This document shows, piece after piece, positions 1 to 64,000 of a stretch of 64,000 nt of DNA. Within the stretch, counting starts at the first letter, position 1; every line of letters starts with the position of its first letter. Below the pieces are notes generated by a model. That model did not search any database. It was not told the DNA's origin and saw only the letters and a program-made list of their open reading frames with translations. Source of the stretch: Hyaloraphidium curvatum SAG 235-1 (taxonomy: Eukaryota > Fungi > Monoblepharomycota); assembly GCA_025558095.1 (NCBI GenBank), contig JAIVFI010000001.1, positions 1,054,001 to 1,118,000 of the forward strand, in the 5' to 3' direction. The position numbers and the translations under genes are program-made.

Positions 1-1545
1 GCTTCGTCCGCGGAATCCTGCGGGAGGTCCTCGCCGACTCCGTGCAGGAACTGCTCATTGTCCGATCCATGCAGCGGCATGCCCTCGGTTTGTCCGAAAT
101 CGAGCTCCACTTCCTCGATGAGGTCGCCGTGGGCATCCTGGTACTCGTGTGCCCCGTCCTCCCCTTCGTAGTAGCCCTCCTCTTCGGTGTGCGCCTGCTG
201 CACCTGTTCCACCTGCTGGTCCCAATCGTCCTCCTCGTCGTTCACGAGCGAAGTCGACAGGTGGTTCTTCTTGCGCGGCCGGGCAGGTGTTCGCTTTGCG
301 CGCTTCTCGGTCCGGATCTGGATGTACTCTCGGATGCCTTCGACAATCTCTGCAAGGATGGTCAGGGTCGATTCAACCCCATTTCAAGCGCCAAGGACAT
401 ACCCGGGAACGTCTTGCTCGTGGAGTCTTCGACTTTGGACCGAAGCCGGTTGAACGCGTCGTGTATCTTGCCTTGAGCCCTGGACGCACGCACTCGACAT
501 TAGGAACAAACCGGTAGACGGATGCTGCGGCTTACCAAGGAAGGGCGTCGTCGCGAAGGGTCCGCCATTCAATCTCGCTTTCGTGCTGGACACCTTGCGC
601 AACCAGTTCGTCCAATCTGGCGAGCAACCGTCAGCACCGCGGCGGAACCGGCAGAATCAGCGGGCGCGCTCACTTGACAAGCAGAATGTCGTCAGAAGCG
701 TAGTTCCAACGTGCCACCTTCTCCAAAACCGGAGCTTCCGCCGGCTGCATGTCGGCAGGGATGACACCCGTTTGCCGGTTCCTGGAAGGATGGTCAGCGC
801 CAGAAAGCCGGCCACGAAGACCGATGCGAACCACTTCTGCCGGCACTGCACGTAGGTCCGAGTTCCGACATGAACGGCGATCTCCTCCCAAAACTCCTTG
901 TCCTTGACGTCGGGCACGCGGCCTTGCGCGACCAAGCTTTCGAACGCGTTCTTGTACAGCAACTCTTCGTCGGGGGTCCATTTCCCGCTGTTCTTTTCCT
1001 GGTCGAGGCGCTCGAGAACCTTCCAGCGGTCCGCGCAGCCCGAGGCGGTGCGGCCGATCTGCGCCGCGATCTCCACCCAGTTCTTGGACATCGTGACGAC
1101 GAGCGTCCTCAACACCGTGTCCTCGTCCTCGGTCCACTTGCCCTTCTTGTTCTGCACGTCAAACTCGCGCTGCACCGCCCTGTACTGCGACTCGACCGTG
1201 CGGTCCGGCAAGGTGGAGGCCTGCAGCGTGCTCAGCAACGGACGGCCTGCCAGCCGGGAAGGGGCTCACAATCTCCTTCCAGAAGCCCTTGTGCTCCGCC
1301 ATGCGGTCCTTCTGCTCCTTGGTCGTTGCATTGCGGCGCTTGTATATCAGGAGCTGGATGTCCTCGTCCGACAGGCCGTGGGCGTCGCGGTAGTAGAGCA
1401 CGGCGTCCCGCAGCTTCTGCTTCTCCTCGGCCGAGAACTTTCCCTCCTTGTAGACGAGCCCGGACTCCTTGAGCTTTTTGGTCTTGAGCCACGTCTGCGA
1501 CGGGCCGTCGATGTCCAGCGCGCGCTTCCGGCTCCCGTCGTCCAT
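1..1545 (-). CDS. Myb/SANT-repeat DNA-binding protein, Reb1/Nsi1/DMTF1-like (multi-exon; 3' end runs off the window)
   Basis: ATG 1545 (MDDGSRKR). Myb repeats GKFSAEEKQKL, KGKWTEDEDTVL...WVEIAAQIGRTASGCADRW and SGKWTPDEE...FWEEIAVHVGTRTYVQCRQKW. GT-AG introns join the frames. Confidence 0.8.
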
Positions 1546-1910
1546 CGCGGTGCCTCGGGAGGGGGAGGAGCGGGGCCGCACGGTCTGATGCGGGCGCCCG
1601 CGCGCCGCCGCCGGGGGTCTCGCGCTCGCTCGGAAGAAGCGGCGCACGCGGGCACGGAGAGATTTGACCGGACGGGAACGCTTTCCGCACGGTCTCGTGA
1701 GTTGGTGTGGGGCGGCCGCCGTGCGGGTAGTGTCTCATCGAAGACCCCTCCCTTCTCGCGTCGCGGGGACGCGCGGCCGCAAAGCTGTCGTCCCGAATCG
1801 AGTTCCCGCCCGGACCGTCGGTTCTCTTTCCTCCGTGGCGCGAGAACGCCCCCAGACCGCCCTCCCCCGCCTTTGACGGACCGGTCTCGCGCGAGGAGTC
1901 GGCACGGACG

Positions 1911-3048
1911 ATGCGCAAGACCAAAATCTTCACGGGATCGAGCCATCCCGAGCTCGCTGCGCTCATCGTGGACAGACTGGGCATCCAGACCGCGCCGGCG
2001 ACACTGCGGAAGTTCGCGAACCAGGAGACCTCGATTGAGATTGGCGTCTCGGTGCGCGACGACGATGTCTACATCATCCAGAGCGGGTCGTCCTCGGTGA
2101 ACGACCATCTGATGGAGCTGATGATCATGATCAATGCCTGCAAGATCGCCAGCGCGGCGAGAATCACGGCGGTGTGGGTAGCGTCCCCGGACGCCTCGCC
2201 GTCCCAGAGCTGACAGGGGTGCGAAGGATACCCTACTTTCCGTACATGAAACAGTCCAAGAAGAAGAAGGGCCGAGGGGCGATTACCGCGAAACGTGGGT
2301 TATGCGGCGCACGAGGACGGCAGACGATGCCAACACGGCATACCGCACCCAGTTGTCGCAAACATGCTCGCCATTGCCGGCGTGGACCACATCATCACGA
2401 TGGACCTCCACGCGTCGACGATTCAAGGCTTCTTCAACAAGCCCGTGGACAACCTGCTTGCGGAACCTTCGATCGCGCGGTACATCGTGGAGAAGATCCC
2501 GGACTACCAGCGGGGCGTCGTCGTCTCCAAAAACGCCGGGGGCGCCAAGCGCGTTACCAGCCTCGCCGACAGGTTGAAAATCGATTTCGCGCTCGTGCAC
2601 CGGGAACGGCTCCTTCCCCACTCGTTGAAGGAGTCGGGCGCAAAATCGGCGTTGGTCGGCGACGTGGAGGGCAAAGTTGCGCTCCTGACCGTGAGAGTCT
2701 CGCGCAAAATCCGGCAGAGGCAGCTCGTAACACTTTGTGGCGCAGGACGACATCATCGACACGGTGCGCACCTTCACCGAGGCGGCCGAAATCCTTGTCC
2801 AGTGCGGGGCGACCCGGGTCTACCTCATCGCTACGCATGCCATTCTTTCGGGGAACGCGCTGGCCGAAATCCAGGCCTGCGACGCGATCCACGAAATCAT
2901 CGTTACGAACACTTACCCGCTGTCGGACTGGAAGCGGCAACAGACCAACAAGCTCCGCATCATCGACGTCAGCGGCGTCATTGCGGAAGCTATTCGGCGG
3001 ACGCACAATGGAGAATCGATCTCGTATCTATTCGCCAACCCGGTCTGA
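1911..3048 (+). CDS. PRS: Ribose-phosphate pyrophosphokinase (PRPP synthetase), 4 exons
   Basis: [109 protein letters not shown]. Confidence 0.95.
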
Positions 3049-3396
3049 GTGATCTGCACCAGGTTTCGCTGTTCGCATGTGGCGTTTTGCCCTTCTTCCG
3101 CACCCCCTGGTCATTGGATTCTGGATCTTGCCATGCAGTGTAGCCGACGCCGCATAACGAAGCGTCACCGGTTATTAGAACAGGCTTGATCTCTTCCCAG
3201 CGATTTGAAGGAAAGCATCAGCTGTCCGCATTCCTTTCAGTGCGCGGGTTTAAAGTAGAGGCAATGATGTGACGAAAGAGTTTCTGCCACAGGGTACATG
3301 CGGCGCATAATCATCTAACAGCTCTGTCCTCCCAGTCCCCAGTCCCTCGTGGTATGCCCTCCGCTTTCCGTGCCAGAGTCCCGGTCCCACGCATCA

Positions 3397-4501
<1,105 letters not shown>

Positions 4502-4868
4502 CGCGGCGGCAGGGGTCGGTGTTGGGGCCCGGTCTGTTTCTCGAGGAGCGTCGACGGCCGCGCAGAGATCTGCGATAGTGAACGGCCAAGGAGTGCGCCG
4601 GGTGAGGCGGGACGAGCAGGACGGGTTGGCGACGCAGGGATGAGGGAAGTCGCCATGGTTGGCCGAGCGAGGTCAAGGGTGTCCCAAGCAGCGCCGGAGA
4701 CGGGTCGGGACGACGGGCGGGGGAGAGTCAGGTTAGCGCCAGATGCAGAGCAGGGGGAATAGCCAGTCAGCAACGCACCTGTGCGAGGTCGGAGTGGTCA
4801 CGCGGACGCTTGCGGTTGTGGGACAGCCCCGCGCGATCAGCTTGCACCTCTCACCCCGTCACCCCGTT

Positions 4869-4883
4869 CGAAGTTTCCAGATC
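4869..4883. promoter_or_regulatory. Possible heat-shock element upstream of polyubiquitin
   Basis: cGAAgtTTCcaGAT: two perfect and one imperfect alternating nGAAn units ~370 bp upstream of the ATG. Polyubiquitin genes are classical HSF targets. Confidence 0.35.
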
Positions 4884-5113
4884 GCCGGGAAAACTCCCCC
4901 GCTCCTAAGCTTTAATCCTCGTCTCGTTGCTTCTCCTATTCTACAGGATCTATCAGTGAATAATTGGACGGTCTGCAGCAGGCGAAGAGTATCAATGGCT
5001 CGGCCCTTCCAACAAGTTCACTGCCATCCCGCGAACCGCTCCTACACAAGGAATGACCCTGTTTACCCGTGAAAAATGCGCTCTATATCGTCCCGCGAAC
5101 CTGTAACACCTCC

Positions 5114-6819
5114 CTATCGCCCCGCAAACCGCTCCCAAACGCGGATCCCCTCGGCAGCGTCCGATCGGCCGTACGTCCCCTCGACCATCTCCTGAACCAT
5201 CACCCGGTTGAAGGCACTGGGATTATCCAGGTAGAGGTGGTGCCCGCCGGGAAGAGTCACGCATCGGAGCGCAGCACGGGTGTCATTTTCCGGCGACAGC
5301 TTCTTTGCCGCGGCGAGGAAGTGCCTGTAATCCATCCAGTCGACGTCACCGTAGATAGCGGTGATAGGCATGGATTCAGGCAGCTGGGCAAGCCGGTTCG
5401 CAAGCGGTCGCTTGGCCCATGCTCCAGGCAGCAGAAGGCTCGCAAGCGCGTACTCCCCGCTCCCCTTGGCCACCTGCGCCACGATTAGCTGCCTCAGGCG
5501 ATATCAGTCGTCGCGAGGTATAACCCACCGAGATATTCCAAAGATATGAGGCGAACTCTCGTCCCTCTTCGCCCTCTAGACCAAGGCGGCCTGTCGTATA
5601 GCGCTCCACAAGGCCCCGGCCCCACGGTCCGAAAGCTCTGATCAAGGTGAACGGAGTCACCCCCGACTCCCACAAACGCGCGGCCCATCCCGGCGCGCTT
5701 CCTCCACCTTGCGTGAGCACACGGCCGTCCTCGGTGGCGATGGCGTTGGGCGGCTCCGGAACCCCCACCGGCGATATCAGGATCAGCTTCTCGACGCGCT
5801 CGGGGTACTTCAGGGCGTAGGCGCACGCAAGGTAGCCCCCTAGAGAGTGGCCCGCCAAGGTGAAAGACTCGAGCTTCATGGCCTTCCTCCACAACTCCAA
5901 ACTTTCCACAAAGAATTCTTCCGCGCGCTCGGGGCGGTCGTCCACCTCCTTGCTCGAACGCTTGGTCGGAAAAGGAGGTCTCGATGAATTGCCCATGCCG
6001 AGCCAGTCGATGGCCATGACACGCCAACCAGGGACGCTGCCGAGTGCCAAAAAGTTCTTGTAGAAGAAGCCTAAGCCGGCACCGTAGCCATGCGCAAGAA
6101 CGAGGGTCTTGGTGGGTGTTTGTGCCATAGTCTTTGACGAGGTAGCGTCCATTTCGAAGGAGGGGGGCACATCCGCACCGGAAACGCCATATTGATGAAT
6201 CTGCACCACCTCCGACGGAGGGATCTCGCCCTTCCTGGGATCCCCGGCGTTCAGATCCGCGAGCAGATCAGGAGGATGCTCAGAAGCCCTGACTTCGTGC
6301 GTTGTAGCCAGCCCGTCGGCGTCGCAATCCGTGCGGTCAAGAATGAGAGTGTTGATGTAATCGTTGGTGGCGTTCCCGATGTGGACAAGCTCAAGGCGAG
6401 CCGTCGCAGCGGCAGAAGAGTAAGCCGCCACTCGTGATCCCGGAGAAGGAGCCACGCCGGTTCTGGGAGAGGGGGTCGTCCCTGCGACGTCCGTTAGGGC
6501 ACCGCTTCGGGCCAGGAGCTTAGCCTCGCTGTCCTGTGGTGCCTGTAAGCCTCCGGAAAGCAGATCAGGGCTATGGAGATCGCACCTGCCCAGCCTGGCG
6601 ATGTGCTTCTGGATACCATAGCTTCGAAAGATCGAGGGCGGAGCGAAGGCCGTGCCAGAAGTCCGTGGTGCCGCTCGAAGAAGCCATGGCGGTCGACGAA
6701 GAGGGTGCTCCACCGTGGAAGAATGCTCTCCGGAGTGCTATCTGCAGCTTTGCCGGGTTTGGTCGTCCGACAGCAAGCATTCGCTGCGTGGTTGCGTGGC
6801 GGTTCGCTGCGGCACGCAT
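5114..6819 (-). CDS. Alpha/beta hydrolase, ABHD4/5-CLD1/ICT1 family (cardiolipin deacylase/LPA acyltransferase-like)
   Basis: LVLAHGYGAGLGFFYKN, IDWLGMGNSSRP, GHSLGGYL nucleophile elbow, YGDVDWM, GHHLYLDNP (HX4D). Start at 6819 (Arg-rich presequence-like) or 6687. Confidence 0.85.
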
Positions 6820-6845
6820 CTGCCGGCCGGGCAGCCCAAACAAAG

Positions 6846-8231
6846 ATGATCCTCGACCGGACGGAGACCCTCTATCCCGCGGATTCGCTGGAATTTGATC
6901 CGTATCAATGCGAACGATTTGCTGTCGGAACCTACAAGCTCGATGAAGGCACCGGGCCCACGCCCGCCGATCGCGACACGGACACTTCCGGGGACGAGGG
7001 ACGCGTCGCCACCGGCCAGAAGCGGAAACGACTCGGTCAGATCCACTTCTACGCCGCTGATGACCGCGATCCAGGCGATGGTGACGTTCGGGAGGACCAG
7101 AGACGCGGCATTCGCACCTCCATCCGGCCGCTCGAGGTCGTGGATCACCCGGCCGCGATCTTGGACATGAAGTGGACTCGCCAGACGATCAACGAGTCGT
7201 CAACCTTGGTCGTGGCCGACGCTTTGGGCTGCGTCACCGCCTATACCTGGGGGAACGTACCGTTCTTGGGAGAATCGGGTTCCGTGCATCCTATCGCGCA
7301 GTCTGCACCGTCCGCGGCGAATTCGTCGTCGGACTTCCTGGCGCTTTCCGTCGACGTTAGCCCGCAACCGGAAGGATCCGATGGCCCCAGTATCTTGGTG
7401 TCGTACAACACCGGCGGCCTGGAGGTTCTCCGGTTGCCAACATCTTCGGCCACCATGCGGCCGATCGCGCGACTTGATGCAGCCCATTCGCTGGAAGCAT
7501 GGACGTGCTGCTGGGATGGCTACAGCGGAGCTGGAGACGGCGTGTTTTGGAGCGGAGGTGATGATGGCTGCATCATGCGTTGGGACTTGCGAGTCAGCAC
7601 CGAACGAAGCGTTGCGGTGGACAAAAGGTGAACTGCCCGGCGTCCCTTGCCGATGCTTCCTCATCGGGGCTCCGCACACGCGTCTTTGCCTTTCCATTTG
7701 GTCGCCAGCTCGCACGCAGCAGGAGTGACAAGCCTTTTGGTTCCGCCGATACCCTCGCGTCCCCACTACCTCCTCTCTGGATCGTACGACGAGCACCTCC
7801 TATTGTGGGACACCCGCTTCTGGAAACCGGGGCGCCCCCTGCTGGATCATCTTAATGAAGGCGGTGGCGTTTGGAGGATCAAGCACCTCCAGCGCAACGG
7901 GTCCTCGGGGGACATGGTTCTGGGGATTGCGGGTATGCACCGCGGATTCGACGTGATCCATATCGGTCAGTGGCTTTGCATTGGTGCCAGGATACACGGT
8001 TTCTCACGTGCGCCTTGCAAAGACGGCATCACCGCTACTTGCGCTGCCTCTCTCCCGTTGCCGGTTCCAACCGCCCTGGCCTACGGCATCGATTTTTCGC
8101 GCGACGTCGCGCGTCTGAAATCGTCAGGATCGGCTCTCCTTGGGTGCTGCTCGTTCTACGATCGCACTGTCCAGCTTTGGGAGGTGGATCTGAACGATGG
8201 AGCCGGAGCCTCTCGAAACGTAGCTGGATAG
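6846..8231 (+). CDS. DPH7: Diphthine methyl ester hydrolase (WD40)
   Basis: PADSLEF, AVGTYKL, AILDMKW, HSLEAW, SGGDD, HAAGVTS, SGSYDE, GGGVWRIK, MH-GF, LAYGID, SFYD; one intron. Confidence 0.88.
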
Positions 8232-8321
8232 AGCCATGCAGGCCATCCAAGCCGTAACCCGCGTGCCGAAATCATCTCCTCGACGGTACGCGCCACAGTG
8301 AGTCCGGTTCGTCGTTCCACC

Positions 8322-8911
8322 TTAGCCCGTGTCGACATCCATTTTCTGGGGCCCTTCGGCCTGGGTTTTTGCCTCCTCCACGGCTTCCGACATAATCTCC
8401 CGGTATTTCGCAACGTCCGCGGGCCAGATCTCGGCGAGTTCCGCCTCGAGCTTCGCCTTCAGTTCATCCATGAGCTTCAGTTTGGCCTTTGCCGCCTGGT
8501 TCAGCGACACCGCCGAGGAAACAAGGGACGACGTGTGAATGTCGGGATTCTGGCCCGATTCGACAGCGCTGCAAGGGGCGAATTGGGTGAGCGGCCCCCA
8601 AGGAGACGAGAAACGTGCTCACAGTAGGACTTCCCGGGGGATTTGGAGATCCAGGCCGGCCCGCTGTCTGTCCAAATCGGCCAGCAAAGTGACTATCTCC
8701 TGACTGGACGCGTCGGCCCGGGGCAGCTTCGTAAGAAAGGTCGCGGGAGGGACGCCGCTCGCCGGCACGCCCACATGTCCTCGTTGACGACATCCTGGTT
8801 TGAAAAGTCAAGGACCGCGTGTCCGAGAGATGCGAGGTAGTGCAGCAGCTGCGTCAGCGTTCCCTCCAGCGCTGAGAAGTCCGCATCTGTCGGCGGCCGT
8901 CCGTCGGACAT
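8322..8911 (-). CDS. MED10: Mediator subunit 10, 3 exons
   Basis: Spliced LEGTLTQLLHYLASLG...DLQIPREVL...GQNPDIHT...NQAAKAKLKLMDELKAKLEAELAEIWP matches the Med10/Nut2 pattern. Confidence 0.75.
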
Positions 8912-9028
8912 TACTGTTGAACGCGTGGATGAAGACGTCGGTGCGTGGGACCAGTGCTGTAGTCAACCAATTGGGACGAATCATCAGCCGACCGACTCAA
9001 ATCCGCCACGTTACAAAGAGCGAGCGAC

Positions 9029-11678
9029 TCATCGCTTCTTCTGCTTCTTCTGCAGCCGCTTGTGCTTGATTCGGGCGGCCCGCTTCTGCTTCAGTGCCTG
9101 CTTGGCCTTCCCCTTCACCGATTGCTTGTGCACCATCATCATGAAGTTCTTCTTCTTCGACTTCTCCTTGTTCGTCGTGCTCGTCGGCGGCCCTTCTTCG
9201 CGGCGATGGGCTTTCTTGGATCCGTACTTGTCCCTCCCTTCGCGGCCGGCCTGCATGGCGGCAAGCTTGGTCTCGCGATCGGCCTTCCTCTTGAAGCCCT
9301 TCAAGAGGTCCGAGGGGTCGACAAACTCCTTCTGGCCTTCGTCCGATCCCTCATCCTCCGAGCTGGCGTCCGAGAGCGAAAGGTCCACGTCTTCTCCGGC
9401 ACCTCCGAGGCCGTTCCGTGAGGCCCTGTCCTTCTCCTTCGAAACCGGGCGCTTCCCGACCAAGCGCTCGGCATCCCGCTTCATGCGCAGCTTCTTGAGC
9501 TTCCGGAAGTCTTCGTCGGTCAAAAGGCGCTCCTCCTCGATGCGCCGTTTCCGGTTCGAAACGGCCGTCGAAGTCAAAGAGGTTGCGCTCACGATCGACT
9601 CGCGGCGCCGCGGCGCTCCATTTCCGGCGGCGTCTTCGCGAGATTGTTGAGCTCCAGAACCGTCCTTCGGGTCCGACGGTGGCTCGGCATCGGCCTCCTC
9701 GTCTCCTGACGAGGAATCCTCCTCCTCGTCTCCTTCAGATGCCAGCTCCCACTCCCCGCTTTCCAGCATGGCGTCAAGGTCCACTTCCTCGCCTTCGCTC
9801 CCGCTGCCTTCTTCACCGGCCTCCGATGCGCCCTCCGAACCGTCCTCGTCCTCCGAGGCGCTGCCGGATTCGCCGTTCAATTCGACATCCGAGCCCGATC
9901 CAGACAGATCCTCCCAGCCTTCCTCATCGTCCGAGCCCTCGGGGGCCACATCAGAACCCGCATTCGAGTGCTCGTCATCGTCCAGCAGCAGGTCGGCACC
10001 GTCGATGCCATCTGCCACCCTGGTCTCGCCGTACTTGGCCACCGCGACAGAACCGTCCCCATCAATGAGCTTGATCGTGGCGGCTTTGCCCCTTTGCTTC
10101 TTTGGAAGCATCGTAGGATTGACCTCCCTGAATAGCCCGATCAGGCTCCGGACCGCCATGCCGACACCCTTCTCGCGGTGCCCCTTGAAGTCCACGACCA
10201 GGGATTTCAGCAGCTCCTCCGGCATTGCCAAGGGGCACCTCGTGCAGATCTCCCGCAGCGAATTGAGGCCCGTCACAATGACTTCGGGAGATGCGTTCGA
10301 CCAGACAAAGTTGTTTGCGATGGCCTGAACCAGCGGCGTGATGTCATCCGGAGGCACGAGCTCATGGGAAGCCTGGGCCGTATACGCGAGGATCGCGGTC
10401 ACCTCCTTCTGGCTCGGGTTCAGGTAGCGTATCAGAAACGAGTGGAACCCCAATAGCATGAGCTTGTGCACGCCGATGAGCCTGGAGACGAGGTTGATCA
10501 TCATCAGGCGCACTTCGAAACGGAGCTCGTTGCTCTGAGTCGCTTGCTTGATCCTCGAGAACAGCTTCTCCCCGAAACCCTGCGGATCATTGATGAGGTG
10601 CAACGCCGAGAAGTTGAAGTGCTCCGCCCTGTTGGCGTTCCTCTGCTTCCGCTTCACTTTGGCGACGGCCTTATCCAGGACGGTCTGGCGCTTCCTGGTC
10701 TTTTTGGCCACTACCGCCGCGCGTTTAATGGCGCTAATGTCGGGAGCGTCACCCTCGTCGTCAGAGTCCTTCTTGTCGTCGCGGTCCGAGCCAAGGAAAA
10801 AGTGCAGCGCGGTCGCGACCAGCTTGGACGAAGGGAGGAGGCACGTTTCCGCAATGACGTTGACGGTCTTGGCGTCGTTCCACACGTTCTTCCGGTAGAG
10901 GTCTATCATCACCTCCAGCGACTTCTTCGCCGCAATCTGAAAGTTTGGCTCGGTAAGCGCGCCGGGGCGGCGATGGCGGGCGCAACGAACCTCGTTGCTG
11001 TCCTTGACCATCTCGTACATCCGATTCTGCAGAACCTTGTTGAGCTTGTTGTTCTTGACCTTGGCGTTGGAATTCTTGATGTCGCTCACGATGTGGTTGT
11101 GGAGCTGCTGGCGAAGTTGCTTGTCGGGGAGGCGGAACAGGTTGAAGAAGAGGGAAAGGAGGCTGAACGGGACCAGTGAGACGGTGTCCGTTGGGGCGTA
11201 ACCGCTGCGAATCCCCCGATCCAACGTCAAATCTTCCCACCAATCGACGGCACTTCCACTTTGGAAGAAAGGGCCGAGATACAGGAGGGTTTGGGCGACC
11301 GCCGGAATCTCACCTGATCTCGTCGATGGAACCCTTGTTCCTGAGCAGTATCAGGGCCGTAACGAGGACCTTCCTCAATTCAGCGTCCATTTTTGTGCCC
11401 TTCTCCGAGACCAGCTCGATGAGCTCGCCGGGGAACTCCTTGGCGACGTCCGGGTAGCAGCCCACGACGTGCGCGAGGAAAGTCACGAGATCCCCGAACT
11501 CTTTGGACACCGAGGCACCATCGGGCTTCAGCCGAAACAGGGCAAGCAGGGACTGGTAGTGCCGCCACTGCTGCAGGAACTCGTCCCGGTAGGCTGGCGG
11601 GTCCCGCTTTATCAGGTTCTGGAGCTGGGGCAGGTTGCTGGCCAGAAGCGCCGCCCGACCGCCGTGGTGGCGGGTCAT
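9029..11678 (-). CDS. SDA1: 60S ribosome biogenesis protein SDA1
   Basis: NLPQLQNLIKRDPPAYRDEFLQQW, WNDAKTVNVI, NFSALHLINDPQGFGEKLF, QASHELVPPD, GLNSLREICTRCPLAM, acidic tract, TSTTNKEKSKKKNFMM. Confidence 0.95.
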
Positions 11679-11851
11679 GGCAACAGTTCGGCCTCTGCCG
11701 CCGAGCGTTTGCGGCCGGACCTCTGGACGAGGAGCTATCAAAGCTTCCGAAGGCTGTGTGGTTGTTTGGGGATGGCTCACTCGTCATCAAGTCAAGCCTT
11801 CGGCAAGAAATCAATGCTCGAGAAAGAGCAGCTTGCGGTCCGTTCAGACAT

Positions 11852-13639
11852 TCATTCAACGAAGATATTGGCAAATGGATCAGATTCGATCGTCAGCGGC
11901 TGGCCGAGGAAGGCGACGAACGCCAGGCCCCGAGCGAGATCCAAAGTGTCGCCTCCCGGCTGCGGGCTTTTGCGAGCCGGCTCAACAGCGCGCACTGCGT
12001 CTGACGCAGCTGCTGATCGGGCGGCTGCGGGAGATTGCACGCGAGCGGGCGGTTGGCGGGGATCTTCGCGAGCCCGCGGAGGCCTGGGTTGCGGGTCTTC
12101 GCGCACTCGCGATCTGGGTTCCTTTCCATCGAAGTGGTGACTGCGCGAAGCGCTGTCTCGGGCTCGCAACCGCTCGCCGCGCTCGTGCGACCGTGGTTGT
12201 TCATCGCCGATCCACGCACGGTGCTTAGAGTTGGAAGGAGAGTGCGATCTCGTCCGCACTTGCCGTTCTCGATTCCGTTCCTGGCTCCAACCTCTGTCCT
12301 CTCGGTTGCGTTCGGAGGCGGTCGGTCGCCGTTCCCGGTTTCCGTACCCGTCGTCCTGAATGCGGTCGGAGGCAGCCGATCGCCGTTCCCGGCTCCCGTC
12401 CCAAACCTCCTCATGGCGGTCGGGAGCGGTTGAACGCCGTGGAACATCAATGCTGCCCTGGTTCGAACGAGAATCGGTACGGTCCACGGAAGGGGAGCGC
12501 GGCGGAGGCGAGAGCGATCGGGCGTTGTCCCTGCGGTCCGCCTCCCTCGCATCTAGGAAGCTGCGAAGCGTCCACACCGGAGAATGGTGCATGGCGCTGT
12601 TCAGAGAGAATTTCAGCTTGTTCTGCTTGACGCAGCACTCCGGGTGGACGTCCTCGATCGTCGTCATGAAGTGCTGTTCGGAATCATCCCATGTCCATGT
12701 CTTTGCGTAAAGCGGGCGCATCACATACGGGGGCACGACCGTGCCGGCGGGCATCAGGGCATGGACCCGGTCGTAAAAGTCGTCCAGCCCCAGCACTTCC
12801 GGCGGTTGAATGCGCGGTCCGAAGAATGCGGTTCGCCCCTCGCCCTTCTTGGCGGACGCAATGTAGAAGAACTGACAGTCCGATCGCGGGTGCCGAGCAT
12901 AAAGCTCGAGGAACACGGCAAGCTTCGGGGCCCTTTGGTTCGAAACGAATTTGTCAACGTCGATCCGGCCCCAGCGCGCCGTGGGCCAATGGCTTTGGAA
13001 TTGCTCTGCTGGCACATAGAGGCATTTGAGCTCAGCAAACACGTGCAGCATCCGTTTGTTCAGGACTGCGACCTCGTCATCGGTCATGACGAGCCCGGGT
13101 GGCGGGCCCGCGTCCCGCCGCGCCACGGAAGAGCCCGGTTGCGGACTGCCAGCACCGAAATGTTCGCGAAACCGTCGCGGCATGTCGACCATGATCGTGT
13201 CGGACGGTCCGGCCGTACAGCACGATTCGTGTTCCTCGAGAACCTGTCGCCTGAAGCGCTCCGAGTCCCCGTTGTAGTCCCAGCTGGTCAAGTACAGTCG
13301 AAACAATGTTCCGATGCTGTGGAGTCTGGTTCCTCTGGGCACCAGGGCGTGGACGCGCTTCCGGCTGCTCGGCGCGCCGACGAGGTCGCGATCGTGCGAA
13401 GCACTGTGGAGATAGAGATCGCCGTCGACCTCGACGACCCGGAGCTCCGTTGTTGGCGCAAGGCTACGCAGAAACGCGTCGAGCGTCGTGCCAGGCTCGA
13501 CCAAATCCGCCCAGTTGACAGCGGAGGGCCCGGCCCGGCTCGCGAGCAAGCTTTCGAAGCCCGCAACGGGTATGAACATGGCTTCGCCGAGAAGCGAGGC
13601 GACCTGTTGCAAGAATACGCGTAATCGCACGTCGACCAT
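11852..13639 (-). CDS. Orphan 595-aa protein: duplicated ~150-aa domain (LOTUS/OST-HTH-like part) plus Arg/Ser/Asp-rich tail
   Basis: Long uninterrupted ATG ORF. Internal repeat RVHALVPRGT...LY...W...DSERF...EEHESCC vs RVHALMPAGT...LY...W...DSEQHF...DVHPECC. Confidence 0.65.
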   Translation of the reverse strand: MVDVRLRVFLQQVASLLGEAMFIPVAGFESLLASRAGPSAVNWADLVEPGTTLDAFLRSLAPTTELRVVEVDGDLYLHSASHDRDLVGAPSSRKRVHALVPRGTRLHSIGTLFRLYLTSWDYNGDSERFRRQVLEEHESCCTAGPSDTIMVDMPRRFREHFGAGSPQPGSSVARRDAGPPPGLVMTDDEVAVLNKRMLHVFAELKCLYVPAEQFQSHWPTARWGRIDVDKFVSNQRAPKLAVFLELYARHPRSDCQFFYIASAKKGEGRTAFFGPRIQPPEVLGLDDFYDRVHALMPAGTVVPPYVMRPLYAKTWTWDDSEQHFMTTIEDVHPECCVKQNKLKFSLNSAMHHSPVWTLRSFLDAREADRRDNARSLSPPPRSPSVDRTDSRSNQGSIDVPRRSTAPDRHEEVWDGSRERRSAASDRIQDDGYGNRERRPTASERNREDRGWSQERNRERQVRTRSHSPSNSKHRAWIGDEQPRSHERGERLRARDSASRSHHFDGKEPRSRVREDPQPRPPRAREDPRQPPARVQSPAAARSAAASDAVRAVEPARKSPQPGGDTLDLARGLAFVAFLGQPLTIESDPFANIFVE

Positions 13640-13864
13640 TGCATCGTCCGACCCCAGGTCCGTTCCGTGAATCGCGTGTCGGAGTTTGTCGCGAATCCGC
13701 TACATACCACCCGGGGGTGCCCGGCTTAGCGTTTTCGTACTGCCCGGGTTTTCGCAGCCTGCGATCGTTGTTCCCAGGCCAGGCTCCCATCGCATCACGG
13801 TGCGCGCGACCCAGGCCTTTGGCGGCGTCGACGACTGAAGCTGACCATCGGCAACGTATCGTAG

Positions 13865-15153
13865 ATGCTGCCGGCCGCGCGCTCGGTGTTCGCCAAGGGC
13901 GTGAGTGCCGTTGGTCGCGGCGCCGCGGTCGCCGCCACTCACCGCCATCCGCAGGCCGTCCGCCCGTTCTCGGCGTCGGCCCCCTCGGCCTTCGCCAAGG
14001 CCGTCGATGCGCCCGCGGCCAAGGCCCCGCTCATTAAGAAGTTCCAGATCTACCGATGGGTGCGGCGGGTGGAGCCGGACCGGGAGAACAACAAGCTGAC
14101 GCCTCTCGCCGTGGCCCGCCCCGTAGGACCCGGAGAACCCCACGGTGAAGCCCAAGCTGCAGGAGTACTCGGTCGACATCAACGCCTGCGGCCCCATGGT
14201 CCTGGACGCCCTCCTCAAGATCAAGAACGAGATGGACCCCACCCTCACCTTCCGGAGGTCGTGCCGCGAGGGCATCTGCGGCTCCTGCGCCATGAACATC
14301 AACGGCGCGAACACCCTGGCGTGCATCTCGAAGATTGAGAGGGACGCGTCGAGCGGAACGAAGATCGTGCGTGGGCCGATTGGTTTTCGCCTTCCCGCAA
14401 CCTCACCATTCTCGCTCCAAACCTACGATATTAGTACCCTCTTCCCCACCTTTACATTGTGAAGGACCTCGTTCCGGTGTGTTCTTGTCGCAGGCCCGAG
14501 GGCGGAGAGGCTTGAGAGTGACTGCCCCGCCCCAGGACCTGACCCACTTTTACCGTCAGTACAAGTCGATTGAGCCTTGGCTGAAGCGCAAGGACGTCAA
14601 CACGGTAGGCTTGTCGGCCGTTTTCAAAGGGCTTTGGTAACAGCCCCGTGATTTGTCTTCACAGACCGGGAAGGAGAACCTGCAGTCGATCGAGGACCGG
14701 AAGAAGCTCGACGGCCTGTACGAGTGCATCCTGTGCGCGTGCTGCTCCACGTCGTGCCCGTCGTACTGGTGGAGTGGGTTCTTTTTGCGGCCTTGCCTTG
14801 TGCCGTTCCTTACCTCCGTGAACCAGACTCGGACGTCTACCTCGGCCCCGCCGTGCTCATGCAGGCTTACCGCTGGATTGCGGACTCGCGTGACCAGTAC
14901 GGCCTGGAGCGCCGCGAGGCTCTCCAGAACACCTTCAGCGTGTACCGCTGCCACACGTGCGTTCTGGCAGTTACGGTCCGACCAGCTTGCTGACCGATTC
15001 CCCCCCTCCCCCAGCATCATGAACTGTGCTCGGACCTGCCCCAAGGGCTTGAACCCCGGCAAGGCCATTGCGGAGATCAAGCTGCTGATGGCGAAGGTGG
15101 GTGAGGCGTCCTCCGGACTGGTAGCACCGCTAACAATCCTTTAGGACGGATAA
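13865..15153 (+). CDS. SDH2: Succinate dehydrogenase iron-sulfur subunit
   Basis: Mitochondrial presequence; [72 protein letters not shown]; many short introns. Confidence 0.97.
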
Positions 15154-15295
15154 ATCAACGGCGGCTTCGGATGCTTTACATCCTGTTTGCCCAAGGGGTG
15201 CGCATCTGCCCGTGGCTTGATTCCCATGAAGCGGCTTCGTGTACCTTTCGGGCAATCAGGATGCCATTCCCGACCATCCGCCGTCCACAGTACAT

Positions 15296-17932
15296 TCAGT
15301 AGCTCCGTCCCCACATGGCATATCGCTTCGCGGGATGGTCGCAAGCAAAGCACTTGGTTTGTCCGGGGACTATCGGGTTCTCGGTCGGCTGCGCGAAGGG
15401 AATGCACAGGGTCTTGGCTCCCATGGACGGAGCCTTCTCGTCCACGGGCTCATCAGCGGTGGCGCTGCAAAGCGGAGGTTATGGTCAAGCATCCAGATTC
15501 ACCGCGCCGACACCCACGCCCTGGCACTCCGCTCCTTCACGGCGTCTTCGCAGTCAGTGCGTTCGCACCACGGAGTCAGAATCCGGTTCTTGGCATCCAG
15601 GGTCTTGACGAAATTGTCAAAGGTCTCTAGCCGGACAAGGTGCTCGTCCGCCACTTTCTTGGCATCGGAGAACATCTTGGCCTGGATATCTTCCAGCTCC
15701 TTTGCGATGGTGTCGGCGAGCCCGTCCAGTGAAATCTGTTTCTTCTCGCCGCCATATCTCCGCACGGCACGGGTCTCGTTCTTCGCGAGATCGGCAGGAC
15801 CGATTTCAAGGCGGATCGGAACTCCCTGAGGAACTTGTCAGGCTTTAGGAATGTCATAATGGGAGCTGGCACGTACCCTTAGCTCCCAGTGATTGAACTT
15901 GAACCCCGGCGAGTAGTTGTCGCGCATGTCGGCTTTGCTCCGGATGCCGGCCGCCACAAGGATCGCCGCAATCTCCTCTGCCTTGTCGTTGATCCTCTTC
16001 CCGTCCTCGGCGGACGTCTTGACGGTGATGCCAACCGGAACAACGACGACCTGCACCGCAGCAACGCGCGGGGGAAGCACGAGCCCCTTGTCGTCACCGT
16101 GCACCATCACCATGACGCCAAGCGTGCGCGTGGAGAGACCCCAGGAGTTTTGCCACACGTGCACGCGCTGCTTCTGCTCGTTCTCGATCATGATGTCGAA
16201 CATTTTGGCAAAATTCTGGCCCAGGCAGTGCGACGTGGCCCCCTGGATGCCGCGCCCGGTGGCAGGGACGTACGCCTCGGTCGTCGTGGTGTAGAGGCCG
16301 CCGGCAAACTTCTCCTTCTCCGACTTGACTCCCTTGATCACCGGGATGGCCAGGAGCTCCTCGTAAACACGAGCGTAAAGGTCCAGAATCTGGAGCACCT
16401 CCTTGTCGGCCTCTTCCTTGGTGGCAAAGGCGGTGTGGCCCTCTTGCCACAGGAACTCTCGCGTTCGCAGGAAAGGCTCTGGAAAGACGGAAACAGTCAG
16501 ATAATGGTGTTGAGCGAGATCGCAGTGTCAGCGGCGTAAGCTAATCTTCGGGATCAATCAGCCATCGCGACAACAGGGCCTTGCCCACGTAGCGTGGATA
16601 TGAAACCCCGGTCTCCAACACCCGCGCCTCCAGCGAGTACTTACGGGGATGCTTGAACTCCCAACGCACAACGTTGCACCACTGGTTCAGCCGCAGCGGC
16701 AGATCGCGGTGGCTCCGAACCCATTGGGCATAGTAGGGGTACATGACGGTCTCGGAAGTCGGGCGAACAGCGACGGGCTCTGCGAGGTCCGATTGTCCTG
16801 CTTTGGTTACCCAGGCCACCTCAGGGGCGAAGCCTTCGACGTGGTCCTTCTCCTTCTCCAATGCTCGTGCCGAAACAAACATGGGGAAGTAGCAGTCCTC
16901 GACGCCGAGCTTTTCAATTTCGCCCCCGAAGAATTCTGGTGTCGCGAATTCGTTAGCCTTGACACATCATGCACGGTTGAGGAAACCGACTCTGAATCTC
17001 CTTCCAGATCTTGAATGCCCACGGGCGGATGATATAGCAGCCGCTAATGTCGTAGTAGTCGAGCATTTCAGACCGCCGGAGAACCTTGGGGACAACTTAG
17101 TCCCCGTGAGTTCCGGGGGTTGGGCGACAACACACCTGCGAGTACCAGGTCGGCAAATCCTCCTCTTTCTTGGCCTGAATGCCAATCATGACCTCCTTTT
17201 GCCCTTCCGCCTTGTCCGCATCCTCCTTTGCGCCCGCTGGCCAAGAAAAGACCATTAGTAACGCTCCCCCTCCGAAGACGGCGCAATCAGACCTTCCGCA
17301 GCAGCCTTCTTCTCCGCCTTCTTCGGAGCCGGAGCTGCCGCGGCCGACGCCGGGGCGGCGAGGGCACCGAGATCCAGGGTGACCATGTCCAGCGACTGCG
17401 CTTCAAGGAACTTCAGCAAGGAGCCGGCAGCGACGACGATGCTCGAGTCCTTTGCCGGGGTCCGGAACAGCAGCTTCGTGGAAGGCTCCAAAGCCCCAAT
17501 GCTCTGGTCCAACACAACATTAAGCTGCGATTTGTCCTTCAGGTTCAAGACCGAAAACGGCGAGGCTTCGAAGTGGAGAAGTCAGTCAAACCCGGCAGGC
17601 CGCGCCGAGCCCAGCTCACCCTCGTTCTTTCCGACTCCCAAGGTGCTGGAGATGAAGTCCTCGGCGGCCATGCGGGGCTCCTTGGCCTGAATGGCTTTGC
17701 CGACATTCGAGACGGAAAAGTCTGACGACGCGAGAGCCACGACAAGGAAGGCCGGTCCAGACTTCGGTTTAGCGAGCATCGTCTTTGTAAGGGTGAATGA
17801 AGAGGCATCGGCGCCGCTCTCCTTGAGCGCATCGCCCCATTGAGCGATGTTGTCCACGGCGGAGTGGGACTTCAGCTCAAAGTCGAGTGCCAGGCCCTTC
17901 AGGGCGGCCGCCAAAGCCTCGACGTCGGCCAT
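15296..17932 (-). CDS. Cytoplasmic prolyl-tRNA synthetase with N-terminal YbaK-like domain
   Basis: [75 protein letters not shown]-terminal AKTLCIPF...WGRSY*. Confidence 0.96.
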
Positions 17933-18275
17933 CGCAGTGTCCTAGGATTCCAGGAGCCGGCAAAGCCAAGCTTCGCGTCTTCGAGAGGGGCTGACCGCGC
18001 GAGAAACGCCTTTTGTTGAGCGTCCTCCTGACGATCGAGCCGCGCCGCTGCACGACTCCCGAGTCCTCATCGCGCCCACCCGCTCCCCAACCGGGCAGAA
18101 GCGGTTGCCCATATCTGGTCGCGTGTGCTTCATTTGTTTTGAGCCTGCTTCGCATTTTCGGGCTCCGCTACCGTCTTGAGGCATCGGAAGGAGCTCTGTG
18201 CAGCGAACCGTCTGCGGACCGAACTGGACATCTGAACATCCGCGGGGTGGCGGGTGCTCGCGGCTTGTTTCCGGA

Positions 18276-19347
18276 ATGGCGACCCCAGGTGGCTCCATCG
18301 CGGAGTACATCGCGGAGCGGAAGAAACATGGCATGACTTGGTTGGTGGAAGTTTGCACCTTCTCCCTACCCTGTCCGAGACGAGCTGGCCCTCAGGGAGC
18401 AATTTCGGGAGCTCAAAGCGAAGCGCGATGATTCGCTTTTCAACGACCGGGAGATGCAGGCCTATCGCAAAGTGCGTGATCGCCTCTTGGCAGGTATTCG
18501 GGGCGCTGACTGTGACAAGCAACTGGACGAGGACAGGAAGAGCAAGATCAAGGAACGGGACGACGAGAAGCGCAAAAAGGAGAAGAAGGAGAAGAAGAAG
18601 GACAGATCGAAGAAGAAGCGGTCGTCCAAGTCGAAGCGGAAGAGGTCATCGTCGGACGACTCCTCGGACTCTTCCAGCACGGACGATTCGGAGGATAGGA
18701 AGCGAAAGAAACGCAGGGAGCGCCGCAGCGCGAGCGAAAGTCGCAGTCGTAGTCGCTCACCGGGTGACGATCGAAAGCGGTCGAAGCGGCGGAACCGCTC
18801 GGAGTCTCGATCCAGATCTCGTTCGCGCGATCGGGACGGACGTCGACGGAGGGACAATGACGACGTCGATCGGCGGAGACACAATAGTCGGCCGGATCGG
18901 GGGCGCTCGGATGACGAGGACCGGGAGTTGTCGCGCAGAGAGCGCGCGGAAGACCCACGGCGCAGTCGGAGCCCTTTGGAACCCCGCCGAAGCCGGAGCC
19001 CCCTGGATTTTCGAAGATCCCCCGCAGAAGAAAATCGGACTCGGGCCGCGGACAATCGCCCGAGCGATGACGAGAGGGTGAGAGGCGTGGTCTTGGGGCT
19101 TCTTCAATGAGCCGAGCTTACTGTTTTCCAGGAGGAGGGCGAGATCGACGATAACCACGCGTCGCCTGAACGCAAGCATCGCCACCATCACCACCGGCGG
19201 CAGCATTCGCACGGCAAGGATCAGTTGCCTGACGATCCGCGGGCTGCAATCTCGATGTCGCGTTTCATGCACGATCTCGGAGGGGAGGACTCTACGTCGG
19301 TGGCCTCTACTGAAGGAGAATCCTCGCGGCGGCATCGTAGACAGTAG
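18276..19347 (+). CDS. Lys/Arg/Ser-rich nuclear protein, FAM133-like
   Basis: N-terminal GGSIAEYIAERKKHGMTW|EQFRELK...FNDREMQAYRK|QLDEDRKSKI, then KKEKK, SSSDDSSD and RS-dipeptide tracts; spliced last exon ends RHRRQ*. Confidence 0.6.
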
Positions 19348-19456
19348 ATCTCGTGTTCGCCTCAAAACGGAGCACCAACACCTCTTCTGCTGAGACCAAT
19401 TCAAACGTGCCCCTTCGGAAGCTTTCCTGAGCGCCAGCGCCGATCAGGAAAGCGCC

Positions 19457-20405
19457 ATGGAAGTCAATTGGGAGGCCCTCAAGAAGGGCGAGGTGGATCT
19501 GGGCGTACGTGCCGCGGGGGAGGAGGCATTCGCGCTCGCGTGCTCAAACGCGTCGCCGGCGCCAGACGACGATCATGTCGGTCCAGTTTGCCGGAGGAGT
19601 CGTTGTCGGAGCTGATTCGAGGACCACGACGGGATCCTACATCGCAAATCGGTGCGTCGGGCCGTTGCGACGCGCGTGGGCGAGTCCGCGCCTCCTCACC
19701 GCGCAACGCGTCTGCAGGGTCACGGACAAGCTGACGCCCGTGCACGACCGGATATTCGTGTGTCGGAGCGGTTCGGCAGCGGACACGCAGGCCATCTCGG
19801 ACATCGTCCACTACTACCTGCAGATGTACACGTGGGTTCCGTCTCCCGCGCTGCCCACGCAAGCGCCAACCTCCGCACTCCTCAGAGTCGAGCACGGCGA
19901 GCCGCCGCGAGTGGAAATCGCGGCCAACATGTTCCGGCAGCTGATCTACACAAACAAGGACGCGCTGTCCGCGGGCATCATCGTCGGGGGCTGGGACAAG
20001 TACGACGGGGGCAGTGTATGGACCGTGCCGCTGGGAGGGTCGCTTCACAAGCAACCATATTCCATCGGAGGTCGGTCGTCCATTTGTGGCCCGATGACGG
20101 ACCTTTTAACGCCCTTGACGTTTCCAGGCTCTGGGTCGACCTACATTTACGGCTTTTGCGATTCCCAGTACAAGGAGAACATGACGCGTGATGAGTGCAT
20201 CGAGTTTACGAAGAAGGGTGCGTAGTCTGCTCTGCCTGGATCGTGGTGCAGCGCGCTGAAATGCCCCCCAGCTATCGCACTCGCAATCCACCGCGATGGC
20301 TCTTCGGGCGGCTGCATTCGGTTAGCAGTCATCGACAAGGATGGCGTCGAGCGAATCTTCATCCCGGGCAACGAGCTTCCGTACGAGGAGACGCAGAAGT
20401 TTTAG
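19457..20405 (+). CDS. PRE3: 20S proteasome subunit beta-1
   Basis: Propeptide [16 protein letters not shown]|[29 protein letters not shown]; [11 protein letters not shown]; [10 protein letters not shown]; RDGSSGG. Confidence 0.96.
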
Positions 20406-21730
20406 ACGTTGTGCATGTCTCGTAACGAACAAGGACGATACCACCGAACCATTTGCCTTTCGGCTTCCAGCTTTTCTTTGCTTACCACTTCAGCACTTCA
20501 GCATGGTGTCTGGTCCATGCATCGGCTACTTGTGACAATGTCTCCTGTCCAATCTCGAAGTCTTCCCTCTGTTGCCATTAGGCATCAGGCGCATGAGCAG
20601 GTCGATTGGTTTTTTCACCGAATTCAGTCCACAGCACCTTACTCTGACTCACATTAAGGCGTTTTGTGCAGTATTGGTCGCGACGCCGGGCGCGCCCCGG
20701 ACGGGGATATAGTGGGGCTGTATTAGCAAACCGGACTTTCTAACCGATGTCTGACCTAACAACCAGATAGGTGACCCGGCCGTGCTTTGTTTTTGGTGAA
20801 AGACCGTTCCATCCAGGCCATGGCGTTTTTGCAAAGCAGTATTTCGGAGTGTCCGGATTGTGTCCGGAGGCTTTGTAAATACACACACGTGGCGCCGCTT
20901 ACGTGGCGCTCGTCGCAAGAACTACAAAAGCGGCGCCCGGGTGAATCGCCCGCGGACATCATCACCCACAACTCGGCCCCTTTGCTCCCCAGCATAGAGC
21001 GATGCGGGCCCGCAAGCGCAAGAAAAGCTTCCCGGTCGCGCTCTCGCTGTTGGGGGCGCTGTCCTGGTGGGAGCGCGAGCGCCGCGTGTGCCCCGTCCCC
21101 GTCGCCTTCTCACGGCGTCTTTCGACAGTGCCGGTGCCGTCAGGCACAGGAGCCTCATCCACGACGGCCGTGTTCTCGGCTCATTGAGAGAAGTAGGTCT
21201 CACGGGGTCGCGCCGGAACGACACACCGACCTGACCATTCTCCAGCACCCATCTTCTCTTCTTTTTTTCGCTTCTTTCTTTCTGTTACCGGCTGCAACGA
21301 CGGAGGGGCGACGAGCGCACGGGCGCTGCGCGGCGCCGAGGGCCGGAGACCGCCGATCGACTCGAGCTGGACTCCACGTGCATCCTCTTGCACCCCTTGG
21401 CATTGTGCGCAACTGTGGGGCTCGGAGCTCCATCAAGCCTACCTGCATGTGCACTATCCTGCCCGTCGCCCATGGATCTCCAACGTTGCCTTCGTGGTGA
21501 AACAACGTGTGGGTGCAAGCCTGCATTCGCCCTGCGAGCGTGCCGGCCAACGCCTTGCAGATTGATCTGGAGAATTCGTGGGCAGGGAAGGATATCAGGT
21601 GGCAAGTCGTTAATGACAGTAGCCAGAAAACTAGTAGCGGCGTCGAGACCGTCGAGTACGGATTTCAGATGTAGCCGCACTAAGGCTTGCGGGGGCGTTC
21701 CGCCGCCGTTCCCCGCCTCAAACTTACGCA

Positions 21731-22092
21731 ATGGTCGGCAGTCGTTTTCTGCAGCGCGCCCCGGGCTCCGCGAGCCGCGCAGCGGGGTCATCTGCCTGGG
21801 GAGCTTCTTTCCGTCTCCGACCGTCTCATCCGCGTTTCCCCCCCCTGCCCGCCAGGCCAAGGCCGCGAGCACCAAGTCGACCCCGCGCAGGAGGGGCCGG
21901 ACTGCCTGGACCGAGTGCGCGTCCCGCGCGCCACCTGCGGCCGGGTGCTCATCCCGCCCACGCAGCTACCTCAAGACCGAAATCCCGCGGCTCAAGAGCG
22001 AGAACCCGGACAAGGTCCACAAGGACCTGATGAGGCTCGCTGGAGAGAACTGGAAGACGGCGCCCGAGAACCCCAACCGCGAGTCGGATTGA
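21731..22092 (+). CDS. Small YABBY/HMG-box-like protein (~62 aa, 3 exons; first coding exon is ATG only)
   Basis: ATG|gt...cag|AKAASTKSTPRRRGRTAWTD|YLKTEIPRLKSENPDKVHKDLMRLAGENWKTAPENPNRESD*. Fits the single HMG/YABBY pattern (E-x-x-R-x-K-x-x-NP...H-K...A-x-x-W). Confidence 0.7.
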
Positions 22093-23629
22093 TCCGGCCC
22101 TTTCGCACGGTGGGCTGGCCAGGAAGCGAGGGTGCTCGATCGTCCACTAAGCCCGCATCCTACGCAGCTCTATACCTGCGATACCCACACGGCCGCATGG
22201 ACACGGCCGCCTGTCGGACGAGCGAGGACTATATCGTATCATAACCTGTAACACCACAGCCGATCTGTAACACGAAGCGGACTTCCACCCTACCCGTGTC
22301 TCGCTGGCCGCCACGAAAGTCTTCAACGAGTCCGTCCGATTCGAATCCGCAGAATCCGAGGTCAGCTTGGACTTGCTGCGTGAAAACTGGGCCACCTCAA
22401 GCTTAAGAAGTCCTGTCGAGAACTGGGGAGGGTGCTGGCACAGCTCAAGAGCCTCGGGCGATGTGCCGAAACGGCTTGAGCTCTGCAATCCCGAGTATTG
22501 GTGCCCAGCTGCAATTCAGTTGTTTGGCTTCTTGCAGTCTCTTATCCAGAAGGCGGAATCCGTGGTGCCCGAGGCGGCATGGTCCCGATGCTCCAAACGG
22601 TCGCCAAAACCCCAACCAAGGCCGAAAATGCGCGGTATCGGGTCTTTCAAAGCAGCTGAATCATCAACGTCCGCAGCCGCCTGTCCACCGCGCGGGAATT
22701 CCCGCCCGTGAGCACCACCTCCGTGGAAGCTCCACCAGCCCGGCTTCGCAAACACGCCGGCGACCTCCGGCTCTTCGGTCCGCACCCGGCTGCCCCGGTG
22801 TCCGACTGCCTGCCCCGGGCGGGAGGGACCGCAGGACCCGTCGCTGCGCGCGAGGAACCCGCGGGGAGCGTGCCAACCGGCTCCGGGAGCGGGCGGGCTC
22901 GCCGTGCTGCCGAAGCGGCTGCCGTCGGTGCAGCCGTGAGGGAACAAACGCGGCCGGCCGTGGGAGCCTTCCTGTGGGCGTGTTCCGAGCCCGGTAGTCC
23001 GGGGATGGCGCCGGGCGGGAGAAGCATGCGGACTCGGTCGGGAGCTCGGATACGCCGTCCCGGGAACGCTCGGCGTGCGAAGCTCGCAGCCCGCAAATGC
23101 CGGAAAAAAATGGGGCGGCGGCGCTCGTTGCAGCAGGCGACGGGCGATGGGGAGCGGGGTGCCCGGAGCGGTGACGGTGCGCGTTGGGCCGGAGCCGCGG
23201 TGATTCGACCTCCGAGCCGCCCCGCGGCCTCGAAAGACGTCGATGAGAGCGGCCCGAGTGGAGCCGCCGGCTTAATGCCGCGGGATGGAGAAAACGCAGC
23301 GCGGGTCGACGAGGCGGGTTGGAACTTCGGACGCGCCGTTCCGGGCCCGGCGCCGCCGGCGGCGCGGAGCGCAGAGCGGGGGCGACGCGTCGGCGGTGTG
23401 CGCGGGTGCTCGCGGGCCTCCATCGGCGCGGGCGCCCGCGGGGTGATTGACCCAAACAATGGAGGTGCCTTGGCTGTGCTCGGAGCCGATTTTCAAAGTC
23501 GTCGCCGGGGCTCCGCCGCCCCCGGGCCGGCTGCATCTCGGTCTCGGCTGGCTACCTGCGCGGCGCGGCGGCGATCGGCCGGGAGGGAGGGCGTGGAGGG
23601 GCCGCCGAAGGTTCCCAGCCAGCCACGAC

Positions 23630-23637
23630 TATAAAAG
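23630..23637 (+). promoter_or_regulatory. TATA box of the left orphan HTH gene
   Basis: TATAAAAG in very GC-rich context, ~115 bp upstream of ATG 23746; conserved in the right arm. Confidence 0.65.
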
Positions 23638-23745
23638 GCAGGGGCGCCGGCACTGTTTGGCACAGGCATCAGTGTCATCACACCCCGCCGCCATCGCCGC
23701 CGCCGACGCCGCCTGCTGCCGCTGCATACCCTGACGCTGGCAAGC

Positions 23746-24975
23746 ATGTCGGGCGACGGGCGCTCGCGCATTGGCCGCGCGTTCGACGGTGTGCGCCGCT
23801 TCGTTGCCCGCACCGTGGCCGCGCTCGCCCCGCGCCCGGACGCCCCCGCGCCGGCCGCCCCCGCCTCCTCCCGCAATCCCTGGGCCAAGCTCGCCCCGAT
23901 CGGCGGCCGGATGTCGGCGACGGAGAGCGGCTTCGCCCGAGCGCCGCCGGTCGCCGTGCCGGTCGCCGCTGCCTTCTCCGCCCCCGCACCCCCGGCCCCG
24001 GAGCCCACCCCCTCCCCCGTGGACACTCTCGCCGACACCGGCGCTGCTCCCTGCCCGTGCGCCTCGGCTGTCGCCCTCGCCAAGGAGATGTACTACCTGT
24101 GCGGCGCCGGGCTGTCGCTCGTGCGCCTCATGAGCAAGCTGCGCTGCCACCCGGACGCCGTCCAGGCGCAGCTGGACAAGGAGGTCGCGGCCTACCGGAC
24201 CTACTTGCTACTCAAGAAGGCCGGCGTCTCGGTGCAGGAGGTCGTCGAGCGGGCGGGCTCGCAGGCCGAGGCCGTCAGGCAGCTCGCGCTGCTGGTGGAC
24301 GAGCTGGAGCAACCCGAGCCGGAGCCCGCCGAGCAGGCCGCTGTGCAAGCCCCCAGGGAAGCCGGCGTGCCTGCGACGGAGGGAATGCTCGAGGCTGCCC
24401 AGAAGCCCGAGGACGCCTCCGAGCTCGTCAGCGATGCACCCCTCGTGCAAACCCGCGTGGAAGCCGAGGTGCTCGCTGAGCTCGAGGATGCGGCCGGACC
24501 TCAGAGCCGCAGCCCGTTCCGCATCGGCCAGAGCGCCTTCAACGAGCGCAGGCGGTTCTGGGAGACCATGATCGCCGCCGGGAGCGCTTCGTCCCTCGTG
24601 CAAACCGACTCGGGAGCCTGGGACAGCGCCTCGGAGGACATGCAGCCGGTCGTCGCCCCGCCCGCCGTGCAAGCCCTGGTGGAAGCCGGGGCGGGCGACG
24701 ACAAGCTGTCGGTCTTCAGCTCGGAAGCCGACTCGGACACCCTGAGGGGCAGGTCCTCTGACGACCTGTCCCCGTCGACGCCGACTGCTTCGATGGATGA
24801 CATGCTCATGGGACTGCCGGACGCGGACGCTGTGGAGCCGCATGCCGGCAGCACGGGCGTGGAGGAGGCGGGATGGTCCCAAGGGCCCCGCCACCCCCGC
24901 CCGACCCCATCCCTGGGGAAGCAGTCTTCCTTGAGGCGGTTTGTGCGGTCGCGGGGTGCGCAGAGCGCGCAGTGA
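23746..24975 (+). CDS. Orphan 409-aa protein with two tandem HTH-like motifs (copy 1)
   Basis: ATG ORF with GC3-rich codons. LCGAGLSLVRLMSKLRCHPDAVQAQL and LLKKAGVSVQEVVERAGSQAEAVRQL; Pro/Ala-rich N-terminus, acidic C-terminus. Confidence 0.65.
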   Translation: MSGDGRSRIGRAFDGVRRFVARTVAALAPRPDAPAPAAPASSRNPWAKLAPIGGRMSATESGFARAPPVAVPVAAAFSAPAPPAPEPTPSPVDTLADTGAAPCPCASAVALAKEMYYLCGAGLSLVRLMSKLRCHPDAVQAQLDKEVAAYRTYLLLKKAGVSVQEVVERAGSQAEAVRQLALLVDELEQPEPEPAEQAAVQAPREAGVPATEGMLEAAQKPEDASELVSDAPLVQTRVEAEVLAELEDAAGPQSRSPFRIGQSAFNERRRFWETMIAAGSASSLVQTDSGAWDSASEDMQPVVAPPAVQALVEAGAGDDKLSVFSSEADSDTLRGRSSDDLSPSTPTASMDDMLMGLPDADAVEPHAGSTGVEEAGWSQGPRHPRPTPSLGKQSSLRRFVRSRGAQSAQ

Positions 24976-25649
24976 GGGAGGACTTGTGGGGGGCCTGGCG
25001 CGAGATCTGCGCGGCCGGGCACGAGCAGGAGCCCGTCGGCGGACCTCCGCCGCGGGACGCAGATGTCTTCGGACTTCATGGGGATGCCGGGCCTCAAGGC
25101 ACGGCAACACGTCTTCAGCAGAAGCCCCGGCGCGGATCCGCGTCGCCGGGGCGGTCCCGCAAGGACCTGAAGGAAGGAGTCGCGAGGGTAGGCGAGGTTA
25201 TGCGTAGCCGGAAGCTCGGCCGCGGATCCGGGGACTGGCCACCCCCGGGTCTGCGATCGGGTGAATGGCAAAGCCTGCCGAGCAGATCCGAGCGAACGAG
25301 CATGAGCCACAGCATGACATTCGTGTAACATAAATCTGACACAAATCTGACAGTTGCTGACACCTCGCAATCTGCCGAAGCCCAAAGTCCGGTCCCCTTG
25401 CTGATCAAGAAACCGGTCGGTAAACTCAGGCACGGGAACTCGTCCAGAGAATCCGGGGGGGACTTGGGCCTTGCTCGGTGAAGACGCGGGCTGGATGAGG
25501 GGATGAGAAAGCACGGAGGGACAAGGGGCGGTTCGTGGCCGCACGGTAGCACACCCTGTACATTTTCAGATTACATTCCATTTGCTCAGAAAAGACGTCC
25601 GCACCGCCTGGTGCTCGGCATAGCTTAGTCGTTGTTGTCACCGAGCTTG

Positions 25650-26455
25650 CTATGCTCCGCCGTTGACCGCACCCTGCTTTCTCCGGGCGTTCTGCGCGTC
25701 GCAGAGCGCCTGGTGCTCCTCAATGTCCACGGCGTCTGCGAGAGAAGAGATGAGATCATGCGGGCGGTACAAAGGGCCAAGACCAACCCCAAGCATAGAC
25801 GATCCACTTGTCCTCGATGTCCTCGCCCGAAAAGTAGCTGTCGTCCATGATCTTGCTGGGCAGGGCCACCGCCTTCTTCTTCAGCTTGTTGTGGACCACT
25901 AGGAGGCGAGCGAACGCCGTCAGAAGCCGCCCCAAGCTGCCCGCATTGCCTGAACCGACCAAAAATGCCGATCACCGTCTCGGGCACCGGCTCCCCCTGG
26001 TGCTCCTTCTCGAACGCGACCCTCTGCGCCGCCACGTTTTTCTCCAGCTCCCCCACGGCGAACCCCAGCGTGGTCCGCGTGTCGTCGATCTCGTCCACGA
26101 TCATAACGCGCTTCCCCAGCAGGTTGACGCTGTCAGAGTCGCCACCCACGTCCTTGAACCACTGAGTCTTGACCACGTTCTGGCCGATGATCCCGAACTG
26201 GCCCCCGCCGATGTCTTCATATAGCGACAGCCCCACGCACTGGATAGGGAGAGTCGCGTTCTCCAGCTTCTTAGCAAAGGCGCGAACGATACGAGCCGGG
26301 AGGTATCCGCCAGTCCCGATGGCAATCAGGAGGTCCGGCTTCCACGGCTGGATTTTGTCGGTGTAGACCTTCTGGATGGCCGAATGGACGTCATTGTACG
26401 AAACGTAGATCTTTTCAACCACGGGGGCGGCGCCGTTGGTCGCTGCGGCGGCCAT
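25650..26455 (-). CDS. Xanthine/hypoxanthine-guanine phosphoribosyltransferase, fungal HPT1/XPT1 type
   Basis: KIYVSYNDVH, PDLLIAIGTGGYLPARIVR, KTQW, RVMIVDEIDDTRTTL, VVHNKLKKK, DKWIVYAW. Confidence 0.9.
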
Positions 26456-26749
26456 GGCGTCACGGGGAGGAGATGCGGTTCCCGGGGGCGGGGAAGAGCG
26501 GGAGGGCGTCTCGGAACGGAGTCGGGGTCCCCTAGCCGCGGGAAGAGCGCGAGCGCCGGATCCGGCCCGCAGATGGCGAGAATGCAAGTGCTGCGGAGAC
26601 GGGTCCGCGAGATTCGGGCAGCAGAGCTTCCCTCGAGCCGGGAAAACGGGGTTCAGAAAAACGGAGGTGGGCTTGGTATGGGACGTGGCGAAGCACCACC
26701 TCGGGGCGTGCAACTCATCGATGGCAAATCAGAACTGCGCCGATCAACC

Positions 26750-28311
26750 CTAGCAGCTACAGGTAGACGCCTTCTGCGCCCTCCTCCTCCCACCTCTTCC
26801 TTGCGTTCCCCTTCCCAGCGAGATTCTCTCGCCCCCCTCGTCGCCCACCTCGAATGCAAAAACGGGCAGCCTCACCGCCCTCGCGATGTATGCGAACGCG
26901 TCCTCCACGTGTGCGCCCGTCATCGCCGAGCTCTCAAAGTATGCAATGTCGGGCCTGAACCCCCGCTCGTCGTCCTGCTCCCCGGCAGGGAGCGAGGGGG
27001 ACGCGGGGCGAGCAGAGGCGCCGGGTGCAGCGTCCAGGAGTGCGTCCGAGGAACCGTCCTGCGCCGGTCCCGAGGCGGAGAGCACCGAGGCGCGCTTGGG
27101 GAACGGCGGGGAGGGCGGCGGCGCGCGTCCCGTGGAGTAGCCCGCGTCCCGCTCGGGCGCGGGCGCCGAGGCCGAGGCCACGTTGCGGGAGCGGAACTCG
27201 CCCTGCCGCGAGGACGAGCGGCCCGCGAAGGATTCCAAGAGGAGGGGATCCTCGTCCGCGGGGGAGTAGGCGCTGCCCGAGCCGGCGGTGCGGAAGGAGC
27301 CGGCGTCGCTGGCCTCGGAGCGCTCGCTGGGGGAGAGCCTGCCGCTGGCGGGGAAGGCGATGGGGCGGGAGGGGTTGCCGCCGGGGGAGGAGGTGGATCC
27401 CGTGCCGCGGAGCCAGGTGGAGACCGACATGACGGCGCTCTGCACCGATTCGGCGGCGGCACCGACGGCGGCCACCGCGGCGTCCGCGGCCGAGCGCTGC
27501 GACTCAAAGCTGTCCGATCCTCTGCTGCGCTTCCGTCCGTGGTACGAGCTGCTGGAATTGGAGCGGTGCCGCCCCGTCGCGGCGAGCGGCGGCCGGTCCG
27601 CCGGCCCGCCTGGATTGGGCGCTGCACCCTCGGGCGACCCGTTGGCCGGCGACGACCGGCCCTGGTCCCGGCCCGCAACAAAGGCCTTGCCTCGGTGCTC
27701 CCCGGCGCACATGTCCCTGAGCCAGGCCGCCATTTCCCGGCCCATCTGCTTGTTGACCACGCGCTCATCCGCCAGGTCCGTCTTGTTGCCCAGCAGGATA
27801 AACGGGTACCGCTTCGGGTCCTTTATGGCGCCCTTGTCGATAAAGTCCTCGAGCCAGGCCGGGATGTGCTCGAACGACGACAGGTTGGTGACGTCAAAGA
27901 CGAGCACGCAGGCGTCGGCGCCGCGGTAAAAGGCGGCGCCCAGCGCGCGGAAGCGCTCCTGGCCGGCCGTGTCCCATATCTGCATGGACACGTAGCGGTC
28001 CTCCTCGGCCACGTATATCTTTTTCGGGGCGGGAGCGGGTCAGGCCGGGGGCAGGGGGCCCTGAGCAGGGCCGACTCGCCTCCTTGGTGAAGAAATCCGC
28101 GCCAATCGTGGCCCTGTAGGCCGAGGTGAACCTGCCATGGATGACCTGGTTCCGTATCGATGTCTTGCCGGTGCCGCCGTCGCCAATCATGACGACTTGA
28201 GTGGGTTGCGGGGCGTCCCGGCGGTGTTTGGGGCGGATCGGGGCGGCGCTCCGGGGGTCAGCTGCGGCCCGGGCGGCGGGCGGAGGCGCCACCTTTGAGC
28301 ACGTCCTTCAT
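26750..28311 (-). CDS. Rab7/Ypt7-like small GTPase with a long low-complexity insertion
   Basis: MKDVLK|VVMIGDGGTGKTS, YRATIGADF, IWDTAGQERF, FYRGADAC, GNKTD, ~250-aa insert, FESSA, C-terminal CSC; intron 2 is GC-AG. Confidence 0.85.
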
Positions 28312-28433
28312 GGCGCCTGCAGCAGGCGGGCCTGAGCAGCCTTCCTAGCCGGCAGCGGTGTTTCTGGGCAGCGCCGGAAGTGGTGATTTGAGGCTGTGAT
28401 GCGTGCCCGCCCTGCACGCATCGTCAGTCAGCA

Positions 28434-31400
28434 ATGTCTTCTGAGGAGTCGCCGACGTCGCCATCGTCGCCGACGTCTCCGCCGCACGAGGCCGTTGCGC
28501 TCGACGCGGACCCGCTCGGCGCGGCGGCGGCGGAGGCGGCGGAGGGCGGCGGGGACGGCGACGCGCCGCCCGCGGAGGACGCGCCGCCCGTCCCGGCAAA
28601 GGGGGGCGCGGGCGACTCGGCGGCCGACGCGGCGACGGAGCCCGCGGCGGCGGGCGCGACCGATGACGCGGCAGCCGCGGGGGTGGGCGCGGGGGGCGCG
28701 CCCGGGGAGGCCGCCGACGCCGTCCTCGCCCAGCTGCTCGGCATGGGATTCGACATCGCCGACGCGTCGGTCGCGCTCGCGCAGTGCACGAAGCAGTTCG
28801 CCTCGCTCGACGGCGTGCCCACTGAGCTGCTGCTGGACCAGGCGCTGGCGTGGCTGGCTGGCACCGTCGACGCGTCGGACGCCCCGCCGCCACCGACCCG
28901 TGGGTCTTGCCGGGGCGATCCACACCGCATTGCTGACACCTGGTTGTCCAGCCGTGGCACCGCGCCCCGCCCCTGCGACGCCCGGGGCACCACGCGCCCC
29001 CCCGAAGCCCATCCTCAAGGCTACCATGACCCCCGATCACGAGCGCCCCACCTTCTTCGCCTCGGCGCGCAACTGGCTCACGTCGCACCTGCCGACATCG
29101 GTCTCGACCATCGGCAACACCTTCGCAAACACGCTCAAGAGCCCCTCCTTCGGCGGCGACGAGGCGAGGTCCGGCTTGGACTCGCCGCTGCCGGCCACTC
29201 CCTCGTCGAGCTCCAACCCGCCCCCCGTGCCGCCCAAGGCGGCCGCCGCCCGCGCCAACAAGCGCGTGCGCTTCTCCTTCCACGACATCTCCTTCCCGCC
29301 GCCGCCCGAGTTCGACGAGCACGAGCCCACGTTTGGCCTACAATCGTCGCGCGATGACGGCGAGCCCGGCCCGTCGGGCGCTTCCTCTTCGGCCGCGACA
29401 GGCTCGGCGGAGGAGAGCGAGCCGGCCGCCGCCGAGCCGGAGCCCCAGCAACCGCTGGTCCGCAAGCCCCCCGGCGAGATGCACACGGCGGCCGAGGTCT
29501 ACCAGCTCTACATGAGCGAATGCGATCGGCGGCGGGAGCAGGCCATCCCGCAGCTCATCGAGGACATGCAGGAGGCATTTGCCCGCGAGTCGGAGCTGCT
29601 CAAGCTGGACCTCACGGGCACGGTCATCGACAAGCGCAACGTGTACCCGCTCGCCGAAATCCTCTCGGTCAACTTTGGCCTCCGGCAGCTGTCGCTCGAG
29701 GCCTGCGGTCTGGACGACGACTGCCTCAAGATCATCCTCAACAACCTCCTCACCCTGGACCGCCTGCCCTGGCTCAACCTGAGCGGCAACCGCAAGCTCT
29801 CCAACAACGGCCTCAAGTTCGTCGCCATCTACGTCAAAAAATCGCGCACGCTGCGCTACCTCGACCTCTCCCGCACCGCCCTCGACAAGACCGCCTGCAC
29901 CTTCCTCACCCACGCCCTCTCCATGGGCCCCGTCCCTGCCGACTCCAAGCCCGAGGACGCGCTCGGCGCCTCGCTCGAGGTCCTCAAGCTCGAGGACTGC
30001 AAGCTCAAGGCGTCGCAGCTCGAAGTCCTCGCCACGGGCATCGCGTTTTCCAACCTGCACTACCTCTCGCTGCGGCACAACCAGCTCGACGCCAACGCCG
30101 CGTCCTGGGTCGCCGAGATGATCCGGCCGGACGACGAGCTGAGGAAGATCAAGTTCGAGAGGAACAGCAGGCTGCCGCCGGCGGAGAAGCGGCGCAAGGT
30201 CGGGCTAGGATGCTTGGACATGAGGGAGAACGACATCAAGGTCCGGCGACACCCGTCACCGGCGCGTTGAGTATCCGCTAACCCGCCTTCGGTTCCCAGA
30301 GCGGCGTCGCGGCCATCGCGCAGGCCCTCGCGCTCAACACGGCCCTCAAGCAGCTCGTCCTCCGCGAGAACAAGATCGACTCGCGCGGCCTCGAGGTGCT
30401 CGCCGAGATGCTCAAGGTCAACCATGGCCTGACCTCGCTGGACCTGAGCGTCAACCCCCTCGGCGGCTCGGCCGACTCGCGGGGGATCGAGAACCTCAAG
30501 GACGCCCTGGCGCTCAACAAAACGCTGGAGGAGCTCTCGCTTTCCTCGGTCGGCCTCACCTCCGAGGCAGCCGTCACCCTGGCCGAGGCGCTGCCGTTGA
30601 CTTCAACCCTGTCCCGCTTGGACCTGACCTTCAACCCCATCGACGTTGCGGGGCTGATGGGCATCGCGGCTTCGCTCAAGATGAACGGGAGCCTGACCAA
30701 CCTCGAGGTGGCGCCGGTGCTGAAGCAGCACAAGGACTCGGGCGGTGCGCTGGTCGAGGTGAGCCTACTGGTGGGGGAAGGAGAAGGGAAGGGCTGACGA
30801 GGACGTCGCGCGCTTCAGGAGGACCCGGAGTTCACCCGCTTGCTCGGGGACATTGGCGCACAGTGCGAGAAGAACGCCGTTCGGGCCAAGGAAGCCGAGG
30901 ACGCGCGACTGGCCGAGATGGAGCGCGAAGGGCGGCGCGTGGAGGACGCGGAGCGCGAGGAGGAGGAGGAGGAGGAGCGGCAGATGATCCTGGACGCCCA
31001 GCGGGCGGAGAAGGAGCGGCTGCGGAAGTTGGAGGAGCAGCGCGAACGCGCCGAGGCCGAGAAGGCGGCGGGGATCCGGGACGAGCCGCCGATCGCCCCG
31101 CGCAAGTTCGACGCGGACACGATACTGCAGGACTTCGGGACGGCCAGGGAGTCGTTCCAGGTGTTGCAGGAGATGATGGACGCGGGCGGGGACGCCGAGG
31201 TGCTCGAGCAGCTGTACCTGCAGTGCACGGAGCTCGAGGCGAGGCTGCTGGCAGCCGTCAACAACAACTTCGTCTCTTCCGAGAAGCTTCTCGGTGGGTT
31301 TCGATGCTGGTCGGAGGCGCAAAACGGGCGATGACGGCTGTCTTCACTCCACAGGGGAGATCCTGGCGCTCAACGACCGGATGCGGCCTGTCATGCAGGC

Positions 31401-31815
31401 CTGCGAGGCCATTTTTGTGCGCGGCGGCGCATCCCCGCCCCCCGTGGACCGCAAGGGGAAATCCCCCGCGCTCCCGCGGCCCCCGCTGCCCCCGAAGGAC
31501 GTTCCGGCCGGCTCTTCGGCCGACGCCGCAATGCTGGAGGAGACGCCGCTGATCCGGCGGCGTCCAGAATCCTCCGGGGGCGCCAAGCCCGCCGCGGACC
31601 GCGTCCAGTCGGACGAATTGTCGTCGTTCTTGAAGGAGCTCGACGACGAGGTCGGGGCGGCCCGGGACGAGGACGGCACGGGGAAAGAGCTGCGCTCTTC
31701 GTCTTCTGATCACGTGGGTTGCATCTTCGCCGGTCTTTGGACAGCGGTCACTCATCCGGCCCCTCACCAGCTGGTCGAGGACATTGATTCGCTTCTCAAG
31801 GAGGAAGAGAAGTAG
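28434..31815 (+). CDS. RNI-type LRR protein, MHP1/GIP3/PPP1R37-like PP1 regulator, with UBA-like N-terminus
   Basis: QLLGMGFD...ALAWL (UBA-like), PKPILK and KRVRF (RVxF), RNI LRRs (LRQLSLEACGL, LNLSGN, LDLSVNPL), coiled coil. Confidence 0.7.
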
Positions 31816-31871
31816 ACGAACTAGCCAGAGTCTTGGCCAAGGGCATGAGAATGAGTGAATTCAAGACCAAC

Positions 31872-32972
31872 TCAGACAATCACATCGCAGTCGGGGTATC
31901 TCGATTGCACAATCGCCCGCAGTTTCGGCACGTCCGGGAAGTCGCAAAGAATGGCCACAAACGTCTCGAGCCGCCGCGTTGTCAATGCGAACGCGGCCTC
32001 CTCGGCGACGCTCTGCTTCAGCCATGCCGACGAAGCGCTCACGTCCAGGTGCCGCAGCGATATGAGCGCCTTGCACAGTGCCAGCAGCGCGGCCGCCGAG
32101 AACTCGCCACGGAACGTGCCGGCGATGCACAGGGACGTCAACAGCGGGGCGCTCCTCATGACCGTCCAGGCAAGCAGCATTGGGTCCATGTGCGAGCAAA
32201 AGGAAACGTTCAGCACCAAGGGCGGCTCCGCCAAGCGATCGGGGAGAGTTGTTTCCTCGTTGGACCAAGCGTCGTCCGAGGAGGACGAAAGAGTGTCCTC
32301 CCACGTTTCCGGCTCGTCCAGAGCGACTGTACCGTCATGTTCGTCCTCGTCGGGCCCGAATGACTTCCTCTTGCCGATGCCAACAGGCAGGATCCGCCTC
32401 AGGGCAGGCAGCGAGACACGGCTGCCGGATATGTCCAAGATCCGGGACGGAATGTCCCCCACAAAGAGAGTCTTTAGCACGCGATCCGTTATCACGATCC
32501 GTGAAGACGCCAACTGGAGGATCTCGTCGCGCAGGTGGACCGGCAAAATCAAAAACAGTCGAACCGCGTCCTCCTCGGCCGCAAAATCCTTCAGCCTGGA
32601 CGCCAGCTCTGCACAGCACAAGCGGCGTAAGGAGGGAATCGTCCCGGAATCCTCCAGGGCGGCCCGCGAAGTCCGTCGCGCGATCTCTCGGCGGATACTC
32701 TGGAGCTCCTTTTGGGCGACGGCACGAACAGTCTGGTCCTTCCAAGTCTTTGGCGTCGGTCCCGCAGCAACCCTCTTGCCCGTCAGAACGACGTCCACTC
32801 CGCTGTCGTCCGCCAGAGGTCCCCCGGAAGGAGGAGGATTGCGGTTGAACTTCCGCATCAGCGACAGGAGTTCATTCACGGATCGGGTGGCCTTCGGGGC
32901 TTCATCACGTGCCCGAGGCGGGGTTGGCGGTGGCCTCACAACGCTCAGTAGGCGCTGATTCTTCCTTCCCAT
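31872..32972 (-). CDS. Hypothetical LRR (RNI/AMN1-like) protein with BC-box-like motif
   Basis: ATG 32972; IPSLRRLCCAEL motif; LRR-like LDISGS, LNVSFC, LRHLDVS. Confidence 0.5.
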   Translation of the reverse strand: MGRKNQRLLSVVRPPPTPPRARDEAPKATRSVNELLSLMRKFNRNPPPSGGPLADDSGVDVVLTGKRVAAGPTPKTWKDQTVRAVAQKELQSIRREIARRTSRAALEDSGTIPSLRRLCCAELASRLKDFAAEEDAVRLFLILPVHLRDEILQLASSRIVITDRVLKTLFVGDIPSRILDISGSRVSLPALRRILPVGIGKRKSFGPDEDEHDGTVALDEPETWEDTLSSSSDDAWSNEETTLPDRLAEPPLVLNVSFCSHMDPMLLAWTVMRSAPLLTSLCIAGTFRGEFSAAALLALCKALISLRHLDVSASSAWLKQSVAEEAAFALTTRRLETFVAILCDFPDVPKLRAIVQSRYPDCDVIV

Positions 32973-33097
32973 GGGAAGCGCGAGCTCTTGTCTCCGGCCG
33001 AAGTGCCCTGGAGTCCGAGATATATGCGTGATCGACGCCGCCAAACAGAAGCGACCCTTCCGCTCGCTTCTGCCGCGTGTCCGGGGGCGCAGAGACC

Positions 33098-34988
33098 ATG
33101 AAACTCACTCCGGCAACGCTCTCTGCGCTCCAGGATACGCCACAGGCGCTTTCGGAGCTCACTTCGATCTGCCTGCCGGACAGGGGCATCACGTCAATCG
33201 AGGATATTTCCGCGGCAACGGACCTCCGGAAGGTGGACTTGCACGGCAATTCGCTGAAGAATGCCGACTCCCTGGCGGGCCTTCGGTATTGCACCGGGAT
33301 CACGTGGCTCCATTTGGCCGGGAACGACTATGGGAACGTCTGTCCCCCTGGAACGGTGCTGGAGAAGATGAGAGGGCTGAAAGGTGACTCTTCCGCCACG
33401 CAATGACGGCCTCTGCTCGGTCCTTATGCCGCTCGTGTCAGTCCTGAACATGTCCAACAATCGCATCGTTCGCTTTTCCGTCCCCGACCTCTCGCGGCTT
33501 TCCGCGCTCAACGCCCTCATCCTTTCCCACAACGAGATACCCGTGCTCGAAAAGGACACCTTCGCGGCGCTCCGGAACCTGAATACCCTGGTCCTATCTC
33601 ACAACAAGCTGGGAGTGTTGCCGGAGGGCATGTTTGCGACGATGGCCAACCTGAAGAAGCTGTCGCTGGCGCACAACCAGCTCAAGTTCTTCCCGATCGG
33701 GTTGCCGACGAACCTGCAGGAGCTCCGTCTAAACGACAACAAGATCCCTACACCCTCGATGAAGCCCCAGTTTCCGCCTTCGCTTCAGCTGCTGGACGTG
33801 GGCAACAACCTGCTGCAGTCACTCGAACCTAGCTTGGGGCTCGCCCTTTCAACCCTCCCCAACCTCGTGAACCTGAACATGAAAGGCAATCCGGTGTGCA
33901 AGCTTCCGGGCTACCGCGAATCGGTGCTGCTGGCCTGCTCCGAAAGCGGCAAAGGAACCGGGCTGCGGATCCTGGATGGGAACAGGTTCGACGAGAAGTT
34001 CCTTCAGCGGAAGAAGAAAATGGACGCGGCCAAGCGGAAGAAGGAGACTAAGGAAAAGAAGGAGCTGAATTTGAAGAAAGCATCTACGGCTGCGGACGAG
34101 ACGCCGGACAAAGGCAAAGGTTCCAACCGATCTGTGCCGCCAAAGGGAGTTAAGCGAAAAGCCCTTTCTGATGGAGTTTCCGGAGGGGAGCTCGCGAAAG
34201 CGAAGAAGCTGAGGCGCGAGTCGGAGCCGCCAGAGATTCCAGAACGTCTAGGCAGGCCTGCGAAAGTCGCAGGTGATGGCAGTCATTCAAAGAAGCTCGT
34301 GTCGGACATTGAGATCGTCGCCGGGGATGCGGACACTAATGAAGATGCGTCGTCGAAAGCGAAGAAGACGCGACGCGGGAAGCGAGGTGGTAAGGGTGCG
34401 GCCAACGTTGAGGTGGACAATCTTGAAGAGCTTGCGCGGCCAGCAAAGAATGGATCTTCACAGCGGACCAAAGGCCCCGTGAAGGAGCTGATTGATAATC
34501 CTTGGAGTACGCTAGCGGAGCTTGCCAAATCGTCTTCGAAGTCGTCGTCGGCGGGACTCAAGCGAAATACTGCGCCGAAACTAGACCGCGATCGCGACAG
34601 AGAGCCAAATCTCGTGCCCGAGGTGAAAGCTGCAAAGAAGGCGCACATCGACACAGCCAGCAAGAGCGGGCTTGGAGGCGGAAAGAACAAGCCGGAAGGC
34701 GGGCGCGCGGTGGAAAAGCCAGCTTCGAAGCCGACTGCGCCCCATCAGCCGGAGCAGGTCGGTAAATTCAACGTCGCCGTCCCAAGAAAGGACCGGCAGT
34801 CTTCGAAGCCTGTGCAAAAGCAGCCCGAGCAATCGGAAGAGGCTCTTCTTGCTGCTCGCAGTGGCGTCGTGGCCGTGATCGAGGCCGAGCCGGCTCGGAA
34901 GAAGAAGGCTGGAGCTGCTACCGCCTTCGACCCCTCTGTGCTCGAATCGTCGGACGGATTTGGAACGGCGATCGCGGGATGGGATTGA
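33098..34988 (+). CDS. SDS22-type LRR protein with Lys-rich C-terminal region
   Basis: Repeats LxxLxLSHNxI/L, LRRcap NPVCKLPGYRESVL...LRILDG, basic tail ending AGWD*; one intron. Confidence 0.75.
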
Positions 34989-35501
34989 AGCAGTGACTCG
35001 CTCATGTAGCTCACATTCTGCAACGCAACCTACGAGGACCCCGACACAAGATGCAGGCGGCCCACAGCATCTACCTCCAGCAATTCCGCAAGATGAAGGA
35101 CGAATACGATGAACGAGTGCGGTTTGAATGGGTCCGCCAGAACATGTCCCCGAGGCGATCAACGAATTCCTCAAAGTCCTTCCCGGTCTGTTGGGAATGA
35201 GCGATTGGAGTCCGTACGATTTCCGCATTTGCCCAAGACTGTCCTGATGCTCTTGAGCATATGCTATACCGGGCGCACCATGCACCAGCGACTTGCACGT
35301 CTCCCCGAGTCCGATTGTGCCGACATCACACAAGAACATGACCGTATCAACAGACTCCCCGACTCGCAGTCCCTCTTAGCTGCCACGAAGCAGCAATACG
35401 CATCGACGCTGCGTTGGATCCAGTTGGAGCTCGGCGTTGGAGATCCGCGCGATTTTAGATGGCCGCTGTCTGTCAAATGTCCTTGCAGTTGTGGAGCGCC
35501 T

Positions 35502-38216
35502 CTAGGCAAGCACGTCGCCCACCACCGAAGACGGTGCCATCAACGCCCTCCTACGTTGCCAGATAGCGTTCGAGCCCAATGTCGCTACGTGCTTGCATAC
35601 TCGCTGGCAAAGAAGCCGGCGGAGGAGGCTCAGATGCCTTGCCGCAGAGGACGGGTCCGCCGAGAACGAAGCGCGTTTCCCCCGGCCGGAAGTGACACTG
35701 ACTGCCAAAGTCCGTGCCCACATCGAAGCACGCTGGCCAGCGTTTTGCGAATGGTCTGCTTGGGATAAGGCAATGTCGGCGACCGCGCATACGGCCACGA
35801 CGGCCGCTGCCAGATCCACCCCAATCGCCACCGCGCCCGCGTTGGACGCCGCCGGCGCCGATCCCGCATCCGCGGCGGCATCCAGCTCCCGCACCTCCGA
35901 ATCCAGCGCCGTGACATCACTGTCGCACGGCTTCATCTCCAGCACCGTCCGGTTCACCCCGAATGAATCCCTCCCGGAGCCCCCGGACCGCGCCGCACAC
36001 AGCCCCGAAGCCTCGCTCCGCAGCCTCGCCCCACCCCCCGACTCCGGCCTCGTCCACAGGGCGCGGCCGTTGCCGCGGCGCCAGGGGCACGCCTCAAGCC
36101 GGGGCCAGCGGGACGAGATGTTGGGGGCGGTGAGACACAGGCCCGTTTCGAGGTACACGGCCTGGCATTCGGGTCCGAGGTGCGGGGGGCAGTACATGGT
36201 CCACGGGGTTTCTGGGGTGCGGCTCGAGAGCATCGCATTGCGCTCGAAGCATTCGAGCGAGCGGTCGCCGTACGAGATCCTCACCGAGGCGATGGGGAGC
36301 GGGTTCGCGACCAGGCCGGGGTTCGTCGCGGATTCATTGAAGGTCGGCAAATGTTCCGTCGCACCTTCATTGATTCCAGGTTGGTTGCGCTGCATGGAAA
36401 ACAACGTTGCAACGCTTTTATCCCCGACCATGGCCACGCGCCTCTCGCCGCAATTGTAGCCGGGATAGGCAAGGCAGTAGGTGGTGGTGGTGGAGTTTTG
36501 GGACAGAAAGAAAATGGATGTCGGTAGTACTGTTCGAGACCTCGCAAGTGGCCCTGGGTTTGGAAGACAAATGGTGCATCGCCCACGGCCGACGTTGGGC
36601 ACGGCCGTACGCCCACCAGGGTGGTGCCGGGGGTTCGGAACAGGCAGTCGGACGAGTTGACCGCACGCAGGTACGAGAGCTCCGTCGTCCACGTGCAGTT
36701 CCCGTCAGCCGATAGCGGGCATACGCGCTGCCACGGCGCCGTGTCGTACGTTAGGTAGCATCCGAAAGCGTCGCACGCAAAGGAAATGAGCGTGCCTTCT
36801 TCGCCTCTGGCCGCGATGTACATTGGCTCGTCCAGAGCGACACCGGGTGGGATGCCCACCGACGTCGACGTGCAGCTCGTCGGTGGCGTCGCATTCCGCA
36901 GCGCAACCGCTTCGGCGGTACCGCACCACGCGAACCATGCACCGGTCCTGTTGCACAGCAAACCCTGCGTCGGATCGTCGCCCAGCGGGTTGCCGAGGGA
37001 CCAATCCACGTTCGTCGGGCACTCAAGCGCTGTCGGCGCGACGGAGAACGCGGAAACGTTGGTGCACCGGCTGTACTCGTACAACGTGCAGTTAGCCGGG
37101 TCGTTGTCATCCCTATACCCCTTCGAGGCAAAGGAGCCGACGCAGCCGGCGAGCGCGCCCACGCGGCGCACCCGCATGTAGAGGCCACCGTCGGTGCAGC
37201 TTTGGACGCAGGTCGCGTGGCCGAACACGGGCTGCGCGGTTCCTGCGGCCGGCGGGCAAGCCGACGGTCCCGCTGCGCCGTGGACGACCATATCCTCGGC
37301 GGGGCCGCACCACTCTGGGAGGGAGGCCGGATCGGTGCGGTTGCAGACGATTCCGCCCGCGGCCTCCGAATAGGCACGGGCACCAAGCCTCTGTTCCACG
37401 GGCTTCGGCGAGCACCCGGCGAGCGCGGTGCAGCTCGCGTCGGTGTAGACGGAACAGTTGCTTGGCGTCGCCACACCGTCGCTCCCGTATGTGGATCCGA
37501 GACACGTTGCCGTTATGCCGGCGCGGCGGATTTTGAGGAACAGCCCCCCGTGCGCGCAGCTCTTCATGTAGGTCCAGTTGCCAAAGTGCCAAGGGCGGCG
37601 CGAGCTGCTCGTCAACAGTGACGTCCGGGCACTCCACAGGCTTGATCTGGTTGACCCGATAGTTGTGCGCATCGCGGCACCAGGTCCCGTTCCAGCCTTT
37701 TTCGAGCCAGTCACACTGGGCGCCGCCACCGGGGGCGGGGTACTGCTCTCCAGGCAGAAGGTCCGTGCAAAAGGGATCCGAGTACCACGAGCAGCTTCCG
37801 GGCACGGCGCCGCGGCACGTCAACTCGGAACGTCGCGTAGGTGCTTTGCCCGGCGATGACACTCGGCATTTTCCGATTGCTGTAGTCGACGCCGAGCCAG
37901 GCGCAGCCATTCGAGGCGCTGCGGATGCAAGAGCTGGCTCGCTCGCACGAGTAGCTGGGCGGCTGGCGGACCGCGAGCCGGGAAGAGCCCCAGATGTCAG
38001 ATTGGCCGCCCTCGCAGCGCCCGACGCACTGCGCGAGGCGCAAAACGCTGCCCGAACCGGCCTTGGAGGCGTCCCGCCTCATGCGGCACACCGTGAAGTT
38101 GGACTCGAACTTGGCGTCCGAGGAGAACGTCGAGGCCGCCCGAGCGACCGCCGCCCCGCGGCGAGCAGCGCGAGCGACGCCGTCCACGAAATCCGCACTG
38201 CCCGCTGCCGCCCCAT
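35502..38216 (-). pseudogene. Frameshifted type-I membrane/secreted protein: signal peptide, three Cys-rich repeats, ricin-B-like domain(s), TM
   Basis: Coding signal changes frame near 38155, 37825, 37592 and 36512, with no usable intron at the 37592 and 36512 shifts. The TM-like segment AVAIGVDLAAAVVAVCAVADIAL contains Asp residues. Confidence 0.6.
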
Positions 38217-38878
38217 CGGCTCAAGTGGGGGAGAGGGGGACGAAAGGATAGGAAGGGGGCACCGAAGGGAAAGTTCTTCAGGGTGGAACGGCCGCCGCTC
38301 GCGTGGAGCTACCGCTGATGGTTTACGCGCGCCTGGGCATTTCGTGTGCCGAGCTGTACAGGTCCATTGTCTGATCTAAGGACCCGCTTTCGTCATGCTT
38401 CCACCTGGCCTTCAGTTAGCCAGGAACAGCCAGTACAGCAGCGCGACCCCCTCCCTTCCACCCAGCCCACCTCCGATTCTTTTGAAGATTCGGTCAATGC
38501 TTGTTATGTTACAACGATGCCATGTCTGTGACTCATGCTCGTTCGCTCGGATCTGCTCGGCAGGCTTTGCCGTTCACCCGATCGCAGACCCGGGGGTGGC
38601 CAGTCCCCGGATCCGCGGCCGGGCTTCCGGCTACGCCAACCTCGCGACCCTCACGACTCCTTCTTCCATGTTTGGCCCCTTCCTTCAGGTCCTTGCGGGA
38701 CCGCCCCGGCGACGCGGATCCGCGCCGGGGCTTCTGCTGAAGACGTGTTGCCGTGCCTTGAGGCCCGGCATCCCAATGAAGTCCGAAGACATCTGCGTCC
38801 CGCGGCGGACGTCCGCCGACGGGCTCCTGCTCGTGCCCGGCCGCGCAGATCTCGCACCGGGCCTCCACAAGCCCTCCC

Positions 38879-40111
38879 TCACTGCGCGCCCTGCGCACCC
38901 CGCGACCGTCCAAACCGCCTCAAGTAAGACAGCTTCCCCAGGGATGGGGTCGGGCAAGGGTGGCGGGGCCCTTGGGACCATCCCGCCTCCTCCACGCCCG
39001 AGCTGCCGGCATGGGGCTCCACAGCGTCCGCGTTCGGCAGTCCCATGAGCATGTCTTCCTCGGCCGACGAGGTCGGCGTCGACGGGGACAGGTCGTCAGA
39101 GGACCTGCCCCTCAGGGTGTCCGAGTCGGCTTCCGAGCTGAAGACCGACAGCTTGTCGTCGCCCGCCCCGGCTTCCACCAGGGCTTGCACGGCGGGCGGG
39201 CCGACGACCGGCTGCATGTCCTCCGAGGCGCTGTCCCAGGCTCCCGAGTCGGTTTGCACGAGGGACGAAGCGCTCCCGGCGGCGATCATGGTCTCCCAGA
39301 ACCGCCTGCGCTCGTTGAAGGCGCTCCGGCCGATGCGAAACGGGCTGCGGCTCTGAGGTCCGGCCGCATCCTCGAGCTCAGCGAGCACCTCGGCTTCCAC
39401 GCGGGCTTGCACGAGGGGTGCATCGCTGACGAGCTCCGAGGCGTCCTCGGGCTTCTGGGCAGCCTCGAGCATTCCCTCCGTGGCAGGCACGCCGGCTTCC
39501 CTCGGGGCTTGCACAGCGGCCTGCTCGGCGGGCTCCGGCTCCGGTTGCTCCAGCTCGTCCACCAGCAGCGCGAGCTGCCCGACGGCCTCGGCCTGCGAGC
39601 CCGCCCGCTCGACGACCTCCTGCACCGAGACGCCGGCCTTCTTGAGGAGCAAAAAGGCCCGGTAGGCCGCGACCTCCTTGTCCAGCTGCGCCTGGACGGC
39701 GTCCGGGTGGCAGCGCAGCTTGCTCATGAGGCGCACGAGCGACAGTCCGGCGCCGCAGAGGTAGTACATCTCCTCGGCGAGGGCGACAGCCGAGGCGCAC
39801 GGGCAGGGAGCAGCGCCGGCGCCGGCGAGAGTGTCCACGGGGGAGGGGGTGGGCTCCGGGGCCGGGGGTGCGGGGGCGGAGAAGGCAGCGGCGACCGGCA
39901 CGGCGACCGGCGGCGCTCGGGCGAAGCCGCTCTCCGTCGCCGACATCCGGCCGCCGATCGGGGCGAGCTTGGCCCAGGGAGTGCGGGAGGAGGCGGGGGC
40001 GGCCGGCGCGGGGGCGTCCGGGCGCGGGGCGAGCGCGGCCACGGTGCGGGCAACGAAGCGGCGCACACCGTCGAACGCGCGGCCAATGCGCGAGCGCCCG
40101 TCGCCCGACAT
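38879..40111 (-). CDS. Orphan 410-aa tandem-HTH-like protein (copy 2)
   Basis: Paralogue of 23746-24975; intact ORF, roughly 15-20 aa differences and one in-frame codon indel. Confidence 0.62.
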   Translation of the reverse strand: MSGDGRSRIGRAFDGVRRFVARTVAALAPRPDAPAPAAPASSRTPWAKLAPIGGRMSATESGFARAPPVAVPVAAAFSAPAPPAPEPTPSPVDTLAGAGAAPCPCASAVALAEEMYYLCGAGLSLVRLMSKLRCHPDAVQAQLDKEVAAYRAFLLLKKAGVSVQEVVERAGSQAEAVGQLALLVDELEQPEPEPAEQAAVQAPREAGVPATEGMLEAAQKPEDASELVSDAPLVQARVEAEVLAELEDAAGPQSRSPFRIGRSAFNERRRFWETMIAAGSASSLVQTDSGAWDSASEDMQPVVGPPAVQALVEAGAGDDKLSVFSSEADSDTLRGRSSDDLSPSTPTSSAEEDMLMGLPNADAVEPHAGSSGVEEAGWSQGPRHPCPTPSLGKLSYLRRFGRSRGAQGAQ

Positions 40112-40219
40112 GCTTGCCAGCGTCAGGGTATGCAGCGGCAGCAGGCGGCGTCGGCGGCGGCGATGAAGGCGGGGTGTGATGACACTGATGCCTGTGCCAA
40201 ACAGTGCCGGCGCCCCTGC

Positions 40220-40227
40220 CTTTTATA
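40220..40227 (-). promoter_or_regulatory. TATA box of the right orphan HTH gene
   Basis: cttttata on + strand = TATAAAAG on - strand. Confidence 0.6.
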
Positions 40228-41747
40228 GTCGTGGCTGGCTGGGAACCTTCGGCGGCCCCTCCACGCCCTCCCTCCCGGCCGATCGCCGCCGCGCCGCGCA
40301 GGTAGCCAGCCGAGACCGAGATGCAGCCGGCCCGGGGGCGGCGGAGCCCCGGCGACGACTTTGAAAATCGGCTCCGAGCACAGCCAAGGCACCTCCATTG
40401 TTTGGGTCAATCACCCCGCGCCGATGGAGGCCCGCGAGCACCCGCGCACACCGCCGACGCGTCGCCCCCGCTCTGCGCTCCGCGCCGCCGGCGGCGCCGG
40501 GCCCGGAACGGCGCGTCCGAAGTTCCAACCCGCCTCGTCGACCCGCGCTGCGTTTTCTCCATCCCGCGGCATTAAGCCGGCGGCTCCACTCGGGCCGCTC
40601 TCATCGACGTCTTTCGAGGCCGCGGGGCGGCTCGGAGGTCGAATCACCGCGGCTCCGGCCCAACGCGCACCGTCACCGCTCCGGGCACCCCGCTCCCCAT
40701 CGCCCGTCGCCTGCTGCAACGAGCGCCGCCGCCCCATTTTTTTCCGGCATTTGCGGGCTGCGAGCTTCGCACGCCGAGCGTTCCCGGGACGGCGTATCCG
40801 AGCTCCCGACCGAGTCCGCATGCTTCTCCCGCCCGGCGCCATCCCCGGACTACCGGGCTCGGAACACGCCCACAGGAAGGCTCCCACGGCCGGCCGCGTT
40901 TGTTCCCTCACGGCTGCACCGACGGCAGCCGCTTCGGCAGCACGGCGAGCCCGCCCGCTCCCGGAGCCGGTTGGCACGCTCCCCGCGGGTTCCTCGCGCG
41001 CAGCGACGGGTCCTGCGGTCCCTCCCGCCCGGGGCAGGCAGTCGGACACCGGGACAGCCGGGTGCGGACCGAAGAGCCGGAGGTCGCCGGCGTGTTTGCG
41101 AAGCCGGGCTGGTGGAGCTTCCACGGAGGTGGTGCTCACGGGCGGGAATTCCCGCGCGGTGGACAGGCGGCTGCGGACGTTGATGATTCAGCTGCTTTGA
41201 AAGACCCGATACCGCGCATTTTCGGCCTTGTTGGGGTTTTGGCGACCGTTTGGAGCATCGGGACCATGCCGCCTCGGGCACCACGGATTCCGCCTTCTGG
41301 ATAAGAGACTGCAAGAAGCCAAACAAATGAATTGCAGCTGGGCACCGATGTTCGGGATTGCAGAGCTCAAGCCGTTTCGGCACATCGCCTGAGGCTCTTG
41401 AGCTGTCCCAGCACCCTCCCCAGTTCTCAACAGGACTTCTCAAGCTTGCCCAGTCTTCACGCAGCAAGTCCAAGCTGACCTCGGATTCTGCGGATTCGAA
41501 TCGGACGGACTGGTTGAAGACTTTCGTGGCGGCCAGCGAGACACGGGTAGGGTGGAAGTCCGCTTCGTGTTACAGATCGGCTGTGGTGTTACAGGTTATG
41601 ATACGATATAGTCCTCGCTCGTCCGACAGGCGGCCGTGTCCATGCGGCCGTGTGGGTATCGCAGGTATAGAGCTGCGTAGGATGCGGGCTTAGTGGACGA
41701 TCGAGCACCCTCGCTTCCTGGCCAGCCCACCGTGCGAAAGGGCCGGA

Positions 41748-41849
41748 TCAATCCGACTCGCGGTTGGGGTTCTCGGGCGCCGTCTTCCAGTTCTCTCCAG
41801 CGAGCCTCATCAGGTCCTTGTGGACCTTGTCCGGGTTCTCGCTCTTGAG
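41748..41849 (-). pseudogene. 5'-truncated copy of the YABBY/HMG-like last exon
   Basis: LKSENPDKVHKDLMRLAGENWKTAPENPNRESD* matches 21991-22092; the upstream frame reaches TGA within ~13 codons. Confidence 0.7.
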
Positions 41850-42461
41850 GCGCGCCGGTCGTCGCGACCAACGACAAACAAGTATTCAGAACATAGCTGG
41901 ACATCTGCTGCTCGGGTGCCGGCCACGAAATCACGAGACAGATTTCTCCTCGAACGCTCTGAGGAAATTAGCTGCGTTCTTTTCGACTCTTCCCCATGTC
42001 TCGAATCCCTCGCAGCTTTGGGCACATTACTGCTCAAACGCGATCGATCTCCTGCCTTTTTAACTCGTCGACCTAACTCTTGCCTTTTGGGACCGCTTCG
42101 CCGAACTCACAGTGCGTGTAACGCTGCTCTCTTGAGGTCCCAGTACAGATCCCGCACCCCATGCACAGAGCAAAACCCCGAGCACGCAGTTGAGCAGGTC
42201 GCCATTCTCAGCTGTCTCACATGGATTCCTTGCTTGTTTCCCACGAGATCTGCCAAGAAAGCCTCTTCACGGACGACCGTCAAGAATCCCGCGCAACGTC
42301 CCGCGCGAATCGAATGTCGGTTCCCAGCAACAAGAAGGCAAGCAGTGATCTGCTTTGGCATCAGCTGGACGACGTCTCGGCGTCCGTGATGTTGTTCGAT
42401 CCCACCGCAGCGTCCCTGGGCTGACGTCTCCCGTCCACAAGCCCCCGCCCAGGGTCTCGCG

Positions 42462-43916
42462 ATGGCAGCCGATGTACCGGTCGAAAGCACGGCACTCGTG
42501 CCTATTGATGCCGCGGACGGAAAGGAGGCGCCCGCGCCGCTCCCGACTGCCGCGCCTGCGCGCAGGCGGCACGTGCTCCTCGAGCTTGGTCGGAACTTCG
42601 TTTCCTACGGTGGCTCGCTGTTTGGCGACCCGGCAATGTTCTCGTCGCTTGCAACCGCGCTCAGAGTTCCGGGAGAGTTTGCCCTCGCTACCGGCAAGCT
42701 CGTGCTCGTCCGTTTCGAGCGCGTGGACGGCGACCCTGGGGCGGACAGCGACCCGGGCACACAGTCGCACCTCGAAACGAGGTTCGATGCGATTGCGCGG
42801 GGCTACGATTTGCGGCGCTTGGACCTCATAACGGAGCTCATGAAGGACGTGCAGGGTCGATGTGCCGGGCCTGCCGGCTCCCCTCCCGAGTCGGTGGCCT
42901 ACATCGATGCCGTCGAGGCACGGCTCAAGGAAATAGCATCCATGCCGCCTCAGATTCCAGGATGGGTCAAGGATTTCGTGGTGCTTCCCTTGATCAGCTC
43001 GGGCTTCGCGGCGATGTTCTACGACGGACCTTGGATCTCGTGCGCGTTGGCGCTGCCGCTGGGCTACATCCAGACCGTTGTCAAGATGGCGATTGACGGC
43101 GCCAACCCCGTTATGACGTATCTGTACGAATTCCTGACCGCCTCCCTGGTGGGCCTCTTCGCCGGCATCATCGTCGGGTCGGGAACCTTTGCCGGCAAAG
43201 GACTGTGCTTTAGCACCCTCGGGCTCGCCGGCGTCGTCTGGTGCATCCCAGGCCTCCCGCTTGTCCTCTCGGCCATGCAGCTCGCATCGGGTGAGACCGG
43301 TGCGGGCGGAAGCAACCTCGCGGCGGCAATTCTCCTTGTTTTCTTTCTTGGATTCGGCCTTGAATTCGGTCTGCGGTGTACTCTCATTTTCGGCCTCCCC
43401 GCGCCCCCCGACCCGAACTGCGTCCCAGCGGACGTTTCGGCGTGGTGGTACTTCCTACTCTTTCCCATCATCGGCGTCCTTCACTGCATGGCCCTGGAAG
43501 TATCGTGGCCGCGAGGGTATCTCATAGCGATTCCGCCCGCCGGCCTCGCATTCCTGGCCTGGTATGCCCTGCAGCTCATTCCTTCGGTCGAGAAGGCCGG
43601 TATCACGGGCTTCGGTTTTGTTCTCATGGTATCCGGAATCTCGGCTTGCCTGCCTGCCTTTGCCTACGCGCGGTACACGGGAAGGTCGGCATTTCCGATC
43701 GTTTACTTGTCGTTTCAGTTCATCGTTCCCGGGGGACTTTCGCTCAAGGCGGCGCTCTCGGACTTTGGTTCCCTCGCGGGGTTCACGGGCAGCGCTTTTG
43801 CCGCGAAGGTGCTTGCGGGGGCCCTGGGCGTGACGGTGGGGAGCTTCGTGGCGCATGCGCTCGTGTGGCCGAGGAAACCGAAGGTGGGGGCGTGGGAGCC
43901 TCTGCCTTACCGCTGA
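42462..43916 (+). CDS. Threonine/serine exporter (ThrE)/PRM10-like multi-pass membrane protein, intronless
   Basis: LLELGRNFVSYG N-domain, about 10 hydrophobic helices, repeated CIPGLPL / IVPGGLS motifs. Confidence 0.75.
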   Translation: MAADVPVESTALVPIDAADGKEAPAPLPTAAPARRRHVLLELGRNFVSYGGSLFGDPAMFSSLATALRVPGEFALATGKLVLVRFERVDGDPGADSDPGTQSHLETRFDAIARGYDLRRLDLITELMKDVQGRCAGPAGSPPESVAYIDAVEARLKEIASMPPQIPGWVKDFVVLPLISSGFAAMFYDGPWISCALALPLGYIQTVVKMAIDGANPVMTYLYEFLTASLVGLFAGIIVGSGTFAGKGLCFSTLGLAGVVWCIPGLPLVLSAMQLASGETGAGGSNLAAAILLVFFLGFGLEFGLRCTLIFGLPAPPDPNCVPADVSAWWYFLLFPIIGVLHCMALEVSWPRGYLIAIPPAGLAFLAWYALQLIPSVEKAGITGFGFVLMVSGISACLPAFAYARYTGRSAFPIVYLSFQFIVPGGLSLKAALSDFGSLAGFTGSAFAAKVLAGALGVTVGSFVAHALVWPRKPKVGAWEPLPYR

Positions 43917-43982
43917 AGGACATGAGCAGGCCGGTGAGCAGGTGGCTTGAGAAACGATTCCAATCAAACAACCATGCCATCG

Positions 43983-46275
43983 TCACACCATGGCGTTTTG
44001 CAACGCAGCCTCCAGGTCCAACTTCCTCTTGAGATTCCAGCACCGTGTTTCGAGCGGCTGCTGCATGCTAAACTTCCTTCCCGTGTTCGGTCCGACCGAC
44101 CATCCCTTTGCTTTGGCCTCCGCCGGCGCGTATCCACCAGCACTGGCGAGCTCCAACTGCTCCTGCGCCTTGGCATAGTCGCCGTGCTCCTCATGGCAAA
44201 CTGCCGCCACATAGCGCGCAAAAGGGACGATCCAATGCTCCAGTGAGATCAAGTGCCCCGCGGCCGGGATCTTGCCAAACAGCACGTCCAGCGCACGCGA
44301 CACGGGGGGGTTAGGTCTCTTCGGCCGCGCCAGAACCGTCGACGGGGTCACCTGCCGCATGCGGCTCAGGGAACCGGGTGATTCAGAGCGGATGTCCGCA
44401 ACGCTGCGGAGGAGAAGGCACAAACATAGATCGTCCGCAAAACCCGACGCTGTGGGGAACTGCGGAGCCGAGGTCGATTTGGGACTCGGTGGAGCAGAAA
44501 AAGAGGAAGACTTTGAGGCCCTTGCAGCCGGCGCAGAGGCCATAATCGAGGCAAAGTCGACGGGATTCTGCGCTTGCAGCTTTGCCAGCGCCTCATCCAC
44601 AGTTTGCACGACTTTTTCCAAGCTCTCTCCCGGCATCATGTCGAAAATGTTAAAGAAGTAGAAGAATTCCAGCTCAGGAAGCAGTAGAGACTTTCCCTGC
44701 GACGCAAAGCGCCGCGTCTTTCTGGCCAGGTACTTCTCGAGCGGTATGCTCTTGCCGGCAATCTTCTGCCGCGCCGCGTTCACTTTGGCGAACCGCTCCG
44801 CGGCTTCGTCCGTCTTGCCCAGGGCGTACAAGCAGACGCCGACCCCATAGAGGTACACCGCGGGGCTCCACTTGCTTTCCTCGAGTAGTGTCGTCAGAAG
44901 CTCGGCGCACTTGCCGTAGTCCAGCGAAGCACCTGCGGCAAGGACGAGTTCCCACATGGCCAAATGACTGAGGCTCGGCCTAATCAACCCATTAGGAGCC
45001 CTGTTAACTCGGAGCGAAACGAAAGACCTACCAATCCTCCTGTATGGTTAGAAGCTTGGTGAAGCCCACCGCAGCGCGGTCCGGTTGAGCATCGGAGAGA
45101 AAGAGTCGCGAGTGCATCTCCAAGAAAGGTATCGCGTTTGGGTGCGCTTTCAGCCCCTGCTCCAAGATTGTCCGGCCGAACTCTACATCCGCGTTGACCA
45201 ATGGTACCAGGGTCGGGAAGACGCTGTGAAACATCGCCAACTGGAGTCGCGCCAGGAACTGACGGAGCGCCTTGGAACAGGGAGAAAAGGGGAAAGTGGC
45301 GGCGGCGCATTTGGGTGGCACTGCAGCACCGCCCGAGACCTTGCCAGCCTCCTTAACGGCCTTCATTGACCACCGCGGCCGGATCTTGTAACCAGCCGCG
45401 GCTTCCAGGCACGCCAGGCCGAGATCCTGATCTCCACCGTAGCCGACGACCTCAAAGAGCTTCACGATCTTTGACGGCAGCATCGAGAGCAGCAGATTGA
45501 AGGTTCCAATGCCGAATAAAACGCCAGCCAGAAAGTTGTCGTCCACCTCGTCCGCTAGATCCGTCTTCCCTTTCGCGACGCGATCCAGGTACGAGTAGAA
45601 CGTGGTGTAGGTTCCGTAGCTGCTCCGTATGTTGAGTCCCTCGCGGACGAAGGAAAGAATGTTGCCATCGGTGATTATGGCAAGCAACGCGCGCATGAGA
45701 AAGACCTCCGCTCGAATCAGTTCGGCGTGGCGCATGAGTGTGGTCATCTGCTTGACGTTCAGAGTACTGCCCGGCTTGACCGCGTTCGCAACCGTGCTTG
45801 CAACCGTCGCAGCAACGCTGGCGATGCTCGACAGAACCCCGCCCCTGGCTTCGGGCGGACGCCGAAGAGCGTCCGCCATGGCAAGCGCGTTTCGTAGCGA
45901 GTCCTTGGCAACGGCAACATCGTCACCCTCGAACGTAATCAATGCTCGCAGCGTGTGTATAGCTGCCAACGCCAGTCCGTGATACAAGGACTCTCCCGCG
46001 CGTGGCGTGAGGACTCCTTCGGCGGCGGCCATTCGCGACTGCATAAAAAAAGCGATGGCTTTGTAGCAGTCCTGGATCGACGCTGACAAGTCCGTCTCCG
46101 ACTTCCTTCTCCATTGGGGCGTGTCACGGGCTGGGTCAAAGAACTCTGGCCTCCTTCCGTTGTCTCCCGCGGGGTTCTCGTCCGCGGTCACGTCGCGATC
46201 CAGACTCAGCCGCTCGACCGCAACAGCTACATCGTCCTCCGCATCCAGGAATTCGTCGTCAGAGTCGTCCGCCAT
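43983..46275 (-). CDS. IML2/TTC39 family TPR-like protein
   Basis: SLYHGL, HAELIRAE, FVREGLNIRSSY, GVLFGIGTFNLLLSMLPSKIVKLFEVVGYGGD, ESKWSPAVYLY, KIAGKSIPLEKY. Confidence 0.9.
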
Positions 46276-46377
46276 CGCAGCGGAAGCACCCGCACAACGC
46301 CGCCGTTGGGCGTTGGTGCGAGTCGTCCGAAATCTTGCCGAAATCTCAAAACCTGTCGGTCGAACGCGTCACGAAAG

Positions 46378-47504
46378 ATGGCCGCGATAACGGCAAAGAA
46401 CTTCCGGATCGCCTTGATCCAGCTTGCTGTTACGGCGGACAAGGCGCTGAATCTTTCGAATGCGCGGAACAAGGTGCTGGAAGCCGCTAAGGCCGGAAGC
46501 CAGGTGGTCGTCCTCCCGGAAATCTTCAACAGCGTCGGTGGAGCTGCAAGCACAGGTTCAAGCCTGGTTTCACCGTGATGCCTTTCTACAGCCGTACGGA
46601 GTCCAGTTCTTTGACAAGTACGCGGAGAACATCCCGAACGGACCTTCCACCGAGGCTCTCTCGGCAATGGCCCGCGACGCCGCTGTCTACCTCATAGGCG
46701 GATCGATTCCTGGTCTGTTCCCATGAAAGACCCTTTGGTAGACTGCTCATTCTTCGCTTTGCAGAACGAGACTCCTCCTCGCCGCCCCGCCTCTACAACA
46801 CCTGCCCCATCTTCTCGCCGACGGGGAAGCTACTGGCGACGCACCGCAAGGTGCACCTCTTCGACATCGAGATCCCCGGCAAAATCCGCTTCAAGGAATC
46901 GGAGGTGCTCACCGGCGGCGATTCCTTGACTCTGGTCGAAACCGAGTACGGCAAGCTCGGGATCGGCATTTGCTACGACATCCGGTTCCCCGAGATGGCC
47001 ATGATCGCGGCGAGAAAGGGCGCAGTGGCCATGATCTACCCCGGTGCCTTCAACACTGTGACTGGACCGCTCCACTGTGAGTTCTCGTGGTCGGCCAAAG
47101 TCAGCCGCGACTGACTTCCTTTCCTGCAGGGGATCTGCTTCAGAGAGGCCGGGCCAATGACAACCAGATTTGGGTGGCGATGTGCTCGCCCGCGCGGAAC
47201 ACGAATCCGACGCCGGAGACGGGCAACTACGAGGCTTGGGGACACTCACAGGTCACGGATGCTAACGGGATCATTGTGAGCACGACGGAGGAGAAGGAGG
47301 CGATCGTGTACGCGGATGTGGATGTCGAGCGCGTCAAGGAGGTTCGGAGCGGCATCCCGATCACGGTGCAGAGACGGTTCGACGTTTACGCCGATGGTGG
47401 GTCACGGGGTCTTCTGATCATCGGTCATGGCTAACGCGACCGCAGTGAGCGTTTGCGAACCGACGGCAAAGAGAAAAGCCGAGCAGCCGAATGGGCACCA
47501 TTGA
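46378..47504 (+). CDS. NIT3: Omega-amidase, nitrilase family (NIT3/NIT2)
   Basis: VVLPEIFNSPYG, IGGSIPE, HRKVHLFDIEIPGKIRFKESEVL, GICYDIRFPE, YPGAFNTVTGPLHW, RANDNQ, AWGHS. Confidence 0.92.
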
Positions 47505-47544
47505 TGACGATTGTATTGCCTAAAGCGTGGGTATCGCAAACAAT

Positions 47545-49517
47545 TCATTTCCGGTACGACGCCACCGTTCCGCCCATCCGCGCGTTGAGATAGTGCACCA
47601 CGGCCTCCTCCACCTCGGGCTTCTCGAAAAAATCGCTCCTCCGAATGTCCTCCGGATTGAAACGGCCGTCTCCGAGCATCAGCTTCAAGTCCTCGCTCTG
47701 GCTCTCGACCCATCGGTTCGTAAACCCAGCCGGGTCCGACGCGAAGGCCAGCATGAAATTGCGCTTCAGCCGGCTCGCGTCGAGATCGCGGCAGACCTCG
47801 ACAATCTTTGCGTCGAGGCTGGCGATCTCCTTTAACCTCTGCGGACCCTGCGGGCCACCGTTTGCCAGAGGAACCATCCGGCTCTTGATCGGATCGTCGA
47901 TCTCCACTTCGACATCCCACGCCGTCTTTGACAGGTGCTTGTCGACGTCGACGCGGACCTGGTACTTGATCTCGATCGGATCCAGCGGGGTCAGATGGCG
48001 GTTCAAGTGTTCGGGGATTTGGGGGAAGAGAAGGCCTCGCACACCAAAGACCTGATGGGGAGGTGCGAATAAGGCACTTCTCGAGTGCGTACAGCGCCCG
48101 CACGTACCTGCTGGAGCTCGGTGTCCAGGTTAATCATCCGCTTGTCCTCCGTGTCCAACAGCTTCTGCATTTTGATGTATTGCCAGAGCTTGTTGACCAA
48201 GCCCGCTCTCGTCTCCGGCCCGTTGATGCTCAGGATCCGCGCGAGCGCCGGATTCACTTTGAACCTCTCCGGGTTGTAGTCGGGAACAATGAGGATTCGG
48301 ACGTCAACGGGCTCATCCCCTTTCCGCCGAATCTCGAAGCCGTCAGCCAGGTTGGCGCCATGCTGGCCCGCCATGGATAATTGGTCCTTCCTCCACTGCA
48401 CAGAAACCGTGTCAACCAATGCAGACCATTCGGCAGCTCCAAGTATCAACTGACCTCAACGAAACTGCTTTCTGCATACAGGCTCTGGTCTCGCTGGATC
48501 TCGACGACGATGCTCTTGACAAAGGACGTGAACTTGGGTTCCGGAGCTCCGGTCTTTTTCCCTTGCCCGGGCTGAAACAGGACCATAAGCATTTGTCGGG
48601 GAACGGATCCGCCGAAACCCACCACTTCCAGCAGCCGTCCCTCTATCCGAAGCGTCCAGCTGGGGATGCCAGAGTCCATGTCGAGCATCTTGTTCAAATC
48701 AATGCCTTCGGCCTCCGTCTGCCACGGTTGGTCGTGCGCCTGATTCGACACAAAAATGCGCAACGTCCGCTTTTGCTGTCAGGGGAACGAGTCAGAGGGC
48801 ACCCACGGCGAACCAGAAAAAAGGACGAGACGGACCCTCATGGGCTTTCCCAGCGCGTCCTGAATGTCGAACTTCTTCTTGGAGATGTTGATGTCGAGCC
48901 GCTTCTCAAATTCGACGAGCTGTTGGTACGTCTTCGCCTCGGGAATGAGCGTGGTGACCTGGAAAGGAACTTCTGAGCCCGGATCCGGTTCCTCCGACGC
49001 CGTAGCCGACCTCTACGGGAATTCTACGATCCGTCGGCCGCTTCAACGTCCTCGGTTTCGAAAAGTCCATGGACGGGTCCTCGAACCGCGGCCCGGGCAG
49101 ATGCCCCGGCGGCATCTGCTGCGGCGGCCGTCCCTGCGCATACGGCATCCCCATAGGCGCATAGCCCTGCGGCGGCATGCGTTGTTGCGGGTACGCGGGC
49201 TTCACGCCCGGGCCCATGGGCGGGCGCGGGCCGGGCCGAACCGGTCCGCCCGGCGGGGGTCGCGGCGTGCCCACGCCGGCCATGCCGTACTGCGGCCGCA
49301 GGGGCATCCCGGGGCGGCCCGCGAGCGGCGTCGGCGCGTACTGCATTTGCTGCATGCCGACCATGCCCGGCGACACGCCGACGTTCTGCCCGGGCCGGAA
49401 CGCCAAAGGAGTCCCCATCTGCGCGTTCAGCATGCCCGCTGGCCGCGCCATGCCCGCGCTAAACTGTTGGTACGGCACGGGCGTACCGAACATTTGCTGC
49501 GGCCGAGCCGGGTCCAT
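47545..49517 (-). CDS. SWI/SNF/RSC BAF60 (SMARCD/Snf12) subunit, SWIB domain
   Basis: Pro/Gly/Met-rich N-terminus, KRPTDR, TLRIFVSN, WTLRIEGRLL, DGFEIRRKGD, LWQYIKMQKL, RNFMLAFASDPAGFTNRWVESQSEDLK. Confidence 0.92.
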
Positions 49518-49695
49518 GGCGGCAGAGGCCCGACGCGAGAGGGGAGCGTGATGGACGCCGTGCGCCTCTTCAATGCTGGGGACAAGAAGGCTTTCTTTCA
49601 CGGCTGTGGTATCGAGCAATTCACATCTAGCAAATACAACCGCAGGGGAATCGACGTAGCCAAGTCCCGGGCCCGAGCTCTCCACTTTTCGCGTC

Positions 49696-51139
49696 CTATT
49701 GGGGGGGAGAGGAGATGCCGTTCCCACCCATTGCAAGTTCGGCCTGCATGCGCTGGTGCTCGTTTGCGAGCAACATCATCTGCTCGTCGCTCAAGAGGGG
49801 ATCCTGCACGCCAAGGCATCAGACGTTGCCCCACGAGCCCACCGCCGGCAACCCACCTTGATCTCCCACACGTTTGCCTTTCCACCCACGCTGAACTCAA
49901 GATCCTCCTTCGTGATCGAGTCCCAGTACTTGTAGACCATCATCACGCCCAAGAGGGTGAAGATGGTGACAAAGAATATGCCGTCGATGTAGTGCTTCGC
50001 GCTCTCGCAGATGGTCGTGCTCAGGATGTAGAGGAAAATGAGCCCGATGATGAAGAACAAGAAGCCAAAGAGGATGTCGCCGAGGGGCCACCGGTCCTCG
50101 AGGGTGTTGAGCACCAGCACGATTTGGAGCAGGACGTAGACGATGATGCACGCGGTGTCGAAAATGAACCACACCACGAATATGCCCGTCGGCCGGTTTG
50201 CCGCGAGGCCGGCATAGTTTAGGAACGTCCCGATCGAAATGAAGTAGACGATTCCGAAAATGAGAAGGGAGGAAAGGCGAATGGACTGGGATGATGATCA
50301 GCCACAATCTGGCAGTAAATCCGACTCGGGCACCTACCCAGAGGGAGAGGGGTGTTCCGTCCTCGGCCCATTGAAATCCGACGAAGCCGTTGAGCAGCAG
50401 GCACCAAAAGCTTGCCGAGGTCAGAGCCCCAAGGCCCGCTGCGAAATACTACAAGCAAGGCGGATGTCAGTCCTTTCCTTCGGATGCCGACTGCAAAACG
50501 CACCGGGTATACAGATGAAGCCGTCGGGATGATCCCCGAAACCAGCAGGAACTCCAACACGACGGTGCCCATGTACATGTAGAAGAAAATGACGATTTCC
50601 TTTCGCCCTGCGCGAGAGGTCAGCGATACTCCGCAGAGCTGGTTGCCGGCGCTCGAAACCCACCGACGGCGGTGTACTTGGACTTAATGTGGTAAATCAT
50701 GATGGAGGTCATGACAATTGCAATGACATAGATGACCAGCGTTGCTGTAGCGGGAGGGTGTCGGGTGAGTTGACGGTTCCAAACGCTCTGCCCTGCCCTC
50801 CGGAGATTGGGTGCACGAGAACGTCGCCAAAATGCTAGACAGAAAGCGAGACCAGCAGGAGGCCTCGCAAGCGCCGTTCCATAGAGCAGCCTCCACAGCA
50901 AGCAACCACTCCGCCTCGCCGCCGCAGACGCCCGAATGCCTGCTGCCCGCAAGCGCCCGCGGCCTCCTCACATCCCGAAGCAACAGCGTACCTGGTTGAA
51001 AAATGAGCTGGTTCGAAATCTCGACGTTCCTGGCGTAGCATTCCGGCTCAATCTGAGCCCCGACCAGCGGGCAAACCGTCAAGGCCGCCTGGTTGCAGAA
51101 GTAGTCGAAGCTCCCGAACTTGAAAGCGGGAGTCGCCAT
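49696..51139 (-). CDS. CHS7: Chitin synthase export chaperone
   Basis: [69 protein letters not shown]. Confidence 0.93.
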
Positions 51140-51636
51140 TTTGGCAGGTCAAGCAGGAGGATTCAGGCAGGAGGGCAGGATGGCGGAGGTGGGCCGCGGG
51201 CGGGGAGTTGTTGCTTCGCCCCGAGGGCGGAGGGCGGTCCGAGGCGGGCGACACAAGGCTAAGCGGAGCCGTCCATGAAAGGCGGGCAGTCGCTCCCGCG
51301 CAAGTCTGCGCGGAAGTCCAGTCCGGACCCGCGCTTTGTGGCCGACAGCTGCGGTTGGCCCGAAGGGGAGGTGTGGGGCGCACCCGCCCGCGTGCAAGCC
51401 CAAACGGGGAGGGGTTCGCCCTCTGGCTCGAGCACCTTCCGCCCCATGGCTTGGAATCCAACACCAGAACCATTTCAGCAGGCTTGGGAATCTTTCCATC
51501 CTATGTACACGCGCCCGCGCCTAGACAAAGACTCAAGGAAACAACTAGAGAGAGCTTCATCACCCGAAAAATCATCGGCGCCACAACAGGAGCCACCTAG
51601 TCCAACAGTCTTCTGCGAGTCCGCACTCAAGAAGGG

Positions 51637-52269
51637 TCAAGCCACTTCCGTGAGCAGTTGCTTCTCGAGGATATACTTTCCCTGAGAGCCAATTCAGCAT
51701 AGCGATCTAGTATTAAGCGTCCACGCCCACCTCCTTGTACCGCTGGTCTTCCGAGTACGCTCGCTCGTACTTCCTGGTGGTGAACTGCGTCAGGACTACG
51801 AAACAAGGCTCTTGGAGCACACACCAGCCGATGAGAGTGTTGCAACTAGAGCAATAGACGTCGCGAACGGAGTGCAGGCCGGTCGTCATGGAACGCTCCT
51901 CGAGGGGCCCCTCGAACACGTTGACCACTTTGCTGAAAAGATATCCCCGCCCGTATTGACCCTGGAATGCCTTTGAAAGCACCTCATCGTTCGTAGAGAG
52001 GTGGGTTCGGCATTCCGAGCAGCCAAAGATCCGGGTAGCACCTTCGCCGTCGAGGAACCGCCTTGTGAGTAACGCAACAGGCAACGGAGTCCGGGGTCGT
52101 GCAGGATATGGCAAGATGTGGTGGGGCCCACGAGGAAGAGGCGTCGGACGTGAATCACGGGAGACAACGGAGTTCATGCCACCCGGGTGGGCGGAATCCA
52201 GGATCAGGCGTCAGAAGCGTCGTTGAATAGTTGCTCGCGACATGGGACGAACCGATAGATCAATCCCAT
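51637..52269 (-). CDS. Yippee/MOH1/YPEL zinc-binding protein
   Basis: MGLIYR|RFLDG..IFGCSECRTHL, SKAFQGQYGRGYLF, MTTGLHSVRDVYCSSC..IGW|KYERAYSEDQRYKE|GKYILEK. Confidence 0.92.
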
Positions 52270-52648
52270 GGCGGCCCGGGGCCACAGATGTTGGCGCGCC
52301 ACTCAAGGCCGAGGTCCGTCCTTGGCGGCCAAAGAACACCGAATCGTCCGCGGAACCGACAGAAGAGTGGTTCAAGAGGCGCGATGCGGCAATTTTCGTT
52401 CCGGAAAGCGGCTGCCTGCCGTGGTACACGGCACCGGAGTGTGAGGGATCGCACGACATGTGCCCAGGTGACCTGCCTGTTCGAGGTTTTCGGCCTGCCC
52501 ACAATTCCGCCCCAGGAACGGGCCAAAGCGCCTTTCAAATTGGACGTCGTGTTGGCAGCAATGCTTTTGCTATTGTCCCCGTGAAACTGGGCAGCCTCTT
52601 GCGTACGGACAGGACGAACAGGGGCTGCGGACGCTGTGCTTGTCGGCG

Positions 52649-53609
52649 ATGGCTCCGCGGATCTGCGGCCAGACGGTGGCTCTGGCATCACTCTTCGTAG
52701 TGGCAATCGGCGCCGGGACGGCATTAGGATTCCAAACTTGGTAGGATACCGGCCTTCCTTGGCCCGTGGGGACCCGCGGTCTCATTCCGTCACGGTGTCG
52801 CGCAAGGTGGTACATCCAGCGACCCCCCGTTTCCATTCTCAGACCCGCAGAGCAATGGCCTCCCAGCTTTCAGAACATGCAGAGCATCAGCTTCTTTTTC
52901 GTTTGGGCGGCCAGCGCCATGGGGGTCATGGCTGCTCTTGGCCTGAGCATCGTGACATGCACGTGGTGGTCGAAGCCGCGAAGACGGAGCATCACGCAGA
53001 TTTCCGTCGGGGCAGTAATGGGTGAGCTTCGTTGCTCGCGCTGAGAAGCACATGACGCTGAGCAACACGCATGGCTTGCGCCTGCTCAAAGTCTGCGTCG
53101 CCGTTGCTGCAGCTGCCATGAGCAACTTTCCGGGCAACATTGTGTCGTTTCTGGCCAACTTCAAGCTCACAGATTGCTTTCAGATTGTCGCCAATGTTGA
53201 CAAAGATATCGGTGGGCGTGGGGCGTTGATTTTCTTCCCTGTCCTTGTCATTGATTCCGCCGTTGCTTATCCTATTCACCTAAATGATACAGCTGAGTTA
53301 CAGTTCAACTTCACCATCCCTCCCTTGCAGCGGCAGCAGGAAATGGACTCGATCGCCTACGAGGCCTTTGCCTGCAATGCTTCGCTCGTGTCCCTCGCCG
53401 GCAACGCGATCGCCGCGATGTTTTGGACCATCCTGGCCATTCCGGCCGTCTTGGCACTCATAAAAGATCGTGAGAAGCGAAAGAATAAGGAGCTCGGGAC
53501 CACGGGAGGGGTCGAGATCGGCGGGCTGTCCACCATTCGGATGCTGAGTCCGAGTGCGCTGGGCCTTAATGGTCGCCAGCGCGAAGTACCAGCTTCTTCG
53601 TATCTGTAG
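52649..53609 (+). CDS. Hypothetical four-TM protein with a large loop between TM3 and TM4
   Basis: Spliced MAPRICGQTVALASLFVVAIGAG...; FFFVWAASAMGVMAALGLSIV; ISVGAVM|VCVAVAAAAM; LAGNAIAAMFWTILAIPAVLALI. Confidence 0.5.
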
Positions 53610-53723
53610 AAGAGTTTCTGGCCGACAGATCCGCAGAATTGAAATGATTCGTGCGCAGACTGTAGCGAGATCGTTGCGAGATCCCCGCCGACACAAACAA
53701 CACGTCAGCGACGTCTCCACAGC

Positions 53724-55273
53724 ATGCCACCGAGGAAGAAGCGCGACGCGCGGCCTTCCCTGAACAGTAGCGGTGCCGCATCGGACGTTCCGACCGCGAC
53801 CGAGGGGCTTGAAGCGCCCGCTTCCGCTTCGCGGACCGAGATCTCTGACGACGTGCTGCCCTCCGACATTTCCACGGATACCCGCGTTGCCTCCGGCGAA
53901 GCGCCCGAGAAGCCGGCAATGATCACTCTAGCGACAACGTACACGGGTCGGCTTGGCTACGCGTGCCTGAACACGGTCCTCCGGAACGCGAAGCCTCCGG
54001 TCTTCACCTCGAGGACCTGTCGCCTCGCGACTGTGGCCGAGAAGGGCATAGACTTTGCCAAGGAACTGTGGGTTTCGTTTCTGTCGCGTTGGATCTTCCT
54101 GACGCCCGTGCTTGACACCTCGGCGGCCCTCCGGCCCCGCGGCCTACAGTGCCCTGCAGAATGTGCATGATCTGACGCCTATGCTGGAATGGAACGAAAA
54201 GCACCACAGTAAGCACTTTCTCGCGATGCTCCCTTTCCATTGGCTCATCTCGCGCCGCGATCTCCGCCAGTCCGCTTCATGAGGCTCTCGAGCGAGATGT
54301 TCCCCTTCGCGAGCCACGAGAAGCACGGATACCCCCTCGACTTTGCTAGGGAGCCCCTGCGCCAAGTCGGAGCGCTGGCCAGACGGCTCGGCCACCGGCT
54401 CACGTTCCATCCCGGCCAGTTCACACTCCTCTCCTCGTCTGATCCCGGCATCATCCGGCGGAGCATGGCGGACCTGCAGATGCACGCGGACATCTTCAAC
54501 CTCATGGAAATGGGCCCAGACAGCGTGACGATCATCCACGGCGGCGGCGCGTACGGGGACAAGGAGGAGGCGCTGCGGCGCATCGAGCGCAACATCCTGG
54601 CGCTGCCGAAGGACGTCAGGGACCGGCTCGTGCTCGAGAACGACGAGATCGTGTACTCGGTCGAGGACTTGCTGCCGATCTGCGAGCGCACCGAAGTGCC
54701 GCTGGTTCTCGACTGGCACCATGCGTCGATTCTCCCGAGCGAGCACCCCTCGGAGCACTACCTCGACCGCATCCTTGCCACTTGGAAGAAGCGCGGCATC
54801 AAGCCCAAGATGCACTACAGCGAAAGCCGGCCCGGTTCGTGCACTCGTTGCTGTCCGTTGCTGTTCTTTGACAGCCGTTCACCACAGGCGCCAAGACTCC
54901 CATGGAACGCCGCGCGCATTCCGACCGCGTCAAGATCCTCCCTCCGCACATGCCGCCCGGCGACCTGGTCGACCTGATGATCGAGGCCAAGGACAAGGAG
55001 CAGGCGGTGCTGGACCTCTACGAGCGGTACGGCATTTTTCCGGTCTCGCCGGAGGCAAGGGTCCCGCCGGCGCCCGCGGAGACGCTCGAGACCAAGGGCC
55101 GGAAGCGGAAGGGCAAGAAGGCCAAGGAGGTGGAGGAGGTGGAATCCGAGGCGGTGACCGGGGAGGTCGAGATCGTGCCCGAGGCGTCGGCGATCGACGA
55201 TCCGTGCTGCTCGGCCGGAGAGGCGGAGGTGGTGGTACCCAAGAAGCGCACGCGGTCGGCAAAGAAGCGGTGA
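53724..55273 (+). CDS. UVE1: UV-damage endonuclease
   Basis: GRLGYACLNT, FTSRTCR, FMRLSSEMFPFASH, RLTFHPGQF, IIHGGG, LVLENDE, PLVLDWHH, KMHYSE, RAHSD, DLMIEAKDKEQAV. Confidence 0.95.
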
Positions 55274-55408
55274 TCGGAAGTGAAGGAGGTGCGCTGTATC
55301 CATCGATTCCCCAACACCTCTTCTCAGACATCGTGTCTCCCACCCACCTCATTCCCCTTCGCGCTTCATCGTCTGTGTTTCTTCCTTTCTTCTTCCTCCA
55401 TTTCCTCC

Positions 55409-56617
55409 ATGTCCGACACGGAACCCCCGATCCTCATCGACCACCCCGCGCCGGGCATCCAGCGCATCACCCTCAACCGCCCCGGCAAGCGCAACGCGCT
55501 CTCCACCCCGCTGAGGAAGGCCCTTTTTCAGGCCCTCTGGCGGGCCGACGACGACCCGGAGATCAAGGTCACGATCATTCGGGGGGCAGGACCGTGCTTC
55601 TCGTCCGGATACGTGGGTCGGAACGGGCACGGCTGGCGCTTGGGCTGAACACACCGGCGTGGCCAGGACCTCGATGCTTCCGACAGGAAGATCCGGAGCG
55701 ACCCTTCGCAGGCACCCTACCATTCTGCCGGTGGCGATGGTTACTGGTGACCCGCCCGCTTGCCCTCATTTCCCCGTGCTGACTCGCGGACGGACCTCCC
55801 ACCTCTTCCCCGCCTCCCCTCACCGACCCCGCGCACGCAAGGGCCCGCCATGTCCTTCAGGGCTGGCTGACAATGATGGATCTCGCGAAGCCCGTGATTG
55901 CCCAGGTGCATGGTTACTGCCTCGCCGGCGGATCGGAGCTCGCCGCCGCGTGCGACTTGACATACGTCGCGACGGACGCGAGAATCGGGTATCCCCCCGT
56001 GGTCGGTTTCCTCTTCCTTTTTCTTTTTCCCTCCGAAGAAGCACGGCTGACCCCCGTTTTCGCTCTCCTGCCCCCATTGTTGCTGCGTCGTTCCGACCCC
56101 GGCACCGCAGCGCCTCATGTCCCCTCCGGACACCCAATACCCCGTCTGGCTCATGGGCATGAAAAATGCGATGGAGTACATGCTCTTGGGCGATGCCATG
56201 ACGGGCGCCGAGGCCGTCGAGCGCGGGTTCGCGAACCGGCACTTCCCCGCGGACCAGCTGGAAGAGGAGGTGCTCAAGATCGCAAAGAGGGTGGCGCTGG
56301 TGCCGTCGGAGCTGCAGCAGTTCAACAAGCGGTCCGTCCACCGGGCGATGGAACACATGGGTAAGTTGAGTATGATCGGCCAGAAAGCACCTTGGCCTTG
56401 ACGCTGCGGCGCAGGCATGCGGGCCGCGCTCCGCGCGGGCACCGAGATGCAGGCCCTCGCTTTCCACCAGCCCGCCTCGTCGAGCTACATGAAGCGCTTC
56501 CTGGAGCCCGGCGCGGTCAAGGGCCTGCTCAGCGAGCGGGACCGGGCGTTCGGGGACTACCGCGAGGACGACGAGAAGGGCGAGGGCGCCAAAGAGCGCA
56601 AGAAGGCGAAGCTCTGA
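55409..56617 (+). CDS. Enoyl-CoA hydratase/crotonase family protein with PTS1 (AKL)
   Basis: RITLNRPGKRNAL, RGAGPCFSSGYDL, KPVIAQVHGYCLAGGSELAAACDL, C-terminal KAKL*; 4 introns. Confidence 0.9.
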
Positions 56618-56632
56618 CGGCACGGTGTATTC

Positions 56633-58233
56633 TCACGCATCGACGAACGCCACCGGCGCCGCTGCGTGCCCGGCGCCTTTTTCCACCGCCCCGCAGTACT
56701 CGGCCAACCTCCTCTTGACCTCCCCGATCCGCTCCGAGAGCAGCGGCACCATCGCCACCTCGAACCGCAGCCTGCTGGCCCCGCCATCGGGCAGGGGCCC
56801 GCCGAGCGTCGCGGAGGAGGGCATGGCGAGCGAGTCGCGGAGCTTGGATGCCGGGGCCGGGGGGTGGAGGCCGTCCTCCCCGGCGGGGGCGGCGACCGCG
56901 GTCGTGGGGGTGTCTTCAAGCTCCGCGTCCCAGTCCTCCTCCTCGTCGTCGTCCCCCTCCCCGGCGACGGGCTCCTCCTTTATCAACACCTCGATCTTCA
57001 CCTGAGGCACCTGCGCCGGCACCGACGCCGCCACTCCCTCCCTCCCGAGCAGCTCCAGCAAAAGCTCTTGATCCCCTTCCTCCGCCATCCCCGTCTCGTC
57101 CTCGGCCGAGTCAGCGAAATCGAGGAGCACCCGTGCGAGATCGAGGTCGCGCCGGTAGCGCCGCAGCACCTGCGCGGCGGGGAGGTCCGACGATGCGAGG
57201 GCGGGGCCGGCGAGCTGGAGGGCGCGGTCGTGGAGGAACCGGAGGTCTGCGAGCGGGGATCGGGCCGGATCAGATCGGATAAAAGCTTTGACCGGGGAGG
57301 TGCACCCACCCTCGACGTGGTGCGCGAAAAGCCGCATGTTCTCCGCGTCCCGCCTGACCTGCTCCTGCCTGCCCGCCACCTCGCCCGGTATCTTGAGCCC
57401 CAGCGCCGGCGCGCCGTCCTCGGCGTCGGTGCCCTCGGACAGCTCGGCAAAGTCGTCGTCCCACGCCTCGGCGCGCTCCGCGGGGTGGCGGTCCTGCCGC
57501 CGCTGCAGCTTGGCGGCGACCGAGGGGAGGTAGAATTCCTGGCCGGCGACGTCCGACGGGAGCAGGGGGATGCCGGCGAGCGGCGCCGAGGCGGCGCGGC
57601 GCAGGACGGCGGGGCCGTCGGCGGGGTCGCCGGGGAGCAGCTGCATGTCGCTCGGCGGCAGCATGCCGGGGAGGTCCTCGAGGATTTTGGAGGATGCCGA
57701 GGGCGACAGGGTGTGCTGCGACTCGGTGTGAGCCAGGCTGGCCGACGAGCCGGCGCCGGGCGACGGCACGCCCGACGCGCTGCCGGCGACCGACGCCATG
57801 CTGCCTGTGCCCGAGTGCACGCTGCGCTTCGAGGACGAGCGCCTGCCGAAGGCGAGCAGGCTGCGCGGAAAGCGGGGATGCGGGGGTGCGGGGTCGTCCG
57901 GGCCGCCCCCTTCGGGGCTGCTGCCGCGGGGGGCGGAGCGGGCGAAGGAGAAGCTCTGCACGCGGCGGCCGAGCTCGCGGATCGGCGAGGCGGGGCTCAG
58001 CTGCGCGGGCGCGGGGGCCGGGGCCGCGGCGGCGGGGCTGTTTGCGGCGGGCGCGGGGCCCGCGGGCGGCTGCGGGGCCGTGCCGATGCCGAGCGATGCC
58101 AGCTAAACGGTTTCCGAGTGCGGCGCGGGCGGTCAGCGGCTGAGACGGCGGGCGGCGGGGCACGCACCGCCGAGGCAAGCTTCGCCAGGGGCCGCCGCGC
58201 GTCGCGCTGTTTGGCGGGCCGGGCGTCGCTCAT
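56633..58233 (-). CDS. Hypothetical protein with WDDDF/WDAEL acidic motifs and coiled coil
   Basis: Spliced MSDARPAK...LASA|LASLGIG...; AWDDDF, LKIPGEVAGRQEQVRRDAENMRLFAHHVE|DLRFLH, EEDWDAELE. Confidence 0.55.
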
Positions 58234-58472
58234 CGCGGGTGCGCCGGGGCCGCAAACACTGCCGGTCTTTCCCTCTGCCGAAAAGCGACGGTGGCACCGG
58301 CCGGCCGGGGTTGCGGTGCCAGAGGATTCGGGGCTTTGGAGTGCTCGATCGGCGGAGTCGCGGAGTGACGCATGCACGCGCGCACAAACACACCCGGGCC
58401 GTGCAAACACGCCTCGGATTCCTCCGCTACAAAGCTCCCGAGTCCGCAGTGCACGCGATCGCCCGCCGTGCG

Positions 58473-60122
58473 ATGCAGCCCGTCGCGCTGCCCGCCCGCG
58501 AGCTCCTTGCCGCGTTCCCCGGCGGCCAGCGCTCCCCGCCCTTCCTGCCGCGCGTTCCTCGCCCCGGGACGTCTCTGCTGCCCGCCACGCCCGACTTTCC
58601 CTTCCACGCTCCGTCGGAGCTCCCTGAACTCGACGCCCTGCGCGACGCCGATCCGCTGGTGCCGGCTGCGATGCTGCGGGCTCTGGATCGCTGCCCGGGC
58701 GCCGCGCCGCTCGCATGGCTGCTGCGTGCGCAGCTCGCGCTGGGCCGCCTCGGGCTGCGTGTCCTGCTGCGCTGGGCCGTGGCCAACATGCCCTTTGGCG
58801 TCCTGCTCGCTCCCATATTCGTATTCGGCGGCGACCGCTTCTCGCAGCACAGCGTGGCCGTCGGGACCGCCGCGGCGTGCTTGCTTTTGCTGGCCAGCCC
58901 TCTGGCGTTCCTCACTTCCATAAGAATGACCTATGGGGTACGTGGACTCGGTGCCCCGGGAGGAGCCGCGCAGGCTCCGCAGAAGCCCAACTTCAACCTG
59001 CACGCCTTCGCGGGCCTCATCAGGTGGATCCAGCTCATGGAGCCAGGGTCGACTCCTAACGGGGATCCCGAGCATGCATCAGAGCCGAAGCCGCCCGCTT
59101 CGGCACCGTCTGAAGTCGTACTTTTGGCCCACCAGGACGGCGACTCGGCTTGTCCGTGCCCCCGTGTTTCATGTTCCGGCGGACTGCCGCAGGCGGCATC
59201 CACATTTGCCCTCCTCGACATTGCCGCCAAGATGATTGTAGGATTTGTTAATTCGGTCTTCCTTTACTGGACGGCCCTGATTACCCTCGGTGGATACACC
59301 TGGACTTCTTGGTGGGGCGCGCTCCTGGGCGTCTGGGCCGTGCTGGGGTGGTTTGTCAACATCCCCGTCACCAACCTCGTCCGGCGGACCACCAACACCC
59401 GCCTGCTCGCGCTCCAGGGGCGAATCCACCGCCGTTTGCTGGGCATCGCCCTCGCAGACCTGGTGGAGCGCTCCTGGCTGGCTATCTCGTGCACCGCCCC
59501 GGTATCGGAGCTCCTGTCGCCCTCGCCCGAGCCGTACGAAGTGCTGCACGCCCAGATGACCACGGTGTGGCGCAGTGGCCTCGAATTCCTCGCCTTTGGC
59601 CGCCTGGGCTACGTCTTCTTCCTCGCCGAGTTCGCGACCTGTGCCGCCATCAACGCCATCGGCGCGGGCTGTATTCCCCTGTGGTAGGTCGCGGTTACCC
59701 CCCCGTGGCTGCCGTACTCATCCGTCCCGTCCGCCTGTAGGACAATCTTTGGTTTCCTGTACGTCCTGGCTCTCTTCATCGCGGACCTCATCAACGTGGC
59801 AGCGTCCAACAACCAGATCGAGGCCACCGATCACCTCATGGGCCGCGTCCGCGCCGACCTTCAATCCTTCCTCGTGCGCGCCGCGGTCCTCGGCGGGGCC
59901 GAACGGCAGCACGCGTGCGATGCCGTCTCGCGGCACGCGGACCTCCTCGCGACCCTGTGCGCCTCCTCGTCCGCCAGCATGGGCACCCTGCTCGGGTTCA
60001 GGATCACGTTCGGCGTGCTGAGGCGGATGGCGGTCACCGTGGTCACCGTGGCCGTCGCGCTGTACACCGTGCTGAGGGGGTCGGGGATCTACCTGACCCC
60101 GGAAACGGTGTGTCCCGGGTGA
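58473..60122 (+). CDS. Seven-TM protein, candidate gustatory-receptor-like (7TM ion channel) family
   Basis: Seven hydrophobic segments with alternating long and short loops; terminal TLLGFRITFGVLRRMAVTVVTVAVALY; one intron. Confidence 0.6.
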
Positions 60123-60327
60123 GCAGCCGCGGTGTTCCGTGCCGCGGATGTGCTCGTCCGCACGGGTTCATGACGCACGCAGAAAAGCAAATGAATGGAT
60201 TTCGTGCCAGATATGCGGGGAATGCCTTCACAGGCACCGCATTGCACTTTTCGGTGCTCACCTGGCCCACGTAGCGCTCGCGAGCTACAATTCTGTTCCA
60301 TTCGACATTGCCCGCCTCGCCGCACGT

Positions 60328-62785
60328 CTACACGACCTCGTTCCTCAGCGGCGTTCCCTGCCCGCGGCCGCCCGGCTGCGCCGTCGGCGCCCTCGACCGA
60401 TCCGCCCCCCTGGAACTCGCCGACGAAACCCTCCGCGATTTGGGCCGAGACGCCCCCGCCGACCCCGGCGGCCCCGCCGGCGACGCGGTCCTGGACGCCC
60501 CGTGCGCGCTCTTGGGCCTCGCGGCCGACGGCGACGCCGGCATGGGCGCCGGCGCCTGCGGCGTGGCCATCTGGGCCTGCAGTACCCACTCGTCCGCATC
60601 TTCGTCGTACGACGCCAGCGACTCGATCGTCACGCGCTGCTCGTCCGACACGAAGTTGGCCAGGATCGTCGATTTGAGGCTGATCTCTTTGGTGAGCTCG
60701 CGGATCGTGTCGAGCAGGTCCTCGCGCTCGTGCCTGAACTCGTCCTGCAGGTCGCCGACCTCCTGATTGGCCCCCTGCACGATGGCCCAGAGCTTCTTGA
60801 GCTTGCGCGTCTTGACGTCCACCTCCTCCTGCAGCGAGGCGTAGCTCTCCTCGGCCTGCAGCTGCTGCTCCTGCCGCGCCTCGAGCTCCCTCCGCAGCTC
60901 GCGCTCCCGCCGGCGCTGCTCCTGGATCCGCACCGACGCCTCCACCAGCTGCGCCTGCTGTGAGCTCACCCGCTCGAAGATGTCCGCGCCACCGGCGAGC
61001 GTGCTCGCCTCGAGCGCCGCCAGCCGCTCCGCGAGCTCCCCGCGCAGCGCGCGCTCGCGCTCGATGTCGCGCATGCGCAGGTCGAGCTCGGCCTGGATCG
61101 CGAGCTTCTCGGCCTCGGTTTTGGACGAGTCGAGGAGGTGCCGCTGCTCCGTGCGCACCTGGGCCTGCAGTCGGTCCAGCCCTGCCGAGTCGAGTTGACC
61201 CAGCGGCGACTTGGACGGCTGCTCGCCCGTTCCCGCACCGGGGTCAGACGCTGCCGCCTGCTCTCCTCCCTGCGCCCCGTTCCCCGCCTTTCCCCTCCCC
61301 GCCGACCCGGCCCGCGAATCCAGCAGCGCCCTCAGCCTCTTGATCTCCTCCCGCATCTGCCGCAGCATGGCATCCTTGGGATCCTCGTTGATCCGCGGGC
61401 GATTCTTGATCTGCTTGGCCCGGTTGGCGTACCGCAGCGTGGACAGGGTCTCTTCGCGGTCCTCGACGGCCTGGGAGATGGTCGCCAGCATGAGTGTTCT
61501 GGACGGGCGTTCTGTCAGCAGGAGCGTGCGATGTGGCGGCGGAGCCTGACTTCGCGTTGCCTCCGAGCGAGTCCTGAAGCAGCCTCGTCAGCTTGGAGTC
61601 CCTGTACGGCACGTGCACCCCCTGCGCGCCCTTGCCGTCCACGAGCGCCGAGATGCAGTTCCCCAGCGCCGACAGCGACAGGTTGATCTTTGCCGCCTCC
61701 CTCGCCCTGCTGCCCTCGGCCCCCGTGCGCGCCAGCCGCTCGCTCCCGGCGAGGTCGACGAGGTGGAGCTTCCCCGCGACGAACCTGTCCTTGCCACCCT
61801 CGTCGGCCCCGCACGCCTCGACGGTGACGGTCAGGATGGCGTGCGAGCGCGAGGAGCGCTCGTTCATGAGCGTCGAGCCTGTGGCGCGGTGCGAGGTGCC
61901 GATTGCCAGCAGGCGGCGGAGCTCCTCGGGGGACTTGACGACCACCGAGGACAGGTCTCGGACGTACACGCCCGAGTCGGGGTGCTCCTTGAGCTCCAGC
62001 CCGTGCGGCCCGCGGCGGGGCTCGCCCGGGGCCGGCGGCGGGGGCGGCGGCTTCGACAGGAGCAGGTCGCGGATCTCCTCGTTGTAGATCTCGAGGAAGG
62101 ACGCGCGCACGAGGAACTGCTTGCTGGGGGTGCGGGCGATGTGGCCAAAGATGTGGTCGAAGGCGCGGAGGGCGATGCCCTGCAGCTCGGGAGGGTCGGG
62201 CTCGCCTATCATGGTGTGGGTCTTGCCGCTGCCCGTCTGGCCTGGGTGGGGCGGTGTGTTTGCGGCGGGCGAGAGTTTGGGGACCGCGGTTTCGTACCGT
62301 AGGCAAAGATGGTGCCGTTGAACCCGTCCAGGACCGACTCGACGATCCGGCTCGCCACCGTGTCGTACACCTCGGCCTGCAAAGCAAGGCCCAGCCGTCC
62401 CGTCTCCCGGTTAGACTGGACTGCTCCCTCGGGGCCAGGCTCCTGTGCCGCCTACCTGTGTCGCCGACTCGCCAAGCGCCGAATCGAACGTGAACATCTT
62501 TTCCGGAGCCGGGCCGCCCGCCGACCCCCCGCCCACCCCAGACGGCGCCTTGGAGCTGCATGCGACACATACTTGGGATTCCTCGGAGTACACCGTGACC
62601 GCACGGCGCGCCGGCGCGGCATCTGGCGGGAGCGGCCGGCACCGCACGCACACGGTGACGGATTCGTCGCCGGATCCCGGTTCGGAGACTGAGAAGGAGG
62701 CCGTGCGGCCCGTGCCGGTTGCATTTGCGCGGGAGGCGGTGCCGCGGCGCGGCGAGGGGGGTTGGGAGGGCGTGCCGGCGCTCAT
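60328..62785 (-). CDS. Kinesin-2 (KIF3A/B-like) motor subunit
   Basis: [63 protein letters not shown], kinesin-2 neck [13 protein letters not shown], tail [17 protein letters not shown]...[12 protein letters not shown]. Confidence 0.9.
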
Positions 62786-62984
62786 CGTCTTTAGGCCGCC
62801 GCGGGGGGTAGCATGGGTCGATCCCGCGCGCGGACCCCGAGGAACCGGTGTTCAAGACACAGAGCAATCAATGCCGTGGCATCGTTGGCCGAGGCCTGTT
62901 TGCTGAGCTAGAATTGGAGCGGCGATCTGAGGCCAGCTTGCGCGACGCACCAGATCCCTTGGCGCAAACAAACGCCGTCCCACG

Positions 62985-64000
62985 ATGGCGGCGGAGGGCG
63001 ACGGGGAGGGCGGGGGCCCGGTCCTGCAATCTGCCGGGACGGACCTGTCGCTCTTTGAGGCGGGCGTGGACCTTGAGGAGGCAATCGCGGACCTGGACGA
63101 TTCCGATTCGGAGGACAGCCCCCTCTCGCCGGCTTCGGCGGCCCGCTCGCAATGCCTGCCGCAGGGGTTGCTGCCCTCGACGTCTTTGCTGCCGAGGTCG
63201 CTGGGTTCGGCGCTCAAAGTCTTTGGCCTCGTCGTCGGACCGGTCACTCTTTTCCTCCTGTTGCCGGATTTCCATTTCCAGCAGCATTTGTTCAACGCCC
63301 TCAAGTTCATTCAGCACCACAAGGTGCCTGGCGCCCTGATTTTCGTCGCCATCTATGCCCTCTGCACGGTGATCCTCCTCCCCGTGTCGCTGCTTTCCAT
63401 TGGTGCCGGCGTCATCTTCACTCCGGTCTGGCTCGGCGTCATGGTCGTCATGGCGGCGGTTGCCGCGGGCTCCATGGCCTGCTTCGTACTGGGACGCTAC
63501 CTCCTGCGCTCCAAGGTGCAGGAATGGCTCGCCTCGAAGGCGGGCCGCTTCGCCGCCATCGACCGTGCAATGTCGTCGTCGGACGCGCGCGGCATCGTGG
63601 TGCTGCTGCGGATGAGCCCAATCGTGCCTTTTGCAATCCTGAACTACGTGCTTTCACTCACGGACCTCGCATGGGCCGATTTCCTGATGACCGCGTCGCT
63701 CGGATCGCTGCCGAGCGTCTGCATGGCCGTGGTCATGGGCAGTTTCCTTGGTGACCTGGCGGGGGCGTCTGCCATCGAGCAGGTGCTGGACCGACGAACA
63801 ACCTACCTTGTGATGTACTTGTCGACGCTCCTCATACTGGTCACGTCGGTGCTCATCACGTTGCTGTCGCGGAGGGCATTGAGGCGGGTGCTCACAAGGC
63901 AGCCGACGGCGGCGGTTTCCATGGTCAAGATGGACACCGCCGAGGCTGCGGACGGCTTGGACCTTTATGCCCCGAACTTCGCTCCAAACGCTGCCCAATT
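62985..64000 (+). CDS. TVP38/TMEM64 (VTT/DedA, SNARE-associated Golgi) membrane protein; runs off the window
   Basis: IYALCTVILLPVSLLSIGAGVIF, GSMACFVLGRYLLR, RFAAIDRAM, IVVLLRMSPIVPFAILNYVLSLT. Confidence 0.88.
   Translation, partial: MAAEGDGEGGGPVLQSAGTDLSLFEAGVDLEEAIADLDDSDSEDSPLSPASAARSQCLPQGLLPSTSLLPRSLGSALKVFGLVVGPVTLFLLLPDFHFQQHLFNALKFIQHHKVPGALIFVAIYALCTVILLPVSLLSIGAGVIFTPVWLGVMVVMAAVAAGSMACFVLGRYLLRSKVQEWLASKAGRFAAIDRAMSSSDARGIVVLLRMSPIVPFAILNYVLSLTDLAWADFLMTASLGSLPSVCMAVVMGSFLGDLAGASAIEQVLDRRTTYLVMYLSTLLILVTSVLITLLSRRALRRVLTRQPTAAVSMVKMDTAEAADGLDLYAPNFAPNAAQ

Follow-up and report, generated by a model that had tools for sequence, protein, structure and literature searches.

A probable old inverted segmental duplication, kept alike by gene conversion, around a 13-kb gene-bearing segment in Hyaloraphidium curvatum

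Two near-identical repeat arms in opposite orientation enclose 13,170 bp of ordinary genes on contig 1 of Hyaloraphidium curvatum. We consider the locus to be, with a probability of about 0.7, an old inverted segmental duplication whose arms have been kept alike by non-allelic gene conversion, and which could invert occasionally in an unprogrammed manner. Nothing marks the 13-kb segment as a genetic switch.

A first-pass annotation of this DNA had reported near-identical inverted repeats at 21991-25333 and 38504-41849. BLASTN confirms them as reverse complements at 21986-25333 and 38504-41854, with 96.8% identity over 3,371 columns; the alignment includes an exact stretch of 826 nt and a further 412-nt stretch at 99%. 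The features of the locus are listed below, with coordinates in the window, that is, the whole 64-kb stretch of DNA that was analysed.

21855-21914 and 21966-22108, + strand: exons 2 and 3 of a YABBY/HMG-like gene, stop codon at 22090-22092, from RNA joints
21986-25333, + strand: left arm, parent-like copy, from sequence comparison
22640-23625, + strand: element X of the left arm, about 1 kb, 74% G+C, non-coding
23630-23638, + strand: TATA box TATAAAAGG, 5' of the orphan gene
23746-24975, + strand: orphan gene, left copy, 409 aa, transcribed, GC3 0.87
25334-38503, no strand: spacer, unique in the genome except for one 69% paralogous stretch and short matches
25625-26713, - strand: XPT1-like phosphoribosyltransferase gene with two small introns (Pfam PRTase)
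26753-28039, - strand: main exon of a Ras/Rab-family GTPase gene (Pfam)
28387-31331, + strand: LRR-containing gene, in several ORF pieces (Pfam)
33384-34985, + strand: second LRR gene (Pfam LRR_8, LRR_4)
38504-41854, - strand: right arm, derived, truncated inverted copy, from sequence comparison
38879-40111, - strand: orphan gene, right copy, 410 aa, protein 95% identical to the left copy
40215-41205, - strand: element X, right copy, 99.9% identity with the left copy
41751-41854, - strand: dead remnant of exon 3 of the YABBY-like gene, outermost in the right arm

Each arm carries an orphan gene in full, from its promoter through the ORF to its 3' end. The earlier description of a TATA-preceded orphan gene in each arm is borne out by the ORFs at 23746-24975 (+) and 38879-40111 (-) and by the TATAAAAGG box at 23630, and the approximately 1.65 kb of DNA it placed upstream of the orphan gene measures 1,653 bp in the left arm, counted from the stop of the YABBY/HMG-like gene (22092) to the orphan ATG. 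The arm was also said to hold the 3' end of this neighbouring gene, and its outer boundary at 21986 does indeed cut exon 3. Public reads took the form of short Logan contigs from three 2018 runs, one of RNA (with GT..AG joints) and two of low-coverage DNA, and none of their records reaches across a whole arm. RNA joints place introns of the YABBY/HMG-like gene at 21733-21854 and 21915-21965, with a 3'UTR intron at 22109-22166, and the transcript reaches at least 22384. The corresponding fragment in the right arm spans exon residues 7-41 and is without splice acceptor or upstream exons.

The orphan protein returned no credible match in Pfam and no usable match in an Atlas search, while a large word search recovered only the paralogues of H. 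curvatum itself. It is predicted to be mostly disordered (mean pLDDT of the AlphaFold model, 39), and its gene has a dN/dS of ~0.8 against the contig-18 copies. The TATAAAAGG box is kept in the contig-1 and contig-18 copies and missing from those on contig 23. Upstream of the gene lies element X, which has exactly seven copies in the genome, as does an invariant 27-mer within it (23453-23479). Parts of element X are more conserved than a uniform rate would give (p<0.0002), and these blocks are invariant despite ~30% divergence. A coding function for X was rejected: codon periodicity is absent, indels do not come in threes and reading frames are broken among the copies. A structured RNA was likewise rejected, with no Rfam match at E<=1 and an RNAalifold covariation term of +6.95, which is a penalty.

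The two arms differ in how they end. Homology between the left arm and the third copy on contig 1, which lies in direct orientation 45 kb further along, continues for ~290 bp past the outer end and ~100 bp past the inner end. Homology to the right arm is lost abruptly at both ends. Flanks beyond the repeat ends are common to the left arm, copy 3 and the right arm of the contig-18 pair, but not to the right arm on contig 1. The right arm on contig 1 is accordingly the derived copy. It also lacks 10 bp that the left arm has at 23427-23436. Our search for a target-site duplication at the right arm found none, in agreement with the first reading of the sequence.

The arms have also exchanged sequence since they were formed. 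The three contig-1 copies are mosaics of one another: their 233 informative sites fall into 48 runs, against 98.6 expected, and none of 10,000 shuffles reached 48. The left and right arms agree over 21991-23873, the left arm and copy 3 over 24035-24530, and the right arm and copy 3 over 24656-25045. At the level of sequence comparison, this mosaic shows that the three copies have repeatedly copy-corrected one another by non-allelic homologous recombination. The arm cores are 94-100% alike and the edges have drifted to ~81-84%, an erosion present in both the contig-1 and the contig-18 pairs. The identity of the arms alone could equally reflect a young duplication, and it is only from the eroded edges and the mosaic that age and conversion are read. 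Sex-chromosome palindromes likewise have long inverted arms with expressed genes, held near-identical by intrachromosomal conversion. The recurrent X-linked inversion of mammals, cited within PMC9731477, is a comparable case. As in these systems, divergence here gathers at the arm edges, although the scale is kilobases rather than tens to thousands of kilobases and both organism and chromosomal context are different.

Similar pairs occur elsewhere in the genome. Contigs 18 and 23 carry homogenised inverted pairs of X plus a downstream gene, with spacers of 31 and 77 kb at the two contigs, and an older, diverged pair on contig 7 is without X and divergent in orientation. All three X-bearing loci are inverted pairs with their genes pointing inward. 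Copies of element X are 0.925-0.999 identical when they share a locus; the value is 0.85 for contig 1 against contig 18 and 0.68-0.70 in comparisons with contig 23. An ORF in the contig-23 arm was considered as a diverged homologue of the orphan and rejected (BLASTP E=0.71). In terms of the unit, the inner repeat ends on contigs 1 and 18 map to one point to within ~40 bp. Overall, the repeat ends vary from locus to locus and do not match the points where family homology stops, with the contig-1 arms extending 600 bp further out. The spacers are mutually unrelated, those on contigs 18 and 23 holding genes for Tim44, DnaJ, chitin synthase, the catalytic subunit of Pol epsilon, a DEAH helicase and oxoprolinase. 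Inward-facing pairs at three X loci, combined with nearly coincident inner ends, are not easily explained as independent accidents. The pattern may point to an arrangement inherited from a common ancestor, to a favoured site of breakage, or to selection that keeps the copies paired.

The spacer on contig 1 encloses six genes. Pfam domains support the earlier naming of an XPT1 gene, a Rab7-like gene and two LRR genes (as PRTase, Ras/Rab and LRR matches, respectively), and the ORFs then called 'MHP1/GIP3-like' and 'receptor pseudogene' gave no Pfam match. According to RNA contigs, the XPT1-like transcript terminates within the left arm, at position 25277 or lower. As the first-pass annotation had noted, no transposase is visible among the Pfam domains of spacer and arms, and neither transposase nor recombinase turned up in the spacer ORFs or, for the window as a whole, in the 25 Pfam families listed out of 43. 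No tRNA lies within the 64-kb window. The locus sits 1.08 Mb into a 1.6-Mb contig, where G+C varies between 57 and 77% from one 2-kb bin to the next without any block standing out, and no landmark for silencing was recognised. A match of 100 bp joins the inner flank of the right arm to contig 34. Our literature search on the nuclear genome of H. curvatum returned mitochondrial papers only.

Several other explanations have to be weighed against an old, converted duplication. The locus was initially proposed to be a flip-flop, in which the 13.2-kb segment would be inverted on cue to change cell type or expression, as at the MAT loci of Ogataea and Komagataella. Part of this proposal stands: kilobase-scale inverted repeats do surround a gene-bearing segment, an HMG/YABBY-like gene abuts one arm, and the mosaic shows that the arms recombine, which makes inversion by homologous crossover mechanistically plausible. 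The regulatory or cell-type switch does not follow, as a flip alters no transcription unit and no recombinase is seen in the spacer ORFs or the window families listed. Since each transcription unit is complete inside an arm or inside the spacer, the two orientations should be equivalent. The suggestion of a mating role fares no better. Searched as single ORFs or exons, the neighbouring gene scores 25.1 bits for YABBY against a Pfam threshold of 28.6, and 15.8 against 25.4 for HMG_box; furthermore, it stays intact in either orientation, just as the first-pass annotation had itself pointed out. In the Mucorales, the sex locus consists of an HMG-box gene flanked by genes for a triose-phosphate transporter and an RNA helicase; here the HMG_box match is sub-threshold, and the 25 Pfam families listed (of 43 in the window) include neither of the flanking ones. 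In Ogataea polymorpha and Komagataella phaffii a MAT gene set lies at each end of the invertible segment, one of them silenced by its position, so that orientation sets cell type (PMC4238957, PMC6692504). Those segments, of tens of kilobases and inverted by homologous recombination, are likewise flanked by kilobase-scale inverted repeats, but the two ends of the H. curvatum segment are without MAT-type or other cell-type genes and a flip would alter no gene. Together with the presence of the same repeat family around unrelated housekeeping blocks at two other loci, this makes a programmed switch very unlikely.

The locus might instead be the static scar of one staggered-break inversion, its 3.35-kb arm being the filled-in overhang of one breakpoint. 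Such a break is known to leave an inverted duplication of one breakpoint region, of non-repetitive sequence, that brackets a segment without transposon marks (Ranz et al. 2007, PMC1885836), as is seen here. The arrangement of the flanks differs, however. The model puts the ancestral inner flank beside the derived copy, whereas here the ~100-bp ancestral tail adjoins the parent, left arm; the scar reading therefore needs a second, homologous re-inversion or a different origin. This misfit with the present orientation tells against the earlier suggestion that the segment records a single inversion. The mosaic and eroded edges, moreover, show long interaction and homogenisation after the event, and the family is paired at three or four loci. 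We regard a simple scar as unlikely. A third possibility gives the X-plus-gene unit an active or selected role, either as a selfish module that seeds inverted copies or as a chromosomal element working in mirrored pairs (a domain boundary or recombination suppressor) and kept by selection. In its favour are the inward-facing pairs at every X-bearing locus, with spacers of 13, 31 and 77 kb, the near-coincidence of inner ends on contigs 1 and 18, the invariant blocks of X, and a gene family that is lineage-specific and fast-evolving like the yeast Centroid. Against these, only three to four loci are involved, and chance would give four out of four local pairs inverted with a probability of ~1/16 and three out of three convergent with ~1/4. 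Contig 1 also carries a direct copy, the contig-7 pair is divergent and without X, the repeat ends vary among loci, and the unit encodes no catalytic domains, its orphan protein being mostly disordered by prediction. An active or selected pairing element is, on balance, quite unlikely.

The arms could also be read as the terminal inverted repeats of a giant or composite transposon or virus-like element, with the spacer as cargo. In favour of this, long terminal inverted copies are present at several loci. One of the outcomes that the first-pass annotation named as refuting its proposal, the arm being a dispersed multicopy transposon, is partly borne out, since the arm has several copies in the genome. 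Its behaviour is nevertheless not that of a transposon. In addition to the lack of a target-site duplication, the contig-1 locus yielded no domain of a transposase, integrase, polymerase or capsid (in the spacer ORFs and the 25 of 43 window families listed), the repeat ends mismatch those of family homology with the parent copies running past the inner end, and the supposed cargo is unrelated between loci and elsewhere consists in part of housekeeping genes (for the Pol epsilon catalytic subunit, Tim44, chitin synthase). We therefore judge a mobile element to be highly improbable. Near-identical repeats of this size are hard to place, and an assembler might have duplicated or mis-oriented one copy. 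Nonetheless, the differences between the arms are patterned, their edges have eroded, and RNA contigs run across the two left-arm junctions, which is where the junction support lies. A check by arm-specific variants had been recommended against misassembly: the 10-bp deletion specific to the right arm (23427) is present in contigs of a public DNA run, and variants shared by the right arm and copy 3 occur in public-run contigs. An assembly artefact is scarcely credible on this evidence.

We propose the following course of events for an old duplication maintained by conversion. The duplicated unit would have consisted of the non-coding element X, the TATA promoter, the fast-evolving orphan gene and its 3' end. 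The truncated right arm came to lie 13 kb from the parent left arm, in opposite orientation and without marks of transposition. Afterwards, non-allelic homologous recombination repeatedly copy-corrected the two arms and the direct copy 3, and a minority of these events may resolve as crossovers, inverting either the 13.2-kb spacer or the 43-kb segment from the right arm to copy 3 now and then. Inversion would thus be a by-product rather than a programmed switch. More generally, local inverted duplication followed by conversion may be a recurrent fate of the X-plus-gene unit.

The closest known case is the flip/flop region of Saccharomyces cerevisiae chromosome XIV, in which inverted repeats of ~4 kb surround 24 kb with 15 genes (PMC9731477). 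Both orientations are found across strains and species with no known phenotypic effect, and conservation of the repeat ends extends across a genus (PMC9731477). In both fungi, inverted repeats flank a gene-bearing segment (13 kb here) and carry a lineage-specific, fast-evolving and frequently duplicating gene family, and non-allelic gene conversion homogenises the arms, leaving paralogues at one locus more similar to each other than to copies at other places. The two systems also differ. While both orientations are documented in yeast, the H. curvatum locus is known from one assembled orientation. Its repeat family is paired in inverted orientation at three or four places in a single genome, its copies share a conserved 1-kb non-coding element, and no sequence homology to Centroid was seen. 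A bolder view, which we hold to be unlikely, is that the X-plus-gene unit is no passive duplicate but a module that time and again founds mirrored pairs around essential-gene blocks, or is maintained in such pairs by selection, at no fewer than three loci, making recurrently invertible, recombination-suppressed segments with X as the cis-acting part. It would then be a chytrid counterpart of the Centroid flip/flop, multiplied.

If the 13-kb segment inverts now and then, local recombination would be suppressed, and assemblies and synteny comparisons could be confused, as the chromosome XIV flip/flop confused them in yeast for decades. Taken singly, the contig-1 locus is ordinary, and the more useful lead is the pattern across the genome. 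With one family paired at three or four loci and a conserved non-coding element, H. curvatum could serve as a system in which to study the origin of inverted segmental duplications, and their maintenance by gene conversion, in an early-diverging fungus.

The inverted repeat in the window is real. Repeat search and BLASTN place its arms at 21986-25333 (left) and 38504-41854 (right), inverted and 96.8% identical across 3,371 aligned columns, much as a first-pass annotation had described them: near-identical reverse complements. Within them 826 nt (22607-23432) match without a difference and a second stretch, of 412 nt, is 99% identical; the arms enclose a 13,170-bp spacer. Three public runs, one of RNA and two of low-coverage DNA, contain this sequence as short contigs. 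RNA contigs bridge both left-arm junctions and also show that the orphan gene and neighbouring genes are transcribed; the 10-bp deletion of the right arm and variants of the right arm and copy 3 (a third contig-1 copy) are present in the reads. The gene content given by the annotation was essentially right, as judged from Pfam searches of spacer ORFs and from RNA joints.

Features of the locus (window coordinates)
21733-21854, 21915-21965 and 22109-22166: introns of a small YABBY/HMG-like gene, GT..AG joints in RNA contigs of public run X1
22640-23625: element X in the left arm, a non-coding segment of ~1 kb, 74% G+C
23630: TATAAAAGG, between element X and the orphan ORF
23746-24975: orphan ORF, 409 aa, covered by RNA contigs
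25334-38503: spacer, with an XPT1-like phosphoribosyltransferase, a Ras/Rab GTPase and two LRR genes (Pfam), and ORFs without a Pfam match

The outermost part of the arm is the last 107 nt of the YABBY/HMG-like coding sequence, the repeat boundary at 21986 falling 20 nt into exon 3. The third intron lies in the 3'UTR, beyond the stop codon (22090-22092), and the transcript extends to at least 22384. Single exons and ORFs of this gene score below the Pfam thresholds (YABBY 25.1 bits versus a cut-off of 28.6; HMG_box 15.8 versus 25.4). The orphan ORF, with a GC3 of 0.87, encodes a protein with no Pfam domain and no Atlas match, whose only database homologues are paralogues named Hyaloraphidium curvatum and whose AlphaFold model is mostly disordered (mean pLDDT 39). 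Between contigs 1 and 18 the orphan genes show a dS of 0.22 and a dN/dS of about 0.8. Approximately 360 bp of 3' sequence closes the arm at its inner end.

Other repeats lie nearby. Directly left of the YABBY-like gene is a dispersed repeat of ~975 bp (20710-21685, plus strand), with four copies 97-99% identical (contigs 1, 34, 29 and 5) and at least four more at 83-86%. In RNA contigs it has three small GT..AG introns and a depth of ~25,000, versus ~540 for the XPT1-like gene, and its exons contain no long ORF in any frame; it may represent a non-autonomous retroelement or a family of spliced non-coding RNAs expressed at a high level. The left arm and copy 3 cease to be homologous 10 bp from the end of this repeat. 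Elsewhere in the window, a tandem repeat (3749-4352; 228-bp period, units ~91% alike) sits inside a minus-strand coding-like ORF.

Searching the 31.9-Mb assembly (55 contigs), in which the window spans 1,054,001-1,118,000 of contig 1, revealed that the arm belongs to a small multicopy family.

Family members outside the window (L-numbers, local coordinates in stretches of other contigs)
Contig 1, 1,138,960-1,142,743: copy 3, left-arm orientation, 90-92% to the arms, 45 kb past the right arm
Contig 18, 280,245-283,027 and 314,240-317,022: inverted pair, 96.4% mutual identity, ~84% to contig 1, spacer 31.2 kb with genes for Tim44, a DnaJ protein and chitin synthase
Contig 23, 267,110-269,681 and 346,219-348,781: inverted pair, 93.8% mutual identity, spacer 76.5 kb with genes for DNA polymerase epsilon catalytic subunit, a DEAH helicase and oxoprolinase
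Contig 7, ~600.6 kb and ~713.2 kb (L029:6565-7913, L030:4203-5872): inverted, outward-facing pair, 73% mutual identity, ~114 kb apart

The contig-7 pair, orphan-gene relatives without element X, is an older inverted pair. The contig-23 pair has only element X in common with the other copies (68-70% identity); the ORF attached to it there, of 379 codons, is unrelated. Spacers of different loci are unrelated, and on contigs 1 and 18 the inner ends of the repeats lie no more than ~40 bp from a common point. The contig-23 spacer also contains, amid housekeeping genes, a 681-codon minus-strand ORF (L024:2812-4854) with a DDE_3 transposase domain (E=4.8e-12), and contig 18 carries an unrelated small inverted repeat at ~270.8-272.6 kb (L013:837-1195 and L013:2208-2571; 364 bp, 97%, ~1 kb apart).

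The genome contains exactly seven copies of element X (L014:290-1290 and L019:7270-8270 among them). The element lacks codon periodicity, and the copies compared have broken frames and indels whose lengths are not multiples of three. An Rfam search matched nothing, and the RNAalifold covariation term was a penalty (+6.95). A 27-mer at 23453-23479 is invariant in all seven copies, with further invariant 15-mers at 23487-23501 and 23573-23587, and 165 positions lie inside identical runs of at least 12 versus 41 expected (p<0.0002). RNA contigs cover the element at low depth (22-60). A promoter or enhancer module would be our guess.

The three contig-1 copies differ at 233 informative sites, which fall into 48 runs versus 98.6 expected (0 of 10,000 shuffles as low), a pattern indicating that these copies are still recombining. 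Three tracts stand out.

Conversion tracts among the contig-1 copies
21991-23873: left arm matches right arm
24035-24530: left arm matches copy 3
24656-25045: right arm matches copy 3

Such tracts explain why the upstream parts of the arms are identical and the coding parts more diverged. On contig 1 as on contig 18, arm identity falls to 0.80-0.84 in the outermost 100-150 bp, as against 0.94-1.00 in the cores; these eroded edges are the signature of old repeats homogenised by tracts that rarely extend to the edges. Edge divergence approaches the synonymous divergence of contig-1 and contig-18 genes (dS 0.22), which suggests that the age of the inverted pairs may come close to that of the split between loci.

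How the second arm arose can be approached from the flanks. Beyond the inner end, ~100 bp following GTGTAACATAA still align among three copies: the left arm, copy 3 and the right arm of contig 18; beyond the outer end, the left arm and copy 3 continue for ~290 bp, where copy 3 takes in the whole YABBY-like paralogue. The contig-1 right arm loses all similarity at both ends and is, because of this lost flanking homology, a truncated, derived copy. A single staggered-break inversion should place the ancestral tail beside the derived copy (PMC1885836); here it adjoins the parent copy, and the earlier suggestion that the repeat is the scar of one inversion is not borne out. Either no inversion accompanied the duplication that gave rise to the right arm, or the inversions have been even in number. 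The 95 bp adjoining the right arm's inner end (38356-38450) are 82% identical to contig 34:495540-495640; a distant YABBY-like paralogue (contig 34:490614-490724) lies ~5 kb from that site, and the surroundings show no more similarity.

The repeat was also considered as a mobile element and rejected. No target-site duplication accompanies the right arm, and Pfam found no transposase, integrase or recombinase domain in the arms or spacer; the annotation, too, had seen neither a duplication nor a transposase. Nor is there such a domain among the families listed for coding-like ORFs of the window (25 of 43), all 25 of them housekeeping. The contig-18 and contig-23 spacers hold housekeeping genes as well. 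The repeats and the family homology have different limits: on contig 1 the arms reach 600 bp beyond the outer limit of the part that they share with contigs 18 and 23, and parent copies continue beyond the inner repeat end. The proposal of a regulatory or cell-type switch finds no support. The arm contains the orphan gene complete with promoter, ORF and 3' end, the XPT1-like transcript terminates inside the left arm (RNA contig 25277-26600, zero mismatches), and the YABBY-like gene runs on into whichever arm sequence adjoins, so that, as the annotation had anticipated, a flip would leave this gene unchanged. Since transcription units are complete in arm or spacer, a crossover within the arms restores the same units, and the anatomy offers a switch nothing to switch. 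Contigs of the public runs all stop short of spanning an arm, and short contigs are blind to orientation because the inner part of the arm moves with the spacer in a crossover.

The locus is thus best read as a conversion-homogenised inverted segmental duplication, whose spacer may invert now and then as a by-product. Its closest match is the 24-kb flip/flop region on S. cerevisiae chromosome XIV, where 4.2-kb inverted repeats carrying Centroid, a lineage-specific, fast-evolving and often-duplicating gene family, are continually homogenised by non-allelic gene conversion and a crossover now and then turns the region round again, an event that has no known effect on phenotype (PMC9731477). The contig-1 locus resembles it in structure and homogenisation, although the yeast region is defined by two orientations whereas ours is known from assembled sequence. 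It does not match an Ogataea-type mating switch, a Mucorales-type sex locus, a transposon or a fresh staggered-break scar.

For the family as a whole, a general bias of the H. curvatum genome towards inverted local duplication would be the simplest account of the pairs. That the family is an active or selected pairing element seems improbable: every X-bearing locus is an inverted, inward-facing pair, with X outermost and the gene pointing inward in three of three, but with only three or four loci the orientation pattern has a chance of ~1/16 and is not statistically compelling. The recurrence of inverted pairs at the level of the family, together with element X, are the parts of this system that deserve further attention.
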